Part shown: positions 1-64,000 of the stretch, piece after piece
Layout: the number at the start of each line of letters is the position of its first letter
Numbering within the stretch: the stretch's first letter is position 1
Position numbers and translations under genes: made by a program
IMG/VR virus record: IMGVR_UViG_3300045922_001133
Span: 1,996-65,995 of that record
Source of the DNA: a virus
Length of the DNA stretch: 64,000 nucleotides
Direction: 5' to 3' (one strand)
The notes under the pieces: model-generated
The model's input: the letters and a program-made list of their open reading frames with translations, nothing else
Told to the model about the DNA's origin: nothing
The model's database searches: none

Positions 1-1
1 G

Positions 2-316
2 CACGCCATCCTGCGCCTCGACCCAGCCGTGCTACAGCTTCTCCAGAAACTCAGGGGAGTCCTGAATGCAAAGCTCAAAGAAACAGGACGACAGGAGCTC
101 TTCCTCTCCGACGTCATCGCTCTCGTTGTCTCCGACGCCGTTGTCGCCAACGCCGGAGACATTCAAGAAGAGTCAGGAGCGCTGGGACTCCATCGCCTCG
201 CAGTTCAACTTGCCCCTCTCTTCGGAGCTGACGGGCTTGCCGCCAGTGGTCTTCCCAACGTTCCCGACGGTGCAGGAGCTCGCCGCTTCCGCCCAGCTCG
301 CATCGCCTGGCACTAG
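2..316 (+). CDS. 5'-truncated hypothetical protein (possible ribbon-helix-helix-like small DNA-binding protein)
   Basis: Frame open from base 2 to TAG at 314-316 (HAILRLDPAVLQLLQKL...ELFLSDVIALVVSDA), C/G-ending codons in the first half; overlaps the next ORF by about 250 nt. Confidence 0.35.
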   Translation, partial: HAILRLDPAVLQLLQKLRGVLNAKLKETGRQELFLSDVIALVVSDAVVANAGDIQEESGALGLHRLAVQLAPLFGADGLAASGLPNVPDGAGARRFRPARIAWH

Positions 317-665
317 GCCGACGGGGCTCTTCGAAGAGCTGCTGCAATCGCGGCCGGAGGCGATCTACATCGATATCCTCGACCACCCCGAGAAGTTCGA
401 GGACGGCGTGAAGGAGCTCGTCGAAGAGCTCGTCACCCACCGCCGCGAGCTCACCGCCCAGGAGCGCGAGCTCATGGACCGAGCGGTGCTCGACTTCCTC
501 GCGAAGCCGAAGGACCAGCCAGCGCCGAAGCCCATGCCGAAGAAGGTCGACGAGCGGGCCGAGATGGCCGAGGCGCTCGACGAGGAGCTCCGCGCGGAGA
601 TTGTCGAGCCGCCTGCCGCGGCAGCGGCGAACAACGGAGAGCCGCCCGCCTTCTGGTGGCTCTGA
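66..665 (+). CDS. hypothetical protein
   Basis: 199-aa ORF; strong GC3 bias from about codon 35 onward; ends next to a terminator hairpin. Confidence 0.55.
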   Translation: MQSSKKQDDRSSSSPTSSLSLSPTPLSPTPETFKKSQERWDSIASQFNLPLSSELTGLPPVVFPTFPTVQELAASAQLASPGTRPTGLFEELLQSRPEAIYIDILDHPEKFEDGVKELVEELVTHRRELTAQERELMDRAVLDFLAKPKDQPAPKPMPKKVDERAEMAEALDEELRAEIVEPPAAAAANNGEPPAFWWL

Positions 666-699
666 AAGAGAAACGCCCTCGGTGCTTCCACCGAGGGCG
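664..699 (-). terminator. intrinsic terminator closing the minus-strand late block
   Basis: Perfect 11-bp stem CGCCCTCGGTG/CACCGAGGGCG (674-684/689-699), 4-nt loop, followed on the minus strand by TTTCTCTTTC; lies between convergent genes. Confidence 0.8.
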
Positions 700-723
700 C
701 GCTCTACCGCAGGTCACCGGAGA

Positions 724-1413
724 TCAGACCGTCGGGTCGTATTCGTAGTAGACGGCGTAGTCGTTCGTGCCGTTGGGCGCCGTCGCCGGGGTGTACGAGC
801 TCTCGGCGGCGTTGAGCGTGCCGGTGGTGACCGCCGCGCCGGCAGCGACCTCGCGGATGATCACCGCGAGTCCTGCGCGCTCCTTCGGCTTCTTCGGCAG
901 GTACATCGCGCTACCGATACCGATCGAGACCGTCGCGTCGGTGCCATCGGCGGCCGGGTACTCGATCTTCTCGATGTCCGTCCAGAGCTTCGTGCCCGTC
1001 GCGACCGTGGCCGTCTGCGCGAGGGTCACAGTCTCGGTCTGAGGGACGCCATTCGGGCCCTTACCGGTGATCGTCGCCGTCGCCGGCGCGTCCGACGGCG
1101 TGCTGCCGCCGGTCGTGAAGGTGAGATTGCGCGGCTCGTTCGCGAGCGTCGTGAGCCCGCCCGAGAGTAGGTCGGCCTTCGTCAGTACCACCGGCGCAGC
1201 GACCGTCGCCGTAGCCGCCTTGAGCAGCTCAGCACCGGCAGCGGCCGGGTTGGTGAACTCGACGACGGCGATGGCGGCCATCGGCTCGAGCTCGTCGTTG
1301 ACGTCGTGGCGAAGGTCCGCGACCTCGCCCGCGACGCCACCGGACCCACGCAGAAGGTGAGGCTTCTGCGCGCGCTGCTTGCTCATCAAACCCGAACCCA
1401 CTGAAGTCGACAT
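724..1413 (-). CDS. putative virion structural protein (Thr/Ala-rich, beta-rich)
   Basis: Start placed at MSTSVGSG (GAGGA RBS upstream); 229 aa; last gene of the structural operon. Confidence 0.7.
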   Translation of the reverse strand: MSTSVGSGLMSKQRAQKPHLLRGSGGVAGEVADLRHDVNDELEPMAAIAVVEFTNPAAAGAELLKAATATVAAPVVLTKADLLSGGLTTLANEPRNLTFTTGGSTPSDAPATATITGKGPNGVPQTETVTLAQTATVATGTKLWTDIEKIEYPAADGTDATVSIGIGSAMYLPKKPKERAGLAVIIREVAAGAAVTTGTLNAAESSYTPATAPNGTNDYAVYYEYDPTV

Positions 1414-1423
1414 GGTGTCCTCA

Positions 1424-2557
1424 TTACATGAATGGCGTGCTGCGATCTGGCACACCGTACTGGTTTACCCCGTAGGCAGGAATAGCCCCACCTGCGTTGT
1501 ACTGAGCCGCGTGTGGCTCACGCCCGAGTATCTCGAGACCCTTCTTCGCGCCGGCGTGAAGGGCGTAGAGGCCCGCGGCGCCCGCGGCGATCGCAGGGAG
1601 CTTCCACTTCCACTTCCCATCAGCGAGACCGGTCCTCTGCCAGGCCTTCTGCAGATCGAACCCTTCCTCGCCGGGGGCTGAGGAACCGGCCGCGGCACCA
1701 CCAGGGGGCGCGGCCTGCGCCGGCGGCGGCGGCGGCGGCTGGACTTGCTGCGCCGCAAGAGCCTGGCGCGCCCGGGCGCGCGCCTCATCGATGGCTTTGC
1801 CCTCGTTCAGCATGCGCCGGGTGTTCCCCTGGAAGAAAGAGCCCCGCGTGAGCGGCTCATGAGGAAGGGGCGGGGGCTTGGGGGTGAGGGCGTCGAACTT
1901 GGCCTGCAACCGGCCCGCCGAAGTGAAGTTTCTCTTGATGTAGCTCTTTGCCTTCGAGAGCGACTGCCCCACCACCCCAGGTTTCTGGACTGGAGTGACG
2001 CCCATCTCCTTCGCCGCGCGCAGGAAGCGTGAAGTGGCACCAAAACCGCTCGCGGTCTGGGCCATGCTCTTCAGTCCCGTTCCGAATCCTTTGGCGACGT
2101 TACCGAGAACCTGGCCAATGCCAGCGTCCTTCTCGAGTGCGTAGTGCGCGAGATCGGAGCCGATTGCACTCGCCATCCGAACCATGCCCTCGTCCATACC
2201 GAGCGGGACGTCCTCACCCATGAGCTGCCGGGGGACGCCCTGGAGCGGCGCGCCGAGGCCCACGCCCTCGCCGCGCGCGGCCTGGAGCGCCAGCAGGATG
2301 AGGGGCATCCGGGTGTGCCGCGCGGCCTCGCGGACGGGGGCCATCTTCTGGTCCTCTATCATCCGGAAGATGTGGTTCATCCGCTCGGCCTGCGCCGAGA
2401 GCATCTCCTCGCGCAGGCGCGCGTTGCGCGCCCGGTTCGCCTCCAGGAGCCCAATCGCGAGGCGCGCAGCGAGCTCTTTCCCACCCGCGGCTTTCTCGAG
2501 GAGGACGTCCTCGTTGCCGAAGGCATGAAGCAGGCGGAGGTCGGGGAGGTTCTTCAT
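1424..2557 (-). CDS. hypothetical virion protein with EKxAG motifs and a hydrophobic C-terminal segment
   Basis: 377 aa; LLEKAAG, ALEKDAG; basic Gly-rich C-terminal half ending WKLPAIAAGAAGLYALH. Confidence 0.7.
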   Translation of the reverse strand: MKNLPDLRLLHAFGNEDVLLEKAAGGKELAARLAIGLLEANRARNARLREEMLSAQAERMNHIFRMIEDQKMAPVREAARHTRMPLILLALQAARGEGVGLGAPLQGVPRQLMGEDVPLGMDEGMVRMASAIGSDLAHYALEKDAGIGQVLGNVAKGFGTGLKSMAQTASGFGATSRFLRAAKEMGVTPVQKPGVVGQSLSKAKSYIKRNFTSAGRLQAKFDALTPKPPPLPHEPLTRGSFFQGNTRRMLNEGKAIDEARARARQALAAQQVQPPPPPPAQAAPPGGAAAGSSAPGEEGFDLQKAWQRTGLADGKWKWKLPAIAAGAAGLYALHAGAKKGLEILGREPHAAQYNAGGAIPAYGVNQYGVPDRSTPFM

Positions 2558-2913
2558 TCGTCGGGGTCGAACGGCGGCGGTTTCGTGAGCAGGAGGATGT
2601 TCTGCAGATGCTGGCGGGCTTCGTGCTGGGTGGCGTTGAGCGCGGCGAGCTCCGGGGACTCGGTGAAGGTGGCGAGGTTCAGCGGGGTCGGCGGGATCGA
2701 GGCGGCGCGCTCGATGAAGTCGTCGGTCAGCGCGGCGAAGGCACCGGAGTCGAGCTCGTCATCGGCGGGGTGTTCCTCCGCGGCTTCGAGCGCGACGAGG
2801 CCGTCGATCAGCGCTTCGTCGGTCCCGGGAACTCCCCGGAGGTCGTACGGCGAGAACTCATGGCTCGAAGCCAGCCTTCGATATGCCCCAGGGCGCGACT
2901 GATCTCTTGCCAT
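2554..2913 (-). CDS. hypothetical acidic protein
   Basis: 119 aa; 4-nt overlap with the downstream start; high GC3. Confidence 0.6.
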   Translation of the reverse strand: MARDQSRPGAYRRLASSHEFSPYDLRGVPGTDEALIDGLVALEAAEEHPADDELDSGAFAALTDDFIERAASIPPTPLNLATFTESPELAALNATQHEARQHLQNILLLTKPPPFDPDE

Positions 2914-3347
2914 TGTTCTTGCTGTCCCTTCACGTGCTGCGTGAACGTCTCGTTGAGTTTCTTGATGGCCTCTTCGCAGTTCTGAACCCGGGCCTGAAGA
3001 GCGAGGAAGTTCTCGGTCAGCTTGCTCGTGAGTCGACGCTCCTCCCTGCGTTCCTTCCCTCGCCCCCTCAGCTCGCTGTACAGCGAATCGAACTCTTCGT
3101 TGACGTCCTTCTTGAGATCCTCGATCAGCTTTCTCAGCGCACCAATGTCTTCAGGGTACTTCTTCTCGAGCCACTTCTCCGTGTGATTCTTGACCCAGTC
3201 CTCAGTCTTGGGGAGCCGTTCACGTTCGATGGTACGGAGCCGGTCTTCGAGGTTCTTGGTGACCTTCCAAATCGTGCCCGCAACGCCGCCGACGCCGGAC
3301 AGCACCGGCGGGACGATCTTCCATGCGAGCTCGATGAGACCGGACAC
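2808..3347 (-). CDS. membrane-anchored coiled-coil protein (possible lysis accessory)
   Basis: N-terminal hydrophobic segment LAWKIVPPVLSGVGGVAGTIW followed by long charged helices; 179 aa. Confidence 0.6.
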   Translation of the reverse strand: MSGLIELAWKIVPPVLSGVGGVAGTIWKVTKNLEDRLRTIERERLPKTEDWVKNHTEKWLEKKYPEDIGALRKLIEDLKKDVNEEFDSLYSELRGRGKERREERRLTSKLTENFLALQARVQNCEEAIKKLNETFTQHVKGQQEQWQEISRALGHIEGWLRAMSSRRTTSGEFPGPTKR

Positions 3348-3359
3348 TTCATGACTCCC

Positions 3360-3740
3360 TCAGCCAAGCAGCCACACGCGGACTCGGCCAGCTCCGGTGT
3401 ACGCAATGGACATCGAGGTGATGCCCGCCGAGGGTGTCGGCGAGCCGAAAGCGAAGAACCCGCCGGCCGAGAGCTCGACGGGCTTGTTGCCCCCGTTGAT
3501 GGTGACGTTGATCACGGGCGCGCCGACCGCGGGCTCGTAGACGACGAGCGCCGCCTTCGCGCCCGCCGCCGGCATCGTACCGAAGTCCACCGCCTGCGAT
3601 CCCGCTCCCGCCGGAAAGCTGAACTCGAACTCGGCCTTCGAGTCGTACTGGTTCGAGATGCCGAAGGGCAGCGGCTCGAACGAGAGCCCGGGGGCTCCCG
3701 GCAGGTTCAGCTTCCCGTCGATGGAGAACGGAGTGCTCAT
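3360..3740 (-). CDS. small beta-rich virion protein
   Basis: True start at MSTPFSIDGK (ATG overlaps the TGA of the tube gene); 126 aa; the longer track ORF 3360..4490 is a spurious extension. Confidence 0.7.
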   Translation of the reverse strand: MSTPFSIDGKLNLPGAPGLSFEPLPFGISNQYDSKAEFEFSFPAGAGSQAVDFGTMPAAGAKAALVVYEPAVGAPVINVTINGGNKPVELSAGGFFAFGSPTPSAGITSMSIAYTGAGRVRVWLLG

Positions 3741-4513
3741 CAGCCGACGAGGCCCGGGAAGGTGACGTTGGCGCCGCCGGCGTTGCCGCCGTTGTTGCTG
3801 CCGCTCGAGATGAGTGCGAGCGCGGCGACCTGCACCGGCACGCAGCGCTCGAACTGCACGGCGACCTGCTCCTGTATGAGGACGCCATGGCTGTCGGTCG
3901 CCCAGGTGTGGTTCGGCAGGTAGCAGGCCTCGAAGTACACCGCGCCCAGGGTCTCCTGGTTGACGTCGCGGATGTACATCAGCATGCCGACCGGCTGCGC
4001 GAACAGGTCGGAGGCGAGGTTGAGGTAGATGTTCTCGTACCCCGGCGGAATGACGACGTCGTGCGGGTTCGCCATGACCTTCGCGCCCGCGTTCGGGAAC
4101 ATCGCCGGCACCAGCGTCGGCGGCACGAGGTCCTGGTAGTAGGCGTACAGGATCCGCAGGAGCGAGCTCCCGTGGTAGTACACCCGCCCGAGACCGATCT
4201 GCCCGACCGTGCGGCCACCGATGAAGTAGCTGCGCTCCGACCCGATCTCGAAGAGGCGGGCGAAGTTGCGAGAGTGGCTGAGGGAGAAGTTCTGAACGAT
4301 GCCGATCGGGTAGACGATCTGGTTCGCTGCCTGCCCCGGTGCAGTCGCCCCGCCAATCGCGCCGGCAACCGCCGCCGCCCCACCGATGTTGGCGAGGCGC
4401 GGGGGACCGGCGGCGAGCAGCGTAAACCCCGCGTTGGCGTAGGCGCCGTCGACGAGGCCGCCCTGAACGTACCCCGTGTACGGGGACCAATCACTGAAAG
4501 TGCCGCCGGCCAT
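3740..4513 (-). CDS. putative tail tube protein
   Basis: 257 aa, directly downstream of the sheath; AAGGAG RBS; tube-like segments (SLSHSRNFARLFEIGS...; LGAVYFEACY...VLIQEQVAVQFER). Confidence 0.7.
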   Translation of the reverse strand: MAGGTFSDWSPYTGYVQGGLVDGAYANAGFTLLAAGPPRLANIGGAAAVAGAIGGATAPGQAANQIVYPIGIVQNFSLSHSRNFARLFEIGSERSYFIGGRTVGQIGLGRVYYHGSSLLRILYAYYQDLVPPTLVPAMFPNAGAKVMANPHDVVIPPGYENIYLNLASDLFAQPVGMLMYIRDVNQETLGAVYFEACYLPNHTWATDSHGVLIQEQVAVQFERCVPVQVAALALISSGSNNGGNAGGANVTFPGLVG

Positions 4514-4563
4514 GTAGTTCTCCTTCGAGTTTTTCTTCTTACGGTATCAGACCGAACCGGCCC

Positions 4564-7500
4564 TCAGATGACGAGGGTGAGGCGGATGTAGTTGCAGGGG
4601 TACGGGACATCGAGCGTGACGTCGATGAGCACCGTGTCCGGCGCGTTCTCGTCCTGCACGATGTTGTTCATGTTCGCGCCGATGAGGACGCCGATGTCGG
4701 TCAGGAACTGGAGCAGGCCCTGAACGACGTGCCCGAGGCTGTCGAGGAAGCCCTGGGTGATGTTGAACCGTCCGATGTAGTTCTTCAGGCCGCTGCGCAT
4801 GAACTTCGCGGTGAAGTCCACGACTTTCACGACCGAGTCCGTGCGGGTCTCGATCGAGGTCATGTCCGTCGTCAGCGCCATGCGTGACGTGAGGGGTGCG
4901 CCCTCGACGTCCTGCACGACGATGTAGTTGCCGCCGGCCGCGATGATGTTGAGCTGCTTCTCGGTGAAGTAGCCGTTCGAGCCGATGACCTTCGTGAACC
5001 CCGTCATCGGGAAGTTCGTGAAGGACTGCTGCGGCGGCTGCTGACCGATCATGCCCGCGATGGCCGCGCACAGGTAGAAGCCGTCGACCTCCTGCTCGAT
5101 ACCGCCGATGGTCGCCGCCGCCTTGTCCGGGACGATCGACCAGAAGCGGCGGTTCAGGAAGGACTGGCCGAGATCCTGGTAGGTCTCCGCGATGCCCTGC
5201 TTGTCGAGGGTGCCGTCGGGCTGTGCGAGCGATGCTCCGCGGACGCGCACCGCGAACGGCTCATTGATGAGCGCGCTCGGGAGGGGCGGGTCGTTGAAGT
5301 CGGTCGTCGCGTAGAACCCGTCGTCGTTCTCGCCCGCGGCGAAGGTCGTCCGGATGGTGACCTGGCTGCCGGAGATGGAGGCGATGGAATACCGCTTGTT
5401 GTCCGACGCGATGTCGATGAAGAGGCCCGAGGAGACGGGGATCGTCCCGACCGGGTTGATGCCGGCCGAGAGGACGAGCGCCGGGAGGTTCACGATGCCG
5501 GTGTCGAACACCGTGCCGCTCGAGCCGATCGTGTTGCCGCTGAGGCCCGACGCGACGAGCGTGTCGAGCTTCTTCGTGGGGGCGGAGAAGTTGAAGAGGC
5601 AGATGCGCTCTCCCTTCGCCGCCGGCGCGCTCATCGCGGTCACGTGGGTGTTGAATACCTGCGCGACCGCCTCGTCGTGGGTGAGCGGCGCGATCGCGTA
5701 GACCTCGTACGCCTCGAGGAACTCGGCGGCGCGGGTGAAGGCTTCGACCGTGCCGAACGGGGCGTCGGCGCTGATGGCGTCGACGCCGATGCCCTGGACC
5801 TGGCAGCCCGGCGCATTCTGGAGCGCGAACTGGAGGCCGAGCGCCAGCGGGTTGTTCACGTTCACCGGCGCGAGAAGGCTCTCGAGCTGGCTCGTGTTGT
5901 CGAGCTTCAGCAGGTTCGGATTCCGCGCGCGCGGCGAGACGTCCTGGCGGACCGCGCGGTACGACAGGTAGATCGGCGCCTTGCCCTCGAGCGGGTTGCC
6001 GATCGTGTCGCGGAGGAGGTCGTGCTTGAGCTGCGGGTCACCCTGGAGGTCGACCACGAGCTCGGGGTTCGGCCGCCCGCTGTTGCCCGGCGAGAGGTTC
6101 TTGGCGACCATCGTGAACTTGTCGCCGAGCGCGCTCGTGATCGGGATCTGCTTGTCGAGGCGGATGCGCGCGTTGTTGCCCCCGGGGGCGACCTGCGTGA
6201 TGCGCCCGACGAGCGAGCCGTCGACGTAGAAGTCGTCGCCCGACGCCGGCGGGAACCCGCCGCCGTTGAAGCGGAAGAACTCCCCGCGCTGGTTCACGTC
6301 GAAGCCGAGGAGGAAGGCCGCCTCGTTCGAGCTCGCGGCAACCACCCGGACGTACGCCTTCTGGCCCACCGCCGCGGTGCCATTGAGACGGATGCGGAGC
6401 GCGCCGGAGACGACCTCCGCGGTGCCGTTCGCGCCGAGGGTGGTGTTGAGGGAGGTCGCAACGTCGCTCGCCGTGCTGCCCCCGGTGAGGCCGGAGAAGG
6501 TGTGCTCGACGATCGTCCCGTTGAGGTCGACCCGGAGCTTCTTCGTGTTGAGCGCGGTGAAGTCCGGTGCGATGTCCGCGAGAAGCCGCTGCCCCGTGAC
6601 GCTCGGCACGAGGCCGAGGACCGGGAGAGCGGTGCCCTCGATGATCTTGAACGTGCTCTCCTCGCCGAGGATGTTGGAGGTGAGCACGAGCTGCTGGTTG
6701 CCGTTCGCCGTCGCCGTGAGCTGCCCGCCCCAGAACGCGTTGAGCTGGTCGAGGATCGCCGCCTGGTTCGCCGGCGCGTCGAAGACGAGGGTCTGCGGCT
6801 CGCGACCGTTGACGCTCATCTTCAGGGTCAGGCCGTCGAGGTCGCCCGGGAGGGTGAGGCTCGAGAGGTCGACGAGGCCGGTCACGACCGCCGCCGTGCC
6901 CGGCGCCGTGAGGTTGTAGCCGGTGAGCTCGACGAGCGGGGAGACCGCGTCGCCGTTGCCGTCGTCCACGACCTTGATGCCGCTAGCGCCGCTCGCGGTG
7001 TTGTTCGGCGCGGCGAAGCCGAGCGGGGTGACCGCGGTGCCACCGATGATCTCCACCTTCGAGGAGGCGCCCTGCGTCTTCGACGTGATGCGGAGACCCG
7101 TGGAGATGGAGCCGTAGACGCCGCCGAGCGCGTCGTTGAACTGCTGGACGAGCTCGTTTGCGGACTGCGGCTTGCCGAAGGTGACCGTGATCGGAGCGCC
7201 GCCGTCGAGCTTCACGAGGAGGGTCTTGTCGTCGACCGCGCCCGCGCCGTTGAGCGTGAGCCCGCCGATGCCGAGCGCGGCGTTCGCCGTGCCCGCGCCG
7301 ACCGAGATGACGTCGCCGACCGCGCCCGTGATCCGGAGGTTCGTCGCGTTGATCGACGCCGTGACGCCGGGCCACGTCGATTCGATCGCCGCGAGGAGCG
7401 CCGCCTGGTTGGCCGCGTTCGTCGTGCCGTCCAGAGTGAGCGTCGTCGAGATGCCGTTCCGGACGAGGATGATCGTGAGGCCGTCGAGTGTTCCGCCGCC

Positions 7501-8301
7501 GCCGTAGAGCGCGCTATCGGTCGCATCGGTGTTGCCGGTGAAGAAGGCAGCCGTCGCGTAGGTGAGGCCCGCGAGCGCGACCGCGCCCGTGAGCTGCGCG
7601 GCCGTCCCATTCCCACCGCGGCGGAGGTAGCTCTGCGTGCGCGAGAGCTCGACGAGGTTCGTTCCCGAGCCCATCCCGAGGAAGACGCGGATGGAGGAGG
7701 CCTCGATCGCGAGCTCGCTGAGGTTGCCCCGCGGGTCGGGGAAGGACGCCTGCGGGACCTTGAGGAAGTCCTGGTCGTAGGCGGTCGAGCCGACGAAGAC
7801 GTAGCCAGCGACGAAGCCGAACGCCGCGAGGACCGACGGCGAGGTGGCCGGGCGGACTTCGATCGTCTGGAACTCGCCGACGCCGACGCTCTTGATGCGA
7901 AAGCCGTCGCCGACGACCTCGGCCGTCGCCTCGGTGACACCCTGCGCGAGGAAGGCGGCGAGGATTTGCTCGACCACCGCCGCCGGCGTGAGCGTCGCGC
8001 CGTCGAAGGTGACGGTGACGTCGGGGCCGTTGTTGATGGAGAGCACCAGGTCGTCGCCGTCGATCCCGGCGTACTGCGCCGGGTTCCCCGTGGCGTCCGC
8101 CGCGTGAAGAATCGCCGGGAGCGAGATGAGAGCGTCCGTGTTGATCTGGTTCCCGCCGCCGTCTGCCGGAACCAGAACGTCCACGATCTGCTTGCACACG
8201 CCCACGACGCAAGGCACCAGGGTGGGCGTCACCACGGTCGGCGACGTCGACCGGAAAACCTGAATGACCTCGACTCCGGGACGCGGAAGTTCAGCCGCCA
8301 T
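4564..8301 (-). CDS. contractile tail sheath protein (very large, with repeated inserted domains)
   Basis: 1245 aa; N-terminal LPRPGVEVIQV and C-terminal APDTVLIDVTLDVPYPCNYIRLTL are typical sheath termini; AAAAAGGAG RBS; precedes the tube gene. Confidence 0.85.
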   Translation of the reverse strand: MAAELPRPGVEVIQVFRSTSPTVVTPTLVPCVVGVCKQIVDVLVPADGGGNQINTDALISLPAILHAADATGNPAQYAGIDGDDLVLSINNGPDVTVTFDGATLTPAAVVEQILAAFLAQGVTEATAEVVGDGFRIKSVGVGEFQTIEVRPATSPSVLAAFGFVAGYVFVGSTAYDQDFLKVPQASFPDPRGNLSELAIEASSIRVFLGMGSGTNLVELSRTQSYLRRGGNGTAAQLTGAVALAGLTYATAAFFTGNTDATDSALYGGGGTLDGLTIILVRNGISTTLTLDGTTNAANQAALLAAIESTWPGVTASINATNLRITGAVGDVISVGAGTANAALGIGGLTLNGAGAVDDKTLLVKLDGGAPITVTFGKPQSANELVQQFNDALGGVYGSISTGLRITSKTQGASSKVEIIGGTAVTPLGFAAPNNTASGASGIKVVDDGNGDAVSPLVELTGYNLTAPGTAAVVTGLVDLSSLTLPGDLDGLTLKMSVNGREPQTLVFDAPANQAAILDQLNAFWGGQLTATANGNQQLVLTSNILGEESTFKIIEGTALPVLGLVPSVTGQRLLADIAPDFTALNTKKLRVDLNGTIVEHTFSGLTGGSTASDVATSLNTTLGANGTAEVVSGALRIRLNGTAAVGQKAYVRVVAASSNEAAFLLGFDVNQRGEFFRFNGGGFPPASGDDFYVDGSLVGRITQVAPGGNNARIRLDKQIPITSALGDKFTMVAKNLSPGNSGRPNPELVVDLQGDPQLKHDLLRDTIGNPLEGKAPIYLSYRAVRQDVSPRARNPNLLKLDNTSQLESLLAPVNVNNPLALGLQFALQNAPGCQVQGIGVDAISADAPFGTVEAFTRAAEFLEAYEVYAIAPLTHDEAVAQVFNTHVTAMSAPAAKGERICLFNFSAPTKKLDTLVASGLSGNTIGSSGTVFDTGIVNLPALVLSAGINPVGTIPVSSGLFIDIASDNKRYSIASISGSQVTIRTTFAAGENDDGFYATTDFNDPPLPSALINEPFAVRVRGASLAQPDGTLDKQGIAETYQDLGQSFLNRRFWSIVPDKAAATIGGIEQEVDGFYLCAAIAGMIGQQPPQQSFTNFPMTGFTKVIGSNGYFTEKQLNIIAAGGNYIVVQDVEGAPLTSRMALTTDMTSIETRTDSVVKVVDFTAKFMRSGLKNYIGRFNITQGFLDSLGHVVQGLLQFLTDIGVLIGANMNNIVQDENAPDTVLIDVTLDVPYPCNYIRLTLVI

Positions 8302-8321
8302 CTGCTAGCTCCTTTTTCACT

Positions 8322-9206
8322 TCACACCTTGAACGATGTACTCGTGACGGCCGTAACCGGCGCATCCGATTGTTCCACGGTGCCCCTTTGAATGGGAAGT
8401 ACGCGTCCCCCCATCGAGGGAGGACGAAGCCCCGCGCGATACGGATGTGCGGGCCGAATTACAACCTGCTTCGCGGGATTCAGCGGGTGCGGCACCTTGT
8501 GTTCTTCCACCCCCGGAGCAGAAGTATCGACCTTGTGGCCGGTGACCGGGCCCTTGGAGAGAAAGGTCATGCCGCGCGCGCGAAGCGTGAAGCCGATCTG
8601 ATCGACGATCTCCTTGTTGAGTGGAGTGAAGACCGACGTCCGATGGAACTGGAAGGGCAGCGACGCGGTCGTGGCGTACCACTCATCAGCGCTGTCCGCG
8701 ACCACGAGCGAGCCCGCGGGCGACGGCGCGCCGACGACGAACTGCCGACCGATCTCGAAGAAGCCCGCCTTCATGAGCATCTCGCGGTGCATCCAGAGCT
8801 GCTCGGCGATGAGCCACGCGAGGTCTTCGCTCTCGACGTCGATGCGAGAGCAGACGTTCACGTTCATGATGCCGGAAATGAGGACCGACTTCTTCTTCTG
8901 CCCGGTCTCGAACTTGTAGTCGAGGAGGTCGTCGTGCCCGAGCGTATTCGACTGCACCGGGCCACGAGTGAAGTTCACCGCCGGGCGCTTGCCGACGACG
9001 TCGCCGTGGATGACGTTCTCGTCGGTGATGTAGATCTCCGTCTCATGCGGTACGGGGTGCCACCGATACGAGCCGGCGGGCGCGGCGGAGAAGAGCCCCT
9101 GGACGAAAGAGACGTATAGCGTGCGGACCTGACGAAGCGCGTGCGCCCGCCAGTCGTCCTGCGGGAAGTCACCCTCCGCGCGCGTCGTCTGAATCTTCGA
9201 GGACAT
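8322..9206 (-). CDS. putative tail completion/terminator protein
   Basis: 294 aa between the neck genes and the sheath; assignment by synteny. Confidence 0.45.
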   Translation of the reverse strand: MSSKIQTTRAEGDFPQDDWRAHALRQVRTLYVSFVQGLFSAAPAGSYRWHPVPHETEIYITDENVIHGDVVGKRPAVNFTRGPVQSNTLGHDDLLDYKFETGQKKKSVLISGIMNVNVCSRIDVESEDLAWLIAEQLWMHREMLMKAGFFEIGRQFVVGAPSPAGSLVVADSADEWYATTASLPFQFHRTSVFTPLNKEIVDQIGFTLRARGMTFLSKGPVTGHKVDTSAPGVEEHKVPHPLNPAKQVVIRPAHPYRAGLRPPSMGGRVLPIQRGTVEQSDAPVTAVTSTSFKV

Positions 9207-9480
9207 CCCGTATTGCCTTCTGCTCCCGGGCCTTGTGCATAGCGTACGCGATGCCTGCGCCCGTACCCAACAGGGGCGCCGCGAGGAGGAGGTAGTTCTT
9301 CGGGATGCTCTTGCCGGTGAGGCTGTTGTACGCCTTGTTCGCGAGGTACCCCGCGCCCATACCCGCAGCGGTGCCGGCGCCGTACGCCAGGGCGCCGCCT
9401 CCGATGATCTTCCCGAGCTCGAGGTACTTCTTCGCGTCGGCGATCTTGAGCAGCTCTTCGGCGAATCCGGGGTACATCAC
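9169..9480 (-). CDS. small glycine-zipper membrane protein
   Basis: 103 aa; FAEELLKIA leader, then two Gly/Ala-rich hydrophobic helices (GGGALAYGAGTAAGMGAG; LLLAAPLLGTGAGIAY). Confidence 0.7.
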   Translation of the reverse strand: MMYPGFAEELLKIADAKKYLELGKIIGGGALAYGAGTAAGMGAGYLANKAYNSLTGKSIPKNYLLLAAPLLGTGAGIAYAMHKAREQKAIRDVLEDSDDARGG

Positions 9481-10379
9481 TTCACCCCCGGGTCGGTGTA
9501 CGTCGTGCCGTAGAGGGAGAAGATCTTCGGGATCTCCTCGTCCTCGAAGTTCGAGAGGTTGTGCGGGTTGGTGAAGTTCCGCGCCGGCGAGAGCCAGAGG
9601 TCCTTGAGCGCTTCACCCATGTTGAGCGGGATGTTGTACTCGACGTCGCTCTGAGGAATGCGATGGAGCTGGAGCTCGTAGTGAACCGGCGACCGGACCT
9701 GCTCGGTCTGGTTCACCGCGACGACGCGCCAACGGATGTTCTCCGCTTCGATGAGGAGGTCGCGCGGCTTCACGTTGCCGATGTTCACGATGCGCGCGCT
9801 CGTGTTGAGCTGCTGCGTCGTACCGACCTGCGTGACGATTTCCCTCTTCGTGTCCTGCGCATCAATCTGCGCGAAGACCTCGATCGGGTGGAGGTAGCCG
9901 CGGGTGAAGCCCGTGTCAAAGCAGAGCGTGCATCCCGAGCGCGTACGCTTCTGCAGCGTCTGGTGCCAGCAAGTGCAGCGCTGTCCGAACGTGCGGACGG
10001 GAAGAAGCCAGCAGCGACGCCCAGTGAACTCGCGAAAGAGGAGCGCCATGTGCCGGCGTAGCTCCTTCGCGATGAGGTCGGCTTCCGCCTCCTGCAGCAC
10101 AGGGCCGTAGTCCTTGAAGTCACCGCTCGGAACATGGGTGACGCGGACGACGTAGTGAAGCGCCCGGAACGCGTTGAACGGCTTCGTGAAGCGATCGTAG
10201 AAGATGAAGCGGTCCTGAAAGGGCGACGAGAGCTTGTCCCAAGGGCCCGCCGCGGACTCCGAACGCAAGATCTCGAACTGGTAGTCGAGGACATCCTCCG
10301 CGGTGTCCTTGATCTGCCAGGTGATCTCGGTGAAGTCGACGTCGAGCGACCTCACCTTGATGCGCGAGACCTCCAACAT
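9477..10379 (-). CDS. putative neck/head-closure protein with FN3-like N-terminus and Cys cluster
   Basis: 300 aa; ITWQ...YQFEILRSESAAGPW...YVVRV (FN3-like); RCTC...CTLCFDTGF putative Zn site. Confidence 0.55.
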   Translation of the reverse strand: MLEVSRIKVRSLDVDFTEITWQIKDTAEDVLDYQFEILRSESAAGPWDKLSSPFQDRFIFYDRFTKPFNAFRALHYVVRVTHVPSGDFKDYGPVLQEAEADLIAKELRRHMALLFREFTGRRCWLLPVRTFGQRCTCWHQTLQKRTRSGCTLCFDTGFTRGYLHPIEVFAQIDAQDTKREIVTQVGTTQQLNTSARIVNIGNVKPRDLLIEAENIRWRVVAVNQTEQVRSPVHYELQLHRIPQSDVEYNIPLNMGEALKDLWLSPARNFTNPHNLSNFEDEEIPKIFSLYGTTYTDPGVK

Positions 10380-11401
10380 CAGACCTCGAGGGCCCGCGCC
10401 GCGTTGTAGAACCGGGCCGCCGCCTTCATGCGCTGAACGTTGTTCTTCCCCGGGAGCACGCGCCCGCGAGCCGCGTCGAGGCGATCGAGCGCGCGCATCG
10501 CGTGCGCCCGGAGCGGAGCGTTCTCGGGGAGCGGCGGCTTCGGCATGACGGAGTACTGCGTCGGGTTCTCGGCCTTCCCGATCGCGCCGCGCGCCCTGTC
10601 CGCAAGGCTCTTCACGTAGCTGGCGGTGGCATCGGTGAAGCTCTTGCCGCGCGGGCCCGACATCCGCATCCCGATACCTTTCGCGGCGGCGCCGGCCCCG
10701 GCGCCGAGACCTGCGCCCACGAGCGCACCGCCGAGACGGTTGTCCTTGCCACCGGCGAGCGCGCCGACACCCGCGCCGATGCCGGCGCCGACGAGCTTCG
10801 GGTTCGCCTTCGCGATCGAGAGCGCGGCGTTCAGCATGTTCGAGCCGAGCTTGTCCATGAGGTCGGACAGGTGGACGCCCTGCCGCGCGAGCGCGAGCCC
10901 CTTGCCCGCCTTGGCGAAGGAGAGCTTCTGCGGCTCGGCGTCAGGCCCGGCGTCGCCAGGCGCGCCGGCACCTTGGGCCTCGTCGTTCGGGACAACCGCC
11001 ATCGGCTGCTCGGGACCTTTCGTCGGCGCCACAGAGCCGTCGCGCTGCGCCGCGACGAGGTCGAGGTCGAGCATCTTCTTCTGGAGGCGGATCTGGTCGC
11101 GCGCCCGGTAGATCGCGTCGCTCTGCTCGTGCGGCGCGGTCTGGGCGACCTCCAACTCGAGCTCAGCCTTCTCGAGCGCGAGCGCCTGGTCGAAGAGGGG
11201 CGTGCCCTTGTACTTCTCGAGCCAGGTCCGGCCTTCTTCGTCGGGCGAGCACTCGGCGAACGATAGCTTCACCTCCCCGGACGCGAGCTTGCGGAGGTCC
11301 TCCTCCGGCAGCGTGGAGAGGACGTTCGCGAGCTTCACACTCTCCGACTGACGGAGCTCGTGGTCGTAGGCAACGGTGAGAAAGGTATCGAGCATGGTCA
11401 T
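10379..11401 (-). CDS. hypothetical virion protein with glycine-zipper segment
   Basis: 340 aa; LVGAGIGAGVGALAGG...LGGALVGAGLGAGAGAAAKG; RKLASG motif. Confidence 0.7.
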   Translation of the reverse strand: MTMLDTFLTVAYDHELRQSESVKLANVLSTLPEEDLRKLASGEVKLSFAECSPDEEGRTWLEKYKGTPLFDQALALEKAELELEVAQTAPHEQSDAIYRARDQIRLQKKMLDLDLVAAQRDGSVAPTKGPEQPMAVVPNDEAQGAGAPGDAGPDAEPQKLSFAKAGKGLALARQGVHLSDLMDKLGSNMLNAALSIAKANPKLVGAGIGAGVGALAGGKDNRLGGALVGAGLGAGAGAAAKGIGMRMSGPRGKSFTDATASYVKSLADRARGAIGKAENPTQYSVMPKPPLPENAPLRAHAMRALDRLDAARGRVLPGKNNVQRMKAAARFYNAARALEV

Positions 11402-14142
11402 CCTCGGATGGTGTGGGCGAGTTCACGGATTATCGGGCCGGCCGTCGAGCCGGCCCGGGCGCCGAGCGCGGCGCCGAGAGCGATGGCCGCAGTCGGGTGC
11501 TTCTGCGCGAGCTCGCCGGCGGCGAGGCGCATCTTCGCCTGCGCGATGTTGAGGGCGTTGCCGAAGCTGCCCGATCCGGACTGCTCGGCGGCCTCGAGCT
11601 TCTGCACCTTGCTCCGGAGCTTTTCGTTCGAGGCCCCACGCGACCGGTTCTCGATCGCTGTGACGCCGGCGCCGATACCGGCGCCGACGAGTCCGCCGAT
11701 GAGCCGATCGCGCAAGGCAGCCTCTTTGTACTCCGGCGTCTCGCCGGGAGCGGACTCCGAGTACCCGATCTCCGCCGCCGGCGAAGAAGAGGGGTCGCTC
11801 GCAGTCGGGCTCACGCCGGGGCCATCCTTGCCCGGCGTAGAAGAGCCCGGCGGGGTGCCGGCGTCGCCGCTCGCCGCCGGCGTCCCTGCCTGGTTCCCTC
11901 CCGGGTCCTGACCGCCCATGAGCGCCTGTTCCTGAGCCTGCTGATCGGCCGCAGCCTGATACGCAGAGCCACCCGCCTCCATCGTCGTCGACGGCGGGAG
12001 CTGGGTGTTCACGATCCCCATGAGCTGCTGCTTCAGCCCCTGCATCGCGTCGCGCATCTGCGTCGCGAGCTGCTGCTGCTGCAGTGTCTCGTTCGAAGCC
12101 GCGAGCGACTTCTGCATCGCAGCCGCCGCCGCGGCGTTCGCCGCGTTGACCTGCTGCATCGCCTGCTCCTGGATCTGCTGCGCCTGGGCGAGCGCCTGCT
12201 GGTTCATCTCCGAGCTCATGGCGACCTGCTCCTGGAGCTGCTGGACCTGCTGCTCTGCCGCCTGAAGGCGCTGCATCGCCTCGATGAAGCGCTCGCGGTA
12301 GTACATTCTCTCCGCGGCATCCTGCGCCTGCTGCGCGGCGCTTTCCTCGGCGAGGTAGGCCTCGAGCTCGTTGGCCTCTTCACCCCCGGGCACCGGCGGC
12401 GCCGTCGGCGCGCCGCCCATCTCGGAAAGCGCGCGCTTGAACCGCTCGGCGAGCTTGGTGTGCTGGCCGGCGGCGGGGCCGGAAAGCGGGGGAGGGGGAG
12501 GGGGAGGCGGCAGGACCTTGCCCTGGGCCGCGTCGGGCAACCCCTCCGACTTCTTCTCCTTAAGAGGGCCCTTCGCCTTTCGACGAGCCCTCTGTAGGGC
12601 CGCGAGCGCGGCGATGGTGCCCACGCCGATCGCGGCGGGGGCGGTGCCGGGGCCGAGGGGGCCCTTGGGGCCGAGGAGGCCCTTCGCCTTTCGACCAACC
12701 CTCCGTACCTTTCGACCAACCCTCAGCGCCGCGGTCGCGGCGCTGTCAGCCGCGTTCCGCATGGAGGTACTGAAGGTCTTGTACTTCTTACCGGTCGGCG
12801 TCGCCCGAAGCTCCCGAAGGAGGTCCTCGGCCGAAGGCCCCTTGGCCGCCGCTTCCTTGAGGTTCCCCTCGAGGTCCATCTCGGGGACGAAGACCGTAGG
12901 CGACTTTGAGGCGAGCGCGAGCTTCATCGCCGCGCCGTGGTAGCGGAGCGTGTCGGGGTGGAAGCGCTCGACGCGGGCGGAGGCCTTCTTCTCCTTGGGA
13001 ACACGCGTCCGGACGGAGATCGGGCCGAGCTTCAGGCGCTCCTTGTATTGCGAAGGATCGTCCAACCAAGCCATGTCGCTCTCGATCCGGTCCATCTCCT
13101 TCTCTGCTTTTTCCCCACGAAGGACACGGATGAACGCCGTCTTCGCGGCAACAGCAGCGGTGTCGACAGCCTCGTCAGGCGCAGCAGCCGTCTTCGCCTT
13201 GCCCTCGGACTTCTTCTTGTGGTGAACGGCGTGCGCCGCGTGCGCGCCGCCTATCGCGCCGCCGACGGCGCCGAGCGCTGCCAGGAGAGCCTTCTCTCGC
13301 GGGGACATCTTGATGCCGAGCGCCTTCGAGCCGTAGATGGTGCCGCCAGTCAGGGCGCCGAGCGCGGCGCCGCGAAGTGCCGGATGCTTCTCATCCCCTT
13401 CGGTCATGAGACCGCCGGCGAGCGCGCCGTAGCCGGAACCGGGGAGCGGGTTCAAGAAGCCGTGGCCGAGCGCGTAGGGCTGAACCTCCTCGAACGAGGC
13501 GGCCGTCTTGCCCTCCGGAGCGGCCTCCGGGGTGACCACCGCTTCCTCGGCGGCCCCCGCCTGGGGGTCGACCACCGCCGGGGGCGTGCCCGCCGTCGCC
13601 GCGGTCTCCGCGTGGGGGAGGAGCTGCCAGAGCTCGTCGAGGTGCTCCTGTTCCTTCGTGAGGTACTCCTCGATCTTGAAGCGCGTCGGGTTGTCCTCTC
13701 CGACGAGCTTCCGGAGATGCTGCCAGTTCGCGATGCCTTCCTGCTCCATCTGGATCATCGTCTTGATGATCTCGACGGGGTCAGAGCTTGGCGGGGGCGC
13801 GGGGATGTCCGGGACTTCGACCGCGCCCCCGAGAACGCTCATCCGCCGGAGGAGGAACTCCGCGTGCTCGGTCTCGTGCTGGGCGTGGTGTTGGAGCTCC
13901 TGCGCGATCGAGTGGTGCGCGAGGTCCCGCAACGACTGCGAGTACACGATGTACGCATAGTGCGTCTTGAGCTCGTTCTGCACCATGAGCGCCATGTGCT
14001 CGAGGACTTCCTCGATGGGGGCAGCGAACTGCCCCTCTAGCACGCCCGTCTCGTCTGGAGCCGCGGTCTTCAGCTTCAGGAAGAAGGCAGCGGCCTCGTG
14101 AAGCGGGATACCGTTCTCGATTTTGAACACGGTGCTCATCAT
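11398..14142 (-). CDS. multidomain virion protein: ferritin-like di-iron domain, glycine zippers and a Gln-rich coiled coil
   Basis: 914 aa; aa 44-176 have E57, E90xxH93, E133, E164xxH167 in a four-helix pattern; repeated KTAA/KEAA motifs; GxxxG-rich segments. Confidence 0.75.
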   Translation of the reverse strand: MMSTVFKIENGIPLHEAAAFFLKLKTAAPDETGVLEGQFAAPIEEVLEHMALMVQNELKTHYAYIVYSQSLRDLAHHSIAQELQHHAQHETEHAEFLLRRMSVLGGAVEVPDIPAPPPSSDPVEIIKTMIQMEQEGIANWQHLRKLVGEDNPTRFKIEEYLTKEQEHLDELWQLLPHAETAATAGTPPAVVDPQAGAAEEAVVTPEAAPEGKTAASFEEVQPYALGHGFLNPLPGSGYGALAGGLMTEGDEKHPALRGAALGALTGGTIYGSKALGIKMSPREKALLAALGAVGGAIGGAHAAHAVHHKKKSEGKAKTAAAPDEAVDTAAVAAKTAFIRVLRGEKAEKEMDRIESDMAWLDDPSQYKERLKLGPISVRTRVPKEKKASARVERFHPDTLRYHGAAMKLALASKSPTVFVPEMDLEGNLKEAAAKGPSAEDLLRELRATPTGKKYKTFSTSMRNAADSAATAALRVGRKVRRVGRKAKGLLGPKGPLGPGTAPAAIGVGTIAALAALQRARRKAKGPLKEKKSEGLPDAAQGKVLPPPPPPPPLSGPAAGQHTKLAERFKRALSEMGGAPTAPPVPGGEEANELEAYLAEESAAQQAQDAAERMYYRERFIEAMQRLQAAEQQVQQLQEQVAMSSEMNQQALAQAQQIQEQAMQQVNAANAAAAAAMQKSLAASNETLQQQQLATQMRDAMQGLKQQLMGIVNTQLPPSTTMEAGGSAYQAAADQQAQEQALMGGQDPGGNQAGTPAASGDAGTPPGSSTPGKDGPGVSPTASDPSSSPAAEIGYSESAPGETPEYKEAALRDRLIGGLVGAGIGAGVTAIENRSRGASNEKLRSKVQKLEAAEQSGSGSFGNALNIAQAKMRLAAGELAQKHPTAAIALGAALGARAGSTAGPIIRELAHTIRG

Positions 14143-14606
14143 TCTCCCTCCGGAGCGGGCTCCTCGACGATAACCGCGATCTGCGTGCCGACGCCGAACG
14201 CTTGAACGAGGCAGGGCGCCGGCGTGCCGGGCGCGCCGTACACCAGGGTCTTGCCGCCGCCCTCGTCGCTGAAGCCGAGGAGGGCGTGTCCCTTCGGATC
14301 ACCCGGTTCGGCGAGCTCGACGCCGGCGGCAGTGACCGAGGTGAAGGCGATGCCACGGTCCACCTGCGTGACGAGGAGGCCGCTGACGGCGCCCTCGAGC
14401 TGAGACTTGATCTCGGCGAAGGTGAGGCCGCCGTCGGCGCGATCGCCCTCGACGAAGGTGTACTCCACCGCGTCGGGCTGGACGAACTTCACCTTCGTCC
14501 CAACGAGCCCGTAGACGACCGGCGGGAGCGGCTTGCCCACCAGAGTCCCCGCGAGGAACCGGTTCATCTCGTCGAGGCTGTTGAACTTGTAGGTCTTGAG
14601 CGCCAT
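14139..14606 (-). CDS. hypothetical structural protein
   Basis: 155 aa; GGAGAAG RBS; 4-nt overlap with the next gene. Confidence 0.7.
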   Translation of the reverse strand: MALKTYKFNSLDEMNRFLAGTLVGKPLPPVVYGLVGTKVKFVQPDAVEYTFVEGDRADGGLTFAEIKSQLEGAVSGLLVTQVDRGIAFTSVTAAGVELAEPGDPKGHALLGFSDEGGGKTLVYGAPGTPAPCLVQAFGVGTQIAVIVEEPAPEGE

Positions 14607-14646
14607 GGGTCAGTTCTTCTCCGTCAGCTCAGTGGCACCAGAAAGA

Positions 14647-15144
14647 TCAATATGCTGCGTACGTGGAATTCACCACCCAGTACTCACTCGACACGCCCAT
14701 GTTCGACGACCCCAGAATACCCTCGATGTTGAGAGCGACCTTCACCCTCTGCTTCATCTGGTCGGTGGTCGCCTTGAAGTACTGAAGCCATCGCATCAGT
14801 TCCGGCGCCTTGTCGTTGACGCCGACAGTGATGCCGCCGTTCGAGTAGTTGATGTGGTTCCGCACCTGTAGCATCGCGACCGATTCGAGGATCGAGATGA
14901 CCGTCATGCGGAGCATGAGGTTGTGCTGGTTCCTGTAGAGCAGGTCGTCGAGGGTGAGCGTCGTGAAGGGCGGCGTGCCGTTGAAATCGGCGAGGGCGTC
15001 CATGATGGCCCAGGCGATCTGCCGGTCCGTCGATTCGACGCCCGCGATGAGCCGGTTCAGCTCAGGGAAGTCGCGCAAGAAGAGGCGGACCAACTGAACG
15101 AAGTCCCTGGTCGTCTGCGACACACCCGGCAATCCCTGAATCAT
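14647..15144 (-). CDS. putative head-tail adaptor (neck) protein
   Basis: True start MIQGLPGV (GAGGAG RBS); 165 aa, helical; downstream of the capsid genes. Confidence 0.5.
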   Translation of the reverse strand: MIQGLPGVSQTTRDFVQLVRLFLRDFPELNRLIAGVESTDRQIAWAIMDALADFNGTPPFTTLTLDDLLYRNQHNLMLRMTVISILESVAMLQVRNHINYSNGGITVGVNDKAPELMRWLQYFKATTDQMKQRVKVALNIEGILGSSNMGVSSEYWVVNSTYAAY

Positions 15145-15160
15145 CGCGGGCTCCTCTCGC

Positions 15161-15808
15161 TCAGCGGTTCTTCTTCGACTTGTCCTTCTTCGACGAGCTC
15201 TTCGCCTCGGAGGACTTCTCCTCCGCCTGGGCGACGGCCTCGGTACCCTCCGCGGACTCCTCGCTGGACTTCTCCAGGCCGGCGAGGGTCTCGAGCGGCT
15301 GGTCCACGGGGAGAACGACGTCGGCGGCGGGGTCTCCGAGCTCGAGAAGCCCCGGAGCGGGGTCAGAGGCCTCGGGCGGAAGAACCGGGTTGTCCGTCGC
15401 AGCGACGGGCGGCTCGACCGGCATCGTGAACTCCTTCGGCGGGGCGACCTCGCGCGGGTGGACATTCATGTTGTGGCCGGTGGGCTTGTCGTTGTTCGCG
15501 CTATCGAGCGGAGGCTCGGGGCGCGGGTTCGGAAGAGGAACCGACGGAGCCGCCGGAAAGCGGTCGTCGTAGAGGTTCACGACGCGATCATCCATCGTCG
15601 TGACGTAGAGGATGCCCTCCTTCTCCTTCGTGCGGAACTCCTCGATGTGCTGCTTGAGCTGCTCGAGGCTGATCTGGACGGGGCGACCGCGCACGAGACG
15701 GCGCGTGCCGTTCATGATGAACTGCTTCAGCCCGCCATGCGTGGGCCGCTCTGCGCGCTGAAGACGCGTCGCGGTATCGCGCGCGCCGTTGTGGACCTTG
15801 AAGTTCAT
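15161..15808 (-). CDS. hypothetical protein with acidic, Pro-rich tail
   Basis: 215 aa; AGGAG RBS; directly after the MCP terminator. Confidence 0.7.
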   Translation of the reverse strand: MNFKVHNGARDTATRLQRAERPTHGGLKQFIMNGTRRLVRGRPVQISLEQLKQHIEEFRTKEKEGILYVTTMDDRVVNLYDDRFPAAPSVPLPNPRPEPPLDSANNDKPTGHNMNVHPREVAPPKEFTMPVEPPVAATDNPVLPPEASDPAPGLLELGDPAADVVLPVDQPLETLAGLEKSSEESAEGTEAVAQAEEKSSEAKSSSKKDKSKKNR

Positions 15809-15828
15809 ACTCGGCTCTCCTGGTGGTG

Positions 15829-15874
15829 AAAAGTCGAAGGGCGCCGGCGCGTTACCAGCACCGACGCCCTTCGA
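15829..15874 (-). terminator. intrinsic terminator after the major capsid gene
   Basis: Stem TCGAAGGGCG/CGCCCTTCGA (15834-15843/15865-15874), extended by G-U pairs; followed on the minus strand by CTTTTC. Confidence 0.7.
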
Positions 15875-15899
15875 TGATTCGCCGGGTGGTCTATCCCGG

Positions 15900-17021
15900 T
15901 CAGTAGGTGTTGACCTGCGGGAACTTGAGGCCGGCGTCCACGCGGTTGTTCACCGCGCCGATGGCCTCCTCGGAGACCGGGATGAAGTTCTCGAGGAGCG
16001 CGTCCGCGTTCGTCACCGGGTTGGCGTCGGCGGAGTAGAGCTCCAACTTGCGGCAAGCCGCGATGTTGATGATCCCCATGCCGATGTCCTCCCAGGCCTG
16101 GAACGTGATGAGGTTCGCGATCTTGTCGATGTAGAACTTCGTCGCGTTCAAGACATAGAACTTCCCGAAGAACTCCGGCTTCGTGAAGCAGTACACGTTG
16201 CCCGGACGGAGGATGTCCGTCTTGATGGTGCGGACGTACGGCCGGCCCATCAGGGTGTTGTACTTGTAGCCGTCGACGGCCGTCTCCGACTGGAGGCGAT
16301 CGCCGAAGTCCTCGACCGTCCACTGGAGAAGGTCGTCCCAGTCGACCTCCGTCATCAAGAGACGCTCCGCCCGGAGGCGGTTGCCGTCGAGCATCTTGAA
16401 GAGCCGGACGATGTCCGGGCGCTGGACGGGGCGAACGACCGCGTCGTTGGTCGTCGCGGTGCGAGCGAGCTCTCCCTTCGCGACCGAGAACTCGACCGGC
16501 GGCGAGTTCTGGATCGCCGAGGCGTTGAGCGCCGCCGGCGTACCGCCGTTCGCCTCCACCTGGAGCGCCTGGACGGCCGCCTCCACGTGGATGATGAACT
16601 CGCGGTCCTCGACCTCCTGGATGTCCTTCACCGAGTTCTCCTCGATGATCTTGGTGATGGGCATCTCGTAGGCGAGAAGCTCCTGCTCCGTCTTCTGGAA
16701 GATCTCGCTCGCGATCGTGAAGAACGCGATCTCGGCCTTCGGGCCGCGGATGAAGCGGGCCTTCGGCTGGCCGCGGAAGGTGACGCTCATTGCGCGCGAG
16801 CGGGGCTCGACATCGACGATCTTCACCAGGGTGTCGTGGTTGACCGACCGCTGGCAATCGGCGCGGGTAACCTGTTCCGGTGGCAGGATCTTGCGGGCGA
16901 AGGAGACCTCGCGCAGGCGGTCGCGGATGTACGCGCCGCCGTACTCGGCGATCTTTTCCTTGCCCTCGGCCGACCCGAGCTTGGTCGCGAAGAGGTCGTT
17001 CAGAACACGGGGGGAAACCAT
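15900..17021 (-). CDS. major capsid protein (HK97-fold)
   Basis: 373 aa; AAGGAG RBS; position after protease, scaffold and decoration genes; strong terminator downstream; MCP-like segments (RDRLREVSFARKILP; KIIEENSVKDIQEVED). Confidence 0.8.
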   Translation of the reverse strand: MVSPRVLNDLFATKLGSAEGKEKIAEYGGAYIRDRLREVSFARKILPPEQVTRADCQRSVNHDTLVKIVDVEPRSRAMSVTFRGQPKARFIRGPKAEIAFFTIASEIFQKTEQELLAYEMPITKIIEENSVKDIQEVEDREFIIHVEAAVQALQVEANGGTPAALNASAIQNSPPVEFSVAKGELARTATTNDAVVRPVQRPDIVRLFKMLDGNRLRAERLLMTEVDWDDLLQWTVEDFGDRLQSETAVDGYKYNTLMGRPYVRTIKTDILRPGNVYCFTKPEFFGKFYVLNATKFYIDKIANLITFQAWEDIGMGIINIAACRKLELYSADANPVTNADALLENFIPVSEEAIGAVNNRVDAGLKFPQVNTY

Positions 17022-17066
17022 GTGTTGTTCTCCTTCTTCTTCCTTCTGGTTCTTGCCCGGGTTGCC

Positions 17067-17609
17067 TCAGGTCGTGCCGTTCTGAACGGCCCAGCCCGAG
17101 ATGAACCGGAGCCGGCCGCCGTTGGAAGCGGGGAGACGAGTGACGTAACCGACGATCGGGACGTTCGAGGTGAACGCCCGGCCGACGAGACCGGAGTAGT
17201 TGCGACTGCCGAGGGTGATCGTCATGACGCTCAGCGGCTGGAGCATCGTGTTGATGGCCGCGTTGCCGGAGCCGTTGATGTTCGCGGCGACGTCGAAGAT
17301 ACGCGTCTCGAACTCGTACTGACCGAGCAGGAGGATGGGCATCTTGCGCTCCGCCATCGCCTGGACGTCGTAACGCCCACGCTCGGCGAAGAGGGGAAAC
17401 GAAAGCGTCGTCGCCGCGTCGCCGACGGTCGTCACGTTCGTAGCGCGCACGAGCTTGCCGCTGGAGTTGAACGTCACCCACTCGCCGTCCACGAGGCAGA
17501 CCGCGTTGTCGGGGCTCGCCAGGGTGGGGTCGGCCAGGGGGACGTCACGCCGGTGGATCGACTCGATGGGCGACACCGGCTCGAAGTTGACCTTCTGCAC
17601 CGTAGACAT
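17067..17609 (-). CDS. putative capsid decoration/cement protein
   Basis: 180 aa, beta-rich, immediately upstream of the MCP; TAGGAG RBS. Confidence 0.55.
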   Translation of the reverse strand: MSTVQKVNFEPVSPIESIHRRDVPLADPTLASPDNAVCLVDGEWVTFNSSGKLVRATNVTTVGDAATTLSFPLFAERGRYDVQAMAERKMPILLLGQYEFETRIFDVAANINGSGNAAINTMLQPLSVMTITLGSRNYSGLVGRAFTSNVPIVGYVTRLPASNGGRLRFISGWAVQNGTT

Positions 17610-17659
17610 GTGGTTGTTCTCCTATTCCTTCGTTGCTGCTGACGCAGGTCGGGACGGCG

Positions 17660-18025
17660 TCAGCCGATGCCGCCCAGGATGAATCGTTCGAACTCCGACG
17701 GACCGCCGGAGGTGTGTCCCTCGTCGCTCGTGAGGTGGGCGATCTTCTGGCCCATGTTCGGGCCCACGAGATCGACCGCCTCCGCGATCTTCTCGAGGCG
17801 ACCGCTTGCGGCGGCCTTCTCGAGCTGATCGACGAGATCCTTGATAGGGACGTCGAGGCTGATGCCCTTCTCGTGCATCGCATGCGCGACCTTCTCGGCC
17901 TCTTCCCGCTGCATGCGCGCCTGGGCCTCCTTCTTCCAGAAGTCCCGCTCCGCCGCGAGCTTGCGGAGGGTTTCGGGGACCTGGGAGAGGACCAACTGCA
18001 CCTGCTCTGCGCTCAACTTCTTCAT
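17660..18025 (-). CDS. putative scaffold-associated helical protein
   Basis: 121 aa, coiled-coil; KLSA, KLAA, EKVA, EKAAAS, QKIA motifs. Confidence 0.55.
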   Translation of the reverse strand: MKKLSAEQVQLVLSQVPETLRKLAAERDFWKKEAQARMQREEAEKVAHAMHEKGISLDVPIKDLVDQLEKAAASGRLEKIAEAVDLVGPNMGQKIAHLTSDEGHTSGGPSEFERFILGGIG

Positions 18026-18028
18026 GGC

Positions 18029-19033
18029 TCAGCCCGCCTTCTTGGCGGTAGACTCCGCCATCTTCTTGAGGAGGGCCCGCGCCGCGGCCGTCTTGACCTG
18101 GCCGGAGGACGAGATCTTCACGCCGGCCTCGCCCGTGTGAGCGAACGCCTTCTGGAGCGTGTTGTCCGTCGCCGACGTGAGCGCGGGCTCGTTGAAGTAC
18201 TGCTTCAGCTCCGCCTTGCGGGGAGCGTACGCCGTGCCCTTCTTGTAGTCCTTCGCTGCCTCGTTCGAATGAACGAGGGAGCGGGGACCCTGCGGGGCGC
18301 CGGCGGCGGGTTGACCGCCGGGCTCCTCGGACGCCGACGTCTCCGGGGGGACCGCGGCGCCGGCGGAGATCTTCGCCGGGTTGATCGCGTCCTCGGCGAC
18401 CTTCGTGGACGCGAGGAAGTAGTCGACGAGCGTGGCGGGGGCCGAGGCCTCCTTCTTGTCGTCATCCTTCTTCGCGAACGGGGGCGCCTTCTTGCCGTCG
18501 CCCTTCTTCGGCGGGCACTCGGCCGCCTTCACGCCGGCGAGCTTCGCGAGCCGCGCGCGCGTGATGTCGGTGACGCCCGCCGTCTTGCCCTTGCCGCCAC
18601 TGAGCGCGGTGGTCTGGGTGCCGGGGACATGGTGGTGCGCCGTGTTCTCCATCTGGGTCGCGGCGCCGGCGACGGCCTTCTGGGTGCCGGGGTGCTGCGG
18701 GGGCTGGGCGTGGCCCTTCCCCTGGCCCGACGGCGTGAAGACCTGGGTCTGGCTCTGCTGCGACGCGCTCACGCCGTCGGGCGGAACCGCGGAGTTCGAG
18801 GCCGCCTTCACGATCTCGGGAAGCGCGTACTCGACGGCGTTCGCGAGCTTGATCGCGAACTCCGTGGAGACGGTCTCCTCGTCGAGGGCAGCGGGGGCGG
18901 AAGCTTCCTTGGCGGTGCCCTCCGAGAGGCCCACCTGACGCGCACCCTCGGCCGCGATCGCGGCGGCGCGAGCGTCCTTGGAAAGCGCCTCCTTGACGAG
19001 GTCCTGGATGAGGGGGCGGGACGTCATGTTCAT
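18029..19033 (-). CDS. low-complexity prohead core/scaffold-like protein
   Basis: 334 aa; Ala/Lys/Pro-rich; about ten K-x-A/S motifs; AAGGA RBS. Confidence 0.6.
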   Translation of the reverse strand: MNMTSRPLIQDLVKEALSKDARAAAIAAEGARQVGLSEGTAKEASAPAALDEETVSTEFAIKLANAVEYALPEIVKAASNSAVPPDGVSASQQSQTQVFTPSGQGKGHAQPPQHPGTQKAVAGAATQMENTAHHHVPGTQTTALSGGKGKTAGVTDITRARLAKLAGVKAAECPPKKGDGKKAPPFAKKDDDKKEASAPATLVDYFLASTKVAEDAINPAKISAGAAVPPETSASEEPGGQPAAGAPQGPRSLVHSNEAAKDYKKGTAYAPRKAELKQYFNEPALTSATDNTLQKAFAHTGEAGVKISSSGQVKTAAARALLKKMAESTAKKAG

Positions 19034-19113
19034 GTTCGGGTTCCTTGGGGCGAGACGTCGGAATCTGAAGCGGTGAGGGGCCGGACCCCGGAAGGAGTCC
19101 GGCCCGGATGGGT

Positions 19114-20133
19114 TCAGCTCTCCCAGGTGACCGGGTAGCCCGCCGCCTCGAGGTACTCGAGCGCGCGGACGTCGACGGCGCTGTCAACGTCGATCGCCGC
19201 GGCGACCTTCTCGCTCTCGCCGAGCAGGTCGAGGGTGTGAACCGCAGCGACCCTCTCGGCCGCCTGATCCAGGTCCCAGCCTGCCTCGGCTGCCTTCTCG
19301 ACCGCCGCCACGAGCGCGAGCTCGTCGATGGCGCTCGACTCCTTCTTCCGGCCCGCGTACATCGCCGCGCCGGCGCCAGCCGCCGCCGCGCCCGCAGCGC
19401 CGAGACCCGCGCGCGTCATCGTGACCTTCTTGGCCTCCGACTTCGCCGCCGGCACGTACTTCTTCGCGAGCGCCTGCCAGCCTGTCTGCGTGCTCGAGCC
19501 GCGCTCCTTCGCCTCGCGGGCGGAGCGGATCGCGGTCTCGGCCCTGGCCTTGAGATCCTTCGCCTTCGACCCGGTGACGAGCTCGTCGACGCGCTTGGCC
19601 GCGTCGCCGCCGTAGCGCTTCGCCTTGCCGGCGAGGTACTTGCCCTTGTCGAGCGCCTTGGCGAGCTGCGGGGGCATCGCTGCCTCCTTGCTCTCCTCGA
19701 TCTCCGGGATCTCGCCCGGGTCCATCTCGGCCTCGGCCGAGGCCTCCTTGGAGATCTCGCGGAGCTCGGCGACGAGCGAGTGCGCCATGACCTTACCGAG
19801 GAAGGTCGCCTCGGCCATCTTGGCCATGGCTTCCTTCTTCTCGGCAAGCTCCCGAGCCGCCTCTTCCTTCTTGGCGTCCCCGTCCTCGTCCTCGTCCTCC
19901 TTGTCATCCTCGCCCGCGGTCTTCTCGTAGCCGTCGAACGTGGCGTTCCAGAGGGTGGCGATCTGGTCCTCGGAGAGCTTGTCGAGGTCAATGCCGTTGT
20001 CCGCCGCGAGCTTGCAGAAAAGCTCCATCTGGGCGGTCTTCTCCGCCTCGGCGTCGGGGGCATCCGTCGTGTCGTTGACGAAAGCGGTCTTGGTGTTGCC
20101 GAAGTACTCGGCGAGGAACTGGTCCATGGCCAT
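19114..20133 (-). CDS. scaffold-like acidic protein with a basic internal insert
   Basis: 339 aa; acidic helical flanks with EKTAQ, EKTAG, KEASA, EKVAA; central basic Gly/Ala segment. Confidence 0.6.
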   Translation of the reverse strand: MAMDQFLAEYFGNTKTAFVNDTTDAPDAEAEKTAQMELFCKLAADNGIDLDKLSEDQIATLWNATFDGYEKTAGEDDKEDEDEDGDAKKEEAARELAEKKEAMAKMAEATFLGKVMAHSLVAELREISKEASAEAEMDPGEIPEIEESKEAAMPPQLAKALDKGKYLAGKAKRYGGDAAKRVDELVTGSKAKDLKARAETAIRSAREAKERGSSTQTGWQALAKKYVPAAKSEAKKVTMTRAGLGAAGAAAAGAGAAMYAGRKKESSAIDELALVAAVEKAAEAGWDLDQAAERVAAVHTLDLLGESEKVAAAIDVDSAVDVRALEYLEAAGYPVTWES

Positions 20134-20163
20134 GATCTTGTCCTGTTCTAGATGGGGGTTCGG

Positions 20164-23100
20164 TCACGTGTTCCTCGAGGGGAATCCCCTCTCCACGCCG
20201 GCTCTCGCCTGTTTGGTATCGGGTTCAGCCTGCTCGTCAATGAAGGCCCGATTGAGGTACTCCACCGAGAGCGGACTGAAGACTTCTTCTGGGCTCGCAC
20301 TGGAAAGCTTACGGAACTCGGACGCCGAAGAGGAAGAGACCCCCTTCAACAAGTCCTGCGTGTGAGCTGTTAGTTCCATGAGCTGATCGCGGTACGAGTT
20401 GTACGCAGCACCAATCTTACGCAGCAGATCAGAAGAAAGGGAAGAACACCCCCTCTTCTCCTTGGGCGCTGAAGTGATGCCCCAGAGCAGCCGACGCTCG
20501 AGGGCTGGAGCGATGGCAGACCGCTCCATCAAGAAGGGCAGGAGCAGTCGAACAAGAGCGGGGATGAAGTCCTTCGAATCGAGCTTCAACGGCGCTCGCT
20601 CGTGCGTCTTCGGGAACACCTCGCCCAGCATGTCGAGCTCGTCGGCGACGTCGGGAGCACCGAGCTGCACGAGGATGATGCGCTGGAACTCGCGCGGTCG
20701 AAGAACGATGCCGAGGCCGCCCGTCGACGCGAGAGCGCCCTTCAAGTCGCCCCGGCCCATCAGGTTCAAGAGGTCCCGGGGTAGATCCTGCTCGGCCGCG
20801 TTGAGCGCTGGGATCGCCTTGCCCGCGAACTGCGAGGGGATGACGTCCTTGATGATCTCGCTCTTCTTCGCCTTCGCGTTCTTCCCGAAGGCGGCCTCGA
20901 AGACGAGGTCTTCGAGCGCAGACGCAGTCTTCACCTGCGACGGCTCTTCGCTGTAGCCGAGCTTCTCGGCCATCTCGGCGCTCGGGCCGATGTCCCAGAA
21001 GGCGCTCGGACCGGAGGCGATCTTCATCATCGTCTTGGCCGTCTTGTCGGCGCCGATGAAGACGAACGAGATGTCGAAGAAGCGCGGGTAGTCGTTGTAG
21101 ACGAAGACCTTCCTGCCGTCGGGCAGGATGCGGTTCATCTGCTTCTTGGCGTGGTCGCAGTTGTGCACTGCGTACGAGCCGGCAACGTACGAGTGGTCGT
21201 CCTCGACCTCGAAATTGTAAAGCGGCCCGTCGTACTCCTCGTAGGTCAGCTTGCGAATCGACGTCGCGAGGTAGCCGTTCCAGAGAAAGAGCTTCGATTG
21301 CTGGGCGACTTCTTGCTGCCGTCGCCCTTCGCGGATGGCGAGAGCGGCATCCCCCGAGAAGCTGACGTACCAGATGGTTTGGTCCCCGTAATTGGTTCGA
21401 CGGGCATAGCGGTGAAGCGAGCCGACGACGCCGCAACAGGCGGCGAGAAGCTGCATCTGCTTGGCGAGTTCAAGTGAAGAGGTCGCGACGCGCAACACAC
21501 CCTTGCGCTCATCGTAAGAACCATCGCCGACGGCCCAACCGCGGAGGACCTGATGACAGAACGCCTGCCCCATCTGCCAGACAGCAGGAGACAGGGACTT
21601 GGTACGGCTACCCCTGCCTCCATGCTGCAGTAGCCACTCCGCGACGCGACGGCTGTTGATGCGTAGCTCAAGCGCGTTCTTGTCGCTGTAGGCACGGTAC
21701 TTCTCCGTACACCCCGGGTCCATCGCCTTAGCCGCCAAAGCTGCCTCTTCGAGCAGACTTCTTTCCGAGCCATGGACGGTGAAGCGAACCGACTTGGGGT
21801 AGGTGACACCTGTACTGAAGTTGACGCCGCCCTCGGCCAGGTAGAGCCCGAGCAGGAAGCCGTACGCCGCATCCATCGGCGATTCGTCGGTTAGGCGCGG
21901 TAGGGGGCACAGCACAATGTCCCCTACCTGCAGGTCACCTGCATGGACCCAATCAAGGCGCTCTTGCAGGCTCTGCTCTCGCGCCTTCTTCTTGCGAGGC
22001 CTGGCTGAGAGGAACGGGTGGTTGTCCGTGGCTTGGACAGGCAAAAATCCCCAGGCGTCGATGCCAACGAGTACCGACGGACCCCTACTCGGCAGTAGCT
22101 GCGTGACCGGTTTGCCTACGCCCTTGTGTGTCAGGACTTCGTCGCCGACGTTGATGTCCTCGATGTTCTTGGTTGACCCATCCGCTAGCAGGATCGGGGT
22201 ACCCGGCGGGAAACAGTAGTCCGCGCGCGTGATGGAGAGACCACGGATCTTGTGCTTGTTCTTGTGGAAGGCGAGGACGGCTTCGCCCGGGTGCTTATGC
22301 TTCTTCGGGTCGAACGTCGCCTGCGCCTCGCGATAGAGCTTCCAGTCGAGGCAGATCGAGCAATTGTGAACTGCCCGACCCTCCGCTACGTAGCTCTCGT
22401 CCCGGTCGACGGAGAGGTTGAAGACCTCGACGTCGCCGTCAAGTTCCTCGACAGCCTTTACTGGCGTGAGCCAGTACCCGTTCCAGAAGAAAGACTGCGG
22501 AGATTCCCACCCGACATCGACTGGCGTGACCTTCGTAGAGCGCCCCAAGAACTTCTGACTTTGGGCAGTCGACAGGACGAGGTACCAGAACTCCGAGTTC
22601 ACACCGAAACTGGAGTTCGTGCCGGCGAAGCACACGGTCGCCGTGATGCCCTCCGACAACAGAAGTCGCTGAACGTCGAGCAGAAGTCCTCGATTCACCG
22701 ATGCGATACGGATCTGACCCCTCGCATCGAAGGAACCATCCGTATCGATGTACCCCGCGACGAGCTCGAGCTTCGCTTCACGAGACCAGTAGAACACCTC
22801 CTCGTTGAGGTGCTTCCCGTGAGATGTGCGCCCGCCCCACTTCTGGAGCCACGCCGCGAGGGACTGATCGTACACCGAAACGATGTGCGCCTTTCGATCA
22901 TTACCCGCGTCGTAGACGTTGGGCTCGTTCGCAGCACCAGCCTCGACAATCGTACGAAAAAGACGCTGAAGATGCGCGGTCTCCTCTGAACCAACCGAGA
23001 ACCCGAAACCCACATCCCGGTAGTCGCCGTCTTTCCTCTTTCCCGTGCGCTGCCGGATGATGTAGCCGTCGCCGAGGTAGTAGCCGAGGAGACGTGCTTG

Positions 23101-24063
23101 TGCGGGCGTGACGTCATACTCCGCACGCCTCGTTGAGGGCACCGGAGTAGCGAGGTAGTCCCCAGGCTTCAGCGTCTCAGCGGCGGCCCAGACGAGCTCG
23201 AACTCGGGCGCCTTTCCGCACCGCTTGCACGTTGCGCTGTCCGAGAAAGAATGCCGGAGCCTGTTCCCGTTCGCCGAGCCCTTGCACGTGCGCACCTGTT
23301 CTCGGCGAAGGACCAGGAACGGGTGGTTGTCCGTGGCGTCGATACGGGGAAGACCGGATGCGGTGATGCGGACGAGGCCCTCGGCCTCCCGACGCATCAT
23401 CTGGCGGACCTCCCGGTACGCGCCCGTGTGAGAAAGAACAAAGTCGCCGACCCGAATCTGCTCGATCGGCTTCTGCCCGTCGCGTGTGCGCACCAGCGTT
23501 CCCGCCGGAAAGCACGTATCGTACGGAACTTTGCAGCCCATCGACACGTCCGGGAACATGCCGGCGATGAGCTTGTCCCAGACCTGCGCGCCGCCGTACT
23601 GAAGGCACTTGTCCTTGTCGCAGCGGGTGACGAGCTCGACGCGCTTCATCCTGTCGTTCCACGCCGCGAGCTCCACCTCACCGAACGCGCGCGACGCGTC
23701 CTTGTTCCGGTGGTGGGCGTACGGGTGGGCGAAGTAGAACGTCGGGAAGCCGTACGGCCAATCCTTCGCGCGGATCTTGTCGATAACCGGGTTGCCGTCC
23801 CACCTGTCGGGGCGGTGCATGAGCGCCGCCTCGGGAAAGTAGTCGCCGTTGATGTTCGAGCCGAAGTACTCGCCAGCCCCCATCGCGTTGACGAGGTTGT
23901 AGACGGCATCCGGGCGAGGCCGGAGGCTGTCGATGTACCGGACGACTTCGGGCAGCAGGGAGCTGGCGGTCTTCTCCAGCGCCCCGTCTGTGGTGCGGTT
24001 GAAAAGCGGGACAACGGTGGGCCCCGCTTCCGTCTCCCCTCGAAAGAAGCTGACCTTCAGCAC
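20164..24063 (-). CDS. putative prohead (capsid maturation) protease, with two inteins
   Basis: 1299-aa precursor, 563 aa after removing inteins; GEYFGSNINGDYF...YAHH...DVSMGCKVPYDT|CSIC...Y|CDH...FFDISFVFIGADK; first gene of the protease-scaffold-MCP cluster. Confidence 0.65.
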   Translation of the reverse strand: MLKVSFFRGETEAGPTVVPLFNRTTDGALEKTASSLLPEVVRYIDSLRPRPDAVYNLVNAMGAGEYFGSNINGDYFPEAALMHRPDRWDGNPVIDKIRAKDWPYGFPTFYFAHPYAHHRNKDASRAFGEVELAAWNDRMKRVELVTRCDKDKCLQYGGAQVWDKLIAGMFPDVSMGCKVPYDTCFPAGTLVRTRDGQKPIEQIRVGDFVLSHTGAYREVRQMMRREAEGLVRITASGLPRIDATDNHPFLVLRREQVRTCKGSANGNRLRHSFSDSATCKRCGKAPEFELVWAAAETLKPGDYLATPVPSTRRAEYDVTPAQARLLGYYLGDGYIIRQRTGKRKDGDYRDVGFGFSVGSEETAHLQRLFRTIVEAGAANEPNVYDAGNDRKAHIVSVYDQSLAAWLQKWGGRTSHGKHLNEEVFYWSREAKLELVAGYIDTDGSFDARGQIRIASVNRGLLLDVQRLLLSEGITATVCFAGTNSSFGVNSEFWYLVLSTAQSQKFLGRSTKVTPVDVGWESPQSFFWNGYWLTPVKAVEELDGDVEVFNLSVDRDESYVAEGRAVHNCSICLDWKLYREAQATFDPKKHKHPGEAVLAFHKNKHKIRGLSITRADYCFPPGTPILLADGSTKNIEDINVGDEVLTHKGVGKPVTQLLPSRGPSVLVGIDAWGFLPVQATDNHPFLSARPRKKKAREQSLQERLDWVHAGDLQVGDIVLCPLPRLTDESPMDAAYGFLLGLYLAEGGVNFSTGVTYPKSVRFTVHGSERSLLEEAALAAKAMDPGCTEKYRAYSDKNALELRINSRRVAEWLLQHGGRGSRTKSLSPAVWQMGQAFCHQVLRGWAVGDGSYDERKGVLRVATSSLELAKQMQLLAACCGVVGSLHRYARRTNYGDQTIWYVSFSGDAALAIREGRRQQEVAQQSKLFLWNGYLATSIRKLTYEEYDGPLYNFEVEDDHSYVAGSYAVHNCDHAKKQMNRILPDGRKVFVYNDYPRFFDISFVFIGADKTAKTMMKIASGPSAFWDIGPSAEMAEKLGYSEEPSQVKTASALEDLVFEAAFGKNAKAKKSEIIKDVIPSQFAGKAIPALNAAEQDLPRDLLNLMGRGDLKGALASTGGLGIVLRPREFQRIILVQLGAPDVADELDMLGEVFPKTHERAPLKLDSKDFIPALVRLLLPFLMERSAIAPALERRLLWGITSAPKEKRGCSSLSSDLLRKIGAAYNSYRDQLMELTAHTQDLLKGVSSSSASEFRKLSSASPEEVFSPLSVEYLNRAFIDEQAEPDTKQARAGVERGFPSRNT
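21160..22215 (-). mobile_element. intein 2 in the protease (LAGLIDADG, 352 aa)
   Basis: Starts CFPPGTPI, ends YAVHN, +1 Cys; block B TDNHPF; LLGLYLAEGG and LRGWAVGDGS. Confidence 0.93.
22363..23514 (-). mobile_element. intein 1 in the protease (LAGLIDADG, 384 aa)
   Basis: Starts CFPAGTLV, ends RAVHN, +1 Cys; TDNHPF; LLGYYLGDGY and VAGYIDTDGS. Confidence 0.93.
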
Positions 24064-24067
24064 GGGA

Positions 24068-24685
24068 TTACTGCTGCCCGCCGGCCGGGCCGCCCTGCCG
24101 CCGTCCGAAGTGAGAGAGCGGCCGCTGTCCGAAGTGAGAGCGCGCGACCGGGCCGTCCTGCTGCTGCTGCTGCTGCTGCTGCTGTACAGAGTGAGAGCGC
24201 GCGCCCGGGCCGCCCTGCTGCTGCCGTTGTACGAAGTGAGAGCGCGCGACCGCGCTCGCGTCGTCCGCCAAGCGATCGATAAGCGAGGGGAACGCGTCGC
24301 GGTGGCTGAGGGTCTGGGCGAGGATGCCGCCCGCGTTCATCGGGTTCTCGACCATCTGACGCATGTACGTCCCGGCGACGATCGGGTCCCTCGCGAACGC
24401 CGGGTTCATCGTGTGGAGCGACGTGAACATCTGGTTGAAGCGGCGCGGGTCCGCCTGATGATAGTCGTGCAGGTCGGGGTTGTACTCGAGCATCTGCTTG
24501 AACGCGCGGGACTTCGTCGCCGCGTTCAGGAGCGCCTTCGCGGCGATGGCGCCCACGCCGATCGTGGCGGTGGCGGCCCCGGCGCCGAGGCCATGGACCA
24601 TCGCCTTGCCGAACTGATCATGGAAGCCCGCGGTCTTCTCCGCGGGGCCGAACTCTTCGAGGAACTCGTCGACCGGCGTGCTCAT
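24068..24685 (-). CDS. hypothetical virion protein with a hydrophobic segment and repetitive Gln-rich tail
   Basis: 205 aa; EKTAG leader; GLGAGAATATIGVGAIAAKALL; C-terminal ARSHF repeats. Confidence 0.7.
   Translation of the reverse strand: MSTPVDEFLEEFGPAEKTAGFHDQFGKAMVHGLGAGAATATIGVGAIAAKALLNAATKSRAFKQMLEYNPDLHDYHQADPRRFNQMFTSLHTMNPAFARDPIVAGTYMRQMVENPMNAGGILAQTLSHRDAFPSLIDRLADDASAVARSHFVQRQQQGGPGARSHSVQQQQQQQQQDGPVARSHFGQRPLSHFGRRQGGPAGGQQ
24084..24252. repeat. four imperfect copies of AGTGAGAG(A/C)GCG interleaved with (CTG)n tracts
   Basis: Copies near 24105, 24129, 24184 and 24229; encode ARSHF/RPLSHF and poly-Gln on the minus strand. Confidence 0.85.
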
Positions 24686-25926
24686 CAGTAGCCTCCCATC
24701 CCGCCGTAACCCTGAGCCTCCATCTGAAGCTCGAGCTCCTTCCGGTTGTATTCCGGCGTGCCCGGGACCGCGCCGAGCACGGTCCGCTTCACGCCCTGGA
24801 ACATGGGGTCGTACTTCAGGGTCCGGCGGTAGGTCTCGTGCGCGCCGATGGCGGGCGCCGCGTAGACCATGCCCTTGGCGATGGTCCCGAGGGCCTTGCC
24901 CTTGCCCTCGCCCAGGAGCTTCTCGCCGAGCACCGCGCCCCCGTGCCCGGCCTTGTTCGCCGCGCGCTGGAGCAGGTTGAGACCCTGCGGGAGAAGACCC
25001 TCCTTGCCCGCGTGCTTCAGAACCTCGTTCACCTCGATGAGGCCTTCGCCGGTCGCCTGCTGGATCTCGCGCGTCTCGGCGAGCTTGGAGAGGACCTCGC
25101 AGAGGTCCTTGAAGTCGGCGACGAGCGGGTGCTCCTCGTTCGGAATGCCGACGTGGGCGACCTTCTGGAGTGACTCGGCGACGGCCTCACCGTTCGCGAA
25201 GACGCCGTTCTCGATGAGCTGCGGGATGATCGCGCGGAAGGCGACCTTCACGTAGGCCTCGCTCGGGGCGAAGCGGTTCCAGATCTCGGCGACCTCGCTG
25301 AGCGCGGTGCCCGAGAGAGCGGCCTGCTTCACGTTGTGGAACGTGCGATCGCGCAGGTCGCTGAACATGTTCTCGAGGGTCGAGAGCTGCGCGGTCGCCT
25401 GCTCGAACGCGCTCGCGAGCTTGTCGCGGAGCTCGATGGTGTTCGCCATCGGCTCGGCGAGGGGGAGCGCGGTCTCCCGGACGCCGAACGCCTCGAAGAG
25501 GAGCGCGTCCTCCGCAGCGGAGGCCGTCTTGTCCCTGGCCGAGCTCGTCTTCTCGGCCGGGGGCTGGTTGTAGTCCCCGGTCCCCGGGTCGAAGACGGAG
25601 CCGCCACCGCCGTCGTTCAGATCCTGGAGAACGACCGCGGGGCTCGCAGGGCCGCCAGGCCCGAAGTCGACGACCTTGCTCGCGGCGCCCTCCTTCCGGA
25701 ATTGCGTGAGGTAAGCTTCGGTGTTCGCGAACTCGATGACGCGCTTCACCTGCTCCGGAGAGAGCCCGGCGTGCTTCACCGTCGCGACGACGGCGTCGTT
25801 CAACGTCTTCGCGCGCCCCTCGCACCAAAGCGACGAGGCCTTCTTGCCCAGAACTTCGAGGTGCTCGCCGGAGACTGCCTTCGCGTTGAGCTGCTGAAGA
25901 AGGCCGTAGTGCGGGAGATCGGACAT
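24685..25926 (-). CDS. hypothetical virion protein rich in K-x-A motifs
   Basis: Start at MSDLPHYG (CAGGAG RBS); 413 aa; KKASS, VKHAG, EKTSS, DKTASA, DKLASA, LKHAG. Confidence 0.7.
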   Translation of the reverse strand: MSDLPHYGLLQQLNAKAVSGEHLEVLGKKASSLWCEGRAKTLNDAVVATVKHAGLSPEQVKRVIEFANTEAYLTQFRKEGAASKVVDFGPGGPASPAVVLQDLNDGGGGSVFDPGTGDYNQPPAEKTSSARDKTASAAEDALLFEAFGVRETALPLAEPMANTIELRDKLASAFEQATAQLSTLENMFSDLRDRTFHNVKQAALSGTALSEVAEIWNRFAPSEAYVKVAFRAIIPQLIENGVFANGEAVAESLQKVAHVGIPNEEHPLVADFKDLCEVLSKLAETREIQQATGEGLIEVNEVLKHAGKEGLLPQGLNLLQRAANKAGHGGAVLGEKLLGEGKGKALGTIAKGMVYAAPAIGAHETYRRTLKYDPMFQGVKRTVLGAVPGTPEYNRKELELQMEAQGYGGMGGY

Positions 25927-25972
25927 TCTGCTCTCCTGGGGACACACAAGAAGTACCATGCGGGAGAAAACC

Positions 25973-26653
25973 ATGGGAAGCACGGACCTGTACGTCACGC
26001 CGGCAGAAGCCGCTGAACTCCTCGGCGTATCCGTGGAGATGGTGCACGTCTACGACCGCAAGCAGCTCCTCGAGGCGTACTACCCAAACGGGCGAAAGGC
26101 CGGGAAGCGATTCCTCGCCGAGGACGTCTACGCGCTCGTCGAGCTCCGGCAGGAGCACAAAGGGGACTTCCTCCGAAGGCTTCCGCAGATCGCGATGCGC
26201 GCGGTCGTCACGAGCCGGCGTGTCGAGAAGCGCCTCGACGAGCTCATGCAGTTCCTGGGGTTGAACGACGTGGTCCTCCCCCTCGACGCCACTTCCATCG
26301 CACTGCTGCACTTCCAGGTCGAGAAGGCACTGGCACAGCCGCGCGTCGAAGACCAGCAGGAGCTTCTCGACTGGGCGAAGAAGCTCCTCGCGATCAACGA
26401 AGAGTACCTCGACCTCGTGAAGCTGCATCTCGGCGACGAGTACCCCTGGAAGCCGTACCTGGACCTGGCGCGGAAGCTCTCGGAGGCATGCGGGGGACGG
26501 CAGCGCAGCTTCCTCGAGCACGCGCGGGCGAACCTCCGGAACGTGGCCTACTTCTACGAGCGCTCGTGGCGCGGGCCGAAGGAGGCCGAGAAGCTGTTCC
26601 CGGGGGAACGCTACTCCGGCCGACTCCTTCGGCGCGTGCTGACGGACGCCTAG
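25973..26653 (+). CDS. MerR/excisionase-type helix-turn-helix DNA-binding protein
   Basis: YVTPAEAAELLGVSVEMVHVYDRKQLL...GKRFLAEDV; GGGAG RBS; antisense to the late block. Confidence 0.75.
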   Translation: MGSTDLYVTPAEAAELLGVSVEMVHVYDRKQLLEAYYPNGRKAGKRFLAEDVYALVELRQEHKGDFLRRLPQIAMRAVVTSRRVEKRLDELMQFLGLNDVVLPLDATSIALLHFQVEKALAQPRVEDQQELLDWAKKLLAINEEYLDLVKLHLGDEYPWKPYLDLARKLSEACGGRQRSFLEHARANLRNVAYFYERSWRGPKEAEKLFPGERYSGRLLRRVLTDA

Positions 26654-29600
26654 CCCTGATAGAGCGGTCCGGTGTAACCGGAGTACTGCGGGCCGACGTT
26701 CTCGTACTCCCTCTTCGGCGCGATGATGTCCGGACGCGGGCGCACGATCATCGACCCGAGGAAGCAGTAGAGAATCGAGTGGAACGAGTCATCCGGGCGG
26801 TCCGGGCGGTGCTGGTACTGGATCATCCGCAGCGTCTCGTTGTACTCGCTGAAGATGTTCAGCATGTCCTGCGCGTAGGGCTGGTGGAACTCCTCCCAGC
26901 GGGGGAACTCGAACTGCCCGCGCTTAATAGCGGCGAAGATGTCGCTCATCACCTCGGTGCGGTGCACGAGGAAGCGGGCGAGCCGATCGTCGCGGTAGAC
27001 CTTCTTCTTCACGCGAGCCTGGTATTGGAACTTGTGGAAGCGCGCGGGACCGAACTCGCGGACGAGGACGTTGTTGCTCGCGAAGCCGCCGCCGTAGTCG
27101 GCAGCGATGATGCGGCAGTTGAAGGCCCGGATGATGGCGACGATCTTCGAGATCTGGATCTGCGGGTCGACGTCCTCGCCGGTGAATCGGTGAATCCAGA
27201 AGATGCGGAACCGATGCCCCTCGTAGTATCCGAGCGACATCACGGTGTAGCTGTTCTCGCCGGTGTTGCCTTGGTACGAGATGCAGCCGTTGCGCTCCGT
27301 GACGATGTAACCCGTCGGAACAGAGCAGCAGTACACCTTGCCGTTGTATGGCACCCGCTCAACCGAAGAAGACGGCGTGTTGAGCTGGTAGTCCCTGCCC
27401 TCGGACCAGGACACCCGCCACTGCGCTTTGCGGTTCCCGTTCGCCTCCTTGTGGGGACGAAGTACGGCGCGAAGCCCGAGTCGGATGCAGATCTCCTGGA
27501 AGTCTTCGCAGAGCCCCTTCGAGGTGGAATAGAAACTTCCGCCGGTGTTGCCGGGCCGAGGATCGATAGAACCATCACCGCCGACCATCGCACGCCAGAG
27601 AATCCAGAGCTGGCGCTGGCTGAGCCGAAGGAACTCACGCGGGATACGCTTCTCTGCTCCCGTACGCCCTACGTTCTCGGCGTACCAGTGCCAGTACTGC
27701 TTGCCGTAGATGGTCCAGTTGACGTCACCCGTCTTCGGGTTCAGGAACGCCTTGTACGGTATCTGCATCCGATCGAGGCATGCCTGAATCCGTTCGCAGA
27801 CGTGCGCGTTGACCGTTCTCCGTTGAGACATCTTCAGGCACGAGGGCCTGTCACCGTCGAAACAGAGGCCACCTTCGGTCACGAGGTACCCGAGGAGCTC
27901 AAGCCAGTCGTCCATCGAGAACGTGCGTTCGTCCGAACCGGAGTACCCGGGGCTGATCGGGAGGCCGGGCAGGGTAAAGTAAGGTACTTCTTCACCACGC
28001 CATGTGACCGAACCCACGAACTTCACGTTGCCGCCGCGCTTCACGGTCTCGCCGGCCGCTTCCGTGACCCACTTCCCGCTGGGCAGAGGGTTCACCCGCA
28101 TCCGATGGGTGTCGGTCACCATGAGATCAAGACCATCGCGCGTCTTGAAGTGAAGAAGTGGCCTGTCCCAGTCTCGGATGGTCCGGACCTTCGGGGTCAC
28201 GAACGTCATCTCCCGCGTGTCCGGATCCCACTGCGCAACCTTGTCGTCGGCCTTCAGGTCGCGGAAGTACTTGAAGCCAGTCTCGGTGAGGATGCGCGTC
28301 TCTTCGTCATGGCAGCCCCAGTCGATGCCGGCGAAGACTTCCGTCCCGTTGAGCAGCATCTTCCGCGTGCGCTCGACGGCGTCGGGGTGCATCGTGAGCT
28401 GCGGATTGCAGCAGTCCTTGATCTGCCCCATCGTCAGCGGACGAAGGCCCGAGTCGTACGAGATGCCGAGCACCTCGTTGTAGAACTTGTCGCGAGAGTA
28501 GCGGCTGTAGTCGAGGAGGATCTCGTCCCAGGGCCGCCAGGGGACCATGAGCTGCGGGATGCGGTAGCTCTCGAAGATGCCGTCAGCGACCATCTGCGCC
28601 CACTGCGCCTTCTCGTGCATCGGGTTGATGAGCGACCCGCACTTCTCGCAGATGAGACCCTTGCGACCGATGTTCTTCTCCGAAAGCACGTTCCAGTGCA
28701 TCCCGGTCTCGCCGCCGTGCTTGTCGCAGGGGACGACCCACTCGCCCTGCGTCGACATCGGCTTGCCGTCTTTCGACACGCCGGAGCGGTAGTACTCGAT
28801 GGGGTTGTCGAGGCCCTTTGGCGTACCGGCGTAGATGAACCGCCTCATCTGCTCCGGCGCGTGGGACGTGCACTGCTCGATGACGGGGATGTTGTCCGCT
28901 ATGATGTCCTGGAGCTCGTCGAGCGCGAGCAGCCAGGCAGGGATGCCTCGAGTGTTGTGGATGAACATCCCGTCGACGAGGTAGTTCTCCGTCTCGCTCA
29001 CGGTCAGGTCGTAGGTCTGAGCCTCGCCCGCCGGGTCGATGCTTGTGATGCGCGCCCATCCAAGCTCGCTTTCGGCGAGGCTGGTGAGGTAGGCGTCCTC
29101 GAGCTTCCGGGCAATCTCGGCGAGGACGCGGCGACCGATCGACGTCTTCGTGTTGCCAGGACGGAGCTGGATCTTGTGCTTCATCCACGCCGAATGGGTC
29201 GTCAGACCGTGGGCGCGTTTGAGGTAAGCGCGGAGATCGGCATAGGAAAGCGGGATGCGGTCGGCGTCGTCCTTCTTCCTGCTGACCAGGCACGCGGCCT
29301 GGTACACGGACGCAAAGGCTTCCTCCTTGCCGAGGACGGGGATCTGCTCACAGAAGGCCTTCACGGAGGCCGCGGAGCGGATCGACAGGACGTAGGCGCC
29401 CTGGGCTCCCGCCGTAGACGGCTTCTTCTGGCGGCTGACCCAGGAGACAACGCCGAACCGAAGGAGAAGGACCTTCAGGTCGTGCAGAAGTCCGAGCGAG
29501 TTGGATGCATAGCCGATCTCGAACTGCCGTCGTGAGCTCAAGCTCGCCCAGCCATCCGTCGCATAGATCGCCCCGAGCAGGGCAGCTACCTGCGCTTCGT

Positions 29601-30825
29601 TCCCGGTGAAGAAAGCAGAAGGCACGCGCTTGGTCGCGTGGTTCTGGCCAATGAGGCCAAGCTCCCGGAGGCGCTTCTTGTAGCCCTGGATACCTCCAAA
29701 GATTCCCTGCCGCTTGGTCTCGCTTTCGACCCAGTGGGCGCGGTTGCTGTCCTGGAGTTTCCCGAGCTTGGCTCCGAGGGCCTGGGCGCACCGCTGAAAA
29801 TCGGACATGACGACCGGGCAGCCGTTGAAGAAGGCCACCCCGTTGAACGTCGTCAGCGAGCCGTCTCCCAAGAGGTAGCCCACAAGGCGGTACTCCTCGA
29901 TGGGAATCTCGTTACCGCTACCGTGCGCGGAGCGGCGGGGCACAGCGACGTAGTCCCCGACGTGAAGGTCTTTGACCTGTCGCCAGCCGTTCCACGTCAG
30001 GAGAGGCTGGTTGTCCGTACACGTCGTCTCTGCCCCAGCTTCGAGGCGAACGGTGAAGACGGGGCGTCGACCTTGGTAGACGACGTCCTCGAGCTGGGCA
30101 GGGACCGGCTTGAGGGCTTCGGGATCGGCAGACCAAACCCAGCGGCCCACGTAGCTCGCCGGGTCGTCGTAGATCTCCTTCAGGGTCGCGACCGCACCAT
30201 CCGTGAAGTGCACGCGCGTGCTGCCGATCGCGCAACGGTCGGCGTTGAGGAACGCGTAGCGCATCGTGATCTTGGCGCGGTTCACGAACTGCTTCTCGAG
30301 GATGTTCATCGAGAGCGCGTTCGTCGTGTACGCCTTCAAGATCGGACTGGTCTCGATCGGCTCCTTGATACGGTCGCTCGAGAAGGTCTTCGTCTGCGTC
30401 GCTGACGGCGAGACGTATAGCGTCTTGTAGCCGGGGATGAGGCAGGAGTACGTCAGGATGATGTTGCCGAGGAGCGTCGACTTCTCGACCTGGCGCCCGC
30501 AGAAGAGCAGCACGCGCTTCGCCGGCGTGTTGTAGGGCCGCTTCATGTGACGGCGGCCCTCGAACGTGAAGTTCTCGTAGCCCGTGCCGTCCGCCTTCGG
30601 CATGCGGAAGGCGAACTCGGTGAACTGGCTTGGATAGATCGCGGGGATCTTCTCGAGCTTCTTCGCCTTGAACTCGATGTCGAGGAAGTCCTCGAAAGGC
30701 TCGGGCTCGGGCATCCAGGGCATGCCGTCCTGCATGCACTGGAGCTCTTCGTCGGTGAACTCGACGGGGTCGAGATCCTCCTCCCCCGGCGGCTGCCTCT
30801 CGATGTCTCTCTGGACCGCGTACAT
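26650..30825 (-). CDS. terL: terminase large subunit (gpA-like), with two inteins
   Basis: 1391-aa precursor, 614 aa mature; Walker A region CGRQVEKST; RG...LALDE Walker B; Zn ribbon PCDKH...CEKC; nuclease GIDWG and PDDSFHS. Confidence 0.9.
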   Translation of the reverse strand: MYAVQRDIERQPPGEEDLDPVEFTDEELQCMQDGMPWMPEPEPFEDFLDIEFKAKKLEKIPAIYPSQFTEFAFRMPKADGTGYENFTFEGRRHMKRPYNTPAKRVLLFCGRQVEKSTLLGNIILTYSCLIPGYKTLYVSPSATQTKTFSSDRIKEPIETSPILKAYTTNALSMNILEKQFVNRAKITMRYAFLNADRCAIGSTRVHFTDGAVATLKEIYDDPASYVGRWVWSADPEALKPVPAQLEDVVYQGRRPVFTVRLEAGAETTCTDNQPLLTWNGWRQVKDLHVGDYVAVPRRSAHGSGNEIPIEEYRLVGYLLGDGSLTTFNGVAFFNGCPVVMSDFQRCAQALGAKLGKLQDSNRAHWVESETKRQGIFGGIQGYKKRLRELGLIGQNHATKRVPSAFFTGNEAQVAALLGAIYATDGWASLSSRRQFEIGYASNSLGLLHDLKVLLLRFGVVSWVSRQKKPSTAGAQGAYVLSIRSAASVKAFCEQIPVLGKEEAFASVYQAACLVSRKKDDADRIPLSYADLRAYLKRAHGLTTHSAWMKHKIQLRPGNTKTSIGRRVLAEIARKLEDAYLTSLAESELGWARITSIDPAGEAQTYDLTVSETENYLVDGMFIHNTRGIPAWLLALDELQDIIADNIPVIEQCTSHAPEQMRRFIYAGTPKGLDNPIEYYRSGVSKDGKPMSTQGEWVVPCDKHGGETGMHWNVLSEKNIGRKGLICEKCGSLINPMHEKAQWAQMVADGIFESYRIPQLMVPWRPWDEILLDYSRYSRDKFYNEVLGISYDSGLRPLTMGQIKDCCNPQLTMHPDAVERTRKMLLNGTEVFAGIDWGCHDEETRILTETGFKYFRDLKADDKVAQWDPDTREMTFVTPKVRTIRDWDRPLLHFKTRDGLDLMVTDTHRMRVNPLPSGKWVTEAAGETVKRGGNVKFVGSVTWRGEEVPYFTLPGLPISPGYSGSDERTFSMDDWLELLGYLVTEGGLCFDGDRPSCLKMSQRRTVNAHVCERIQACLDRMQIPYKAFLNPKTGDVNWTIYGKQYWHWYAENVGRTGAEKRIPREFLRLSQRQLWILWRAMVGGDGSIDPRPGNTGGSFYSTSKGLCEDFQEICIRLGLRAVLRPHKEANGNRKAQWRVSWSEGRDYQLNTPSSSVERVPYNGKVYCCSVPTGYIVTERNGCISYQGNTGENSYTVMSLGYYEGHRFRIFWIHRFTGEDVDPQIQISKIVAIIRAFNCRIIAADYGGGFASNNVLVREFGPARFHKFQYQARVKKKVYRDDRLARFLVHRTEVMSDIFAAIKRGQFEFPRWEEFHQPYAQDMLNIFSEYNETLRMIQYQHRPDRPDDSFHSILYCFLGSMIVRPRPDIIAPKREYENVGPQYSGYTGPLYQG
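27265..28314 (-). mobile_element. intein 2 in TerL (LAGLIDADG, 350 aa)
   Basis: Starts CHDEETRI after GIDWG, ends ISYQGN, +1 Thr; LLGYLVTEGG and WRAMVGGDGS. Confidence 0.9.
28954..30234 (-). mobile_element. intein 1 in TerL (LAGLIDADG, 427 aa)
   Basis: Starts CAIGSTRV after NADR, ends MFIHN, +1 Thr; LVGYLLGDGS and LGAIYATDGW. Confidence 0.93.
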
Positions 30826-30841
30826 GCTATCCCTAACTCAG

Positions 30842-31117
30842 ATGTACCCGCCAAAGAGGACCGACGACGTCACCGTGTGGCTCGAGGGACTTCTCGCTTC
30901 GTTGGGCCGCGCGGGCCTCGAGTACGGGAACGACATCGGGCTCGATGAAACGGCAGAGGGCTACGAAGTGACCATACGCCTTCAAGCCCCCATCCCCAAG
31001 GAGGGGTGGGAGCCGCTGAAGGCGTACATACCGTCCTACAGTATCCAGGCCGGGTGGTTCGTCGAAGACCTGCGTCAGACGAGAAGGGTGTTGACCTTCA
31101 AGGCGTCCAAGGCCTGA
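30842..31117 (+). CDS. hypothetical protein
   Basis: About 91 aa (MYPPKRTDD...), globular-looking; antisense between terL and the upstream gene; start uncertain. Confidence 0.5.
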   Translation: MYPPKRTDDVTVWLEGLLASLGRAGLEYGNDIGLDETAEGYEVTIRLQAPIPKEGWEPLKAYIPSYSIQAGWFVEDLRQTRRVLTFKASKA

Positions 31118-31554
31118 TCGAGCTTCTCGAGGAAGGCGTTCGCGCGATCCTCCGGCGCAAGGCCGTGGCCGAAGCCCGAGCAGCGGAGCCACCACGACTT
31201 GAGCTCGTAGTCGTCGATGTACTGCGCCGCGAGGCGCTCGGGGCCGGCCTGGAAGTAGCTGCGCGCGACGACATCGAGCGTCCGTGCGAAGCTGTCGAGC
31301 CAGTACTTCCGGACCTTGTCCTCGAAGTCCTTCAACCGGGCGGGGAACTCGGCGAGCTTTTTAGCCGTCTCGATGACCTCGGGCGGCAAGAAGAAGTGGA
31401 AGATGAGGTCGCCGTCTTCGACCGCGAACTCCGCCCGGAACGTGGTGTAGTCGTTCACCTGAGTGAAGCGAATGGGCTCGACGTTCTGGGCACCCTGCTG
31501 TTTCAGCGTCTCCGTCGCCTGGTCACCCGTCATCGACGCCAGCTGGAAGTTCAT
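31075..31554 (-). CDS. hypothetical protein
   Basis: Start MNFQLASM (AGGAG RBS); 159 aa. Confidence 0.7.
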   Translation of the reverse strand: MNFQLASMTGDQATETLKQQGAQNVEPIRFTQVNDYTTFRAEFAVEDGDLIFHFFLPPEVIETAKKLAEFPARLKDFEDKVRKYWLDSFARTLDVVARSYFQAGPERLAAQYIDDYELKSWWLRCSGFGHGLAPEDRANAFLEKLDQALDALKVNTLLV

Positions 31555-32473
31555 GAGCGATCTCCTTCGGGCCCGTGTCCGTGGTGAAGCTCCCTCCACC
31601 GGCCGTCAGGGCATGTACCGTTGGAATAGCATCATCCGCCGTACGGAGAGCAATAGAAGCGAGCTGCTTGTGGAGGTCCTCGTCGGGCTTGGCGATGTCC
31701 TTGAGCACCGCGGTCATCTTCTCCGCGACGATGGCGAAGTTCAGGGCGTTGCTGGCGGCGCCCTTACCGTTCGACATGAGCTCCTCAGCCGTGCGGATCG
31801 CGGCGAACTTCTGCGCCTGCGCGATGATGACGGCGACGTCGAGGTTCGACGGCATGATGCCCATCTTCATCTGCGAGAGCATCGCGGAGATGGGCGAGAA
31901 GGGCAGGTCGGCCGCCAACTTCCGGGAGTCGTTGTAGTACGCCCGCTTCATCAGGTCGTACTGCCGCCTGATCTCGGGATCGGCGTGGTGTTCGAGCTGG
32001 GCGTAGCGGAGCTGGAGAAGCGCGCGGAGCTCGGTCGCGTCGAGGAGCTGCAGGTTCCAGAAGAACGCGCGGTAGCGCTCGATGACGGTAGGCGTGCACG
32101 TGAACCGGTAGCGGCGAGTCGTCATGAGCGCGATCGCCTGGGAGGGGGCACCGGAGATGAGGCTCGCCTCGACGAACTCCTTGACCCGCGGGAGCTCGAG
32201 GATCTTGAACGCCTTCCGCGCCGCGTCATCGGCGTGGAAGATCGAGTGGAGCCCGTTCATGTACAGGAAGTGCGACGACCGCTGATGGTTCGGGTCGAAC
32301 GGGTAGAACGGAGTCGGCGGCGTGAGGGTCGCCCGAAGACGCGACAAGTACCAGTTGCCCAGGTAGTCGACCTGGGCAAACTGGCAGATCTCGATGATCT
32401 GGGCGTCGGTGTACTTCTTCGGGTGAAGGATGAGGTACTTGAGGTACACCTCCGCCGGGCTGCGGCGGATCAT
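31523..32473 (-). CDS. hypothetical helical protein (candidate terminase small subunit)
   Basis: Start MIRRSPAE overlapping the upstream TGA; 316 aa; upstream of terL; function by position only. Confidence 0.5.
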   Translation of the reverse strand: MIRRSPAEVYLKYLILHPKKYTDAQIIEICQFAQVDYLGNWYLSRLRATLTPPTPFYPFDPNHQRSSHFLYMNGLHSIFHADDAARKAFKILELPRVKEFVEASLISGAPSQAIALMTTRRYRFTCTPTVIERYRAFFWNLQLLDATELRALLQLRYAQLEHHADPEIRRQYDLMKRAYYNDSRKLAADLPFSPISAMLSQMKMGIMPSNLDVAVIIAQAQKFAAIRTAEELMSNGKGAASNALNFAIVAEKMTAVLKDIAKPDEDLHKQLASIALRTADDAIPTVHALTAGGGSFTTDTGPKEIAHELPAGVDDG

Positions 32474-34836
32474 GAACGGGTGAACGCGAGGGTTTTGAGG
32501 CCCTCGATGGTCTCCTCGAGCGCGCGAATGCACTTCTCGAGCGCGGGCACCGGGATGTCCTGAAGCCCGAGGCGTGCGGCGATGAGGAGCTCGCAGAGGC
32601 GCTCCTGGACCTTGTCGATCTGCGGCAAGTACCCGACGAACGTGGTGATGTTCTCCGGGTTGATGAAACCGAGCGAGAGGACGGTGTCGACGGCGACGGG
32701 GTCGGGGAGGTAGGCAGCTTCCTTCACAAGGTCCTGGCGGACGACCGGCATCGAAGCAAGCTTCGCGCCGTACGCGGCGACGGCGCCGTCGAGCGCCTCC
32801 TTCATCGGGACGAGCCGCCGGCCGACCTTCACCGTCACCGGCTTCTGCGTCGCGATCGCCTCCGCGAGCTTCGACGTCGCGTAGGTCAGGTCGGTGCCGA
32901 GGCCGCCGAGGAGGAAGAGCGCGTCGTCGAGCGAGATGAACGAGCGCTCGTCACGCGCGATCTTCGCGAGATAGGGGCTCTCGAGCGTGAAGCTGTTGTC
33001 GCTGCCGGCGCGCACAACGACCGAGGCGAGCTGCTGCATCGCCTCCTTCTGCTGCCCCCATGCGCCGAGCTCGGAGACGAGCTCGACTTCCTCCTTGTCG
33101 CCGAGCGAGAGCCAGACGAAATCCGCCGGGATGAGGCAGACGCCGTCGACTTCCTGCGGGATCTTGAGACCGCCGCCGTCCTGAACGGAGAGCATCATCT
33201 GCCGGCCGTCGTAGGTCTCGACCTGGTACTGCTGCGTATCGACGGAGGCGTAGCCCGCCTTCACCGTGAAAGGGATGGTCGCCTCGCAGGCACCGTTGAG
33301 GACGCGGACGAAACAGCCGTGGCCCTGAGGAGTGTCGCCGAGCGGGAGCTCGGGGACGTCCTCGGTGAGGCGCTCGCCGACGATCGCCTCCTGCACCGCG
33401 GCGTGGACGCCGTCGGTGAAGAGCGCGATCGGAAGCGGCGTGCCGTTCGTGTCGAAGAGGTTCGGGAAGACAAACCCGGAGAGCTCGGTGCCGTCGGTCG
33501 ACTTCACCCTGTAGAAGCCGTAGCCCGAGATGAGCTCGGCGCGGTTCTCCTCCGGGCTAGCCTGGACACCCTCGCCGTCGGTCATCGTCACGGAGCCGGA
33601 GAGGTCGGCTGCGAGAACGACCTTCTCCCCGAAGCGCTTTACCGCCTCGCCGCGGTCGATCTCCTCGACGCTCGGCGCCCACGCGCGGTGGCTCGCCTGC
33701 TTCACCGAGTAGCCCTCGGCCTCCTTGCGGAGCTGGACGATGGAGGGGGTGAGGTTGTCGAGGACGCTCGAGGTCTTCGCCCACTCGTTCTCGTTCGGCT
33801 CGAAGGAAAACAGCCTCTGGATGGCGTCGTGGGTCGCGTGCGCGTTCTTCACGTACGCCGCCTGGAGGCTCTTGTCGAAGCGGTCGGTGAAGGCGACGTA
33901 GTCGGCCACCTCGATCGTCGGAAGAATCGCCTCGAGGATCGAGCCGGTCTTCTCCTTGTGCTTCTTGTACAGATGATGGCCGAGTGCTGCCGCCGCCGCA
34001 GCGGCACTGACTGCGCCAAGGACTTTCCCGGGCTTCTCGGCCTTCTCGATGAAGGATTCGAGCGCCGTACGCTTGTACGCCGGCAGCGGCGGGATGGGTG
34101 CGTCAGCCGCCTTTACCAGGTTCGGCGTCATCGACTTGATGGTGTTCGTCGTCGGGAGCGTGGCCTGCGCGTTCGGGACGCCGGCGGCGCTCGCCGTCTT
34201 CTTCCCCTTGAGCGTCTTCTGCCCCTTGAGCTTGGCGACGTCCGCCGGCGAGAGGCCGAGGACCTTCTCGAGCTTCGCGTGGAAGTGGTCCTGCGTCGGG
34301 AGCTCGCCGCCCGAGGCGGCGGCCTTGCCCATGCCGGCCTGGCCGACCATACCGCCGCCGCCGAAGCCGTAATTCTGGCGGTACGGCGGGTAGAGCTGCC
34401 CGACCATCGACATGTCGCCCGGCGTCCTGCCGGTGACGTCGAACGCCTGCGGGCGGAAAAGCGCCTGGCGAAGCCGGCCCTCGGTGAGCGGGAGCGCCCT
34501 CGAATCCGCGGTGACGAGGACGTCGAAGGGCATGAGCTTCCGGTCTTTGATGATGACCGGGATGCGCACCTGCTGGATGCCGATCACCCGCATCTGCTCG
34601 GGCGAGAGGCCCTGCTGGACCTCGGACTTGTTCTGCACCCCGACGTGACCGAAGCCGTAACCGCGCTCGGCGTCGACCTTGTCCATCACGACCTGCGGGT
34701 CGAAGTCCGCGATGTACGGAACCTGCTTGAAGAGCTCCTGCAGGATCTCGTTCGGCCACGCGTTCGCGTCCTCCGGGAGAGCAACTTCGGCAGCGGACTT
34801 CTCGAGCGTGGCGCTGGGCTGGATGTACAAGTCCAT
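32470..34836 (-). CDS. large hypothetical virion protein with K-x-A-bounded insert
   Basis: 788 aa; EKSAA at aa 12-16; GKAAAS, KKTASA, VKAAD, EKTGS around a basic, hydrophobic insert; GGAGAG RBS. Confidence 0.75.
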   Translation of the reverse strand: MDLYIQPSATLEKSAAEVALPEDANAWPNEILQELFKQVPYIADFDPQVVMDKVDAERGYGFGHVGVQNKSEVQQGLSPEQMRVIGIQQVRIPVIIKDRKLMPFDVLVTADSRALPLTEGRLRQALFRPQAFDVTGRTPGDMSMVGQLYPPYRQNYGFGGGGMVGQAGMGKAAASGGELPTQDHFHAKLEKVLGLSPADVAKLKGQKTLKGKKTASAAGVPNAQATLPTTNTIKSMTPNLVKAADAPIPPLPAYKRTALESFIEKAEKPGKVLGAVSAAAAAAALGHHLYKKHKEKTGSILEAILPTIEVADYVAFTDRFDKSLQAAYVKNAHATHDAIQRLFSFEPNENEWAKTSSVLDNLTPSIVQLRKEAEGYSVKQASHRAWAPSVEEIDRGEAVKRFGEKVVLAADLSGSVTMTDGEGVQASPEENRAELISGYGFYRVKSTDGTELSGFVFPNLFDTNGTPLPIALFTDGVHAAVQEAIVGERLTEDVPELPLGDTPQGHGCFVRVLNGACEATIPFTVKAGYASVDTQQYQVETYDGRQMMLSVQDGGGLKIPQEVDGVCLIPADFVWLSLGDKEEVELVSELGAWGQQKEAMQQLASVVVRAGSDNSFTLESPYLAKIARDERSFISLDDALFLLGGLGTDLTYATSKLAEAIATQKPVTVKVGRRLVPMKEALDGAVAAYGAKLASMPVVRQDLVKEAAYLPDPVAVDTVLSLGFINPENITTFVGYLPQIDKVQERLCELLIAARLGLQDIPVPALEKCIRALEETIEGLKTLAFTRS

Positions 34837-34846
34837 GATCTCTCCG

Positions 34847-35494
34847 TCAGACCAGTAGGGTAGCCTGAATGCCCGCCCACGCGGAGGGGGCCTTGGTCAC
34901 AAGAAGTACACCGTAGACGGTCTCACCCGGAAGGATTGTGTCCGAGCCGAGGGAGAGACCGGTGGAGAAGTCTGCGTTGATCGCCGCGCCGGCGGCGCTC
35001 ATCTGGATGTTCTCCCACGAGATGACGAAGACGGGGCCGGCGGAGAGCGCGGAGGCGAGAGAGCCCGCGAACGACACCGCGGGGATCTTCGCCGCGATGC
35101 CCGCCTGGATGAGCGCCTCGATGCCGCCGATCTGTACACCGAGCGTCGCGGAGAACGCAGCGAGCGCGGAGAGCTGGGCGCCGACCTCGAGGGAGACCGC
35201 CGGGATCGCGCCGGAGAGCGCGAGGTTGATGGTGGCGGAGAGGACGGCAATGCCCGCGAGCGCGGCGGCGAAGCCGGCATAGGGATTCGAGATCCCGAGA
35301 CTGATGTCGAGCGATGCCTGGAGCGCGGCAGAGAGCTGCGCGGAGAGGTTCGCCGAAAGCGCGCCGAGGCCAAGCGACCCGAAGAGGGTGAAGTCGATCT
35401 GCGCGAGCAGCGGATTCAGGACGGCGAGCGAGCCGGCGGCGGCGACGTTGATGTCGACGAGCGTGCCCGCGAAGACTGCGCCGTTGTACGCCAT
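34847..35494 (-). CDS. Ala/Leu-rich hydrophobic protein next to the spike gene
   Basis: 215 aa, almost uncharged; GAGGAG RBS. Confidence 0.7.
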   Translation of the reverse strand: MAYNGAVFAGTLVDINVAAAGSLAVLNPLLAQIDFTLFGSLGLGALSANLSAQLSAALQASLDISLGISNPYAGFAAALAGIAVLSATINLALSGAIPAVSLEVGAQLSALAAFSATLGVQIGGIEALIQAGIAAKIPAVSFAGSLASALSAGPVFVISWENIQMSAAGAAINADFSTGLSLGSDTILPGETVYGVLLVTKAPSAWAGIQATLLV

Positions 35495-35500
35495 GGCTCC

Positions 35501-36697
35501 TCAGGTCAGGACCGTCGGCGCCCCCGTGATGACCGTGCCGAAGAGCACGAGCGGCGGCGAGCCGGGGATGGGGACAGGGGTGTAGGGGATCATGACCTGC
35601 ACCATCGAGCCGAGGTGCGCGACGGGCTTGGCGCCGGGACCGAGGCGGACGACACCGCCCTTCAGGTGCGCGAACGCACCGCCGTCGATGGTCGCGCCGT
35701 TCTTCGCCGTGACAGAGTACTCCGCCTCGGTCTTGAACTGGATGCCTTCATCGGCGGAGATGTGGAGGCGCTTCGCGGTCCGAAGAACGATGCTCCCCTT
35801 CGCGCGGAGGAGGACGTTCCCGGCCTTGTCGAAGAAGAAGCGGAAGACCTGCGAGCTCTTCGCTCCGGGCTCCTGCGCGCCGCTCTGCGGGTTGAACCCA
35901 CCAGGAGCGACGACGACCTCGCACATGATGAAGTTCTCTTTGGTCCCCATCCCGAGCTGGTTGATGTCGCCGGCGGCGCCGTCGTCGGGTTCCACCATCA
36001 GGTCGGTGCACTTGCCTATCTTCACGCGGACGTCCGCGCTCTTGTCGTTCGCGTAGACGCGGAACGAGTGGGTGTACTCCGTAGGGAGCTTGTCGAGGTT
36101 CGCGCCGGTCTGCACGCTCCAGAGGATGGATCCGCCAGCGTTGTGGTGAGCGTAGTTCTCGCTCACGTCCATGATGAAGTTGTTCAGCGGAATGTAGATG
36201 CGCTGAGCGAGCTCGGTTGAGCCGAGCTGGAGGACGCCGCCGCGATGGAGGATGACGAAGTTGTCGTCGCGCGTGCGGAAGAGGATGTCGCCGGGCTTCA
36301 CGCGCGGCCGACCGCCGGCGAAAGACGCACCAACGGACGAGCGGTTCGGCTTCGAGTGGCTCGTCGTGCCCTTCTCCGCATCCGCCGCTGCGAGGTCGAC
36401 GTTCTCGACCGGCATGATGAACGTCGAGACGTAGGGCGGGCTCGAGTCACTCGGGAGCGTGACCATGCACTTCGCCCCGATCTCCGGAAAGATGCTCATG
36501 CCCTCCCCGTTCGAGTAGTGCATGTACGGGCTTCCGACCTGGATGTCGAAGTACTTCTTCCGGTCGAACTGGGTGACGACGTCGACCGTCCAGTTCACCA
36601 GGTTGAGGCCCACGACTTTCCCTTGAACCACCTGCGCGGCGACGTTGCCGGCCTGGCTCGTGAAGGAAGTTCGGAACCGCGGAGTGCCCTCGCCCAT
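35501..36697 (-). CDS. putative baseplate central spike (gpV/gp5-like) with PAAR-like C-terminus
   Basis: N-terminal OB-like GKVVGLNL...VDV...GSPY...FPEIGAKCMV; beta-repeat ISADEGIQFK; C-terminal PVAHLGS...GTVITGAPTVLT. Confidence 0.7.
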   Translation of the reverse strand: MGEGTPRFRTSFTSQAGNVAAQVVQGKVVGLNLVNWTVDVVTQFDRKKYFDIQVGSPYMHYSNGEGMSIFPEIGAKCMVTLPSDSSPPYVSTFIMPVENVDLAAADAEKGTTSHSKPNRSSVGASFAGGRPRVKPGDILFRTRDDNFVILHRGGVLQLGSTELAQRIYIPLNNFIMDVSENYAHHNAGGSILWSVQTGANLDKLPTEYTHSFRVYANDKSADVRVKIGKCTDLMVEPDDGAAGDINQLGMGTKENFIMCEVVVAPGGFNPQSGAQEPGAKSSQVFRFFFDKAGNVLLRAKGSIVLRTAKRLHISADEGIQFKTEAEYSVTAKNGATIDGGAFAHLKGGVVRLGPGAKPVAHLGSMVQVMIPYTPVPIPGSPPLVLFGTVITGAPTVLT

Positions 36698-36700
36698 GCG

Positions 36701-39700
36701 TCAGTAGTGGTGCTCCGGGACGTTCTTCAGGTGACCGAAGCCCGGACGCAGGTGATGGGCCCGCGTGAGCCCAAGCTCGGCGCCGTAGGCGATGGCAGGG
36801 ATGGGGTGAGTGCCGTGGATGTTCGACCGGCTTCCGAGGGCGGCTGCCTCCGCAATGGTCGATCGCAGCTTCTGGTGCTGCAGCTTCGCCATCCAGTCCT
36901 CCTGGAGCGAAAGCGGCATCATGTTGATGCCCTTCAGGACGGGCGTGTGCTCGATCGGGCGTCGGCCGGCCTTCACAAGCTCGCTGTTCTGCTTCTGGAC
37001 GACGGACAAGGGCTGGAACTCCCCGCGAAGAACACCGACGGCGTCCCCGGGGTGGACCACCTTGGTGAGGTTCGACATCGCCTTCACGACGGTCTCGATG
37101 TGCCGGCGCTTGATCCCCTCATCCTTGTACAGGTCGTACATCTCCGAGACCAGGTGGTTCTGCACCTTGTCGATACTACCAGTCGCCTTGTAAAGGTCGT
37201 GGGGGTTCACGAACGTCCGGGCCGGGTCGGAGAGCGGTGAGCCCGCGGTGACGTACTGCCCGACCTTGAGCCCAGTCCAATTCGAGCTCCCGTAGGGCTG
37301 ATGAAGCGGGTGGCCGGCGGCGTCCTTGCCGACGAAGTGCTTCTTGCCATTGATGTAGACATTCGCGCCCGTTGACGTCGGTTCGATCTTCTCGATCTTG
37401 CCGCTCGTCATCGCGAGGCTCGCCGCGTTGGGGATCTTCTTCGGCAGCATGGTGAGCTGCTCGAAACGCGCGAAGCTGTTCAGGAGCTTCCCGCCCGACT
37501 GCTCGACGACGCCACCGGTGTGGAAGCTCTTCAGGGTGAGCTGCACCGCGCGCTCGCCGACGGCGTGCGCCGCGTGGATGCCTGCGTTCGTCCCGACATC
37601 GTGGAAGTCCCCGTGCGATCCGACGCCGAGGCACTTCTGGCAGATACCCTTCTCGTGCTCGCACTTCAGCGGGCTCCGGACGAGGAGCTTGGCGTTCTTG
37701 TCGACCGCCTTGATCTGTCCCGTAATGTCCGGAGTGAGCACGGTGCCCGCCTTCACGTGGAGCTTGCCGTGCGTGAAGTCCTGCGCGAGCACCCGGTCGT
37801 GGATGTCCTTCTCGTGGACGCCCATCGCGATCCCGCGCGTGGTACCGCAGTCCTTGCTGCCCACGAGGAGGTCCATCGTGTTGTTCATGAGGAGCTTCGA
37901 CATGTAGCCGGGCTCCTGGACCTCCTGGACCTTGAGCACGGAGCCGCGGCGAGCGCCGTGCATCTGCGTCCAGTACGAGCCGACGTCGAGGCCCTCGGAG
38001 TAGCTCTTCGTGACCGGCATGGGGATGACCCGGTCGGAGGAGTCCTTCAGCAGCATCGGCGCGAGGACCATCTGCTTGTACTGGTCCCACCCAGGCTTCA
38101 CGCCCGCCTTGTACATCGTGAAGAGATTCGTCGGCTTCTTCTCGAGCTTCTTCTCGTGAAGGGCCTTCATCTCCTGGTCGGCCTTCGAGTAGATGGCGAC
38201 GATCCGCCGGTTCTTCTCTGCCTCGGGGAGAGGCGAGCTCCGGATCGCCGCAGCCTCCTTGTCGGCCTTCGAGAGCACTTGGTTTCGGACGGTCTTGTCG
38301 GCGGCGAAGTCCGCGAGCCCGAGGGAGTGCGTCCCGATCGGGACGAAGACGTTCTTCTTCGGGTCGGTGAGGTTCGCGATCGTCGTGTGTGGCAGCGGAA
38401 CGGCGACGGCGCCGAAGGACGCGTCGTTACCGAGGTCCTTCAGCCTGTTCACCGCGCGGTCGAAGTCCGCCTTGTGGTCCTTGCCGAGGCGGGTGAGCAG
38501 CCCCTCGAGGCCCTTCTTGTCGAGCCGGTGGTCGAGGTTGTAGAGGATGTCGTCCTGCATCGCCGGCGGCAACGCGGTCGAGAGAAGCACACGACCCGGC
38601 GTCGTCTTCTTGCCGTTCAGCGAGACGACATCATCGTGCTTGAGCTTGCCCTGGCGAACCGCGTCGAGCACGGCGCCGGGGTTCGAGAAGCTCTTGCCGG
38701 TGTCCTTGCCGGTAAGCGAGAGCTTGTAGATGCCGAGCGCGCTCTCGAGCGTCGGGCTGAAGGCGATCTTGCCGGTGCTCTCTGCGAAGAGGTTCTGCGT
38801 CGGCTTCATCTTGTGCGCCTCGTTCACCGCCTCACGGGAGATGGGAACGAAGACGCTCATCGTGTTGGACAAGACCACCCCGTCAACGGACATGAAGGTC
38901 TCGAAGCCGGGTACGGTCAAGTCGTAACCGTTCTCAACGATGCCAGTCTTTTCGAAGGACACAACACGGTCCCAGCGAACTCCCATGTCACGCGCAAGAC
39001 AAGACCATCGCCAGAAACACTCGTTCTCGCTGGGAAGGGTTGGAATACGGTCGAGAATCTCCAGAGCGGAAGAACGAGACACGTACTCCCGATCCATCGC
39101 GTTTGACAAAACCACATACACGGACTGACCGAGCGAGGTTCCAATGCGATCCCGGAGCTGCTTCGCCACTCCACGCGGCGTCGGGATGATGTCCAACCGC
39201 GCATGAGCCTGTTTCCGGGAAGGACAAGGCCCTTGAATGAAGGAACGGAATGCCTCCGCCTTCTTTACGTGATTGAGGGGCAGCTCCCCGAGGGTGTGAA
39301 AGTCCACGGTCGAGAAGTTTACCGTCCAAACAGGCTGCTTCTTCAGCGTTTTGCCCGCGGTCATCTTCGCCCGAACAGAAAGAGAACGGGCGAGGGACAC
39401 AACTTCATAGGCCAGTCGCGTACTTGTCGTACTGAGGCTGATGAGGTACTGCGGCTTGTCCTTGGCATTGCTGACGCTGATCGACCCATCCGTGTCGATC
39501 AACCCAGCAAGTAGGCCGAGGCGGAAGTCCCGCGGAGCCGTCAGGAAGAAGGGCGGAAGGTGCTTCTGCGCGGCACCGTGGCCGATCAACGGCGCGATGA
39601 ACTTGGCGGCGGCCGTCGAGTTCACCACGTAACGACGACTCTCGACCGATTCCCCGAAGTCCCCACCAATACGCTCGGTAAGAGACACCAAAGGGATCTC

Positions 39701-42700
39701 CTTGAACAGCGCGAGAAGATCTTGCGTAAAGCCAACAGCAACACTGCTCTCGGCGGCAGCGATAGCCACCCCCTTCAAGGTGCCATTGGCACGAACAACC
39801 CAACCATCCCCGACCAGCGTACCGAGAAGCCGACCCGCTCGAGCATCGAGGTCGAAGGAAGCGCGAAGACGATCATCGCCTTCTGGCAGGGGGAGAGCCC
39901 GACGCGACGTCTTTACTTCCCCGTCCGCCATGACGGGAACAAACAAGCCCAAAGACTCACTCGGGCGCCTCCGCACGAAGTTGAGGTCAGAGTCGAGACC
40001 GTAAACCGCTCGCGGGTCGTCGTCGGTAACGATCTGGCGACCCGACGCCAACGTCACGATCTCCACCAAGCGGCCCGTGTGCCTCGACCAATAGCGCACG
40101 TCAGCAAGAGTCAACTTCTTCGTTTGCTCGTCGAAGGCAAGAACCTGAAGGCCCTCAGGCACAGGATGGAAGTCGATGTGACCTTGGGTGACCTTCTCTT
40201 CAGCGTGGGGGAAGTCCGCCAGGTCGCAGAAGTAGAAGTCCCCCTGGAACACGTACCCAACGAGCTCATGAAACCACGCGGCCATCTCCGGCCCCACCTT
40301 TCGAAGAGACCACCACAGGGCATCCGGCCACGGCGCCTCTCCAAGGTGGGTAGCACGGACTTTCCCTTGGGCAAGTCCGCGTTGCATGACAGAATCGCGG
40401 ACAAACAGGACTACTTGACCAAGTTGCTGGTCGCCGTCGAAGTCAGCGTTGAAGCCGCCGCAGACGAGCGGGTGGATCTTGATGGCGTTGCCCTCGACAG
40501 CCTTCGCCTGGAAGGCCTGCACCGAGTACTTGTGCAGCGCCGGGTCTCGCTTCAGGAGCACCGGACGCTCCTCCATCACCTTGTCGAGCGCGCGCCAGAC
40601 GGGTTCGCTCCTCTGCGCGAGCATCTTCTGGGCGTCGAGCGGCGTCGGCGCGGCGCCCATCTCCTGAAGCTTCTTCACGACGAAGGGCCGGAAGAGGTCG
40701 AGCGCGTGCGTCTTCGGCAGACCGACCTCGTCGAGGCCGAGCGCAGGCTCGGGGACGATCGTCGAGCGCATCGTGAGATCCTGGCGCTTCTGGACGAGAG
40801 CGCGCTGGAAGAACCCGCTCTTCGGGCTCGCACCGGAGAGCATGTGGAGCAAGCCCTTGTGCTCCGCGTCCTTGTACGGGATGCCGTAGCCGATGATGGC
40901 CTTCACGCCATCGTAGAGGTTCCGGCGAAGCTCGCTCTTCCGGCTCTCGGTGAAGTTCCGGAGGATGGTCGGGTCCTTGAGCTGGTCGTTGACCTGCGCG
41001 AAGTCCGAGTAGAGCTGGTTGATGTCGGCGTACTTGATGTTGCCGTCTTGCATCAACGACGCGGGGCGCATCACTGGCGGGATGACCGGGATGTTCTTCA
41101 GGATGTACGCCTCGTGCGGCTTCATCCCGAGCTGGTCGAGGGCCCTGAGGTACTTCACCTTCTTCAGGAGCGGGTCGACGTCGGCAGCCTTCGCGTTGTT
41201 GAGCGCGGTCTGCGCCTTCGAGAGCTCTTTCTTCACGTCGATCTGCTTGAGCATGTGCTCGATCGCGTGACCACCCGTGAAGACGCCCTTGCCGAGGTTA
41301 GCGAGCGTGCCGTTCGGATGGATACCCTTCTCACCGGCGATGACAGCGTTGAAGTCCTTCTGCGATAGCCCGGTGAGCACGCGGATGGGCGTCTCGAAGA
41401 GGGGGTTCGGCACCGGCTCGGCGAGCGGGATGCGCGACCACTTCGTGCCGCCGTGACCACCGGTGAGCTTCTCGTCGAAGAGGCCGCCCGGCCGCGGCTT
41501 GAGCTCGCCGGTATTCTTGTCGATCTTCGCCTCGAGCCGCTCGCCCGGCCTCGGCAGGACGCGATCGCCGGTGAGCTCGAGGATGTGCTTGTCGGTGAGC
41601 GGCGAGAGGACGAACTCGTGGCCCTTCTTCTCGATGTTCACGCCGGCGCCGCGAAGCAGGTCCTCGAACTTCTTGAAGGCGAACGTGGGCTTCGGCGTCG
41701 GCAGCGGCTCGCCCGTCTGGATGGCCTTCCACACCTGGTTGTGCTGGCTCGGCCAGCGCTTCGCCTCGTTCGTCTGCGGGTCCGGGCCTTCGCCCTTCCA
41801 CGTCTGCATCTCGCGCAGGTTTGCCTTCGCGCCGTGCGCGAGGAGCGCGTACATGCCGAGCGTGCCGATGCGCTGCCCGGTCTTCGGCTGCAAGTTGATG
41901 TCGTACTTGTCCGTGGAGGGCAGACCCGGGAGGCCCATGCCCGGCGCGACGGCGACCTTCTTGTCAACCTGGTGGACGAGCTTGAGAATGTGCTGCTTGC
42001 CGACAAGGGCCTTGCCGAGCGGCTGCCCCGTGACCGGATCGTAGATATCCTCCTGGTCGGAGAGGCCGTGCTTCTTCAGCTCGGCCTGCACGTGCGCGAC
42101 CATGTCGGCGTCCTTCTGGAACGACGGCGCGACATAGGACTTGCCGAGCTTCTCGGCGATCTTCGACGCGGCAGTCTCGAGGACCTGGCCGACGTTCATG
42201 CGCCCGGGCACACCCGACGGATTGAGCGCGACCTCGATGTGCTTGCCGTCCTTCGTGCGGGGCATCTCCTTGTCCGGGAGGATCATCGTGACGATGCCCT
42301 TGTTGCCGTAGCGGCCCGCGATCTTGTCGCCGACCTGCATCGGCTCGATGGTCTTCACGTGGACCTGGATGCCGTCCTTGCTCCTCGTGATGCCAACGAC
42401 CTCGCCTTCCCCTTCACCGTCCCAGCGGAGGCTCTTGTCGGTGTGCGTGCCGGTGATGCTCTTGCGGATCGCGGCGACGCCCGTGCGGTCCTTGATCTCG
42501 AAGGGCTTCACGGCGAGGATGAGCGGGTCGCCTGGGCGCACGCGCGCGCCGATCTTCGGCAGGCCGTCCTCCCCGATGTGCTCCATCTGGTCCTTCTTGA
42601 AGAGGCCCGGATGATGGATCTCGAACTTCCGACGCCCGAGGATGGTCTTCTCGTCGACAGCGAGCACCGGCTTGTAGAGGTGCACCGAGGCGAGCTTCTT

Positions 42701-44638
42701 CGCCGCGCTCTCCGAGATGACGACGCCGTCCTCGAAGTTGTAGCCCTTGAACGGGATGTACGCGACGCGGAGATTCGTCCCGAGAGCGAGGGTGCCGTTC
42801 TTCGAGAAGTTCGTGTCGGCGATGACCTGCCCCGCCTTCACGCGGTCACCGACCTTCACCGTCGGTGTCGAGTGGAGAACGCTCTTCGCGTCGTTGAGCG
42901 GGTAGTTGTTGTAGATGTGGACCTCGCGGATCTTGCCATCCTTACCCTTGAGCACGATGGCGTCCGACTTCACCGCGTGAACGACACCATCGATGGGTGC
43001 CTGGTGAGACGCCTGCGTCCCGAGCACGCGCTCGAACGAGTTCATGTTCGGCTTGTCGACGCCCGTCGAGACCTGAACGAGCGGCTCCTCGCGATGGAGG
43101 AGCGAGATGGCCTGCTCGATGTGGCGACTCGCCATCGACGCGCGGTTGCCTGACGTGTTCCCGAGGAACGGGATCAGGTTCGACGTCATGTTGAAGAGCT
43201 GGCTCGGGTGGCGCATCACGTAGTGCGCGTCGTCGAACTTCCCGTCCTTCATCTCGTTGTTCGGCCCGACGATCTTCACCGTCGATCCGATCGGCCTCGG
43301 CTTGCCGTTCTCCCACTTCACCTGATCGGGGAGAACGACGTTCTTCGTCACGAAGTCGCCGGGGGAGACGAGCTCGGTCTGCTGCGTCTTCAAGTTGTAG
43401 AGCGGGATCTTCGGCTCGTTGCCGACCTTCTTCACGCCGAGCGGCAGGCGAAGCGTCACGCCGGTCTTCGAGCCCTCGGGCGTGTGGATCGGGTCGAGGA
43501 AGCCGAGGTGCGACGGGTTGACGAACTTCGCTTCGTCGGTGATCGACTTCTCGCTCTTGATGCCGCCGGGACCCATGATGGTCGTCTGGAGCGAGCTCGA
43601 GACCATCTCCACAGGGTTGATCTGCGTGGCGATGCGCGCGGCGCTGTTCTTGTGGAACGTCTGCTTGATCGGGTCGTTGAAGAGGTCGAACTTGACGATG
43701 TCCCGGATGTCGTTCGCCTGGTTGATCTTGCGCGCGGTCTTCGCCGATATGACCTTCGCCGCGCCCCTGAGCTTGTCGAACACGAAGTCGCCAGCGGAGC
43801 GGAGGTCCTTGAACATGAGGCTGTCGCGGTCGTCCTCCGGGTGACCACTCTGGACCTTCATCAACTTCTGCGCTGCGAGAAGTAGCGCTTCACCGTTCAC
43901 GTGGTCGATGGGCTTGCCGAGCGTGAGCGCCGTCGCCTCGGGGCGCATCTTCGACCCAACGAACGTCTCGTAGAGGTGCTTCTCCGCGATCTCCTTCGAG
44001 GGCGGAGCCTCGCGGCGGTCCGTCTTGTAGAACTTCTCCACCGTGCCGGCGACGCCGCGAGCGTTCTTGTTCGCTTCGAACACCTCCTTGCCGAGCGCCT
44101 TCTCGATCGTGTGGTCGTCGAGACCCATCACCTTGAAGATCGGGTACGCCGGAAGCTTCGCCTTGTTGTACTCGATGACGAACTGCTTCGTGCCCGGATC
44201 GAACACCATGTCGAACGGCGTCTTGTTCGCGACGTTGAAACGAGTCTCGAGCTCGCCGTTCTGGCGACGCCGTGTGTAGGCGCCGGGCTTGAGCTGCCAC
44301 TGGTTGTCGATCTGGTACTCCTGCCCATCGAGGATGTAGGAGTAGCGCTGCGTCTGCTTCGGGATCTCCGCGAGGCGGATACGACGGCGGTCGACCGTCT
44401 TCCCGGTGATGTTGTCGACGAGCTCGAGCTCGCCGAAGACGGGCACGGCGTACGACCCACCCTCGACCTTCGCCTTGTGCTGCAACCGCAGGTCGTCGGG
44501 GTGAAGATCATCCTTCACTTCGATCTTCTTCAGGTAGAGCGTCTGGAGCTTTCCCTTGATCGGGAAGTGGCTCTGGATGCCCTCAATCGTCCTGTCGCGG
44601 AAGTGAGCGAACGCCTCCGCCGGATCCAGGTAGGCCAT
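36701..44638 (-). CDS. phage multisubunit RNA polymerase, beta-beta' fusion, with one intein
   Basis: Start at MAYLDP; 2645 aa. Beta motifs: NPSHLGFLDPIHTPEG, GYNFEDG, GDKIAGRYGNKG, NPSGVPGRMNVGQ, GQRIG. Beta' motifs: PVIPPVMRP, LLKRDPALH, NADFDGD, bridge helix RRGSV...PGYMSKLL, trigger loop GERAVQLTLKSFHTGG. Junction near 41620. Confidence 0.95.
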   Translation of the reverse strand: MAYLDPAEAFAHFRDRTIEGIQSHFPIKGKLQTLYLKKIEVKDDLHPDDLRLQHKAKVEGGSYAVPVFGELELVDNITGKTVDRRRIRLAEIPKQTQRYSYILDGQEYQIDNQWQLKPGAYTRRRQNGELETRFNVANKTPFDMVFDPGTKQFVIEYNKAKLPAYPIFKVMGLDDHTIEKALGKEVFEANKNARGVAGTVEKFYKTDRREAPPSKEIAEKHLYETFVGSKMRPEATALTLGKPIDHVNGEALLLAAQKLMKVQSGHPEDDRDSLMFKDLRSAGDFVFDKLRGAAKVISAKTARKINQANDIRDIVKFDLFNDPIKQTFHKNSAARIATQINPVEMVSSSLQTTIMGPGGIKSEKSITDEAKFVNPSHLGFLDPIHTPEGSKTGVTLRLPLGVKKVGNEPKIPLYNLKTQQTELVSPGDFVTKNVVLPDQVKWENGKPRPIGSTVKIVGPNNEMKDGKFDDAHYVMRHPSQLFNMTSNLIPFLGNTSGNRASMASRHIEQAISLLHREEPLVQVSTGVDKPNMNSFERVLGTQASHQAPIDGVVHAVKSDAIVLKGKDGKIREVHIYNNYPLNDAKSVLHSTPTVKVGDRVKAGQVIADTNFSKNGTLALGTNLRVAYIPFKGYNFEDGVVISESAAKKLASVHLYKPVLAVDEKTILGRRKFEIHHPGLFKKDQMEHIGEDGLPKIGARVRPGDPLILAVKPFEIKDRTGVAAIRKSITGTHTDKSLRWDGEGEGEVVGITRSKDGIQVHVKTIEPMQVGDKIAGRYGNKGIVTMILPDKEMPRTKDGKHIEVALNPSGVPGRMNVGQVLETAASKIAEKLGKSYVAPSFQKDADMVAHVQAELKKHGLSDQEDIYDPVTGQPLGKALVGKQHILKLVHQVDKKVAVAPGMGLPGLPSTDKYDINLQPKTGQRIGTLGMYALLAHGAKANLREMQTWKGEGPDPQTNEAKRWPSQHNQVWKAIQTGEPLPTPKPTFAFKKFEDLLRGAGVNIEKKGHEFVLSPLTDKHILELTGDRVLPRPGERLEAKIDKNTGELKPRPGGLFDEKLTGGHGGTKWSRIPLAEPVPNPLFETPIRVLTGLSQKDFNAVIAGEKGIHPNGTLANLGKGVFTGGHAIEHMLKQIDVKKELSKAQTALNNAKAADVDPLLKKVKYLRALDQLGMKPHEAYILKNIPVIPPVMRPASLMQDGNIKYADINQLYSDFAQVNDQLKDPTILRNFTESRKSELRRNLYDGVKAIIGYGIPYKDAEHKGLLHMLSGASPKSGFFQRALVQKRQDLTMRSTIVPEPALGLDEVGLPKTHALDLFRPFVVKKLQEMGAAPTPLDAQKMLAQRSEPVWRALDKVMEERPVLLKRDPALHKYSVQAFQAKAVEGNAIKIHPLVCGGFNADFDGDQQLGQVVLFVRDSVMQRGLAQGKVRATHLGEAPWPDALWWSLRKVGPEMAAWFHELVGYVFQGDFYFCDLADFPHAEEKVTQGHIDFHPVPEGLQVLAFDEQTKKLTLADVRYWSRHTGRLVEIVTLASGRQIVTDDDPRAVYGLDSDLNFVRRRPSESLGLFVPVMADGEVKTSRRALPLPEGDDRLRASFDLDARAGRLLGTLVGDGWVVRANGTLKGVAIAAAESSVAVGFTQDLLALFKEIPLVSLTERIGGDFGESVESRRYVVNSTAAAKFIAPLIGHGAAQKHLPPFFLTAPRDFRLGLLAGLIDTDGSISVSNAKDKPQYLISLSTTSTRLAYEVVSLARSLSVRAKMTAGKTLKKQPVWTVNFSTVDFHTLGELPLNHVKKAEAFRSFIQGPCPSRKQAHARLDIIPTPRGVAKQLRDRIGTSLGQSVYVVLSNAMDREYVSRSSALEILDRIPTLPSENECFWRWSCLARDMGVRWDRVVSFEKTGIVENGYDLTVPGFETFMSVDGVVLSNTMSVFVPISREAVNEAHKMKPTQNLFAESTGKIAFSPTLESALGIYKLSLTGKDTGKSFSNPGAVLDAVRQGKLKHDDVVSLNGKKTTPGRVLLSTALPPAMQDDILYNLDHRLDKKGLEGLLTRLGKDHKADFDRAVNRLKDLGNDASFGAVAVPLPHTTIANLTDPKKNVFVPIGTHSLGLADFAADKTVRNQVLSKADKEAAAIRSSPLPEAEKNRRIVAIYSKADQEMKALHEKKLEKKPTNLFTMYKAGVKPGWDQYKQMVLAPMLLKDSSDRVIPMPVTKSYSEGLDVGSYWTQMHGARRGSVLKVQEVQEPGYMSKLLMNNTMDLLVGSKDCGTTRGIAMGVHEKDIHDRVLAQDFTHGKLHVKAGTVLTPDITGQIKAVDKNAKLLVRSPLKCEHEKGICQKCLGVGSHGDFHDVGTNAGIHAAHAVGERAVQLTLKSFHTGGVVEQSGGKLLNSFARFEQLTMLPKKIPNAASLAMTSGKIEKIEPTSTGANVYINGKKHFVGKDAAGHPLHQPYGSSNWTGLKVGQYVTAGSPLSDPARTFVNPHDLYKATGSIDKVQNHLVSEMYDLYKDEGIKRRHIETVVKAMSNLTKVVHPGDAVGVLRGEFQPLSVVQKQNSELVKAGRRPIEHTPVLKGINMMPLSLQEDWMAKLQHQKLRSTIAEAAALGSRSNIHGTHPIPAIAYGAELGLTRAHHLRPGFGHLKNVPEHHY
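38864..40429 (-). mobile_element. atypical intein (Gln1, LAGLIDADG, 522 aa) in the RNAP catalytic motif
   Basis: Inserted in NADFDGD|TMSVFVP; ends GYDLTV...GVVLSN, +1 Thr; LLGTLVGDGW and LAGLIDTDGS; lower GC3 than the flanks. Confidence 0.88.
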
Positions 44639-44693
44639 GGGGGCAGGGTACTCCACGCCGCGGAAACGCAGCAAGACGCGCACACGCAGAGAG

Positions 44694-44709
44694 ATAAGGA
44701 CTTCGAGGG
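44694..44709 (+). promoter_or_regulatory. candidate phage promoter motif ATAAGGACTTCGAGGG
   Basis: 14/16 identical to 54373-54388; both lie about 30 nt upstream of the first gene of a plus-strand unit. Confidence 0.5.
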
Positions 44710-44739
44710 CGCACACGAAACGCCGCCCTGGGAGTCGTC

Positions 44740-44847
44740 ATGAATCAGGCACGCAAACCCGAAGAAGAAGAGAACGAGAACGAGAACGAGGACAGCAAGG
44801 GGAAGCGGTTCGAAGACGACATCGACCGCTTGTACAACCCGAAGTGA
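44740..44847 (+). CDS. small acidic peptide (35 aa)
   Basis: GGGAG RBS; MNQARKPEEEENENENEDSK...; stop overlaps the next ATG (TGATG). Confidence 0.45.
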   Translation: MNQARKPEEEENENENEDSKGKRFEDDIDRLYNPK

Positions 44848-45041
44848 TGTGGCGCTTCATCTTGGCGAGCTTCACGGCAGGCTTCGTGAACGGCCTGTAC
44901 GTATGGGTCACCGGGACGCTGGAGGAGGCAGAGCAACAAGATGATCGTGAACCCGTTCCAGCGAAAGGAGATGCTGGCGACGTACGCGGGGACCCGCATT
45001 CTCCAGATGGACTTCGGTCTCGTAGGAACGGTTGTCACTGA
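44847..45041 (+). CDS. small membrane peptide (64 aa)
   Basis: MWRFILASFTAGFVNGLYVWV hydrophobic N-terminus; translationally coupled start. Confidence 0.4.
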   Translation: MWRFILASFTAGFVNGLYVWVTGTLEEAEQQDDREPVPAKGDAGDVRGDPHSPDGLRSRRNGCH

Positions 45042-45531
45042 CCCGTTCAACCAGTACCGACGATGGCGCATCGATGGTCTGTATGCGCCGACCGGCCATC
45101 GTGCCATCGATGGCATCCGGGCGAAGCTCGTTGACGACAAGAGCTTCGTCACCTTCATCAACCAGATGGACCTCGAGGTCCTCCTGGGGATGGGAAGGCC
45201 GGGCGAGACGTGTCGCTGGTCCGGACGGAAGTACGCTGCACCTGGAGACAGCGACTTCTACGGCATGTTCGTTGACGACGATGACCTCGTCGACGACCTC
45301 TACGACCGCGAGCTCTTGCTGCGCGGGGTAAGCGACGCTGGCGTGCTCCACAACAACACCGAGCTCCTTCGCAGGGTACACCTCGAGGAGAAAGTCGACG
45401 TGGAAGAGCTCTGGCTGCTGCTCTGGGACGGTGACCCGGAGACGGGCATCAGTCCGGACATCCGGTTCGAGACCGTCGAGCGGCGATGGAGCCGAGTCGA
45501 GCGAGTGAGGGCGCCATGGGACTGTATATGA
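44941..45531 (+). CDS. hypothetical protein
   Basis: 196 aa; GGAGGAGG upstream; high GC3. Confidence 0.7.
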   Translation: MIVNPFQRKEMLATYAGTRILQMDFGLVGTVVTDPFNQYRRWRIDGLYAPTGHRAIDGIRAKLVDDKSFVTFINQMDLEVLLGMGRPGETCRWSGRKYAAPGDSDFYGMFVDDDDLVDDLYDRELLLRGVSDAGVLHNNTELLRRVHLEEKVDVEELWLLLWDGDPETGISPDIRFETVERRWSRVERVRAPWDCI

Positions 45532-46124
45532 GAGAACAACGGGGATGGATCCCCAAAGAAGAAGAAGAAGAAGAAGAAGAAGACGAGGAGGAGGAGGAGG
45601 AGGAGGACGAGATCCCGCCGCACCGGCGCACGGGGCGCGAATGCGACTGCTGCGGCGAGGGCCTGGTCTATTGCGACGAGGTCTTCGTGCTCGAGGTCGT
45701 TGAAGCGGCCCGGGAAAACGGCCGGATCTTCCACGACATCCTCCGAGACGAAGAGGGGGACTACCTCTACCGTCCCTACATGATGCACATCGAATGCTGG
45801 GAAGAAGTACTCGAGTGCATCGACGAAGCGATCGCCGACCAGCCGCCGATGAAAGCAAAAGAAGCCATCTTGAAGTGCTCGCGGTGTGAGAGCGCCATCG
45901 GTAACTTCGAGCCGTTTGTGGCCTCGACGTTCGGAGAGATCGGCGTCTCGGGCAGGAGCCCCTCGGGGAAACCGAGCGCGGTCTTCCAGCCGATGTCGGA
46001 CATCACGCCGGTCTGTCTCTTGTGCATCGCGCACGTAGCGGAAGACCACCTGGATGAATGGGAGGAGCTCCTCGAGTCACTCCCCGAGATCGAATACCCG
46101 GAAGGAGAGCAGGAAGATGAGTGA
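45528..46124 (+). CDS. acidic Cys-rich (multi-Zn-finger-like) protein with poly-Glu tract
   Basis: Start ATG overlapping the upstream TGA; CDCC-x6-C, HIEC, CSRC, CLLC; (GAA)n(GAG)n at about 45558-45611. Confidence 0.65.
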   Translation: MREQRGWIPKEEEEEEEEDEEEEEEEDEIPPHRRTGRECDCCGEGLVYCDEVFVLEVVEAARENGRIFHDILRDEEGDYLYRPYMMHIECWEEVLECIDEAIADQPPMKAKEAILKCSRCESAIGNFEPFVASTFGEIGVSGRSPSGKPSAVFQPMSDITPVCLLCIAHVAEDHLDEWEELLESLPEIEYPEGEQEDE

Positions 46125-47486
46125 CATCGTCCCGATCGAGAAGCTGCTGTCTGTGGCCTTGCTCGTTCCAATGAGCGACCCCAACGACAAGGACTGCAAG
46201 TGGGGGCTCAACGTGATGCTCTGGGGTGACCCGGGCATCGGCAAGAGCGACCGCGTCGAGGCGGCAAGCGCGATGGTCGGCCTGCCGCCGCGCACGGTCT
46301 ACGCCGCGACGACGCAGCCGGAGGACGTCTCCGGCGCCGCGTTCCCGAACACGACCAAGGGCCTCGCGATGTTCGAGGCCGCCATCGAGGGCATCATCGA
46401 AGAGCTCGGCTCCGACGACTTCGAGAGCGAGCTCGAGAGCACGGGGTTCCTCTCGAGCATCGTGAAGAAGCTCGTGAAGCCGCGCGCGACGAAGGTGCTT
46501 CAGCGCATGCTCGCTGCAGCGAAGCGCTACGGCGGCTCGTCGACGGTCCTCGAACCGCTCCTGCCGGGCGTCTCGGACCTCATGGTCGACGGGTGCGGCG
46601 TGCTCTTCCTCGACGAGCTCTCCTGCGCGCGTCCGGCCGTCCAGGGTGCCTACCTCGGCGTCGCGCTCACCCGGCGCGTCGCCGGGCGGCAGCTCCCTGG
46701 CGGAGTCCGCATCATCGCGGCGGGCAACCCGCCGGAGAGTGCGGCGGGCGGCTGGGAGCTCGAACCGCCGATGGCGAACCGCTTCTGCCACTTCGAGGTG
46801 AAGGTCCCCTCCGTCGAGGAGTGGAACGAGTGGCTCATCAACGAGAGCGGCCACCGCCTCGAGCCGATCGAGGAGGGCGAGCTCCGCGTGAAACAGAGGT
46901 GGGCCGACGAGTGGCCGATCGTGAAGGGCCAGTTCGCTGGCTTCATGCGGTCGGGCGGGGCGAAGCTCCACGACATCCCGCCGGAAGGGCACAAGTCCCG
47001 CGGGCGCGCGTGGCCCTCGCCGCGCACGTGGGTCTTCAGCGCGCGGGCAGCGGCGACGTGCCGGTGCCTCGGGCTCGGCGACGACGTGCGTGACGCCTTC
47101 ATCGAAGGATGCGTCGGTCCCGGCCCGGCGATGGCGTTCTCCGCGTGGGCCGCGAACGCGGACCTGCCGACGCCGCAGGACATGATCCGGAACGGGTGGA
47201 CGCCCGACAAGCGACGCCTCGACCGCACGATCGCGGCGTACACCGGGCTCATCTCCTACGTGAAGGGCAGGCCCACGATGGAGAAACGCCTCGAGGTCGC
47301 CCCCGGCGCGTGGAGGTGCATCCGGCAGTCCGCGGACGCCGGCATGCTCGACATCACGCTGCCGATGGCGCAGCAGCTCGTCCGGGAGCGCCTCGACTCG
47401 AAAGCGGGCCCGGAGATCGCGGCCGAATGCAAACCCGTCCTTTCCCGTCTCGCGAAGGCAGGAATGGCCAACTTCCTCCAGGACAT

Positions 47487-47490
<4 letters not shown>
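46117..47490 (+). CDS. MoxR-like AAA+ ATPase
   Basis: Walker A GDPGIGKS, Walker B LFLDE, AAGNP, ANRF, sensor PSPRTW. Confidence 0.88.
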
Positions 47491-48983
<1,493 letters not shown>

Positions 48984-49037
48984 CCGAAGCACTGAGAGTG
49001 AAGGAACTCCCGTTCCCTCGCTGGTGCACGTAGGCGG

Positions 49038-49065
49038 AGAAGACCCCGAAAGGGGCCTTCTTTTT
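49038..49065 (+). terminator. intrinsic terminator between convergent units
   Basis: AGAAGACCCC-GAAA-GGGGCCTTCT followed by TTTT. Confidence 0.75.
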
Positions 49066-49081
49066 AGCTCCGCGTCGAAGA

Positions 49082-51109
49082 CTAGACGATCGCGGCTTCC
49101 CTTCGCGGCGGTCGCTGCTCGGGCAGAGGCTTCATGTTGATCTGCGAAGCTGCCGCTCCGGCGGCGCCGAGCCCGGGCTGCGCTGCCTCCGCGCGCTGCA
49201 CCGTGACGCCCATCTGCCTCAGCATCTGGACGACGAGGTCGGCGAGCTCGGGCGACTGCATCGCGAGGTTCTCGACAGCCTGCTGCTGTTGCTGCGGGGC
49301 CATGCCGGCGATGACCTTCGCCTGCATCACCGCCAGCGTCGGGAGGTCGACGGCGCCCGCCTGCCCCGGCTGCATCCGCTGCCCCTCGTTGAGGCCGGAC
49401 TGGAGCTCGGGCAGGCCGCCCTGCGTCGCCATCTCGCCCTGCGGCTGCTCAGTCTGGATCACACCGCCAGCCTCCTGGCCGCCGACGGTGCCCGCGCCCA
49501 TCGCCTCGGGGCCTCCGGGCTCCCCCGGCGCCGCGCCGGTCCCCATCGCCTCGATCTGCACCTGCTGCGCCTTGATCTGGTACTTCGCCATGATGAGCTG
49601 CTGCTCGCCCTGGATCTCCGCCATCGCGAGCTGCTGCTTCTTCGTCGCGGCGAGGCGCGACGCCGTCTCCTTCTCCATGATGAGGTTCTCCTCCGCCTGG
49701 TCGTAGTCGCACCCCGCGAGGAGCGTCGTGTCGGAGAGCTTGCCCGCCTGGTTGAGGTTCAGGTCGAAAGCCTTTCGCTGGATGTCGTCGGCCATCTTGA
49801 ACGGCTTGAAGCGCGGCGTCGCCATCGGCCAGCGAAGGAAGTTCGCCACCTCCCGCATCACCCAGCGCGTTAGCGCCTTGTGCCGGAGGATGAAGCCGAT
49901 GAACTGGTTCTCGAGCATGCGCATCGAGACGTTCGTGCCGGCATAGCTCATGCCGCCCTTGATGAACTCGATGGGCACAGTCATGCCGTTGAGGATCTGC
50001 TCCGACCAATGCGCGATCTCCTGCGTCATCAGGAGAGCCCTGCCGTCACCGCCAATGGTCTGGTTGCCGATCGGAAGCGGGAGGATCGGGATGTAGTTCG
50101 GGTCGTAGCGCCAGCGCGCGATCTCTGCGGCGACGTGCTCGCGCCAGTCGACGAGATTGATCGTCGTGAACGGATCGCTCGTGCCGCTCGCGGCCTGCGG
50201 GAAGATGATGCGCAGCGGCACAATGTGCTCGAGGAGGATGGCCTCCTGCGCCTTCTTCATGATCTGGAGGTAGAAGACGTCCTTCAGGACGGGGAGGAGA
50301 AGCGGGATGCCCCAACCCCGGTCGTGCGTCGCGATCGTCGGACGCCGCATGTGGAAGAGGTTGTCCTTCGAGAAGACGATGCCCTTCTGCTGGCGGAGCG
50401 CGGCGATGAAGACCTGCGGGATGCCCTCGAGGACGTCCTTCTTCCCGATGACGATGTCGTTCCGAACGGTCGCCGGGATGGTGTAGAAGTACGTGTACTC
50501 TCCCGTGATGTCGTTGTAGGTGATCTCGATGTCCTCCGGGTTCCAGCGGATCAACTTGATGCCGCTCGGGTTCCGGAAGTAGATGTCCTCCGCGTGCGCG
50601 TCACCGATGATGGAGCACTTCGGACACGTAAGGCGGAAGTTGTAGTTCGTGAAGACCCAGTTCGCGCGGATCTTGTCCGCCGGCGCGGAAAAGCCGCAAC
50701 TCGTGCACTTCAGGTACTTCTTGAACGGGTAGCCGATCGAGATGAACGCGTTTCCGTAGGTGTGGTAGTCGAGACCAACCTCGACCTGGAACGCACGAAA
50801 CCGGAGGTGGTCCTGGAAGTAGTCGGACCACTTCTTCGAGACATCCTTGTTCTCGTGGTCGATGATGAGGTCGGTGACCGGGTACTCGGAGAGCTTGAAG
50901 ACGACCGCGTTGATGAGCGGGTTCGTCAGGAAGTAGTACCGGCACCACCGGAACATCTGCTTGATCGTGGTCGGCAGATAAGTGTGCGCGATGTCGAAGA
51001 ACGGCGACGGGTAGTTGATCCCCGTGGTCGAACCGTTCTGGATGCGTCCACGCGTCGGGCTGAAACGCAACGGTGACGACGCAGACCCGAAGCCGCCAAA
51101 ACCCATCAT
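49082..51109 (-). CDS. portal protein with Zn-ribbon insertion
   Basis: 675 aa; portal-like NPLINAVV, GLDYHTYGNAF, IRWNPEDI, FHMRRP...GWGIPLL; CTSC...CPKC insert; Gln/Gly-rich tail. Confidence 0.8.
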   Translation of the reverse strand: MMGFGGFGSASSPLRFSPTRGRIQNGSTTGINYPSPFFDIAHTYLPTTIKQMFRWCRYYFLTNPLINAVVFKLSEYPVTDLIIDHENKDVSKKWSDYFQDHLRFRAFQVEVGLDYHTYGNAFISIGYPFKKYLKCTSCGFSAPADKIRANWVFTNYNFRLTCPKCSIIGDAHAEDIYFRNPSGIKLIRWNPEDIEITYNDITGEYTYFYTIPATVRNDIVIGKKDVLEGIPQVFIAALRQQKGIVFSKDNLFHMRRPTIATHDRGWGIPLLLPVLKDVFYLQIMKKAQEAILLEHIVPLRIIFPQAASGTSDPFTTINLVDWREHVAAEIARWRYDPNYIPILPLPIGNQTIGGDGRALLMTQEIAHWSEQILNGMTVPIEFIKGGMSYAGTNVSMRMLENQFIGFILRHKALTRWVMREVANFLRWPMATPRFKPFKMADDIQRKAFDLNLNQAGKLSDTTLLAGCDYDQAEENLIMEKETASRLAATKKQQLAMAEIQGEQQLIMAKYQIKAQQVQIEAMGTGAAPGEPGGPEAMGAGTVGGQEAGGVIQTEQPQGEMATQGGLPELQSGLNEGQRMQPGQAGAVDLPTLAVMQAKVIAGMAPQQQQQAVENLAMQSPELADLVVQMLRQMGVTVQRAEAAQPGLGAAGAAASQINMKPLPEQRPPRREAAIV

Positions 51110-52194
51110 GCGCTGAAGCCCTCACCCGCGCCCAACTGCCCAGCGGCGCGATCGGAGATGTATCGTTCGCCGGCGACGGCCTGTCCGCTGTCGGCGGTGA
51201 GATCGGCGGGGCCCGGAGGAGGCGGGGGCAAGAGCTTGCCTTTTCCTCGCCCCGCGGCGCGCCCGATGGCGCCGCCGGCGCGCGAGAGCGCGGTGCCGGC
51301 GACCATCTGACCCGTCATCGTGAGCGGGGAGAGGAGAAAGCCCCCGGCGGTCTGCGCGAGGCTCCGGCCGATGCGCTCGCCCTTCGAGCCGCCCTGCGCG
51401 TCGGGCTCGTCCTTGCTCCACACGGCGCTCGCGAGCTCGGCCGCCGGGAGGCCGACCGTGAGGGCCTTCATCGCGGGGCTCATGCCCTTCCACTGGTCGT
51501 TCACCGCGGTCCGGAGGACCTCGCCGACGGGACGATCGCGGAGCGCCTTGACGTAGCCAGGGATGGACGTGAGCCCCATCTCCTCGGCCTTGCGCCCCGC
51601 GTCGTAGGCGGCGCGCGCGTTCTCGAGGCGCTTCTGCGCGCCCTCGACAGCGGAACGGCCCATCGCGCGATCGACGAGCGACGCCTTGCCCTTACCGGCA
51701 CGCGCGGCGAAGAGCTCCTGCTCCGCCTGCCGGACCGCGCCGAGCCGCGGGGACGCGCCGTGCCCGATCTCGGCGAGCCCACCCTTCGGCTTCCAGCCAG
51801 TGAAAGTGTGCACCTGCCGCTGCCCGAAGTTGGCGCCGGGCAGATTCTTGAGGGCATTCCGGAACTTCTCGCCTGCCGCGGGGTTGATGGCGCCCGTCGC
51901 GCCGCCGACGCCCGCACCGATCGCGCCGCCGATGAGAGCTCCCCGGCCCGCGCCGGCCATGCCGTGGGCGAGGCTCCCGCCGAGGGCCTCGGCGATGCTC
52001 GCGCCCTGCGCGCGCTCCTCGCGGAACTTTCTTCCCCCCTGGACGGCCGCGCCGATGAGGGCACCCCCAGCGGCGCCGACACCGCCGCCGGCCCCGAGCG
52101 CGCCGAGCGCGGAGGAGATGCGGGGGCTGAAGCTGAAGGCGAGCTTCAACTCCCCTCGCAACCCCTCAAGAAGTTGTTCGGACAGCTCAGGCAT
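51106..52194 (-). CDS. Gly/Ala-rich glycine-zipper virion protein
   Basis: 362 aa; ELKLAF leader; GAGGGVGAAGGALIGAA; GALIGGAIGAGVGGATG. Confidence 0.7.
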   Translation of the reverse strand: MPELSEQLLEGLRGELKLAFSFSPRISSALGALGAGGGVGAAGGALIGAAVQGGRKFREERAQGASIAEALGGSLAHGMAGAGRGALIGGAIGAGVGGATGAINPAAGEKFRNALKNLPGANFGQRQVHTFTGWKPKGGLAEIGHGASPRLGAVRQAEQELFAARAGKGKASLVDRAMGRSAVEGAQKRLENARAAYDAGRKAEEMGLTSIPGYVKALRDRPVGEVLRTAVNDQWKGMSPAMKALTVGLPAAELASAVWSKDEPDAQGGSKGERIGRSLAQTAGGFLLSPLTMTGQMVAGTALSRAGGAIGRAAGRGKGKLLPPPPPGPADLTADSGQAVAGERYISDRAAGQLGAGEGFSA

Positions 52195-52978
52195 GTCCCA
52201 CCAAGGGTAGCTGATCTCGGAGTAGAGCTCGATTCTCCTCGACCGCGCTCTCGATGAGAAGAAGCCGGCGCATCTGCTCGCCGAGAATGGTCTCCCCGAG
52301 GGGCGGCATGCGCTTCGTCCGCTTGTAGTTCGCCCAGGCCTCGGCGACCTCCGACGTGTTCACGACGTAGCCGTCATCGTCGACGACTACGAAGTTGAGC
52401 GGCTCGAGCGGGTAGAAGACGCCCTCGAACTTGAAGACCTGAGCGAGGAACGTCTTCACCTCGCTCGACCACTCGACGTCGTCGCGGACCTTCTGCGCGG
52501 TGTAGACGGAGACGGCCGCCTGGGCGAGCGTCGGGACCTGGAGGTTCTCGAAGTCGGGGAAGAGGCCGTTGAGGGCCGCGGTCACCCAGGTGAAGACCTC
52601 CCAACGCTCCCAGAACGTGTCGACGAGGTGGAGCGTCCGGCACGCCTGGATCTTCGCCATGTTGAGGTCGGAGACCTCGGTGGTCTTGAAGTCCTGAGGG
52701 ATGCGGTACTCGAGGGTCTCGGGTTCCCAGAGGAGGAAGTCCGGACCATACTTCTTGAGCAGGAAGAGGTCGAGGACGAGAGGATGCGCGTCAGGATGCC
52801 GGAAGAAATTGAATACGGTCACGTTGCCGACACTCGCGCGCGGCGCCGCATGCTTCTCTTCTTCCGGCTCCTCGACGGTCTCTATCTGCTCGGTCGGTTC
52901 GTCGTCCGCCTGCGCCGGAAGGTTCGCCGCGGCAGCCGCTAGCCGAGCTGCGAGCTTGTCGATGTCGAGCATGATCAC
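52187..52978 (-). CDS. hypothetical protein
   Basis: 263 aa; overlapping neighbours; EKHAA after an acidic leader. Confidence 0.7.
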   Translation of the reverse strand: MIMLDIDKLAARLAAAAANLPAQADDEPTEQIETVEEPEEEKHAAPRASVGNVTVFNFFRHPDAHPLVLDLFLLKKYGPDFLLWEPETLEYRIPQDFKTTEVSDLNMAKIQACRTLHLVDTFWERWEVFTWVTAALNGLFPDFENLQVPTLAQAAVSVYTAQKVRDDVEWSSEVKTFLAQVFKFEGVFYPLEPLNFVVVDDDGYVVNTSEVAEAWANYKRTKRMPPLGETILGEQMRRLLLIESAVEENRALLRDQLPLVGHA

Positions 52979-54336
52979 ACTGGGGAGTTTTCGGTCGCCA
53001 TCCGGATGAGGAGCTTCTTCTGATCGACCGGGAGGCTCTTGTAGATGCCCACCGGGTCTTTGCAGAACTCCTCGCAGAAGTCATCCCCGAACGTGCTCTT
53101 GAGCCCCGGCTTGTTCGACTTCAGGCGCTCGAGGTCCGCGGCGGTGACGTAGTAGTTGCCGATGATGTCGGTGAACGTCTTCTTCTCGTCCTCCGCCGTC
53201 TTGTCGAAGCCGAAGGTCGACGCGAACGGATCGGGCACGTCACGGTCGTAGTAGGCCGCGACGCCGGCGGCCTTGTCGAGCTCGCCGAGCACCACCGCGT
53301 ACTCCTCCGGCGGCATAAGCGCGGCGCTCTTCACGAGCTCGTCGTAGAGGCCGCGCAAGTCCGCGTCGTCGATGAGCGCCTTACGCGCGTCGATCGCGAA
53401 CTGGAGCTCGATCGCCGAGGCGTACTTCTCGGAGCCGTACTTGCGGGCCTCGTCGCTCACGGGGATGCCAAGCTCCTGCGCGCGCTTCACCATGTTCACG
53501 CAGTACTCGTGGCGCTCCGCCGGCGAGAAGCACTTGCCGTACTCGTCGAAGTACGCGCTCGCGCGCTTCACCTGCTCGTAGCTGTCGAGCGGGTACCTCT
53601 CACCGAGAGCGTAGCGGCTGGCCTTCTTCACGGTCGTCTGGGTCATGGCTTCTTTCTCGGTGACGTCGACGACCGGGCGGAGATGGGCGGTCTTCTTCAC
53701 CACGGCCTTCGTCGGCTCGGCCTTCGCGGTTGTATCGCAGGACAGGGGCATCGAGCTCGTGCCGACGACCTCTGCAACGTGCTCCATCCCACCAGACATC
53801 GCGGCAAGTCCGCCAGCGGCGCCACCCATCGCCTCGCCGGCGCGGACCTTGGCGAGGTTCGCCTTGATGTTCTGGCTGGTGCCCTTCGCAACCGAGGGGA
53901 CCTTCATCGCGGTCAACGCGGCGCCGACGGGGTTCTTCGCCGCGGAGCGAAGAGCCATCCCCGCGAGGCCGGCCTCCTTCTCGAGCTCCTCCGGAACATC
54001 GAGACCGTACCAACCGCACGCCACCTTGAGGTTCTCGGCGGCCACCTGACGTGCTTCCGCCGGAAGCTTGTGCGCGTTCTTGAGGAAGTAGAGCACCGAG
54101 AGCGCCGTGTTGCCCTCATCGATACAGGCGAACTTGCGGAGCTTCTCCTCGCCGTTCAGGAGAACGAGCGCGAACACGTCGTCCGGGAGACGAGAGCGCT
54201 CGTCGGCCGTGACCACGTGGGCCTGCTTGACGAAGTTGGGGATCTCGTCGCTCGAGGCGAACATCGTCCGGAGAACTTCGCCACCCACGTCGTCGTAAAC
54301 GTCGAGAACAAGGCCGCTCGTCTGCATGGAGGCCAT
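52975..54336 (-). CDS. hypothetical virion protein with internal repeated helical domains
   Basis: Start placed at MASMQTSG; LPDDVFAL...RKF and RYPLDSYEQVKRASAYF resemble a recurrent phage domain; EKEAG, KKTAH, DKTAE. Confidence 0.65.
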   Translation of the reverse strand: MASMQTSGLVLDVYDDVGGEVLRTMFASSDEIPNFVKQAHVVTADERSRLPDDVFALVLLNGEEKLRKFACIDEGNTALSVLYFLKNAHKLPAEARQVAAENLKVACGWYGLDVPEELEKEAGLAGMALRSAAKNPVGAALTAMKVPSVAKGTSQNIKANLAKVRAGEAMGGAAGGLAAMSGGMEHVAEVVGTSSMPLSCDTTAKAEPTKAVVKKTAHLRPVVDVTEKEAMTQTTVKKASRYALGERYPLDSYEQVKRASAYFDEYGKCFSPAERHEYCVNMVKRAQELGIPVSDEARKYGSEKYASAIELQFAIDARKALIDDADLRGLYDELVKSAALMPPEEYAVVLGELDKAAGVAAYYDRDVPDPFASTFGFDKTAEDEKKTFTDIIGNYYVTAADLERLKSNKPGLKSTFGDDFCEEFCKDPVGIYKSLPVDQKKLLIRMATENSPV

Positions 54337-54372
54337 CTTACCCGCACCGACCAAGCCGCGGAAGAAGACGGC

Positions 54373-54388
54373 ATAAGGACCTCGAAGG
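54373..54388 (+). promoter_or_regulatory. candidate phage promoter motif ATAAGGACCTCGAAGG
   Basis: Second copy of the 44694 motif, 28 nt upstream of the 54416 ATG at a strand switch. Confidence 0.5.
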
Positions 54389-54415
54389 TGGAAGAGATCT
54401 ACCTCCAGGAGAACA

Positions 54416-55045
54416 ATGGTCGATCTGTCGAGAGAGGATCCACCGGACTGCTTCGGCAAGCTCTGGGATCCGAAAGCGAAGGAATGCACGGGTGGCATGG
54501 ACCCGGCGTTCACCGACGAGAACGGCTCTCACGTTCGCGAGAAGTGCATCTTCTTCGAGTCATGCGGAGCTCGACTTCAAGCATCACGAATGGAGCCGGC
54601 GAGGAGCCTCATCGACCCCAAGAGCCTGCTCAAGAACACGCCCCCTCTTCTCAGTCCGGCGAATCCGCCTAGCCAGACGAGCCAGTTCGTCGAACGGTTC
54701 ATAACCGCAGTGGCCAACCGCCCAGTACAACAAGTACAACAAGCGGCCCCGGCCTCCATGAACCAACCCCCCAGGCCGCTATATCTTCCACCCCCGGTGA
54801 TCCCGCAAGGGGTCCCAGTGGCGGGCTACCAGGCGATGATGCCGGTCAACTACCAGATGCCGGGGTACCTCTCGGTCCCTGAACAACGCTATCCGACGGA
54901 GTCGTTCTGGAAGTTCCTCGGAAGAACCGTCTTACGGTCGATAGGGAAGAGCTTGGGCCACTCGATCGCCCACCTCTTCGACACGGTCCCGCTCGGTACT
55001 CAACCCCCTCCCGAGGTGCATGTCGATCACACCGGGAGGGGCTGA
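54416..55045 (+). CDS. hypothetical protein with four-Cys N-terminal domain and Pro/Gln-rich region
   Basis: 209 aa; CFG...EC...KCIFFESC; CAGGAG RBS. Confidence 0.7.
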   Translation: MVDLSREDPPDCFGKLWDPKAKECTGGMDPAFTDENGSHVREKCIFFESCGARLQASRMEPARSLIDPKSLLKNTPPLLSPANPPSQTSQFVERFITAVANRPVQQVQQAAPASMNQPPRPLYLPPPVIPQGVPVAGYQAMMPVNYQMPGYLSVPEQRYPTESFWKFLGRTVLRSIGKSLGHSIAHLFDTVPLGTQPPPEVHVDHTGRG

Positions 55046-55053
55046 AAAAAGAT

Positions 55054-55270
55054 CGCGAACCCCTGGACCCCCCCCACCCCCATTCCAATGGGTCAGGGGG
55101 GGGTCCAGACCCTCGCGGTAATTTTTCTCCCATCTCTCTCTCAAGAATAGATCTACCTGAGAGATGGGAAAAATAAGGCTTTTTCTCTCCGAAAATCGAT
55201 CGCCACAAAAACCTGCTCCCCTTTTTGGGCTCTCCTCGGAGCCTCCCAAGGAGACCCCAAAAAGGGGAGC
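55054..55270. repeat. three consecutive long imperfect inverted repeats
   Basis: IR1 55054-55117 (CTGGACCCCCCCC/GGGGGGGGTCCAG core); IR2 55121-55174 (ATTTTT(CT)CCCATCTCTC/GAGAGATGGGAAAAAT); IR3 55215-55270 (GCTCCCTTTTTGGG...TCTCCT/AGGAGA...CCCCAAAAAAGGGGAGC). Confidence 0.8.
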
Positions 55271-55298
55271 CACTTGCTACGGACGAACCCATAGAGAT

Positions 55299-55631
55299 AT
55301 GACCCACCGGGTACATCTCCGAAAGGATCTGACCGGGGAAGCCTCCGGACGGCTCACCGTTCTAGGCATCTCCGAGAGAACAAGAAGCGGGACCATATGG
55401 CGTTGCCGATGCTCCTACGGGACTGAGGTGAGGGTCTACTCGTTCAACCTCACCAGGGGCCAACAGGTCTCTTGTGGCTGCTTCGAGAACTTCTTGAGGG
55501 ACATGGGACCTCGCCCAGCCCCCAAGCTCACGATCGAGCGCAAGAACAACAACGGGCCGTACGCTCCCTGGAATTGCCGATGGGCTACCCGGAAAGAGCA
55601 GAGGAGAAACGATGCGCGTCGTCCGGCGTGA
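55299..55631 (+). pseudogene. internally deleted HNH homing endonuclease
   Basis: DLTG..GRLTV..WRCRCSYG..L.RG..SCGC joined directly to FENFLRDMGPRP..TIERKNNNGPYAPWNCRWAT; the usual intervening segment appears absent. Confidence 0.7.
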
Positions 55632-57885
55632 TCCCGATAAGGGCTATGTCGATTGCATGTTCTGGGTCCCGAAGAAGTACATCCCGGTCGAGGCAACGAA
55701 GGCCGCCCTGACCTTCTCGACCATGACCGATCGGGTCCAGCGGTTCCTCACGCTCTGGCAGGAGACCGAGCACCACTTGCTCATTCCCCGAGAGTTTTGG
55801 GACCCCGCCTCACAGCCCTTCCCCGTGGTCGACTGTCGGCCAACCCAGTACCCAAAGACCCGCGTCTCGAGCCGCATCCAGCTCGACCTCAAGTCGAATT
55901 TCAAGGAGACGACCCAGCGAGACGCCGTTGCCGCGATGCAGAAGGCTCGAGGTGGGATCCTTCAGCTCGCGTGCGTTTCTGGGGACACCGTCCTCAACAT
56001 CAACCGGGCCAAGGTCGGGAAGAAGATCACCATCGCGCAGCTCTACAAGAAGCTGCACGAGAGCACTCGGGTGGACCACTCCATCCCGACGTACATCCGG
56101 GCGAAGAAGGAAGAGGGCATCGGCCTTCACCTTGTCGAGGACGTCATCTACCGAGGTAAGCGGCAGACGTACGAGATTCGCACCGCAGACGGCAAGAAGC
56201 TCCGTCTGACCCGAGACCATCAAGTTCTGACGCCGACGGGGTTTCGATCGATCGATGAAGGACTCAGTGTGGGCTCTGAAGTCCTAGTGGATTCCAAGGA
56301 TGGGAACCCGAAGAACAACAACATCGACAACCTCGAGGTCCTGCCCCGTGCGGATCATGGCCGCGCGCACGGGAATGCGAAGTACTTCCGCTTCGGGGAA
56401 GTACAGGTCACCCGCATCACGTCGATGCGCGCTCATGGCATCGAAGACGTCTACGACGTCGTTTGCGCAGACCCTCACCACAACTTCGTGGCCAACGGCA
56501 TCATTGTCCACAATTGCGGTAAAGGTAAGACAGTGTGTGCTCTCGAGCTCATCGCCCGAGAGGGCGTACCCGCGCTCATCATTGTCGACAACACTCAGCT
56601 CCTCGAGCAGTGGACGAAGGAGATCCACCGGCATCTCGACGTCCCCGGTGGCGTAGGAACGGTCGCCAGCGGGAAGTTCGATTGGAAGAAGGACGTCGTC
56701 GTCGCGACGTACCACACGATCGCGAACATCGCCGACGACATGCCCGAAGAGATGCGCCGACACTTCGGGCTCGTCATCTGGGACGAGGCCCACCACATGG
56801 CGGCCCCGACCTGGATGAAGTCAGCGGACCTCTTCCCGTGCAAGCGCATCGGCCTCACGGCCACCCCCGAGCGCATCGACGGGATGCACGTCGTCTACGA
56901 CTTCCACCTCGGCCCGGTCCTCTACAAGGACCTCGTCCAAGAGCTGAAGCCGCAGATCTTCTTCACCTGGACGGGCCTCGAGGTCGACACGACCGACCCG
57001 AAGGTGAGGGCGCAGGTCTGCGACGTGAACGGGGAGCTCCACACGTCGATGCTCTCCAGCTACTTTGGTCAGTGGCGCACGCGGCTCGACTTCATCTTGA
57101 ACGAGGTGAGGCTCGCGGCGCAGGCGGGGCGAAAGATCCTCGTGCTCTCGTACTCGGTCGCCGAGCTCGTGAACATGTACGCGATCTGGAACAACGACCC
57201 CGAGCTCTACACGGACATCCCTGACCCGACGCCGCAAGATGTGGGCGAGACGCTCCAGCCGCAGCAGCTTGACGAGCGCACGATGCGGAGGCTGTACAAG
57301 AAGCTTGGCGAGCTCAACGGCATCCTCGCCAACCCGGCGCTCCCTCTCGACCAGAAGCACGGGGCGCAGATGCACAAGAACGACATCCTCGAGAGGCTGA
57401 AGCGGCACGAGGTCTGGAAGAAGATCGAGAACGAGCGCGAGAAGCGTCAGCGCTCGTACGTGAAGGACCGTCTCGAGATGCACGCGAACGGATCCGCCGG
57501 CCTCATGATCGGTAAGATCAAGCCGAAGGAGCGGGCGCGTATGCTCGCGGAGAAGCAGGTCACCTTCGCCATCATGAAGTACGGGCGAGAGGGCCTCGAC
57601 GAGCAGTCGCTCGACACAGTCTTCGTGTGCGAGCCGATGAGTCAGAAGAACGCGCTCCAGCAGCTCATGGGACGCGTGCTTCGCATCAAGGCGGGGAAGA
57701 AGCAGCCGATCGTCATGTTCTTCGAGGACAACATCGGCCCGATGATTGGAATGTGCACGAATCTCCGACGGCACCTGAGATCTTGGCCGCTTGAAGAAGG
57801 GGGCCCATTCGAGTACACGCTGGTCGGTCACCCAAGAAAAGGACAAGGAAGACCAACATGGGGAGTAGCAACAACGGCAACATGA
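55612..57885 (+). CDS. superfamily 2 helicase (UvsW/ResIII-like), with one intein
   Basis: After splicing LACGKGKT (Walker A); DEAHH; GLTATPER; KYGREGLD; QQLMGRVLR. Confidence 0.88.
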   Translation: MRVVRRDPDKGYVDCMFWVPKKYIPVEATKAALTFSTMTDRVQRFLTLWQETEHHLLIPREFWDPASQPFPVVDCRPTQYPKTRVSSRIQLDLKSNFKETTQRDAVAAMQKARGGILQLACVSGDTVLNINRAKVGKKITIAQLYKKLHESTRVDHSIPTYIRAKKEEGIGLHLVEDVIYRGKRQTYEIRTADGKKLRLTRDHQVLTPTGFRSIDEGLSVGSEVLVDSKDGNPKNNNIDNLEVLPRADHGRAHGNAKYFRFGEVQVTRITSMRAHGIEDVYDVVCADPHHNFVANGIIVHNCGKGKTVCALELIAREGVPALIIVDNTQLLEQWTKEIHRHLDVPGGVGTVASGKFDWKKDVVVATYHTIANIADDMPEEMRRHFGLVIWDEAHHMAAPTWMKSADLFPCKRIGLTATPERIDGMHVVYDFHLGPVLYKDLVQELKPQIFFTWTGLEVDTTDPKVRAQVCDVNGELHTSMLSSYFGQWRTRLDFILNEVRLAAQAGRKILVLSYSVAELVNMYAIWNNDPELYTDIPDPTPQDVGETLQPQQLDERTMRRLYKKLGELNGILANPALPLDQKHGAQMHKNDILERLKRHEVWKKIENEREKRQRSYVKDRLEMHANGSAGLMIGKIKPKERARMLAEKQVTFAIMKYGREGLDEQSLDTVFVCEPMSQKNALQQLMGRVLRIKAGKKQPIVMFFEDNIGPMIGMCTNLRRHLRSWPLEEGGPFEYTLVGHPRKGQGRPTWGVATTAT
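55972..56514 (+). mobile_element. intein (181 aa) with HNH remnant in the helicase P-loop
   Basis: CVSGDTVL...TRDHQV...VYDVVC...IIVHN, +1 Cys; internal DGNPKNNNIDNLEVL...HGRAH. Confidence 0.9.
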
Positions 57886-58373
57886 CGGACCTCGACATCA
57901 ACGACTGGGTCGTCGTGAGCACCCCGGGCGGGCGGTACTTCGGGCGCATCGCCGGGGACCTGAACAAGAGCAACATCGGCGGCGTCACCGACCTCGCCGT
58001 CGATCCGGAGAGGTTGAAGGCGTTCCGGCAGAGGGTCGTCGAGGCGGTGAGCAACGGCGACTGCATCGAGCTCTGCCCGGCGCTCGATTTCCTCGCGCCG
58101 CTCCGGCCGGTGCAGACGCCGCAGGGCACGGCGATGCAGCGTGACCCGATCGTCGTGCCGATCGACTTCACCGTGCACGAGACGTCGGTCTTCGTGAAGG
58201 CGGCGTCGATCTACTTCTGCGCCGACCTGAAAGACGCGGACAAGAAGACGTATAAGGAGCTCGCTACCGCGGGACTACGATCCGCTCTCGAAGCACGCGC
58301 CGCAGCCAGCGGCCTGATGCTCGCGAGTGGTCCGGTTCCGCCGAGCGGAAAGGTTGTCCCATCGCGTGGTTGA
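57858..58373 (+). CDS. hypothetical protein
   Basis: 171 aa; AAGGAAG upstream; high GC3. Confidence 0.7.
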   Translation: MGSSNNGNMTDLDINDWVVVSTPGGRYFGRIAGDLNKSNIGGVTDLAVDPERLKAFRQRVVEAVSNGDCIELCPALDFLAPLRPVQTPQGTAMQRDPIVVPIDFTVHETSVFVKAASIYFCADLKDADKKTYKELATAGLRSALEARAAASGLMLASGPVPPSGKVVPSRG

Positions 58374-59226
58374 TGCACGGAAGCCCTTGCCGCTGCTGCA
58401 CAACGAGTGGTCGTCGTGCACGGCATGCGCGCTCGGGCAGCGGAGGCAGGCGGTCGGCGGCGCCTTTGTCGCTGGACACGGTACCCCCGGCGGGATCATG
58501 TTCATCGGCGAGGGTCCCGGCCGCCATGAAGAAGAACAAGGACTACCCTTCGTCGGGCCGTCCGGGCAGCTCCTGAGAGACGCGCTCCGGAAGCTCGCGT
58601 TCACCCACTTCTACATCACGAACATCGTCGCGTGTCGCGCGTGCGAGCCGATCATCGACCCGGCGACGAACACGCCGAAGATCCGGAAGGGCAAGTACGG
58701 GCGGCCCGACGAGATCATCTACCGCGACTGCCCGCCAAAGCCACTCGAGATTCAGGCGTGCATGCCCCGGCTCTACGAGGAGATTTACCTCGTCGACCCT
58801 GTGCTCATCGTCACGCTCGGGGGCACTGCGACCGAAGCGCTCCTCCGGCGCAACGTCGCCATCACGAACGCGCGCGGACGGACGGAGGCCATCTCCATCC
58901 CCGGGGCGACCGCGCGCGCGGTGCACACGGAGAAGAAGAAGGTCTGGGGCCGCAAGGTCCACGGTGAGATGAAGTTCCCCATCGAGCAGAACGAGGTGAA
59001 GTACCTCGTGCTGCCGACGCTTCACCCCGCATACGTTCTTCGCAAGATCGGCGACCGTGGTGCGCACAGCCCCATCCGCCAGTTCGGCGACGACCTCCGC
59101 GCGGCGGTGAAGATCTACGAGTGGTACATGATCAACGTGCGAGGCGTCGATCCTGTGTCGTTCCAGCACTCGGACGCGGATCTTTCGAACATCGGAGCGG
59201 AATATGACGACGAAGAAGGTGGCTGA
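58366..59226 (+). CDS. uracil-DNA glycosylase, family 4 (Fe-S type)
   Basis: GTG start; CTAC; IGEGPG..E..G.PFVGPSG; TNIVACR; QAC; TLHPAY. Confidence 0.9.
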   Translation: MVDARKPLPLLHNEWSSCTACALGQRRQAVGGAFVAGHGTPGGIMFIGEGPGRHEEEQGLPFVGPSGQLLRDALRKLAFTHFYITNIVACRACEPIIDPATNTPKIRKGKYGRPDEIIYRDCPPKPLEIQACMPRLYEEIYLVDPVLIVTLGGTATEALLRRNVAITNARGRTEAISIPGATARAVHTEKKKVWGRKVHGEMKFPIEQNEVKYLVLPTLHPAYVLRKIGDRGAHSPIRQFGDDLRAAVKIYEWYMINVRGVDPVSFQHSDADLSNIGAEYDDEEGG

Positions 59227-59629
59227 GACCGACATCCCCGAGGTGATGCACTTCCTCGCGGTGAAAAAGCAGATCGATGACCTGAAGGAAGGCTACCCCG
59301 AGGTCTTCGAACGCCTCAGGCAGCTCCAGCAGGACTACAACCAGGCGCTCGAGGCCGCTGAGAAGGCGGTGCGCGGCAGGCAGGTCTCCTGCGGCCCGTT
59401 CCACCTCTACCAGTGGCAGACGTCGCTCGACGCCGAGAAGCTCTACGAGGAGCTCGGCAGGGACGAGTTTCTCAAGGTCGGGGGGAAGATCCAGACGGTC
59501 ACCACCTACGACCTCGACAAGAACAAGTTCGAGGCCCATGTCACCGCCGGCACCATCCCCAAGGAGGTCGTCGACGTCGTGAAGAAGGTCTCGCCCCGCT
59601 ACAAGAAGCCCGAGAAGATCAACGTCTGA
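59204..59629 (+). CDS. hypothetical protein (N-terminal coiled coil)
   Basis: 141 aa; GGAG RBS; high GC3. Confidence 0.7.
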   Translation: MTTKKVAETDIPEVMHFLAVKKQIDDLKEGYPEVFERLRQLQQDYNQALEAAEKAVRGRQVSCGPFHLYQWQTSLDAEKLYEELGRDEFLKVGGKIQTVTTYDLDKNKFEAHVTAGTIPKEVVDVVKKVSPRYKKPEKINV

Positions 59630-59958
59630 TGCGTCCGGCGAAGTTCGACGCGATCCGCGTCGCGGAGATCTCGGTGAACTTCCTCGAGACGCCCGCCGCG
59701 GTCACCGCGAAAGCGGCCTTCGTGAACACGAAGTCGGGGGCGACACACGGCTGGACCACAGGCAAGCGGTGGTCCGACGAGACGATGGCGAAGCTTGTGG
59801 AGCTTCGTGAGCTCATGGAGCGCGATCTTTCCGCGGTGCACTTCGAAGATGGTGCCTTCCCGGGCTCACCTACAACATCTAGTGGCAGCCTTCGCGAAGG
59901 CTTCCAGGGATTGGGGGAACACCTCGGGACGCTAGAAGAAGAGGTCCCGCAAGGCTGA
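59629..59958 (+). CDS. hypothetical protein
   Basis: True start MRPAKFDA (TGATG coupling); 109 aa. Confidence 0.65.
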   Translation: MRPAKFDAIRVAEISVNFLETPAAVTAKAAFVNTKSGATHGWTTGKRWSDETMAKLVELRELMERDLSAVHFEDGAFPGSPTTSSGSLREGFQGLGEHLGTLEEEVPQG

Positions 59959-59966
59959 CGCGCCTG

Positions 59967-59996
59967 TTGACATCGAGCCTTCTGACACGTCAGGTT
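59967..59996 (+). promoter_or_regulatory. possible sigma70-like promoter upstream of dnaB
   Basis: Perfect TTGACA at 59967-59972; -10 candidate weak (CAGGTT at 18-bp spacing). Confidence 0.3.
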
Positions 59997-60009
59997 GGGA
60001 GGCCCCTCT

Positions 60010-60060
60010 ACGCCCCGCTCTCCGCCTACCCAAGCCAAGAGCGGGGCGTTGTTCGTTTCA
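60010..60060 (+). terminator. terminator-like hairpin in the dnaB leader
   Basis: Perfect 12-bp stem ACGCCCCGCTCT/AGAGCGGGGCGT, 16-nt loop, then TGTTCGTTTC. Confidence 0.55.
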
Positions 60061-60072
60061 CCTGGAGGCGCA

Positions 60073-61482
60073 ATGGCCAGTGCGGAAATGCAGTTGGTCT
60101 GCAAGATCATCAAGACAGGAGAACTGAAGAAAGTCATCGAGTGGGGGATCACGGAAGACGACTTCCTCATGCTGGAGACGAAAGCGATCTACCAGCAGCT
60201 CATCGCCACCTACTCGGCGACCGAGACCTCGGGCTCCGTCATCGGCCCGCGGCTCGCGCAGACGAAGTTCCCGCAGCTCAATCTCGACGACGTCGATGAG
60301 TCCGTGACGCTCGAACACCTCTGCAAAGAGGTCCGCGATCGACGGCTTTCGAAGATCGTGAAGGAACAGGCGCAGCGGGCGATCGAGATCGCCGACATCA
60401 ACCCGCTCGAAGGGCTCGCAGCGATGCAGATCGCCGTCGGAGAGATTCTCCGCCTCGACGCGGGGAAGAACACCGACGTCGACTTCGGCACGGGCATGGA
60501 GATGGTCGCGCAGCAGTACGAGCTCGCGGTCAACGGGGGCGCGTTCGGGCGACTCGCGTGGCCGTGGCTTCCTGTCCAGGACGAGACGATGGGCATCCAG
60601 GAGGATGACTTCATCGTCTTCTACGGCCGCCCGAAGTCGATGAAGTCCTGGGTCCTCTCCTTTCTCATCGCTTGGGCGGTAGGCCTCGCACCGCAGACCG
60701 TGCGCGTCCTCGTCTACACGAAAGAGATGACGCCGAAGAACATCTACCAGCGAGTCGCGGCGTGCCTCGCTGGCCTGCCGTACTCCGACCTCCGCAAGGG
60801 CAAGCTCACGCCCGAGCAGTGGGCGAACTTGCGGTGGTGGGTAGACGTAGCGAAAGAGCTCGCCGGACAGAACCGGCTCATCGTGCTCTCGGCGAAAGAC
60901 GCGGCCGGGCACGATACCATCCAGTGGCTCCGCTCGAAGATCGAGAAGTACGCCCCCGAGGTCTGCTTCATCGACGGGCTCTACCTCATGACTCCGGAGA
61001 ACCCGAAGATCGTGAAGGACAATGAGCGCGTCGCGAGCATCTCGCGTGCGTGCCGCCAGATGATCTTCGACACGAAGGTCCCCGTCATCGCGACGATGCA
61101 AGCGAACCGCAAGGCAGCCCAGCACGGGCGTGCCGAGCTCGACGAGATCGCGTTCTCCGACGCCATCTCGCAGGACTGCACGATGGCCGCTCGCGTCATC
61201 AAGGACAAGCTGGCGCCGACCATCTCGGTCGTCATCGGCGGCTCGCGCGAGTTCCACATGCCGGGCTTCCGCATCAAGGCCGTTCCGGCGTCGGACTTCT
61301 CGTTCGACAGCATCCTTAGCGAGGCCGACATCCTCAACGCGAAGAGCCTCGACAACCCTGACGATCCGAACGCCGGCAGGGGCGGGAGGAAGCCACCAAA
61401 CAAGATGGTGCACGACGCCAAGAAGGCGGAAGAGAAGAGGCAGTTCGACAAGCAGTACAACGAAGCTCTGGCGAACATGTGA
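60073..61482 (+). CDS. dnaB: DnaB-like replicative helicase
   Basis: GGAGG RBS; P-loop GRPKSMKS; YTKEM; FIDGLY; MQANR; FSDAISQD. Confidence 0.88.
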   Translation: MASAEMQLVCKIIKTGELKKVIEWGITEDDFLMLETKAIYQQLIATYSATETSGSVIGPRLAQTKFPQLNLDDVDESVTLEHLCKEVRDRRLSKIVKEQAQRAIEIADINPLEGLAAMQIAVGEILRLDAGKNTDVDFGTGMEMVAQQYELAVNGGAFGRLAWPWLPVQDETMGIQEDDFIVFYGRPKSMKSWVLSFLIAWAVGLAPQTVRVLVYTKEMTPKNIYQRVAACLAGLPYSDLRKGKLTPEQWANLRWWVDVAKELAGQNRLIVLSAKDAAGHDTIQWLRSKIEKYAPEVCFIDGLYLMTPENPKIVKDNERVASISRACRQMIFDTKVPVIATMQANRKAAQHGRAELDEIAFSDAISQDCTMAARVIKDKLAPTISVVIGGSREFHMPGFRIKAVPASDFSFDSILSEADILNAKSLDNPDDPNAGRGGRKPPNKMVHDAKKAEEKRQFDKQYNEALANM

Positions 61483-62522
61483 TGCTCGAAGACGAGGTGT
61501 TCAACGTCGCGAGCCGGTTCCTTCGCAAGATCCGGCGCGGCGCGAACAGCGAGATCTCCGCCATCTGCCCCTTCCACCGGAAGGCGGACGGCTCGGAAGA
61601 AAAGCACCCGTCCTTCACGATGAACCTGTCGAAGGGCGTCTACTACTGCCACACGTGCCACGAGCGCGGGAACATGCGCACGTTCCTCAAGAACATGGGG
61701 GTCGGGCTCACGGTCCTGCACAACCAGTACGCGCCGCTGCTCGAAGCGCTCCAGAAGAACCACGTCGCGCCGACATTCAACCCGACGCAGGCGCGGCACA
61801 TCGTCACCGAGACGCCCCTCCCGGAGGCCATCCTCGGCCTGTTCGAGAAGTGCCCTCTGCCGATGGTCGACCCGGACTACCGTCTCAACGAAGACGATCC
61901 CGTCTACGACGAAGCACTCCTCCAGAAGTACGACATCGGGTTCGACGAGGTCCACGGGCGTATCACGTTTCCGCTCCGCGATCTCGCCGGCAACCTCATG
62001 GGAATCAGCGGGCGCGCCTGCGATCCAAGCGTGCGGCCCCGCTACAAGGTCTACGACACCGAGTACACGGCGTTCGGCATGCCGGCTCGGGCGCAGACGA
62101 AGAAGAGCTCCATTCTCTGGAACGCGCACAATGTGTATCCACACGTCTATCGCGGCTCATCGAAGGAGCGCGTGGTCCTCGTCGAGGGCTTCAAGGCATG
62201 CCTCTGGCTTCTCCAGGCGGGTATCCCCAACGTCGTGGCCCTCGCGGGCTCGAGCCTCTCGGAGTACCACATCTGGATTCTCGAGCGGATGGGCGCGCAG
62301 GTGCTCCTGATGTTCGACAACGACTTGGCTGGCCAGTCCGGCCTCTTGAAAACCGCGCCTCAGCTAGCACGGTCGCTTGATGTCTTCATCGTGAACTACG
62401 AAGGGCGTCAGCCCACCAACCTGACCCAAGAAGAGGTCCGTCAATCAGTCGAGAAGAACTGCGAAGACTATTACCTCTGGGTCACTAGACAAAAGAAAGA
62501 GCGCAACCATGGCATTCGGTAA
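61479..62522 (+). CDS. dnaG: DnaG-like primase
   Basis: CHC2 zinc finger CPFH...PSF...YCHTC; FPL..L.G..GR; TOPRIM LVEG...FDND. Confidence 0.9.
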   Translation: MMLEDEVFNVASRFLRKIRRGANSEISAICPFHRKADGSEEKHPSFTMNLSKGVYYCHTCHERGNMRTFLKNMGVGLTVLHNQYAPLLEALQKNHVAPTFNPTQARHIVTETPLPEAILGLFEKCPLPMVDPDYRLNEDDPVYDEALLQKYDIGFDEVHGRITFPLRDLAGNLMGISGRACDPSVRPRYKVYDTEYTAFGMPARAQTKKSSILWNAHNVYPHVYRGSSKERVVLVEGFKACLWLLQAGIPNVVALAGSSLSEYHIWILERMGAQVLLMFDNDLAGQSGLLKTAPQLARSLDVFIVNYEGRQPTNLTQEEVRQSVEKNCEDYYLWVTRQKKERNHGIR

Positions 62523-63657
62523 GGACGACAAGAACCTCCAGGCGGTTGGCGGCTTCCGGCAGCAGGCACGGCAGTACCAGGCGGCGCGTCCGCGGTTCGG
62601 CACCGGCGGCGGAAAGCCGTACTTCATCGACCGCTTCCAGCCCTCGCTCGAGGACACGGACAAGATCCGCATCCTCAAGGGGCTTTACGAGGTCGAGATC
62701 GGGCAGCAGGACGGCTCGATCGTGAAGCAGACGCTCTACTACTTCCCGTACATCGAACACTTCCACGGGACGCTGAAGAAGGGCGCCATCTGCTCAGCGG
62801 GCCCGCTCGGCATGTTCAAGGGCAAGGGGCAGCCCTGCCTCGGGCACGAGATCTACTGGGCCGACAAGAATGCCGGTCGGAAGAACGGGCCGATGTCGAT
62901 GACGGAGAAGAACGCCTTCACCATCATCCACTACGCGCCGTACGCCAAGGTCGAGCAGGTCGACGACCAAGGCCAGGTCAAGAAGAACGACAAGGGCGAG
63001 CCCTACTGGAACTGGGTGCGCGTGATGCCCCACCAGCGGCACGACCCGCGGTTCCAGGGCAAGGAGATGCGGGACTTCCACATCCTCCACTGGTCGCTCG
63101 GCTTCGGGCACTTCAAAACGTTGATGGAGTACGACAAGGAGATCAGCCGGTCGTGCAAGTCCTGCGGCGGGCGCGACACGATCGTCTGCGAGGCGTGGAC
63201 CTGCCGGCACTGCGGTGAGGCCCTCATCGAGCCGGCGACGACGACGCTCACGCCGAAGGAGATCGACGAGTTCACGTCGAAGAATGTCCGCTGCGCGAGC
63301 TGCGGAAACGAGGGCATGCTCCAGGAGATCATCTCCTGCACGCAGTGCGCGAATCCCGTGCGTGCGGAGATCTTCGACGTCGACATCAACGTGAAGCGCG
63401 TGAAGTCGAGCGAGGGCGGGAACATGACGAACATCATCATCCCGTCGTGGTCGAACCCCTGTCCGATCGACCAGCGCTACGCGGAGTTCGCGAAGCCGCT
63501 GCCGCTGGACAAGATCTTCCAGCCGACGCCCTACGAGAAGCAGCAGGAGATGTGGGGCGGCGGCGGTTCTCGCATGCCAGTCACCAACTCGCAGCTCTCG
63601 CGGCCCTACGGCGGTGGCGCGCCGACGCTCGGACCGGGCGGCAAGCCCCAGTACTAG
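62509..63657 (+). CDS. putative single-stranded DNA-binding protein (T4 gp32-like) with Zn ribbons
   Basis: 382 aa between primase and polymerase; IRIL...YIEHF..C...CLGH; four CxxC pairs; Gly-rich tail. Confidence 0.55.
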   Translation: MAFGKDDKNLQAVGGFRQQARQYQAARPRFGTGGGKPYFIDRFQPSLEDTDKIRILKGLYEVEIGQQDGSIVKQTLYYFPYIEHFHGTLKKGAICSAGPLGMFKGKGQPCLGHEIYWADKNAGRKNGPMSMTEKNAFTIIHYAPYAKVEQVDDQGQVKKNDKGEPYWNWVRVMPHQRHDPRFQGKEMRDFHILHWSLGFGHFKTLMEYDKEISRSCKSCGGRDTIVCEAWTCRHCGEALIEPATTTLTPKEIDEFTSKNVRCASCGNEGMLQEIISCTQCANPVRAEIFDVDINVKRVKSSEGGNMTNIIIPSWSNPCPIDQRYAEFAKPLPLDKIFQPTPYEKQQEMWGGGGSRMPVTNSQLSRPYGGGAPTLGPGGKPQY

Positions 63658-63665
63658 CCAAAACC

Positions 63666-63707
63666 AGAAGGGCGGTAGGGCTCATCACCCGACCGCCCTT
63701 CTTCTTT
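63666..63707 (+). terminator. intrinsic terminator
   Basis: AGAAGGGCGGT/ACCGCCCTTCT 11-bp stem plus GGG/CCC; followed by TCTTT. Confidence 0.75.
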
Positions 63708-63724
63708 CACCTGGAGTCCCGACT

Positions 63725-63814
63725 ATGTCGGACCACCTACCCACAGATATCTCAGCTCGATTCTGGGCAAAGGTCAACAAGGCTACGGGCGCGCGTCGCT
63801 CAGGAGGGGTGTAG
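63725..63814 (+). pseudogene. 29-aa remnant of an HNH endonuclease N-terminus
   Basis: GGAG RBS; MSDHLPTDISARFWAKVNK matches the RFW.KV start typical of phage HNH proteins; early stop. Confidence 0.45.
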
Positions 63815-63816
63815 CC

Positions 63817-64000
63817 GTGCCCTGGAACGTGAGACTACCCAAGGCCGAATACTACGCGCACGACGACCCTCGTCTAGAAGCCATCATCAACGAGGTCCTC
63901 GACCAGAAGGTCGTGGCCATCGACTCCGAAACGACAGGGCTCACCATCTGGAAGGACGTGCCGCTCTTCTGGTCGCTCGCGTGGGGGGAGAACCGCCGCG
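63817..64000 (+). CDS. family A DNA polymerase, N-terminal 3'-5' exonuclease domain (3'-truncated)
   Basis: AGGAGG RBS; GTG start; VVAIDSETTGL exonuclease I motif; follows primase and SSB. Confidence 0.7.
   Translation, partial: MPWNVRLPKAEYYAHDDPRLEAIINEVLDQKVVAIDSETTGLTIWKDVPLFWSLAWGENRR

Follow-up and report, generated by a model that had tools for sequence, protein, structure and literature searches.

To our knowledge, all characterised proteases with the fold shared by T4 gp21 and herpesvirus assemblin recognise P3-x-P1 and cut after P1. The maturational and release sites of the herpesvirus assemblins are V/L-x-A|S, and these enzymes cut after Ala. The T4 prohead protease processes itself and its motif is L/I-x-E (PMC9026906), while the prohead proteases of phiKZ (gp175), 201phi2-1 (gp268) and SPN3US (gp245) use [S/A/G]-x-E or A-x-E; the T4, phiKZ and SPN3US enzymes all cut after Glu (PMC9026906, PMC10052503). 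In the phiKZ/SPN3US-type phages, N-terminal propeptides with redundant sites are removed from many head and ejection proteins, and related phages keep the cleavage motif (PMC9026906, PMC10052503). N-terminal propeptides, propeptides with several motifs each, and a protease that cleaves itself all have precedents in SPN3US, phiKZ and T4 (PMC10052503, PMC9026906).

We analysed a 64,000-nucleotide stretch of viral DNA (the window; positions 1,996 to 65,995 of IMG/VR record IMGVR_UViG_3300045922_001133), in which an earlier note had described a recurrent K-x-A-(S/A/G) motif and proposed it as the processing code of a prohead protease. All eight N-terminal sites listed there (EKAAG at K22, LKIAD at K12, KTAA at K25, TKTAF at K15, EKTAS at K31, EKTAG at K17, EKSAA at K13 and LKLAF at K17) are present in the genes and at the residues given, as are the internal copies DKTASA, KKTASA, VKTASA, KEASA, EKVAA and VKHAG and the TKLGS/EKIAE of the capsid N-terminus. 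When residues were shuffled within each of 43 window proteins (19,955 aa), K.A[SAG] was observed 62 times against 32.0 expected (z 5.5), KTA[SAG] 11 times against 1.7 (z 7.5) and [DE]K.A[SAG] 20 times against 3.8 (z 8.7), with only 27, 2 and 1 occurrences of the respective reversed forms; local shuffling in 10-40-aa windows gave the same outcome. The K-x-A observation is real, directional and far above chance, also over a background matched in Lys and Ala. The excess is confined to the minus-strand virion blocks (58 motifs vs 27.2 expected, z 6.0), whereas the plus-strand replication block is at background (4 vs 4.2). K-x-A occurs within the first 35 aa of 15 of the 43 proteins (7.7 expected, P ~0.003), 13 of these 15 being virion-block proteins, and its density in motif-rich proteins reaches ~3-5 copies per 100 aa. 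Among the window proteins, the portal, terminase and replication proteins are without the motif; the portal was our negative control:

49082..51109, minus strand: portal protein, 33% identical to Arash portal gp204 over 473 aa (E 1e-94), with a K-x-A-[SAG] count of zero

We interpret K-x-A as probably the core of the site that the phage's own capsid-maturation (prohead) protease recognises and cleaves, and the window contains a candidate gene for this enzyme:

20164..24063, minus strand: candidate prohead protease, 1299 aa, two inteins, from Hint/LAGLIDADG domains and a fold match
22363..23514, minus strand: intein 1 (protease aa 184-567), boundaries from the sequence and intein-free homologs, Pfam Hint/LAGLIDADG
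21160..22215, minus strand: intein 2 (protease aa 617-968), boundaries from the sequence and intein-free homologs, Pfam Hint/LAGLIDADG
23962..23973, minus strand: protease N-terminal site E-K31-T-A|S
20920..20931, minus strand: protease linker site V-K1045-T-A|S (K309 after splicing), between the catalytic and C-terminal helical domains

The exteins sum to about 563 aa and comprise the catalytic domain and a C-terminal helical domain; among 56 homologs in related loci, 49 stay below 730 aa, most of them being intein-free proteins of 540-680 aa. For one homolog that lacks inteins, the AF2 model matched T4 gp21 (5jbl) with a VIA Z of 7.5-7.7 over 131 of 164-165 aa (rmsd 2.7-2.9) and the VZV protease with a Z of 6.7, the VZV, PRV, HSV-1 and HCMV proteases together spanning Z 5-6.7, and matches of the T4 gp21/herpes type ranked top among 48,161 PDB representatives. 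A BFVD structure search with the protease returned 30 matches at E<=1e-3, some annotated as prohead proteases; it had no Pfam match, Peptidase_S77 included, and no PDB sequence match. With Z below 8, the match in fold is middling. The product of 20164-24063 has a T4 gp21/herpes assemblin-like fold, in agreement with the gene having been called a protease. A His-His pair, a Ser-Met pair and a later His are conserved in 29 intein-free homologs. The Arash homolog gp222 keeps His-His and Ser-Met; the later His has no alignment there, and its third catalytic residue is not securely aligned.

Two invariant K-x-A sites flank the catalytic domain, both in low-confidence segments of the model. At the N-terminal site, K31 and A33 are invariant in the 29 intein-free homologs, K-x-[AGS] is found in 88 of 89 representatives (<=50% identity), and the counterparts are KQAA in Arash gp222 and KSAA in D69 0270; the model gives pLDDT<50 for the segment that holds it, directly ahead of the catalytic domain. 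At the linker site, which the model places in its disordered stretch (287-346), K308 is invariant and A310 nearly so. This site may resemble a herpesvirus release site.

The genes around the protease carry the motif, several of them in multiple copies:

24685..25926, minus strand: 413-aa head protein, start M25 of a 437-aa ORF, nine conserved K-x-A sites (e.g. 25519-25530, D-K-T-A-S in a hypervariable linker, and 25153-25164)
24068..24685, minus strand: 205-aa protein with an acidic amphipathic leader, E-K17-T-A|G (24626-24637), then a glycine-zipper hydrophobic segment
19114..20133, minus strand: 339-aa acidic scaffold-like protein directly downstream of the protease, ten K-x-A sites (N-terminal ones at 20080-20091 and 20029-20040; TKTAF is K15)
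18029..19033, minus strand: 334-aa Lys/Ala-rich scaffold-like protein, 14 K-x-A sites
17660..18025, minus strand: 121-aa helical protein, six K-x-A sites
15900..17021, minus strand: major capsid protein (PHROG major head protein)
16971-16982 and 16944-16955, minus strand: candidate capsid N-terminal sites K14-L-G-S (in TKLGS) and K23-I-A-E (in EKIAE)

Across homologs of ~40% identity, K.A[SAG] was counted 288 times in the 413-aa family (32.4 expected, reversed 35), 243 times in the 334-aa family (76.1, reversed 51), 135 times in the 121-aa family (18.8, reversed 18) and 89 times in the 339-aa family (26.9, reversed 20); the capsid, decoration and tail-side families showed no excess in these counts. 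In the three largest head-module families, 55-84% of homologs retain the K.A pairs, while the average i,i+2 pair reaches 15-22% and A.K 5-15%, which bears out conservation in otherwise divergent homologs. Individual sites are retained in 33-43 of 43 homologs (413-aa protein), in at least 14 of 18 for seven of ten sites (339-aa protein) and in 52-58 of 58-60 for three sites (121-aa protein). K-x-A persists in length-variable or hypervariable linkers, and in leaders at variable spacing. In seven families, the fraction of homologs with a K-x-A among the first 45 residues is 0.91-1.00 (shuffles 0.27-0.50), while six control families are at shuffle level; for the 205-aa protein the figure is 23 of 24 (0.96, shuffles 0.36), with variable spacing. 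A leader M-D-x-F-L-A-E-Y-Y-G-T...K-T-A-S recurs in the 339-aa family. The capsid N-terminus is nearly invariant (56 different strings among the homologs taken from 79 related loci); the capsid body is depleted of the motif (4 K.A[SAG] vs 19.3 expected, 63 homologs). In the model of the 413-aa protein, loops or disordered regions hold K133, K255, K51 and K304, and confident helices hold the remaining five of the nine sites, so that certain copies may serve a structural purpose or be cut only once the protein unfolds. Such a helical location is no less compatible with a structural or binding role than with cleavage.

Similar leaders or sites occur in virion-block proteins further away:

11398..14142, minus strand: 914-aa protein, leader ending K25-T-A-A (14059-14070), then a ferritin-like domain
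32470..34836, minus strand: 788-aa virion-block protein, F/L-E-K13-S-A|A (34789-34800), internal K-K-T-A-S-A (34189-34200)
51106..52194, minus strand: 362-aa glycine-zipper protein, leader ...E-L-K17-L-A|F (52135-52146)
1424..2557, minus strand: 377-aa protein, leader ...L-L-E-K22-A-A|G (2483-2494)
9169..9480, minus strand: 103-aa glycine-zipper protein, L-L-K12-I-A|D (9436-9447)
52975..54336, minus strand: about 453-aa protein, start M60 of the ORF, six K-x-A-[SAG] sites

The leader of the 914-aa protein, I-P-L-x-E-A-A-x-F-F-x-K-L-K-T-A, recurs in homologs and also occurs fused to differing downstream sequences; K-x-A is in the first 45 aa of 0.91 of this family (0.27 in shuffles), and further sites, K212-T-A-A-S (13498-13509) and K317-T-A-A (13183-13194), follow the ferritin-like domain (Pfam Ferritin, 1.4e-15, aa 54-175). 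F-E-K-x-[AGS]-[AGT]-E is retained in 21 homologs of the 788-aa protein, with Ala swapped solely for Gly or Ser. Most of 19 orthologs of the 362-aa protein (34-46% identity where the search matched them) have, as read by eye, F-x-D-E-L-x-K-x-[AGS] near the N-terminus, and all five homologs found for the 377-aa protein have Y-G-T-(x)4-7-K-x-A, a leader type shared with the 339-aa family. Homologs of the 103-aa protein retain L-C-K-[LM]-A-[EG], the N-terminal enrichment in this small family being not significant against shuffles; several sites of the 453-aa protein are retained in homologs. In an unbiased ranking of all 223 ORFs of the complete relative G003, the top six by motif excess are orthologs of the window's motif-rich proteins, the 788-aa ortholog standing first (11 vs 1.2) and the 453-aa ortholog fourth (6 vs 0.8, reversed 0).

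The source lineage consists of uncultured phages of ~190 kb, with Salmonella phage Arash and Vibrio phage D69 as distant cultured relatives; tblastn with the capsid protein and protease matched only Arash, three Vibrio phages and, for the protease only, Bacillus phage G. The unannotated head modules Arash gp220-gp226 and D69 0268-0275 have the gene order of the window, with proteases of 33-34% and capsid proteins of 26-30% identity to those of the window phage, but lack the inteins and have a lower GC content. The motif stands at matching places, namely around protease residue 30, at capsid residue 27 (G-L-[VT]-K-E-A-G, matched to K23 by eye), in a small glycine-zipper leader (LLKAAG at residue 21 of Arash gp221, the positional counterpart of the 205-aa protein without a BLAST match) and, in 6-10 copies, in the scaffold-like protein (Arash gp223 6 vs 1.0, D69 0271 10 vs 0.9). 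An equally unbiased ranking of all 251 Arash ORFs placed gp220, gp223, gp225, gp242, the protease homolog gp222 and gp221 at the top, and the motif-rich genes adjoin the protease in the D69 head module as well. Among 1,200 residue pairs (gaps 0-2), KxA ranked first in both head modules (Arash 34 vs 12.3, D69 41 vs 15.2), followed by KxxS and L/MxK, so that the extended motif was rebuilt independently. The Arash paper makes no mention of protease, cleavage or motif, and for the virion proteome it gives coverage values only, peptide data being absent from its supplement.

The motif itself extends upstream, with a hydrophobic residue at -2 and Glu at -1 relative to Lys, and the fuller consensus is best read as hydrophobic (L/F/M)-Glu-Lys-x-Ala, then mostly Ser/Ala/Gly. 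Lys is, together with Ala, the most invariant position, Ala being now and then Gly or Ser in homologs. Ser/Ala/Gly are strongly preferred directly after Ala, but conserved sites also show E, Q, F and H. The K-x-A|(S/A/G) motif of the earlier note proved too strict after Ala and too short upstream. Of the computational outcomes that the note had named as refuting its idea, all were checked and none was obtained; its interpretation as a whole is partly supported. The wide variation at P1' (F, E, H, Q) at some conserved sites counts against a cleavage reading.

Compared with the known systems, T4 gp21 provides the best structural match to the catalytic domain, and T4 likewise has a short P3-x-P1-type motif common to many head proteins, a multi-site scaffold and short amphipathic, acidic N-terminal leaders that end in the motif. 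The window phage differs from T4 in a presumed P1 Ala (rarely Gly/Ser) rather than Glu, a P3 Lys rather than Leu/Ile, several leader types where T4 internal proteins use one 10-residue capsid-targeting sequence (CTS), and a protease with a long C-terminal helical domain, two inteins and no Pfam Peptidase_S77 match. It resembles the phiKZ-type phages in large size and a virion-packaged multisubunit RNA polymerase, but those enzymes all cut after Glu, and no sequence similarity to these phages was detected apart from RNA-polymerase motifs, the tblastn searches with the capsid protein and protease having matched only the phages named above. Herpesvirus assemblin shares the related fold, Ala then Ser in the motif and, as it would appear, a conserved site in the stretch that joins the protease domain to a C-terminal scaffold-like domain; P3 is Val/Leu there instead of Lys, and host range and virion are entirely different. 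We place the putative cut after Ala (Lys as P3, Ala as P1) because recognition is of the P3-x-P1 type in T4, phiKZ/SPN3US and herpesviruses.

That the motif is a functionless by-product of Lys/Ala/Glu-rich, helix-prone composition and shared ancestry is highly improbable. The proteins are indeed rich in Lys and Ala and counts over homologs are not independent events, but composition is controlled for by the within-protein and local-window shuffles and the reversed motifs, within the same alignments the retention of K.A exceeds that of average residue pairs three- to fourfold, KxA heads the pair ranking in two independent distant lineages, and positions turn over in linkers and leaders while copy number stays; this reading is already largely refuted by the shuffles, pair conservation and pair ranking. 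It is unlikely, though with more in its favour, that K-x-A is an uncleaved docking or assembly motif, a short repeated helix feature through which scaffold-like and internal proteins would bind the inner capsid surface, the portal or one another. Confident helices of the 413-aa protein and helical parts of the 121-aa and 339-aa proteins contain many of the conserved copies, and both the variable P1' and the density are compatible with a repeat-like interaction surface; however, the best-conserved full-consensus copies are in disordered, length-variable linkers and N-termini, the invariant protease copies stand exactly at the borders of the catalytic domain, the capsid body is depleted, and the layout of leaders, multi-site scaffolds and protease self-sites matches the cleavage systems of T4, phiKZ and SPN3US (PMC10052503).

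We give a small chance to the sites being cut at another bond (after Lys, trypsin-like) or by a host or second phage protease, with Ala as context, since the scissile bond is not fixed by the sequence data and Lys is as invariant as Ala. Against this, the same motif is found in phages whose hosts differ widely (Salmonella, Vibrio and high-GC environmental ones), pointing to an enzyme that the phage encodes, the Ser/Ala/Gly preference after Ala fits a P1' position, and herpesvirus proteases cut after P1. The characterised phage proteases of this fold also read P3-x-P1 and cut after P1 (PMC9026906, PMC10052503).

Under cleavage by the phage's own prohead protease, the enzyme would mature by splicing out its two inteins, act inside the assembled procapsid and trim itself at the two conserved sites either side of the catalytic domain. 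The three scaffold-like proteins encoded between the protease and capsid genes would be cut at multiple sites into short peptides able to leave the shell, and the 413-aa protein, upstream of the protease, would likewise be cut into short peptides. A short N-terminal piece of the capsid protein would be removed, as would the 12-33-residue amphipathic, mostly acidic leaders of otherwise unrelated virion proteins, which may act as capsid-targeting sequences. The restriction to the head module, the conservation across deep divergence and the protease-like fold make cleavage by the protease at this signal the most probable reading, with a specificity that would be new in a kind of system that is well known.

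The window (64 kb, ~65% GC) covers most of an IMG/VR viral contig of 66 kb and carries plus-strand replication genes between two minus-strand virion blocks. The genes on which the analysis turns are as follows; other proteins are named by their length in amino acids.

15900-17021, major capsid protein (PHROG major head protein)
20164-24063, minus strand, candidate prohead protease, 1299 aa
24685-25998, 437-aa ORF encoding a head protein
26650-30825, large terminase, 1391 aa, with an intein and a LAGLIDADG endonuclease (Pfam Intein_splicing 2e-18, LAGLIDADG_3 1e-23)
49082-51109, portal, 33% identical to gp204 of Salmonella phage Arash

The head module runs in the order terminase, 437 aa, 205 aa, protease, 339/334/121 aa, 180 aa and capsid protein. 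The protease gene adjoins the scaffold-like and major capsid genes, the head-module setting of assemblin-fold proteases. A megablast search with 12 kb of the window found no match among cultured phages, and Pfam and PHROGs returned no protease, scaffold or portal name for the key proteins. The capsid protein has 163 relatives in IMG/VR, of which 80 (72-86% identity) were kept; many lie on 170-195-kb contigs, some with terminal repeats. Direct terminal repeats are present in four complete relatives (G003, G007, G012 and G013), and one 177-kb record (G009, which contains the related locus L031) is classed as a provirus by IMG/VR. The nearest cultured phages by capsid protein are Arash (29.5%), which can be grown on a laboratory strain, and the Vibrio phages D69, D181 and D148 (25.7%). 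Arash gp220-gp226 and the corresponding D69 genes follow the order of the window, the terminase aside, and the head modules of these cultured members are unannotated. Outside the head module, a 2671-aa protein (36701-44716) matches as a single chain the separate beta and beta' subunits of Arash (gp206 and gp216), with 32% identity to beta over about 1,500 aa; in Arash virions, beta and beta' rank with the most abundant of the detected proteins (PMC10585845).

The N-terminal K-x-A sites that the earlier note had read as protease processing sites were each found at the residue assigned to them, and the internal copies that it listed were also found. Two of the longest ORFs, 24685-25998 and 52975-54513 (512 aa), overcall their starts; homologs point to M25 (25926) and M60 (54336), the starts that the same note had assumed, leaving a 413-aa head protein in the first case. 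With M60 as the indicated start of the 512-aa ORF, the K-M-A-S at its residue 59 is probably untranslated.

The motif is enriched well beyond composition, as the earlier proposal required. When each of the 43 accepted window proteins was shuffled internally, K.A[SAG] was observed 62 times against 32.0 expected (z 5.5), KTA[SAG] 11 times against 1.7 (z 7.5) and [DE]K.A[SAG] 20 times against 3.8 (z 8.7), while the reversed motifs occurred 27, 2 and 1 times, respectively. Shuffling inside local windows of 10, 20 or 40 residues left these figures unchanged, so low-complexity patches do not account for the excess. The enrichment also separates structural from replication proteins, with 58 copies against 27.2 expected in the virion blocks and 4 against 4.2 in the replication block; for the [DE] form, the virion blocks hold 19 copies against 3.3 expected and a single reversed one. 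K-x-A falls inside the first 35 residues in 15 of the 43 proteins, compared with 7.7 expected (P about 0.003). Of all residue pairs at gaps of 0-2, KxA shows the strongest over-representation in the six head-module proteins that surround the protease (48 versus 23.3), with KxxS second; both are outside the six leading pairs in the other 17,220 residues of the window. The pattern is that of a prohead-protease code, one short motif in several unrelated head proteins above composition.

We then analysed conservation in ORFs pulled from the 80 related loci and grouped by BLAST. The accessory head proteins there share only about 40% identity with those of the window, and high motif counts, individual sites and leader sites alike are retained at this divergence, in agreement with the conservation that the earlier reading implied. 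Counts for the four families are listed below.

Copies of K.A[SAG] in head-protein families from related loci
437-aa family: 288 observed, 32.4 expected, 35 reversed
334-aa family: 243 observed, 76.1 expected, 51 reversed
121-aa family: 135 observed, 18.8 expected, 18 reversed
339-aa family: 89 observed, 26.9 expected, 20 reversed

With an alignment slip of 3 residues allowed, the K.A pairs of the window proteins are retained in 55-84% of homologs, against 15-22% for average i,i+2 pairs and 5-15% for A.K pairs (three largest families). In the 437-aa family, D-K-T-A-S is present in 42 of 43 homologs, though the length of its linker varies between a few and more than 60 residues, and nearly all sequences of the 205-aa family have an N-P-V-[DE]-E-F-L leader followed by K-x-A at variable distance. 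Because a search for related loci with the single 788-aa protein retrieved one relative only, homologs of the 788-, 362- and 377-aa families were taken from the records of related loci instead. The 788-aa family retains F-E-K-x-[AGS]-[AGT]-E, with Gly or Ser as the sole replacements of Ala; the 362-aa family retains F-x-D-E-L-x-K-x-[AGS] and the 377-aa family Y-G-T-(x)4-7-K-x-A. In seven families, K-x-A occurs within the first 45 residues in 0.91-1.00 of the members (0.27-0.50 in shuffles), and in six control families (180, 300, 294, 155 and 215 aa, and the terminase) it stays at shuffle level. Pooled unique instances give a consensus with a hydrophobic residue at -2 (L/F/M, about 2.7-fold enriched), Glu at -1 (3.3-fold), Lys, T/L/V/I/Q, Ala, and then Ser (3.6-fold), Ala or Gly.

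The decoration-like and tail-side families show no K.A[SAG] excess, and the capsid protein family is depleted of the motif, with 4 copies against 19.3 expected in 63 homologs whose close relationship makes this a matter of few independent events. The portal has none. Both the capsid depletion and the motif-free portal would fit selection that keeps the motif out of proteins which have to remain intact.

The same proteins stand out in more distant genomes. When all 223 ORFs of G003, a complete relative of 195.6 kb, were ranked by motif excess, the top six were orthologs of the window's motif-rich proteins, namely the 788-, 437-, 339- and 512-aa proteins, the protease and the 334-aa protein. The Arash genome (180.8 kb) yielded 251 ORFs, whose ranking is headed by gp220 (7 versus 0.9 expected) and the scaffold-like gp223 (6 versus 1.0), followed by gp225 (5 versus 0.5), gp242 (5 versus 0.9) and the protease homolog gp222 (3 versus 0.7), with the small leader protein gp221 (2 versus 0.3) two places below gp222. 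Except for gp242, these top genes lie around gp222, just upstream of the capsid gene. Copies in Arash include K30-Q-A32 of gp222, K21-A-A23 of gp221, K29-Q-A31 of gp223 and, in the capsid protein gp226, K27-E-A29 followed by Gly30. In D69, the scaffold-like 0271 has 10 sites against 0.9 expected, each fitting h-[ED/x]-K-x-A-[SA] (h, hydrophobic); G-L-E-K-S-A-A stands at residue 27 of the protease homolog 0270, the leader of the small protein 0269 ends in D-K-V-A-S at 18, and the tail-side genes hold one copy in 0279 and zero in the other eight. The capsid proteins of both phages carry G-L-[VT]-K-E-A-G at residue 27, which by eye corresponds to K23-I-A-E of the window's capsid protein. With no prior motif, KxA ranks first of 1,200 residue pairs in the head modules of Arash (34 versus 12.3) and D69 (41 versus 15.2), KxxS and L/MxK coming next. 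The motif thus recurs at the same places in related phages, in the IMG/VR relatives as in Arash and D69. Farther away, gp19 of Bacillus phage G is a homolog of the protease in sequence (28% identity, E 1e-10) and in fold, and the first 55 residues of its N-terminus hold three sites, V-K-I-A-G, V-K-T-A-A and V-K-I-A-P. The phage G head module (L155, 5188-29604) shows a weak K-x-A excess (20 versus 11, rank 9), mild in gp7 (14 versus 7.3) and gp21 (7 versus 2.8), and its capsid protein contains no K-x-A.

The candidate protease is interrupted by two LAGLIDADG inteins (aa 184-567 and 617-968). These inteins (21160-23514) stand 49 residues apart, both beside Cys residues just after the candidate catalytic Ser. 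Homologs in related loci are mostly intein-free (540-680 aa). A profile search of 1.84 billion cluster representatives retrieved 2,927 proteins at E<=1e-3 (1,259 at 1e-30). Lengths of 900-1,700 aa, as expected of intein-bearing proteins, are common among the top representatives, so the gene looks like a recurrent intein target. Pfam (Peptidase_S77/S78/S21) gave nothing at E<=0.1 for an intein-free homolog, nor did the family profile find any PDB sequence at E<=10; assignment as a protease is therefore based on the fold, the conserved residues and synteny. For one intein-free homolog, an AF2 model built from an alignment of 29 sequences has a confident domain at about residues 36-286 (pLDDT 80-96 over most of 81-260). 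VIA-align placed T4 gp21 (5jbl) first in both comparisons, against the Foldseek candidates (Z 7.7) and against 48,161 PDB representatives (Z 7.5), with 131 of 164-165 aa aligned and an rmsd of 2.7-2.9; next came the VZV protease (Z 6.7), and further herpesvirus proteases reached Z scores of about 5-6. In a plain Foldseek search of the PDB, T4 gp21 again ranked first, but with a weak E-value (0.16); against BFVD, Foldseek gave 30 matches at E<=1e-3, many annotated as prohead proteases and including phage G gp19 (8.5e-13) and proteins of phiRSL1 and PaBG. The modelled catalytic domain thus appears to have the assemblin fold, on a match that is good but not overwhelming, the Z scores being middling. 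Proteases of this fold have catalytic residues in the order His-Ser-His or His-Ser-Glu. All 29 intein-free homologs conserve H118/H119, S175 and H217 (His-His, Ser-Met and a later His) as candidates; His-His and Ser-Met are kept in Arash gp222, where the third His is not securely aligned.

Two K-x-A sites of the protease are family-invariant, K31/A33 and K308/A310 of the modelled homolog (window 23962-23973 and 20920-20931). They fall in two stretches of low confidence, 22-35 and 287-346, one on either side of the catalytic domain. Such a layout would be expected if the enzyme freed itself at both ends, from a propeptide at the N-terminus and from a helical, scaffold-like domain at the C-terminus. 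K-x-[AGS], mostly as [FL]-E-K-x-A-[SA], stands just before the catalytic domain in 88 of the 89 top representatives with an N-terminus. Co-folding of the catalytic domain with the first 70 residues of a scaffold-like protein (from locus L003) scored 0.25, below the mark, a result that weighs neither for nor against the pairing.

Several explanations of the motif were weighed against one another. The Lys/Ala-rich composition of these proteins might by itself generate K-x-A; the shuffles, the pair retention and the residue-pair ranking led us to reject chance or composition as the source. Processing by signal peptidase or as lipoproteins was dropped because the hydrophobic segments lie downstream of the motif, not before it. 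We consider it probable that the K-x-A sites are cleavage sites of the prohead protease. A gp21-type enzyme would then cut scaffold-like proteins at many sites, take short amphipathic acidic leaders off otherwise unrelated virion proteins at a single site each, and process itself at its own K-x-A sites, the scissile bond being placed after Ala with Lys at P3. The bond is put there because the T4, phiKZ and SPN3US enzymes read P3-x-P1 and cut after Glu, and assemblin cuts V/L-x-A-S between Ala and Ser; cleavage after Ala rather than at another bond seems somewhat less assured than cleavage itself. The S/A/G residue after Ala that the earlier note had included is present at most sites, but F, E, H or Q occupies P1' at several well-conserved ones. 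Four of the nine conserved sites in the model of the 413-aa protein (K51, K133, K255 and K304) are in loops or disordered stretches and the other five lie inside confident helices, so some copies may have a role in packing or binding, or be cleaved only during unfolding of the scaffold. The Arash virion proteome comprises 116 proteins with coverage values only, its supplement being a feature table.

To our knowledge, prohead-protease codes are known experimentally only for a few phage groups (T4-like, phiKZ-like and HK97-like) and for herpesviruses, and all gp21-type phage proteases characterised so far cut after Glu. In T4, phiKZ and SPN3US, a gp21-type protease removes N-terminal propeptides, cuts propeptides redundantly and processes itself; T4 has, in addition, a 10-residue leader that directs proteins into the head (PMC9026906, PMC10052503). 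The present system resembles these, as read from sequence, in its many scaffold-like sites, its single sites ending acidic leaders and its self-sites in the protease. Unlike them, it conserves Ala, with Gly and Ser as rare substitutes, and because Ala stands where those systems have Glu, the K-x-A code would represent a different specificity outside the x-E group. The predicted Ala-Ser chemistry is like that of the herpesvirus enzyme; the P3 residue, here Lys, differs from that of herpesvirus sites. On the cleavage reading, this is a known kind of system, a prohead-protease code with removable leaders, whose specificity is without a report in the literature searched, where no K-x-A prohead code was found.

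Where T4 has one type of targeting sequence, several leader types occur here, with likeness judged by eye. The leader F-L-x-E-Y-Y-G-T...K-T-A is common to the non-homologous 339-aa and 377-aa families (again a similarity by eye), and the leader I-P-L-x-E-A-A-x-F-F-x-K...K-x-A of the 914-aa family precedes different downstream sequences in four related loci (L028, L002, L015 and L050), which suggests a portable module. That leaders target proteins into the head is the weakest step of the proposal, for which the shared leader types and the differing sequences downstream of one leader in the 914-aa family speak. The 914-aa protein (11398-14142) has a ferritin-like domain at aa 54-175 (13615-14013; Pfam PF00210, 1.4e-15) between two K-T-A-A sites; cutting at both, should it occur, would set free a ferritin-like protein of about 185 aa inside the capsid. 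Glycine-zipper hydrophobic segments follow the leaders of the products of 24068-24685, 51106-52194, 9169-9480 and 10379-11401, the last with weak Pfam Gly-zipper matches, and Arash gp221 has the same layout of leader and glycine zipper. After leader removal, such proteins would be small and membrane-active, possibly ejection or pore components.

If the cleavage reading is true, hydrophobic-E-K-x-A with cleavage before Ser would be a new specificity in the same fold, with a chemistry nearer to the herpesvirus enzyme. The code would define the maturation pathway of a widespread ~190-kb phage lineage with a handful of cultured members, would allow mature N-termini, propeptides and the complement of proteins inside the capsid to be predicted from sequence, and would give a reason for the protease, among all genes, to carry two inteins. 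The clade has about 2,900 protease clusters at 50% identity and includes the cultured Arash and Vibrio phage D69. A bolder and distinctly tentative reading is that this very large, almost wholly uncultured clade uses an undescribed herpes-like Ala-Ser head-maturation code with Lys at P3, in which the protease-removable leaders might form a modular address system for packing into the capsid a mixed load destined for the host (membrane peptides of the glycine-zipper type, an enzyme resembling ferritin and perhaps proteins associated with the polymerase). Were the address-system reading true, the packaged proteome would become readable from sequence across thousands of metagenomic genomes.

Follow-up and report, generated by a model that had tools for sequence, protein, structure and literature searches.

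Multisubunit RNA polymerases are defined by the assembly of several chains, a process in which the alpha subunit is regarded as the scaffold on which beta and beta' meet. The locus described here raises the question of whether a phage can carry beta and beta' as one polypeptide and, if so, with which partners and at which stage of infection such an enzyme would act. The window that we analyzed is a stretch of 64,000 nucleotides from a virus (IMG/VR record IMGVR_UViG_3300045922_001133, positions 1,996 to 65,995) and amounts to about 36% of a phage genome of ~180 kb. An earlier note, made from the sequence alone, had claimed a single-chain beta-beta' polymerase within it, possibly packaged in the virion and independent of sigma.

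A single minus-strand open reading frame (ORF) spans 36701..44716, with 2671 aa counted from an upstream GTG. Since intein-free homologues begin at the ATG of M27 (MAYLDP, window position 44638), we place the whole fused gene at 36701..44638, with its TGA stop at 36701-36703; its product has 2645 aa, a length that intein removal would reduce to 2123 aa. The beta module (aa 27-1031; 41624..44638, minus strand), which contains NFED and GDK..GRYGNKG, is followed by a beta' N-terminal module (aa 1032-1429; 40430..41623, minus strand) that comprises the clamp helices, the lid region and the DPBB and ends in the catalytic NADFDGD (aa 1423-1429; 40430-40450). Beyond the intein, the beta' C-terminal module (aa 1952-2671; 36704..38863, minus strand) includes a trigger loop that has no SI3 insert, besides the bridge helix and the second Zn site. 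Aligned with E. coli, the intein-free protein covers RpoB residues 83-1338 and then beta' residues 181-1346, in order, so that at 25-30% identity the whole bacterial domain order is retained. Pfam places Rpb2_3 and Rpb2_6 across aa 362-922 (Rpb2_6 at E = 1.7e-61) and Rpb1_1, Rpb1_2 and Rpb1_5 across aa 1158-2559, and beta' chains in the PDB match at E = 8e-50. Pfam domains and E. coli collinearity thus agree with the earlier reading that all core motifs of both subunits lie in one ORF. A chance ORF is excluded, because the 8-kb frame follows two universal proteins in order along its length and recurs in more than 100 independent assemblies.

The alignment also bore out that the Asp triad, the ED of beta and the two Lys of GDK..GNKG are intact: NFED (aa 660-663) aligns with E. 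coli E813/D814, and the two Lys of the GDK..GNKG segment (aa 796-807) align with K1065/K1073. The bridge helix and the trigger loop are likewise intact. The second Zn site (37631-37852), which had been described as retained, consists of DCGT at aa 2289 and KCEHEKGICQKC at aa 2351 and matches the spacing of E. coli C814/C888/C895/C898. In the rifampicin pocket we observed the replacements Q513R, D516T, H526S, R529Q and S531T (E. coli numbering), at the classical rifampicin resistance sites.

The fusion junction (41576..41644, minus strand; ...GAGVNIEKK|GHEFVLSPLTD...) lies exactly where it had been placed, near 41620. GVNIEKK, at aa 1025-1031, runs directly into GHEFVLSPLT, with the boundary codons at 41621-41626; the last beta strand passes through a 2-residue turn into the first beta' strand, and nothing there corresponds to the initial ~18 residues of E. 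coli beta'. In a set of 82 sequences, conservation reaches 90% or more at the junction residues G, N, K, G, L, P and T. In the AlphaFold2 model, aa 930-1429 fold with confidence into a single domain (pLDDT 91.9, pTM 0.88), and the junction forms a beta-hairpin, with model strands 97-102 and 105-110 at a pLDDT of about 90-95; compared with bacterial beta' chains, the model reached TM values of 0.65-0.67. Absence of the N-terminal zinc-binding domain of beta', also noted earlier, was evident at 41435..41488 (minus strand; GGLFDEKLTGGHGGTKWS), where GGHGG stands in for E. coli beta' residues about 66-95, including the four cysteines C70, C72, C85 and C88. The identical deletion is present in all aligned fused homologues and in two proteins from cultured phages, Gp206 of Salmonella phage Arash and D69_0261 of Vibrio phage D69.

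Metagenome contigs can have indels, and the genes of some relatives are visibly frameshifted, which might suggest that a sequencing error at the junction had merged two adjacent genes. The probability of this is practically negligible, since the junction is uninterrupted in 119/119 close homologues (90% clustering), all with beta, junction, beta'N and beta'C, and in most of 150 representatives. Among the latter, which are the best 50%-identity cluster representatives (all at E <= 1e-174), all four parts were found in 128 and beta was joined to at least the beginning of beta' in no fewer than 143; two short "beta-only" gene calls that we examined cross the junction and are frameshifted further on. 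Arash and D69, which are cultured and completely sequenced, have the same junction, and neither a start codon nor a spacer is present at it. The fused homologues come from many samples and assemblers. We thus conclude that the single-chain gene is not an assembly artefact; the fused layout is found in hundreds of related phages and is kept across a large family. Its carriers are uncultured tailed phages of roughly 165-200 kb, and relatives that are 58-89% complete have one polymerase ORF per genome.

Between NADFDGD and TMSVFVP sits a 522-aa LAGLIDADG intein (aa 1430-1951; 38864..40429, minus strand), with Pfam LAGLIDADG_3 at aa 1730-1799. Its borders correspond exactly to the gap against P0003, an intein-free homologue with 90% identical exteins. 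The intein starts with QQLG and ends with LSN, and the +1 residue is Thr. Its splicing is putative and unproven, given that the canonical Cys/Ser at position 1 is absent (Gln1) and that block B reads TDDD instead of TxxH; the terminal SN, in addition, has no penultimate His. If it stayed unspliced, an insert of 522 aa beside the Mg-binding loop would probably abolish activity, and these three departures could accordingly mean that the intein cannot splice, that the active-site loop stays interrupted and that the gene is inactive or decaying. We nevertheless regard such decay as very improbable. The 8-kb frame is fully open, the exteins are as close to the intein-free homologue as stated above, and inserts of the same type at the same site (..DLTVPG.ETFM..DG..LSN|T) occur in at least 16 diverse homologues, all with open frames and with Q, H, D, M, A or C as the first residue. 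Because same-site inserts are this widespread and their frames are open, the odd first residue is an old, maintained trait rather than a fresh lesion. For an active 2123-aa enzyme to arise, the intein that follows NADFDGD would have to leave.

Fused polymerases of this order are known from bacteria, and the RpoBC proteins of Helicobacter and Wolbachia likewise present beta and then beta' in one polypeptide (L048, 2908 aa; L110, 2853 aa). They are, however, full-length: aligning from the first 8-15 residues of E. coli beta', they cover the zinc-ribbon region. In our tree they nest inside Bacteria with their own phyla and are therefore independent events. The fused polymerases of Helicobacter and Wolbachia work with alpha, omega and sigma. 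Two groups of phage enzymes resemble the present one in other respects. In crAss-like gp66 (phi14:2), the tape-measure-fused RNAP of P23-45 and YonO, both barrels are in one polypeptide, as here, whereas beta/beta' collinearity, which the fused polymerase keeps, is not recognizable beyond the barrels. In phiKZ and AR9, phage-encoded relatives of beta and beta' function without alpha and omega, and one polymerase set is virion packaged for early transcription (PMC7598289, PMC13282480). These phages, however, distribute beta/beta' over 4-5 polypeptides, have two paralogous sets per genome and no sigma-70 homologue, and are far more divergent, with the PHROG matches of the fused polymerase being weak (1e-10 to 1e-33).

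A separate, deep-branching lineage in uncultured tailed phages, which the earlier note had mentioned, does exist in the form of the multisubunit-RNAP-encoding Caudovirales (mReC) of Weinheimer and Aylward 2020, whose enzymes reportedly branch deeply and separately from those of cells (PMC7481178). Like the fused family, the mReC are tailed phages known from IMG/VR and metagenomes rather than from culture; their beta/beta' resemble the cellular subunits and carry NADFDGD, and their polymerase genes lie among virion genes. Our window shares with the mReC contigs the tailed-phage hallmarks (a portal gene, an intein-bearing terminase gene and a spike-like gene) together with COG0085- and COG0086-like domains with NADxDGD. 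The metagenome 3300003852 is common to the mReC supplement and to fused-family relatives, although the contigs differ. In contrast to the fused polymerase, all listed mReC contigs encode the two subunits in distinct genes, with 900-1563 aa for beta and 887-1391 aa for beta', and several carry two polymerase sets, whereas the fused-family relatives carry one. The fused form is never mentioned in the mReC paper (PMC7481178); our guess is that the 2020 pipeline, expecting separate beta and beta' proteins, missed fused forms. We found no description of it in the literature outside subscription journals, including the full texts of PMC7481178, PMC7824862, PMC13282480 and PMC11835377. The fused beta-beta' layout is an undescribed variant of the bacterial-type phage polymerase.

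The phylogeny that the earlier note had called for was inferred from a MAFFT FFT-NS-2 alignment by an LG+G4 quick search and covers the fused family and Arash/D69 together with bacteria and Cobetia phage Carin-5; the tree is unrooted and has neither an archaeal nor a eukaryotic outgroup. All 38 bacteria, from about 20 phyla, fell on one side of a branch with an SH-aLRT of 100. The fused phage clade had a support of 96 and its sister clade, the Arash/D69 type, one of 100, and the branch between the bacterial and phage groups measured 1.35 substitutions per site. Without a root, the tree unites the phage enzymes in a single group, neither nested in nor interleaved with any sampled bacterial phylum. 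The lineage is thus not inside any of these phyla; because an archaeal outgroup is lacking, the tree cannot place it outside Bacteria. Carin-5, which encodes a separate beta (927 aa) and beta' (1083 aa) plus a sigma, sat on a long branch of 2.1 substitutions whose position was not reliable. GenBank MT836236 ("Bacteriophage sp."), considered as a phage relative with separate genes, has rpoB and rpoC next to each other, as bacteria typically do, and was excluded from the tree.

The location of the gene within a virion-morphogenesis module, as had been proposed, was confirmed by comparison of gene order. In 22-23 of 27 relatives, one strand carries the order portal, RNAP, gp5-like spike, 788-aa protein and large terminase; the window has the same module order, but an insert on the plus strand separates portal and RNAP. 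The portal gene (675 aa; 49082..51109, minus strand), a homologue of Arash Gp204 and D69_0259, lies upstream of the polymerase gene, and a 398-aa spike-like gene (35501..36697, minus strand) begins 3 nt past the polymerase stop; a gene of this kind is conserved directly downstream of RNAP in 22 relatives. The 398-aa protein resembles gp5/Phage_base_V central-spike proteins by language-model features only. Of the genes that follow the polymerase, the first three had no match in PHROGs or Pfam, and the language-model atlas returned nothing usable for the 788-aa protein. A divergent intergenic region (44639..44739) between the polymerase gene and the plus-strand gene block carries a motif (44690-44711; ..CTCGAAGTCCTTATC.. 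when read on the minus strand) that close relatives conserve, and is a candidate promoter region; in a scan for promoter/terminator consensus sequences, matches were no more frequent than in shuffled sequence. No tRNA genes were found in the window.

Arash and the Vibrio phages D69, D148 and D181 are cultured myoviruses of about 180-187 kb. Their polymerase, encoded just after the portal gene, has the same beta-to-beta' junction, although it is only about 32% identical to the fused polymerase and reads AADYDGD instead of NADFDGD at the active site. In Arash and D69, beta' is split about 90 aa past the active site, whereas it is unsplit in the fused family; the remainder is encoded several genes downstream by a second beta' gene of about 606 aa (gp216/D69_0264), which the fused polymerase matches from about aa 2039 on. 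Record annotations call the Arash-type genes "subunit beta" and the D69 genes hypothetical proteins, and the Arash paper names Gp206 as beta and Gp216 as beta' and does not comment on the fusion (PMC10585845). In sucrose-gradient-purified Arash virions, Gp206, with 128 unique peptides and 3516 spectra, was detected more than any other protein, the major capsid protein included; Gp216 ranked fifth (1210 spectra), and the sigma Gp10 was also found (467 spectra) (PMC10585845). By analogy with these virions, the fused polymerase is likely packaged as well. The earlier idea of packaging is thus plausible, in view of Gp206/Gp216 and of the structural-module position, and unproven in this phage.

The enzyme might instead be a nonvirion polymerase, made during infection for middle and late genes in the manner of the phiKZ nvRNAP, with the host polymerase, perhaps redirected by sigma, reading the early genes and the position among structural genes being incidental. 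Phage sigma-70-family proteins redirect the host core enzyme in many phages, and relatives of this phage encode such proteins. In this phage's subclade, moreover, the strand changes just before the polymerase gene, which is the first of a separate transcription unit and may have its own promoter, and no capsid-targeting propeptide is visible at the N terminus of the polymerase, because it aligns with cellular beta from the first residues on. The Arash virion list, with 116 proteins including ribonucleotide reductases, may also hold contaminants, and its authors concede possible carry-over of abundant infected-cell proteins (PMC10585845). Against this stand the top and fifth ranks of Gp206 and Gp216 in gradient-purified particles, the position of the gene between portal and spike/terminase in the relatives examined, and the fact that it is the sole polymerase gene, a late-expressed polymerase being most useful if carried to the next cell. 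The polymerases of N4, phiKZ (vRNAP), P23-45 and crAss-like phages (gp66) are all carried into the next cell by the virion. Restriction to the infected cell therefore appears unlikely to us, yet it is the most serious of the alternatives.

As to partner subunits, neither alpha nor sigma was found in the 66-kb contig, as had been noted for the window, which says little since roughly two-thirds of the genome lie outside the contig. Profiles for alpha (PF01000) and omega (PF01192), which matched all named control genomes, gave no match in the contig or in four relatives up to 89% complete; use of host alpha is possible. The earlier picture did not hold for sigma, since the two most complete relatives (89% and 75% complete) each have a sigma-70-family ORF of ~255 aa. 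These two proteins are 56% identical, match Sigma70_r3 with 30 bits against a Pfam cut-off of 25.3 and, weakly, match sigma-70 r2 and r4. No sigma gene was found in three other partial relatives. The genomes of Arash and D69 encode sigma factors as well; by BLAST these show no homology to the sigma-like proteins of the fused family, with which they share Pfam sigma-70 regions only.

A single-chain enzyme that recognizes promoters unaided would fit the absence of a sigma gene from the contig, and also the missing zinc ribbon and the strongly diverged flap-tip region, which in bacteria both contribute to sigma and upstream contacts; the virion polymerases of N4 and of crAss-like phages (gp66) function without sigma-70 homologues. 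The contig nevertheless covers too little of the genome for that absence to weigh much, the sigma-70-family proteins of the two fullest relatives, the sigma genes of Arash and D69 and the presence of Gp10 in the virion list all point the other way, and the fused polymerase keeps the clamp helices of beta', the docking site of sigma in bacterial enzymes. These observations speak against the suggestion of a sigma-independent enzyme, to which we assign a low probability, between that of a nonvirion role and that of a decaying gene.

We therefore favor, as probable, a single-chain beta-beta' core that would be guided by sigma, packed in the virion and delivered with the DNA. Covalent tethering would replace the assembly role of alpha (and omega), and a phage sigma-70-family factor of ~255 aa, encoded elsewhere in the genome, would recognize promoters via the clamp helices. 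The polymerase would be made with the virion proteins and enter the next cell with the DNA, where early phage genes would be read without host polymerase and in the presence of rifampicin. As the only phage polymerase, it would probably serve later genes too. A stronger version, in which the sole, self-sufficient single-chain core is packed with the phage sigma and the whole infection is independent of host polymerase and of rifampicin, is more tentative, and we consider it possible rather than probable.

A one-chain beta/beta' without an alpha or omega gene nearby offers a direct test of the need for those subunits, and a one-gene, sigma-programmable and probably rifampicin-insensitive polymerase is a potential tool for biotechnology. 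The fused family also bears on the debate over deep-branching phage polymerases. If packaged, a bacterial-type enzyme of ~236 kDa must traverse a myovirus tail, as the N4 vRNAP traverses its own, and the family would represent a third, independent route to host-independent early transcription. If the stronger version is true, the enzyme would be the simplest natural polymerase of the multisubunit class and, among virion polymerases, the first to have kept the use of a sigma-70-type factor.

The polymerase gene occupies a single open frame on the minus strand (36701..44716, -), which encodes 2671 amino acids when counted from an upstream GTG. Since homologues without an intein start with MAYLDP, we placed the real start at the ATG at window position 44638. 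Pfam assigned residues 362 to 922 to the β domains Rpb2_3 and Rpb2_6 (E = 1.7e-61 for the latter), residues 1158 to 2559 to the β′ domains Rpb1_1, Rpb1_2, and Rpb1_5, and residues 1730 to 1799 to a LAGLIDADG homing-endonuclease domain. Alignment to P0003, an intein-free homologue with 90% identity, delimited the insert as one clean block of 522 amino acids (residues 1430 to 1951; window 38864-40429), preceded by NADFDGD and followed by TMSVFVP. Without it, the polymerase has 2123 amino acids and is collinear with E. coli β 83-1338 and then E. coli β′ 181-1346, at 25 to 30% identity. The single-chain β-β′ polymerase described in the earlier note was correct in all details.

We aligned the junction in 14 diverse fused homologues, Gp206 of Salmonella phage Arash, D69_0261 of Vibrio phage D69, and the E. 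coli β C terminus and β′ N terminus. The end of β (..GVNIEKKGHE; ..GINIELEDE in E. coli) leads directly into FVLSPLTD of β′ (IKIALASPD in E. coli), with nothing in the phage proteins corresponding to the initial ∼18 residues of E. coli β′. In all phage sequences aligned, GGHGG stands in place of the β′ zinc ribbon (C70, C72, C85, C88). Conservation at the junction was at least 90% for G, N, K, G, L, P, and T in an alignment of 82 sequences with identities as low as 38%. An AlphaFold2 model of residues 930 to 1429 (mean pLDDT, 91.9; pTM, 0.88) resembled bacterial β′ chains with TM scores of 0.65 to 0.67 over ∼450 columns and showed the junction as two strands (model residues 97-102 and 105-110) connected by a two-residue turn. 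Because the junction is conserved and confidently modelled as two strands with a tight turn, the β-β′ linker is a fixed structural element rather than a loose tether.

In the alignment, β retains NFED and GDK..GRYGNKG (E. coli K1065/K1073), and β′ retains DFDGD, the bridge helix, the trigger loop (without the SI3 insert), the clamp helices, and all four Cys of the second Zn site; the flap-tip region has diverged. The rifampicin pocket carries the changes Q513R, D516T, H526S, R529Q, and S531T. As these are the main rifampicin contact and resistance positions, and all are replaced, the polymerase is predicted to be insensitive to rifampicin.

Searching 5.8 billion proteins with a word index yielded 119 homologues beyond the window's own protein, on contigs as long as 200 kb; most measured 2119 to 2163 amino acids, the remainder being longer and intein bearing, and all 119 contained β, the junction, and both the N- and C-terminal parts of β′. 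With the β part alone as the query, HMMER was run exhaustively against 1.84 billion representatives clustered at 50% identity and gave 150 best matches (E ≤ 1e-174, 36 to 65% identity), 128 of which had all four parts. Another 15 joined β to the junction or part of β′, and 7 were short β fragments. Two short "β-only" proteins checked on their contigs both passed through the junction before the frame changed, and no clean stop at the junction was found in any member of the fused family surveyed. The fusion is an ancestral feature of the family, not an artefact.

Among 50,697 phage records, the best matches were to Salmonella phage Arash (181 kb) and to three Vibrio phages of ∼187 kb (D69, D148, and D181); identity was ∼32%, with 96% of the β part covered. 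Like the fused family, Arash and D69 have this junction and lack the zinc ribbon, yet their polymerase is divided: the portal gene and a small ORF are followed by a ∼1525-aa gene, whose product comprises β plus β′ to ∼90 aa beyond the active site (AADYDGD), and a ∼606-aa gene further downstream encodes the rest of β′.

For phylogeny, GTDB species genomes were scanned, which provided 80 bacterial rpoC loci from many phyla. The tree (1930 well-filled columns; IQ-TREE LG+G4, quick search; unrooted, without an archaeal outgroup) included 38 bacteria with complete β and β′ (among them E. coli, and Helicobacter rodentium and Wolbachia with their fused genes), together with 35 intein-free phage proteins, Arash, and D69. 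All bacteria fell on one side of a branch with SH-aLRT support of 100; support was 96 for the fused phage family and 100 for its sister group, Arash/D69. The branch between the groups measured 1.35 substitutions per site, and the path from the window's protein to E. coli measured 3.35, versus ∼1.1 from E. coli to Actinomycetota or Bacillota. The Helicobacter and Wolbachia fusions were placed within Bacteria and therefore arose independently. The tree rules out a recent capture of the phage polymerase from a sampled phylum; being unrooted, it is no proof of a pre-bacterial origin. The cultured Cobetia phage Carin-5 (155 kb) encodes a sigma factor (196 aa), β′ (1083 aa), and β (927 aa) in three adjacent genes (L117, 4077-10902), similar in size to some entries of the multisubunit-RNAP-encoding Caudovirales (mReC); its enzyme is ∼26% identical to the window's and sits on a very long branch.

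The source, an IMG/VR virus contig, has 66,280 bases and is an estimated 36% complete, so the genome should be ∼180 kb. An ATG 3 nt past the polymerase stop begins a 398-aa protein (35501-36697, -) resembling the gp5/Phage_base_V central spike by language-model features only (0.93 to 0.96), with no Pfam or PHROG match; in 22 relatives its gene likewise comes right after that of the polymerase. The order portal (49082-51109 here), polymerase, spike-like protein, 788-aa homologue, and TerL on one strand recurs in 22 to 23 of 27 related IMG/VR loci. In more distant relatives the portal gene is immediately upstream of the polymerase. Only the window's subclade (L004-L007, L025, L027) has a plus-strand block between the two (44740-48983), which places the polymerase after a strand switch; the block contains a 35-aa acidic ORF (44740, +), then a membrane-like ORF, and a 624-aa DUF2201/VWA metallopeptidase-like protein (47109-48983, +). 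The divergent intergenic region that separates the polymerase from this block carries a motif (44690-44711; CCCTCGAAGTCCTTATCTCTCT as read on the minus strand), conserved as ..AA(G/A)(T/C)(T/C)CTT(A/G)T.. in the loci of the five closest relatives and overlapping the candidate promoter proposed in the earlier note (44694-44709).

In sucrose-gradient-purified Arash virions, mass spectrometry placed Gp206 first among 116 proteins (128 unique peptides, 3516 spectra) and Gp216, the other polymerase protein, fifth (1210 spectra), and also detected the sigma factor Gp10 (467 spectra); the authors propose early transcription or carry-over (PMC10585845). The proposed packaging of the window's polymerase into virions is reasonable, and both the conserved gene order and these data from a distant relative support it. 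The Arash DNA helicase Gp217 and the protein Gp218, whose genes follow the β′ C-part gene immediately (L001, 23091-26406), were detected in the virions at about the level of Gp216 (with 38 and 36 unique peptides, respectively; PMC10585845), which may reflect a packaged transcription module; no homologue of either was found in the window.

The suggested sigma independence was not supported. The two most complete relatives (89% and 75%) each encode a ∼255-aa sigma-70-family protein (L031:1258-2022, +, 168 kb; L033:1468-2238, -, 137 kb), far from the polymerase gene. The two proteins (MNP..FL...DDLR...) are 56% identical, with Sigma70_r3 above the Pfam cut-off and weaker r2 and r4 matches; BLAST detected no similarity to the sigma factors of Arash, D69, or Carin-5. 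No such protein was found in three less complete records, the window's contig included. The lack of a sigma gene here is therefore most readily attributed to the two-thirds of the genome that the contig does not cover. The records of five relatives (58 to 89% complete) each contained exactly one open frame (2052 to 2773 aa) with both Rpb2_6 and Rpb1_2, and no second polymerase set of the kind present in phiKZ. Neither alpha (PF01000) nor omega (PF01192) was found in these relatives or the window's contig, although controls matched.

The position immediately following DFDGD is a hot spot for inteins, occupied in 39 of ∼270 homologues (P0014-P0268). Type-one inteins, including the window's (Gln1), start with Q, H, D, M, A, or C and end in ..DLTVPG.ETFM..DG..LSN/T, the slash marking the border. 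Type-two inteins start with Cys or Ser-Cys and end in ..VVWD/T, with Asp where a C-terminal Asn is usual. In eight of these (P0023, P0076, P0114, P0123, P0139, P0175, P0184, P0233) the flanks read DFDGN/C....WD/T, the third catalytic Asp being Asn on the N side and an Asp ending the insert. Because canonical splicing would leave DFDGN as the active site, the real borders of these inserts, or their chemistry, may be offset by one residue. The large terminase (26650-30825, -) also contains an intein with a LAGLIDADG domain, and the 1299-aa homologue of D69_0270 (20164-24063, -) contains two Hint/LAGLIDADG inserts; counting the one in the polymerase, the 64-kb window has at least four inteins.

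The mReC were defined by Weinheimer and Aylward from IMG/VR and other metagenomes, and their supplementary tables list distinct β and β′ proteins per contig, sometimes two sets, with no entry in which one protein serves as both; the text mentions fusion solely for crAss-like phages (PMC7481178). Jumbo-phage polymerase reviews (PMC7824862, PMC13282480, PMC11835377) likewise contain no account of a fully fused enzyme of the bacterial type, so the variant is apparently undescribed in the literature searched. We conclude that this polymerase is a new and widespread architectural variant of the phage-encoded bacterial-type enzyme. The survey's contigs all have distinct β and β′ proteins (supplementary data 2, PMC7481178), and fused genes would be lost by a pipeline that allots each protein to a single COG; the deep-branching group of phage polymerases may therefore be larger than estimated.

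What the first reader, a model, noticed from the sequence alone, without database searches (positions are those of the whole stretch)
38864..40429. Non-canonical Gln1 intein interrupting the RNAP active-site loop (NADFDGD|T)
Seen: a 522-aa insert begins QQLGQVVL, aligning to block A (compare CVSGDTVL) but with Gln instead of Cys or Ser. The block-B region reads IVTDDDPRAV with no His, block F has Asp (GYDLTV), the end is LSN with no penultimate His, and +1 is Thr. Removal restores NADFDGD-TMSVFVP, matching cellular NADFDGD-QMAVHVP. Known: class 1 needs Cys1/Ser1; class 2 (KlbA) uses Ala1 with Cys+1; class 3 needs a block-F Cys. This element fits none. The RNAP is presumably essential and the insert abuts the third Mg-binding Asp. 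Inference: it either splices by an undescribed route (for example direct Thr+1 attack, or activation via Asp-1) or is tolerated or removed some other way.
Basis: partly seen in the sequence, partly recalled or inferred. Interest (0 to 1): 0.88.

Follow-up and report, generated by a model that had tools for sequence, protein, structure and literature searches.

The report
Nucleophile-less intein in phage RNA polymerase
A self-removing protein insert (intein) sits right after the magnesium-binding NADFDGD motif of a phage RNA polymerase; it belongs to a large, conserved, apparently undescribed clade that lacks the usual first-residue nucleophile, so it must come out by chemistry not covered by the three known intein classes.

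Summary
Window 38864-40429 (minus strand) encodes a 522-aa LAGLIDADG intein directly after NADFDGD in a 2671-aa fused beta/beta' RNA polymerase of an uncultured phage. It starts with Gln. It has Asp at the block-B His position, Glu at the block-F His position, and ends Ser-Asn|Thr.

It is neither an assembly error nor a dead copy:
- Independent metagenomes carry the same Gln codon.
- One metagenome also holds the exact intein-free allele.
- The nearest RNAP relative (89.5% identical) has no intein.
- This copy matches the consensus at all 72 columns that are at least 90% conserved.

It belongs to a clade of at least 224 clusters at 50% identity, all at this one site. In that clade residue 1 drifts freely (12+ residues, about 38 changes on the tree). 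Asp-1, a His at 117, TDDDxR, Ser-Asn and Thr+1 are invariant or nearly so. A sister clade keeps Cys1/Ser1 and ends in Asp. Some clade members are naturally split into two genes.

It fits none of classes 1, 2 or 3. My best reading is splicing without a residue-1 nucleophile, most likely by attack of Thr+1 on the Asp-1 carbonyl; this is not shown. This scan noted related odd inteins at this motif on other DNA. I found no paper describing the clade.

The parts
36701..44716 (-). Host gene: 2671-aa single-chain beta/beta' RNA polymerase of the phage
   Evidence: ORF and translation. Pfam Rpb2_6 1.7e-61, Rpb1_2, Rpb1_5. It is the only RNAP hit on the 66-kb viral contig.
40430..40450 (-). N-extein end: catalytic Mg-binding motif NADFDGD; Asp-1 is the third Asp
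   Evidence: Translation. Asp at -1 occurs in every family member found.
38864..40429 (-). The intein, 522 aa, Gln1 to Asn522
   Evidence: An intein-free DNA allele skips exactly these 1566 nt. Fold matches TliVMA, PI-PkoII, PI-PfuI and PI-SceI inteins.
40397..40429 (-). Block A strand QQLGQVVLFVR; residue 1 is Gln (non-nucleophile)
   Evidence: It aligns column for column with the Cys1/Ser1 of the sister clade. It forms a strand in the model, and position 1 superposes on residue 1 of solved inteins.
40244..40396 (-). Family-specific helical insert between block A and the rest of the Hint fold (intein aa 12-62). It holds the WW..R and M-x-A-R motifs. Relatives that are split into two genes are broken here.
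   Evidence: Helices in the model, with lower pLDDT of 63-76. Conservation of M49, A51 and R52. Split relatives L003, L006 and L007 start their second gene at the Met49 equivalent.
40274..40276 (-). Trp52 codon. Other strains and 56 of 69 homologues have Arg here.
   Evidence: A>G at 40276 in runs X9, X10 and X11. P0002 has Arg. Column counts.
40079..40090 (-). WSRH: Ser115 and His117, invariant or nearly so in both clades. His117 is a candidate 'NX-motif' His of oxyester inteins.
   Evidence: S 68/69 and H 69/69 in this clade, 16/16 each in the sister clade. It aligns with Arg72-His73 of the Ser1 intein PI-PkoII. The NX motif is described in PMC10189870.
40010..40027 (-). Block B TDDDPR: Thr135 (B:7), Asp138 in place of the B:10 His, Arg140 in place of the class-3 Trp (B:12)
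   Evidence: D136 68/69, D138 69/69 and R140 69/69; all three are invariant in alignment A2.
39218..39859 (-). LAGLIDADG homing-endonuclease domain; motifs at 39797-39841 and 39482-39517 keep their acidic residues
   Evidence: Pfam LAGLIDADG_3 1.7e-10 and Hom_end 2e-6. I-DmoI and I-Tsp061I align to model 203-416 at Z 15-16. hhalign to the window's own canonical intein gives 97% probability.
38885..38929 (-). Block F GYDLTVPGFETFMSV: Asp503 at F:4 (Cys in class 3), Glu510 where Ssp DnaB has His
   Evidence: Alignment to the Ssp DnaB intein. D503 69/69 and E510 68/69.
38864..38884 (-). Block G DGVVLSN: Ser521 in place of the penultimate His; terminal Asn522
   Evidence: S521 and N522 are 69/69 and 87/87 among true members of a larger set.
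38861..38863 (-). Thr+1, first residue of the C-extein
   Evidence: T in 87/87 intein-bearing alleles of this clade, against T 96, A 9, V 5, S 2 in 112 intein-free alleles.

Best explanation
This is a working, mobile intein from a large clade that lives only at the NADFDGD|T site of phage RNA polymerases and no longer uses its first residue as a nucleophile. What is shown: the Hint fold and the endonuclease domain are intact, the copy is under purifying selection, and intein-free and intein-bearing alleles coexist. What is inferred: the 58-kDa insert must be removed for the polymerase to work. Removal is by protein splicing that starts with a hydroxyl attack on the Asp(-1)-Gln1 peptide bond by something other than residue 1. 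I think the attacker is most likely Thr+1 itself, an all-oxygen counterpart of the class-2 (KlbA) route. In that scheme the scissile bond is activated by invariant His117 and by the carboxylate/Arg cluster (Asp136-138, Arg140, Asp503, Glu510) that replaces the usual histidines. Asn522 cyclisation and an O-to-N acyl shift would then complete ligation to NADFDGD-TMSVFVP. My odds: any residue-1-independent splicing about 0.75; the Thr+1 direct-attack version about 0.4.
For: Fold:
- The AF2 model has pLDDT 90.5.
- It superposes on mini-inteins at 1.9-2.8 A over about 155 residues, with residues 1 and 522 on the canonical termini.

Selection:
- This copy shows 0 deviations at the 72 columns that are at least 90% conserved.
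- Strain variants avoid conserved columns.
- Extein dN/dS is 0.147 against the intein-free relative.

Mobility:
- The closest RNAP (P0095, 89.5% identical over 2149 aa) lacks the intein, while the hosts of the nearest inteins are only 46-55% identical.
- A contig in run X11 carries the exact empty site beside intein-bearing contigs.
- The LAGLIDADG motifs are intact.

Residue 1 is not used:
- It takes 12 or more residue types.
- There are about 38 changes on a tree of 83 inteins, and only 3 changes of nucleophile state.

The C-terminal chemistry is kept:
- Ser521, Asn522 and Thr+1 are invariant in 87 members.
- Intein-free alleles tolerate Ala or Val at +1 (Fisher p about 8e-5, not corrected for phylogeny).

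No Cys column is conserved, so an oxygen nucleophile is needed. His117 matches the His that PMC10189870 found critical in Ser1/Thr+1 inteins and able to make the block-B His dispensable.
Against: - No biochemical or proteomic evidence of a ligated product exists.
- Direct attack of a Thr hydroxyl on an unactivated amide is chemically demanding and has no precedent in inteins; class 2 and class 3 both use thiols.
- I could not read atom distances from the model, so the closeness of Thr+1, His117 or the Asp cluster to the scissile bond rests on block homology alone.
- Thr+1 is also the commonest residue (86%) in empty alleles, so its invariance is suggestive, not proof.
- This copy has Trp at the usually Arg position 52.
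Confidence: 0.4

Rival explanations
1. Extein-assisted route. The side-chain carboxylate of Asp-1 (the third catalytic Asp) attacks its own backbone carbonyl. This forms a cyclic anhydride and releases the intein N-terminus. Thr+1, or the freed alpha-amine after Asn522 cyclisation, then opens the anhydride to give the normal peptide bond.
For: - Every one of the several hundred family members sits behind an Asp, and no member was found in any other protein or site.
- Residue 1 is unconstrained.
- The histidines are replaced by carboxylates and an Arg that could position or protonate.
- An extein -1 residue can compensate for the block-B His in another intein (PMC6333167, abstract listed).
- Asp-X cleavage through an anhydride is established peptide chemistry (my own knowledge).
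Against: - Asp-1 is fixed by polymerase function anyway, so its invariance says nothing about splicing.
- The sister clade at the same site keeps Cys1/Ser1.
- Opening an anhydride risks an isoaspartyl link at a residue that must bind Mg.
- No intein is known to work this way.
Confidence: 0.17
2. Class-3-like route with a relocated oxygen nucleophile. An internal Ser or Thr (Ser521, Ser115, Thr505 or Thr511) attacks the N-terminal junction and forms a first branched ester. That ester is then passed to Thr+1.
For: - Ser521 is invariant in this clade, is Trp or Gln in the sister clade that keeps Cys1/Ser1, and so co-varies perfectly with loss of the residue-1 nucleophile.
- Thr505 is always Thr, Ser or Cys.
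- Class 3 shows that a second internal nucleophile is a workable solution (PMC2807308).
Against: - The class-3 position F:4 is Asp here.
- Ser115, Thr505 and Thr511 are equally conserved in the sister clade, so they are not specific to the loss.
- Ser at the penultimate position may simply replace His in helping Asn cyclisation.
Confidence: 0.13
3. Excision without ligation. Asn522 cyclisation frees the C-terminal part and the N-terminal junction is hydrolysed. The polymerase then works as two non-covalently associated pieces broken right after NADFDGD.
For: - Phage multisubunit RNAPs tolerate split beta' (my own knowledge).
- Relatives encode the two halves as separate genes broken inside the intein.
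- Terminal Asn is conserved.
Against: - Thr+1 is invariant only in intein-bearing alleles, which cleavage alone does not require.
- N-terminal hydrolysis still needs an unexplained catalyst.
- No natural RNAP split at this position without an intein was seen among 112 empty alleles.
Confidence: 0.1
4. Non-splicing relic. Either the insert stays in the protein and is tolerated, or this allele gives a dead polymerase.
For: - Pfam does not recognise the N-terminal Hint half.
- All three textbook catalytic His residues and Cys1 are missing.
- This copy has Trp52 instead of Arg.
Against: - Hundreds of intact members with invariant junction residues occur in phage contigs of up to 200 kb from many habitats.
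- This copy has 0 deviations at conserved columns.
- The extein is under strong purifying selection.
- A 58-kDa domain in the catalytic loop has no precedent among RNAP lineage-specific insertions (my own knowledge).
Confidence: 0.05

Closest known systems
Class 1 Ser1/Thr+1 'oxyester' inteins with the NX-motif His (PI-PkoII/PI-TkoII, Psp Pol-1, PolB16 OarG; PMC10189870)
   Same: Both have a Hint fold with a nested LAGLIDADG endonuclease, with best full-length structural matches at Z 20 to TliVMA and PI-PkoII. Both have Thr+1, a terminal Asn and no catalytic Cys. A conserved Arg-His (R116-H117) aligns with Arg72-His73 of PI-PkoII. In PolB16 the block-B His is dispensable. The sister clade at the same site still has Ser1/Cys1.
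   Different: Residue 1 is Gln and is free to vary. The block-B His is replaced outright by an invariant Asp. The block-F and penultimate His are replaced by Glu and Ser. The basic residue before the His is present in only 41% of the clade.
Class 2 inteins (Mja KlbA type)
   Same: Both have a non-nucleophilic residue 1, Asp at block F:4 and a terminal Asn. The +1 residue is the presumed first attacker (PMC2807308).
   Different: KlbA uses Cys+1 and keeps the block-B and penultimate His. Here +1 is Thr and both His are gone.
Class 3 inteins (mycobacteriophage Bethlehem DnaB, WCT triplet; PMC2807308)
   Same: Both have a non-nucleophilic, variable residue 1 together with Thr+1, and both are phage-associated. 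The AceL NrdHF class 3 split intein superposes at Z 15.
   Different: None of the WCT triplet is present. B:12 is Arg140, F:4 is Asp503 and G:5 is Leu520. The essential block-B His is Asp.
CDC21-1 inteins (Pab, Pho, Tko)
   Same: They are the best mini-intein structural match (6rpp, Z 18.2, 1.9 A over 155 residues). From my own knowledge, the Tko CDC21-1 intein splices without the block-B His by a compensating residue.
   Different: They keep a residue-1 nucleophile and occupy a different host protein.
[quoted passage not shown]
   Same: Relatives of this intein are split into two genes with N fragments of 32-48 aa.
   Different: The window's copy is contiguous. The split relatives also lack a residue-1 nucleophile (Asp, Lys, Gln).
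Fused beta/beta' RNAPs of Salmonella phage Arash and Vibrio phage D69
   Same: These are the host protein family: 32% identity over 97% of the N-terminal 1430 aa.
   Different: That search covered only the part of the protein upstream of the intein (aa 1-1430), so it cannot show whether these phages carry an intein at this site. D181 and D148 show homing-endonuclease interruptions elsewhere.

Membership tests
Intein (Hint domain with nested homing endonuclease) | Hint fold with N and C termini adjacent, in frame in a conserved host site | tested here: met
   AF2 pLDDT 90.5. Foldseek E 6e-20 to the TliVMA intein. VIA Z 16-20 to many inteins, spanning model residues 10-535.
Intein (Hint domain with nested homing endonuclease) | Precise presence/absence polymorphism at the host site | tested here: met
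   Empty alleles P0095, P0109 and P0113. A contig joins 38863 to 40430.
Intein (Hint domain with nested homing endonuclease) | Demonstrated protein splicing | not testable with these tools
   No expression or proteome data. No RNA run holds the stretch.
Class 1 intein | Cys, Ser or Thr at residue 1 | tested here: not met
   Gln1 is confirmed in independent contigs. In the clade, 84 of 87 members have a non-nucleophile.
Class 1 intein | Block B Thr-x-x-His | tested here: not met
   T135-D-D-D138; Asp is invariant at B:10.
Class 1 intein | C-terminal Asn and a Cys/Ser/Thr at +1 | tested here: met
   Asn522 and Thr+1 are invariant in the clade.
Class 2 intein (KlbA) | Non-nucleophilic residue 1 with Cys+1 as first attacker and block-B His retained | tested here: not met
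   Residue 1 is non-nucleophilic, but +1 is Thr and B:10 is Asp.
Class 3 intein | WCT triplet: Trp B:12, Cys F:4, Thr G:5 | tested here: not met
   Arg140, Asp503 and Leu520. No Cys column is conserved in the clade.
Oxyester inteins with NX motif (PMC10189870) | Conserved His preceded by Arg/Lys, upstream of block B, near the N-terminal junction | tested here: inconclusive
   His117 is invariant (85/85) and the window has Arg116. Arg/Lys at 116 occurs in only 28 of 69 members. The equivalence rests on weak sequence alignments to PI-PkoII (E 0.0016 and 0.22) and on spacing.
LAGLIDADG homing endonuclease | Two LAGLIDADG helices ending in acidic residues | tested here: met
   LVGDGW and LIDTDGS. 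Pfam PF14528 1.7e-10. Columns D208, D312 and D314 are conserved. Cleavage activity was not tested.

The most novel reading that the evidence does not exclude
This clade is a fourth mechanistic class of inteins. It would splice with oxygen nucleophiles only and without any residue-1 nucleophile, block-B His or block-F Cys. It would be locked to one extein site, and its own catalytic Asp (Asp-1 of NADFDGD) and/or Thr+1 would carry out the first acyl transfer. It works both as a contiguous and as a naturally split element.
Probability: 0.55. Interest if true: 0.9.

Novelty: new variant of a known kind. Interest (0 to 1): 0.8.

Why it matters
Three splicing mechanisms are recognised for inteins, and every one depends on a Cys or Ser at residue 1, at +1 or in block F, plus a block-B His. 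This clade would be the first natural case that must break an ordinary peptide bond using hydroxyl groups only, with carboxylates in place of two of the three usual catalytic histidines.

It is large, widespread and well conserved, and it offers ready material for experiments:
- a contiguous form (this window);
- a sister clade with Cys1/Ser1 as a built-in control;
- naturally split forms with 32-48-aa N fragments.

A cysteine-free intein that does not depend on residue 1 would interest protein engineers, because it would relax junction requirements and work under oxidising conditions. It also bears on how an essential polymerase is matured in a widespread but uncharacterised group of phages of about 180-200 kb.

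Tried and rejected
1. Cys67 (FYFCDLADF) as the true Cys1, with a 66-aa leader retained. Its spacing to block B looked canonical. However, the column is not conserved (V, I, L, A or M in homologues), and the structural superposition puts Gln1 on residue 1.

2. An RNA-level element (small group I intron) in the variable N-terminal stretch. Rfam gives no match at E up to 1 over 38500-40800, and the stretch folds as helices in the model.

3. Assembly error at codon 1. Rejected by contigs from independent runs.

4. A decayed allele. Rejected: 0 deviations at conserved columns.

5. Class 3 membership. Rejected: no WCT triplet.

6. Profile comparison of the family with the window's own canonical intein. 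It aligned only the endonuclease domain, so it gave no block A or B mapping.

7. Pfam on the N-terminal 170 aa. Nothing found.

8. Search for family members in other host proteins or behind a residue other than Asp. None found among the 150 best of 372 representatives. Lower-ranked hits were not seen.

9. Literature. No paper holds both 'intein' and 'NADFDGD', and none holds 'class 4 intein'. Searches on phage RNAP inteins gave nothing specific.

10. Syn/nonsyn count among strain variants in the intein (8 synonymous, 15 non-synonymous). The sample is too small to be more than weakly indicative.

Full report
WHAT IS THERE

The window is most of a 66-kb viral contig, estimated 36% complete, GC about 64%. 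The minus-strand ORF 36701..44716 encodes a 2671-aa protein with beta (Rpb2_6, 1.7e-61) and beta' (Rpb1_2, Rpb1_5) domains in one chain. NADFDGD is aa 1423-1429. A 522-aa insert (aa 1430-1951, nt 40429..38864) follows directly and is itself followed by TMSVFVP.

IT IS A PROPERLY FOLDED INTEIN

An AlphaFold model built on 83 homologues has pLDDT 90.5 and pTM 0.90.
- Foldseek gives the TliVMA intein (E 6e-20), then PI-PkoII, PI-PfuI and PI-SceI.
- A second structural alignment gives Z 20 to those.
- It gives Z 16-18 to mini-inteins: PabCDC21-1 at 1.9 A over 155 residues, Pho RadA, Ssp DnaB and Mtu RecA.
- In those alignments model residue 13 (Gln1) lies on intein residue 1 and residue 534 (Asn522) lies on the terminal Asn.

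Gln1 therefore occupies the Cys1 position. By block alignment to Ssp DnaB the catalytic positions read:

| Position | Residue here | Usual residue |
|---|---|---|
| B:7 | Thr135 | Thr |
| B:10 | Asp138 | His |
| B:12 | Arg140 | Trp in class 3 |
| F:4 | Asp503 | Asp (Cys in class 3) |
| F:13 | Glu510 | His |
| G:6 | Ser521 | His |
| G:7 | Asn522 | Asn |
| +1 | Thr | Cys/Ser/Thr |

IT IS NEITHER AN ERROR NOR A DEAD COPY

The stretch occurs in 14 studies of hot-spring, microbial-mat, manure and bioreactor metagenomes.
- Contigs from independent runs X9 and X10 cover the N junction without any change at the Gln codon.
- In run X11, one contig joins 38863 to 40430, skipping exactly the 1566 nt. Other contigs of the same run carry the intein. 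The short side of that joint is only 28 nt.
- The joint agrees with the protein data. P0095, 89.5% identical over all 2149 extein residues, has no intein. The hosts of the most similar inteins are only 46-55% identical in the extein.
- Extein dN/dS against the P0095 gene is 0.147, and the 49 nt around the junction are nearly identical.
- The window's intein matches the consensus at all 72 columns that are at least 90% conserved.
- Fourteen of the 15 amino-acid differences among strains fall outside conserved columns. The fifteenth, W52R, moves towards the consensus.

THE FAMILY

A protein search found 786 relatives of this region. A profile of the N-terminal splicing half found 372 clusters at 50% identity: 224 at E<=1e-10 and 161 at E<=1e-30. 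Every listed hit whose upstream context I could read sits behind D-x-[D/N]-G-D of an RNA polymerase, and none is in another protein.

A tree of 83 inteins splits with full support into two clades:

| Feature | Sister clade (16 rows) | This window's clade (67 rows) |
|---|---|---|
| Residue 1 | Cys or Ser | Q, E, A, D, L, N, M, H, K, G, R, rarely C |
| C-terminal junction | (W/Q)-Asp\|Thr | Ser-Asn\|Thr |

In the window's clade residue 1 changes at least about 38 times on the tree, but its nucleophile state changes only 3 times. In contrast, Asp-1, Pro74, His117, Asp138, Arg140, Asp503, Ser521, Asn522 and Thr+1 are invariant, and Ser115, Asp136 and Glu510 are each 68/69. No Cys column is conserved.

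Thr+1 is present in 87 of 87 intein-bearing alleles. In 112 intein-free alleles the same position reads T 96, A 9, V 5, S 2. Fisher p is about 8e-5, not corrected for phylogeny. This pattern says that the side chain of residue 1 does nothing, while the C-terminal junction chemistry and the +1 hydroxyl are kept by selection.

A RETAINED HISTIDINE

His117 (WSRH) is invariant in both clades. Pairwise and profile alignments place it on Arg72-His73 of PI-PkoII, a Ser1 intein. Pasch et al. (PMC10189870) describe an 'NX motif' His with these properties:
- it is preceded by Arg or Lys;
- it is specific to Ser1/Ser+1(Thr+1) inteins that use oxyester chemistry;
- it lies beside the N-terminal scissile bond, opposite the block-B His;
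- it is critical for splicing;
- in PolB16 the block-B His is dispensable.

The window has Arg116-His117. Across the clade the basic residue is present in only 41%. I therefore read the family as descended from oxyester class-1 inteins whose N junction was already activated without the block-B His. The sister clade also has Asp at B:10. The equivalence of His117 with the NX His is an inference from weak alignments and spacing.

HOW IT LIKELY WORKS

Shown: the fold, the conservation, the mobility and the selection on the junction residues.

Inferred from established knowledge of RNAP architecture: a 58-kDa domain in the catalytic loop cannot be tolerated, so it must be removed.

Inferred from the residue pattern: the first acyl transfer cannot use residue 1 (class 1), Cys+1 (class 2) or a block-F Cys (class 3; PMC2807308).

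My ranking of the routes:
- Direct attack of Thr+1 on the Asp-1 carbonyl, helped by His117 and the Asp/Glu/Arg cluster: about 0.4.
- Asp-1 forming a cyclic anhydride that Thr+1 or the freed amine then opens: about 0.17.
- An internal hydroxyl, above all Ser521, which co-varies perfectly with loss of the residue-1 nucleophile, forming a class-3-like first branched ester: about 0.13.
- Cleavage at both junctions without ligation: about 0.10.
- A retained or dead insert: about 0.05.

None of these is tested. The tools gave no model coordinates, so I could not measure distances in the active site.

COMPARISON AND NOVELTY

The element is an intein by fold and by behaviour at the DNA level. It fails the defining residues of classes 1, 2 and 3 (see the membership table). 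Its nearest described relatives in chemistry are the cysteine-less Ser1/Thr+1 inteins with the NX His. Its nearest in logic are the class 2 and class 3 inteins that dispense with residue 1.

I found no paper on it. No paper holds both 'intein' and 'NADFDGD', and none holds 'class 4 intein'. The other literature searches also gave nothing specific. Absence from this library is not proof of absence from the literature.

Earlier notes of this scan describe other odd inteins at the same motif on other DNA (e1-1940409, e1-1940431, e1-5355373) and the same fused RNAP family (e1-3274104). I saw the first kind myself in P0117 and P0121. I rate the finding a new variant of a known kind, with a fair chance of being a fourth mechanistic class once tested.

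SIDE OBSERVATIONS

- Relatives in at least three lineages are naturally split into two genes inside the variable helical insert. The N fragments are 32-48 aa and the second gene has its own ribosome-binding site.
- The window carries five or six inteins in 64 kb. The others all start with Cys.

Noticed in passing
L003:5940-6030; L006:2960-3020; L007:820-900: Relatives of this intein are naturally split into two genes. Gene 1 is the RNAP N part plus 32-48 aa of intein, then a stop. Gene 2 starts at the equivalent of the conserved Met49 with its own Shine-Dalgarno sequence. The junction is an ATGA overlap in L003, an 11-nt overlap in L006 and a 15-nt gap with a GTG start in L007. Residue 1 in these is Asp, Lys or Gln. 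Fourteen contigs carry the L003-type protein.
   Followed up: partly
window 40274-40276 (minus strand, intein residue 52): The window has Trp52. Three other runs (X9, X10, X11), cluster representative P0002 and 56 of 69 homologues have Arg, within the conserved M-x-A-R motif. This could be a mildly impairing variant of this sample's strain.
   Followed up: partly
window 40283-40315 (minus strand): The conserved Met49 codon of the contiguous intein is preceded by AAGGTG...GGAG. An internal translation start like that of the split relatives is conceivable but was not tested.
   Followed up: no
proteins P0117 and P0121 (other contigs): A different intein clade at the same site reads NADFDGN|CYTG...VVWD|TM, so the third catalytic Asp is encoded as Asn. 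The same thing was noted earlier in this scan (e1-1940409, e1-1940431). P0110 reads NADFNGDS|CSPDTRIL...VTRN|TM.
   Followed up: partly
proteins P0299, P0306, P0309, P0315, P0320, P0333, P0339, P0348: RNAP hosts of the same intein clade have DFNGD or DHNGD, with the second catalytic Asp replaced by Asn.
   Followed up: no
window 26650-30825 (minus strand): The terminase large subunit appears to carry two inteins. The first (about aa 198-624) starts with Cys, has Gln at the block-B His position (TDNQ) and ends HN|T. The second (about aa 838-1187) starts with Cys and ends QGN|T, without a penultimate His.
   Followed up: partly
window 20164-24063 (minus) and 55612-57885 (plus): Two canonical Cys1...HN|Cys LAGLIDADG inteins lie in a 1299-aa virion or protease-like protein. 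One canonical HNH mini-intein lies in an SNF2-type helicase. That makes five or six inteins in 64 kb.
   Followed up: partly
window 40427-40498: Contig depth rises 10- to 60-fold here in all four runs. The short contigs with 4-10 mismatches are the NADFDGD-coding region of cellular rpoC genes cross-mapping. This is not a feature of the phage.
   Followed up: yes
protein P0153: An intein-free homologue of the fused RNAP (65% identical in the junction region) lies in the 13.6-Mb genome of the myxobacterium Pendulispora rubella. It is possibly a prophage and a hint at host range for the wider phage group.
   Followed up: no
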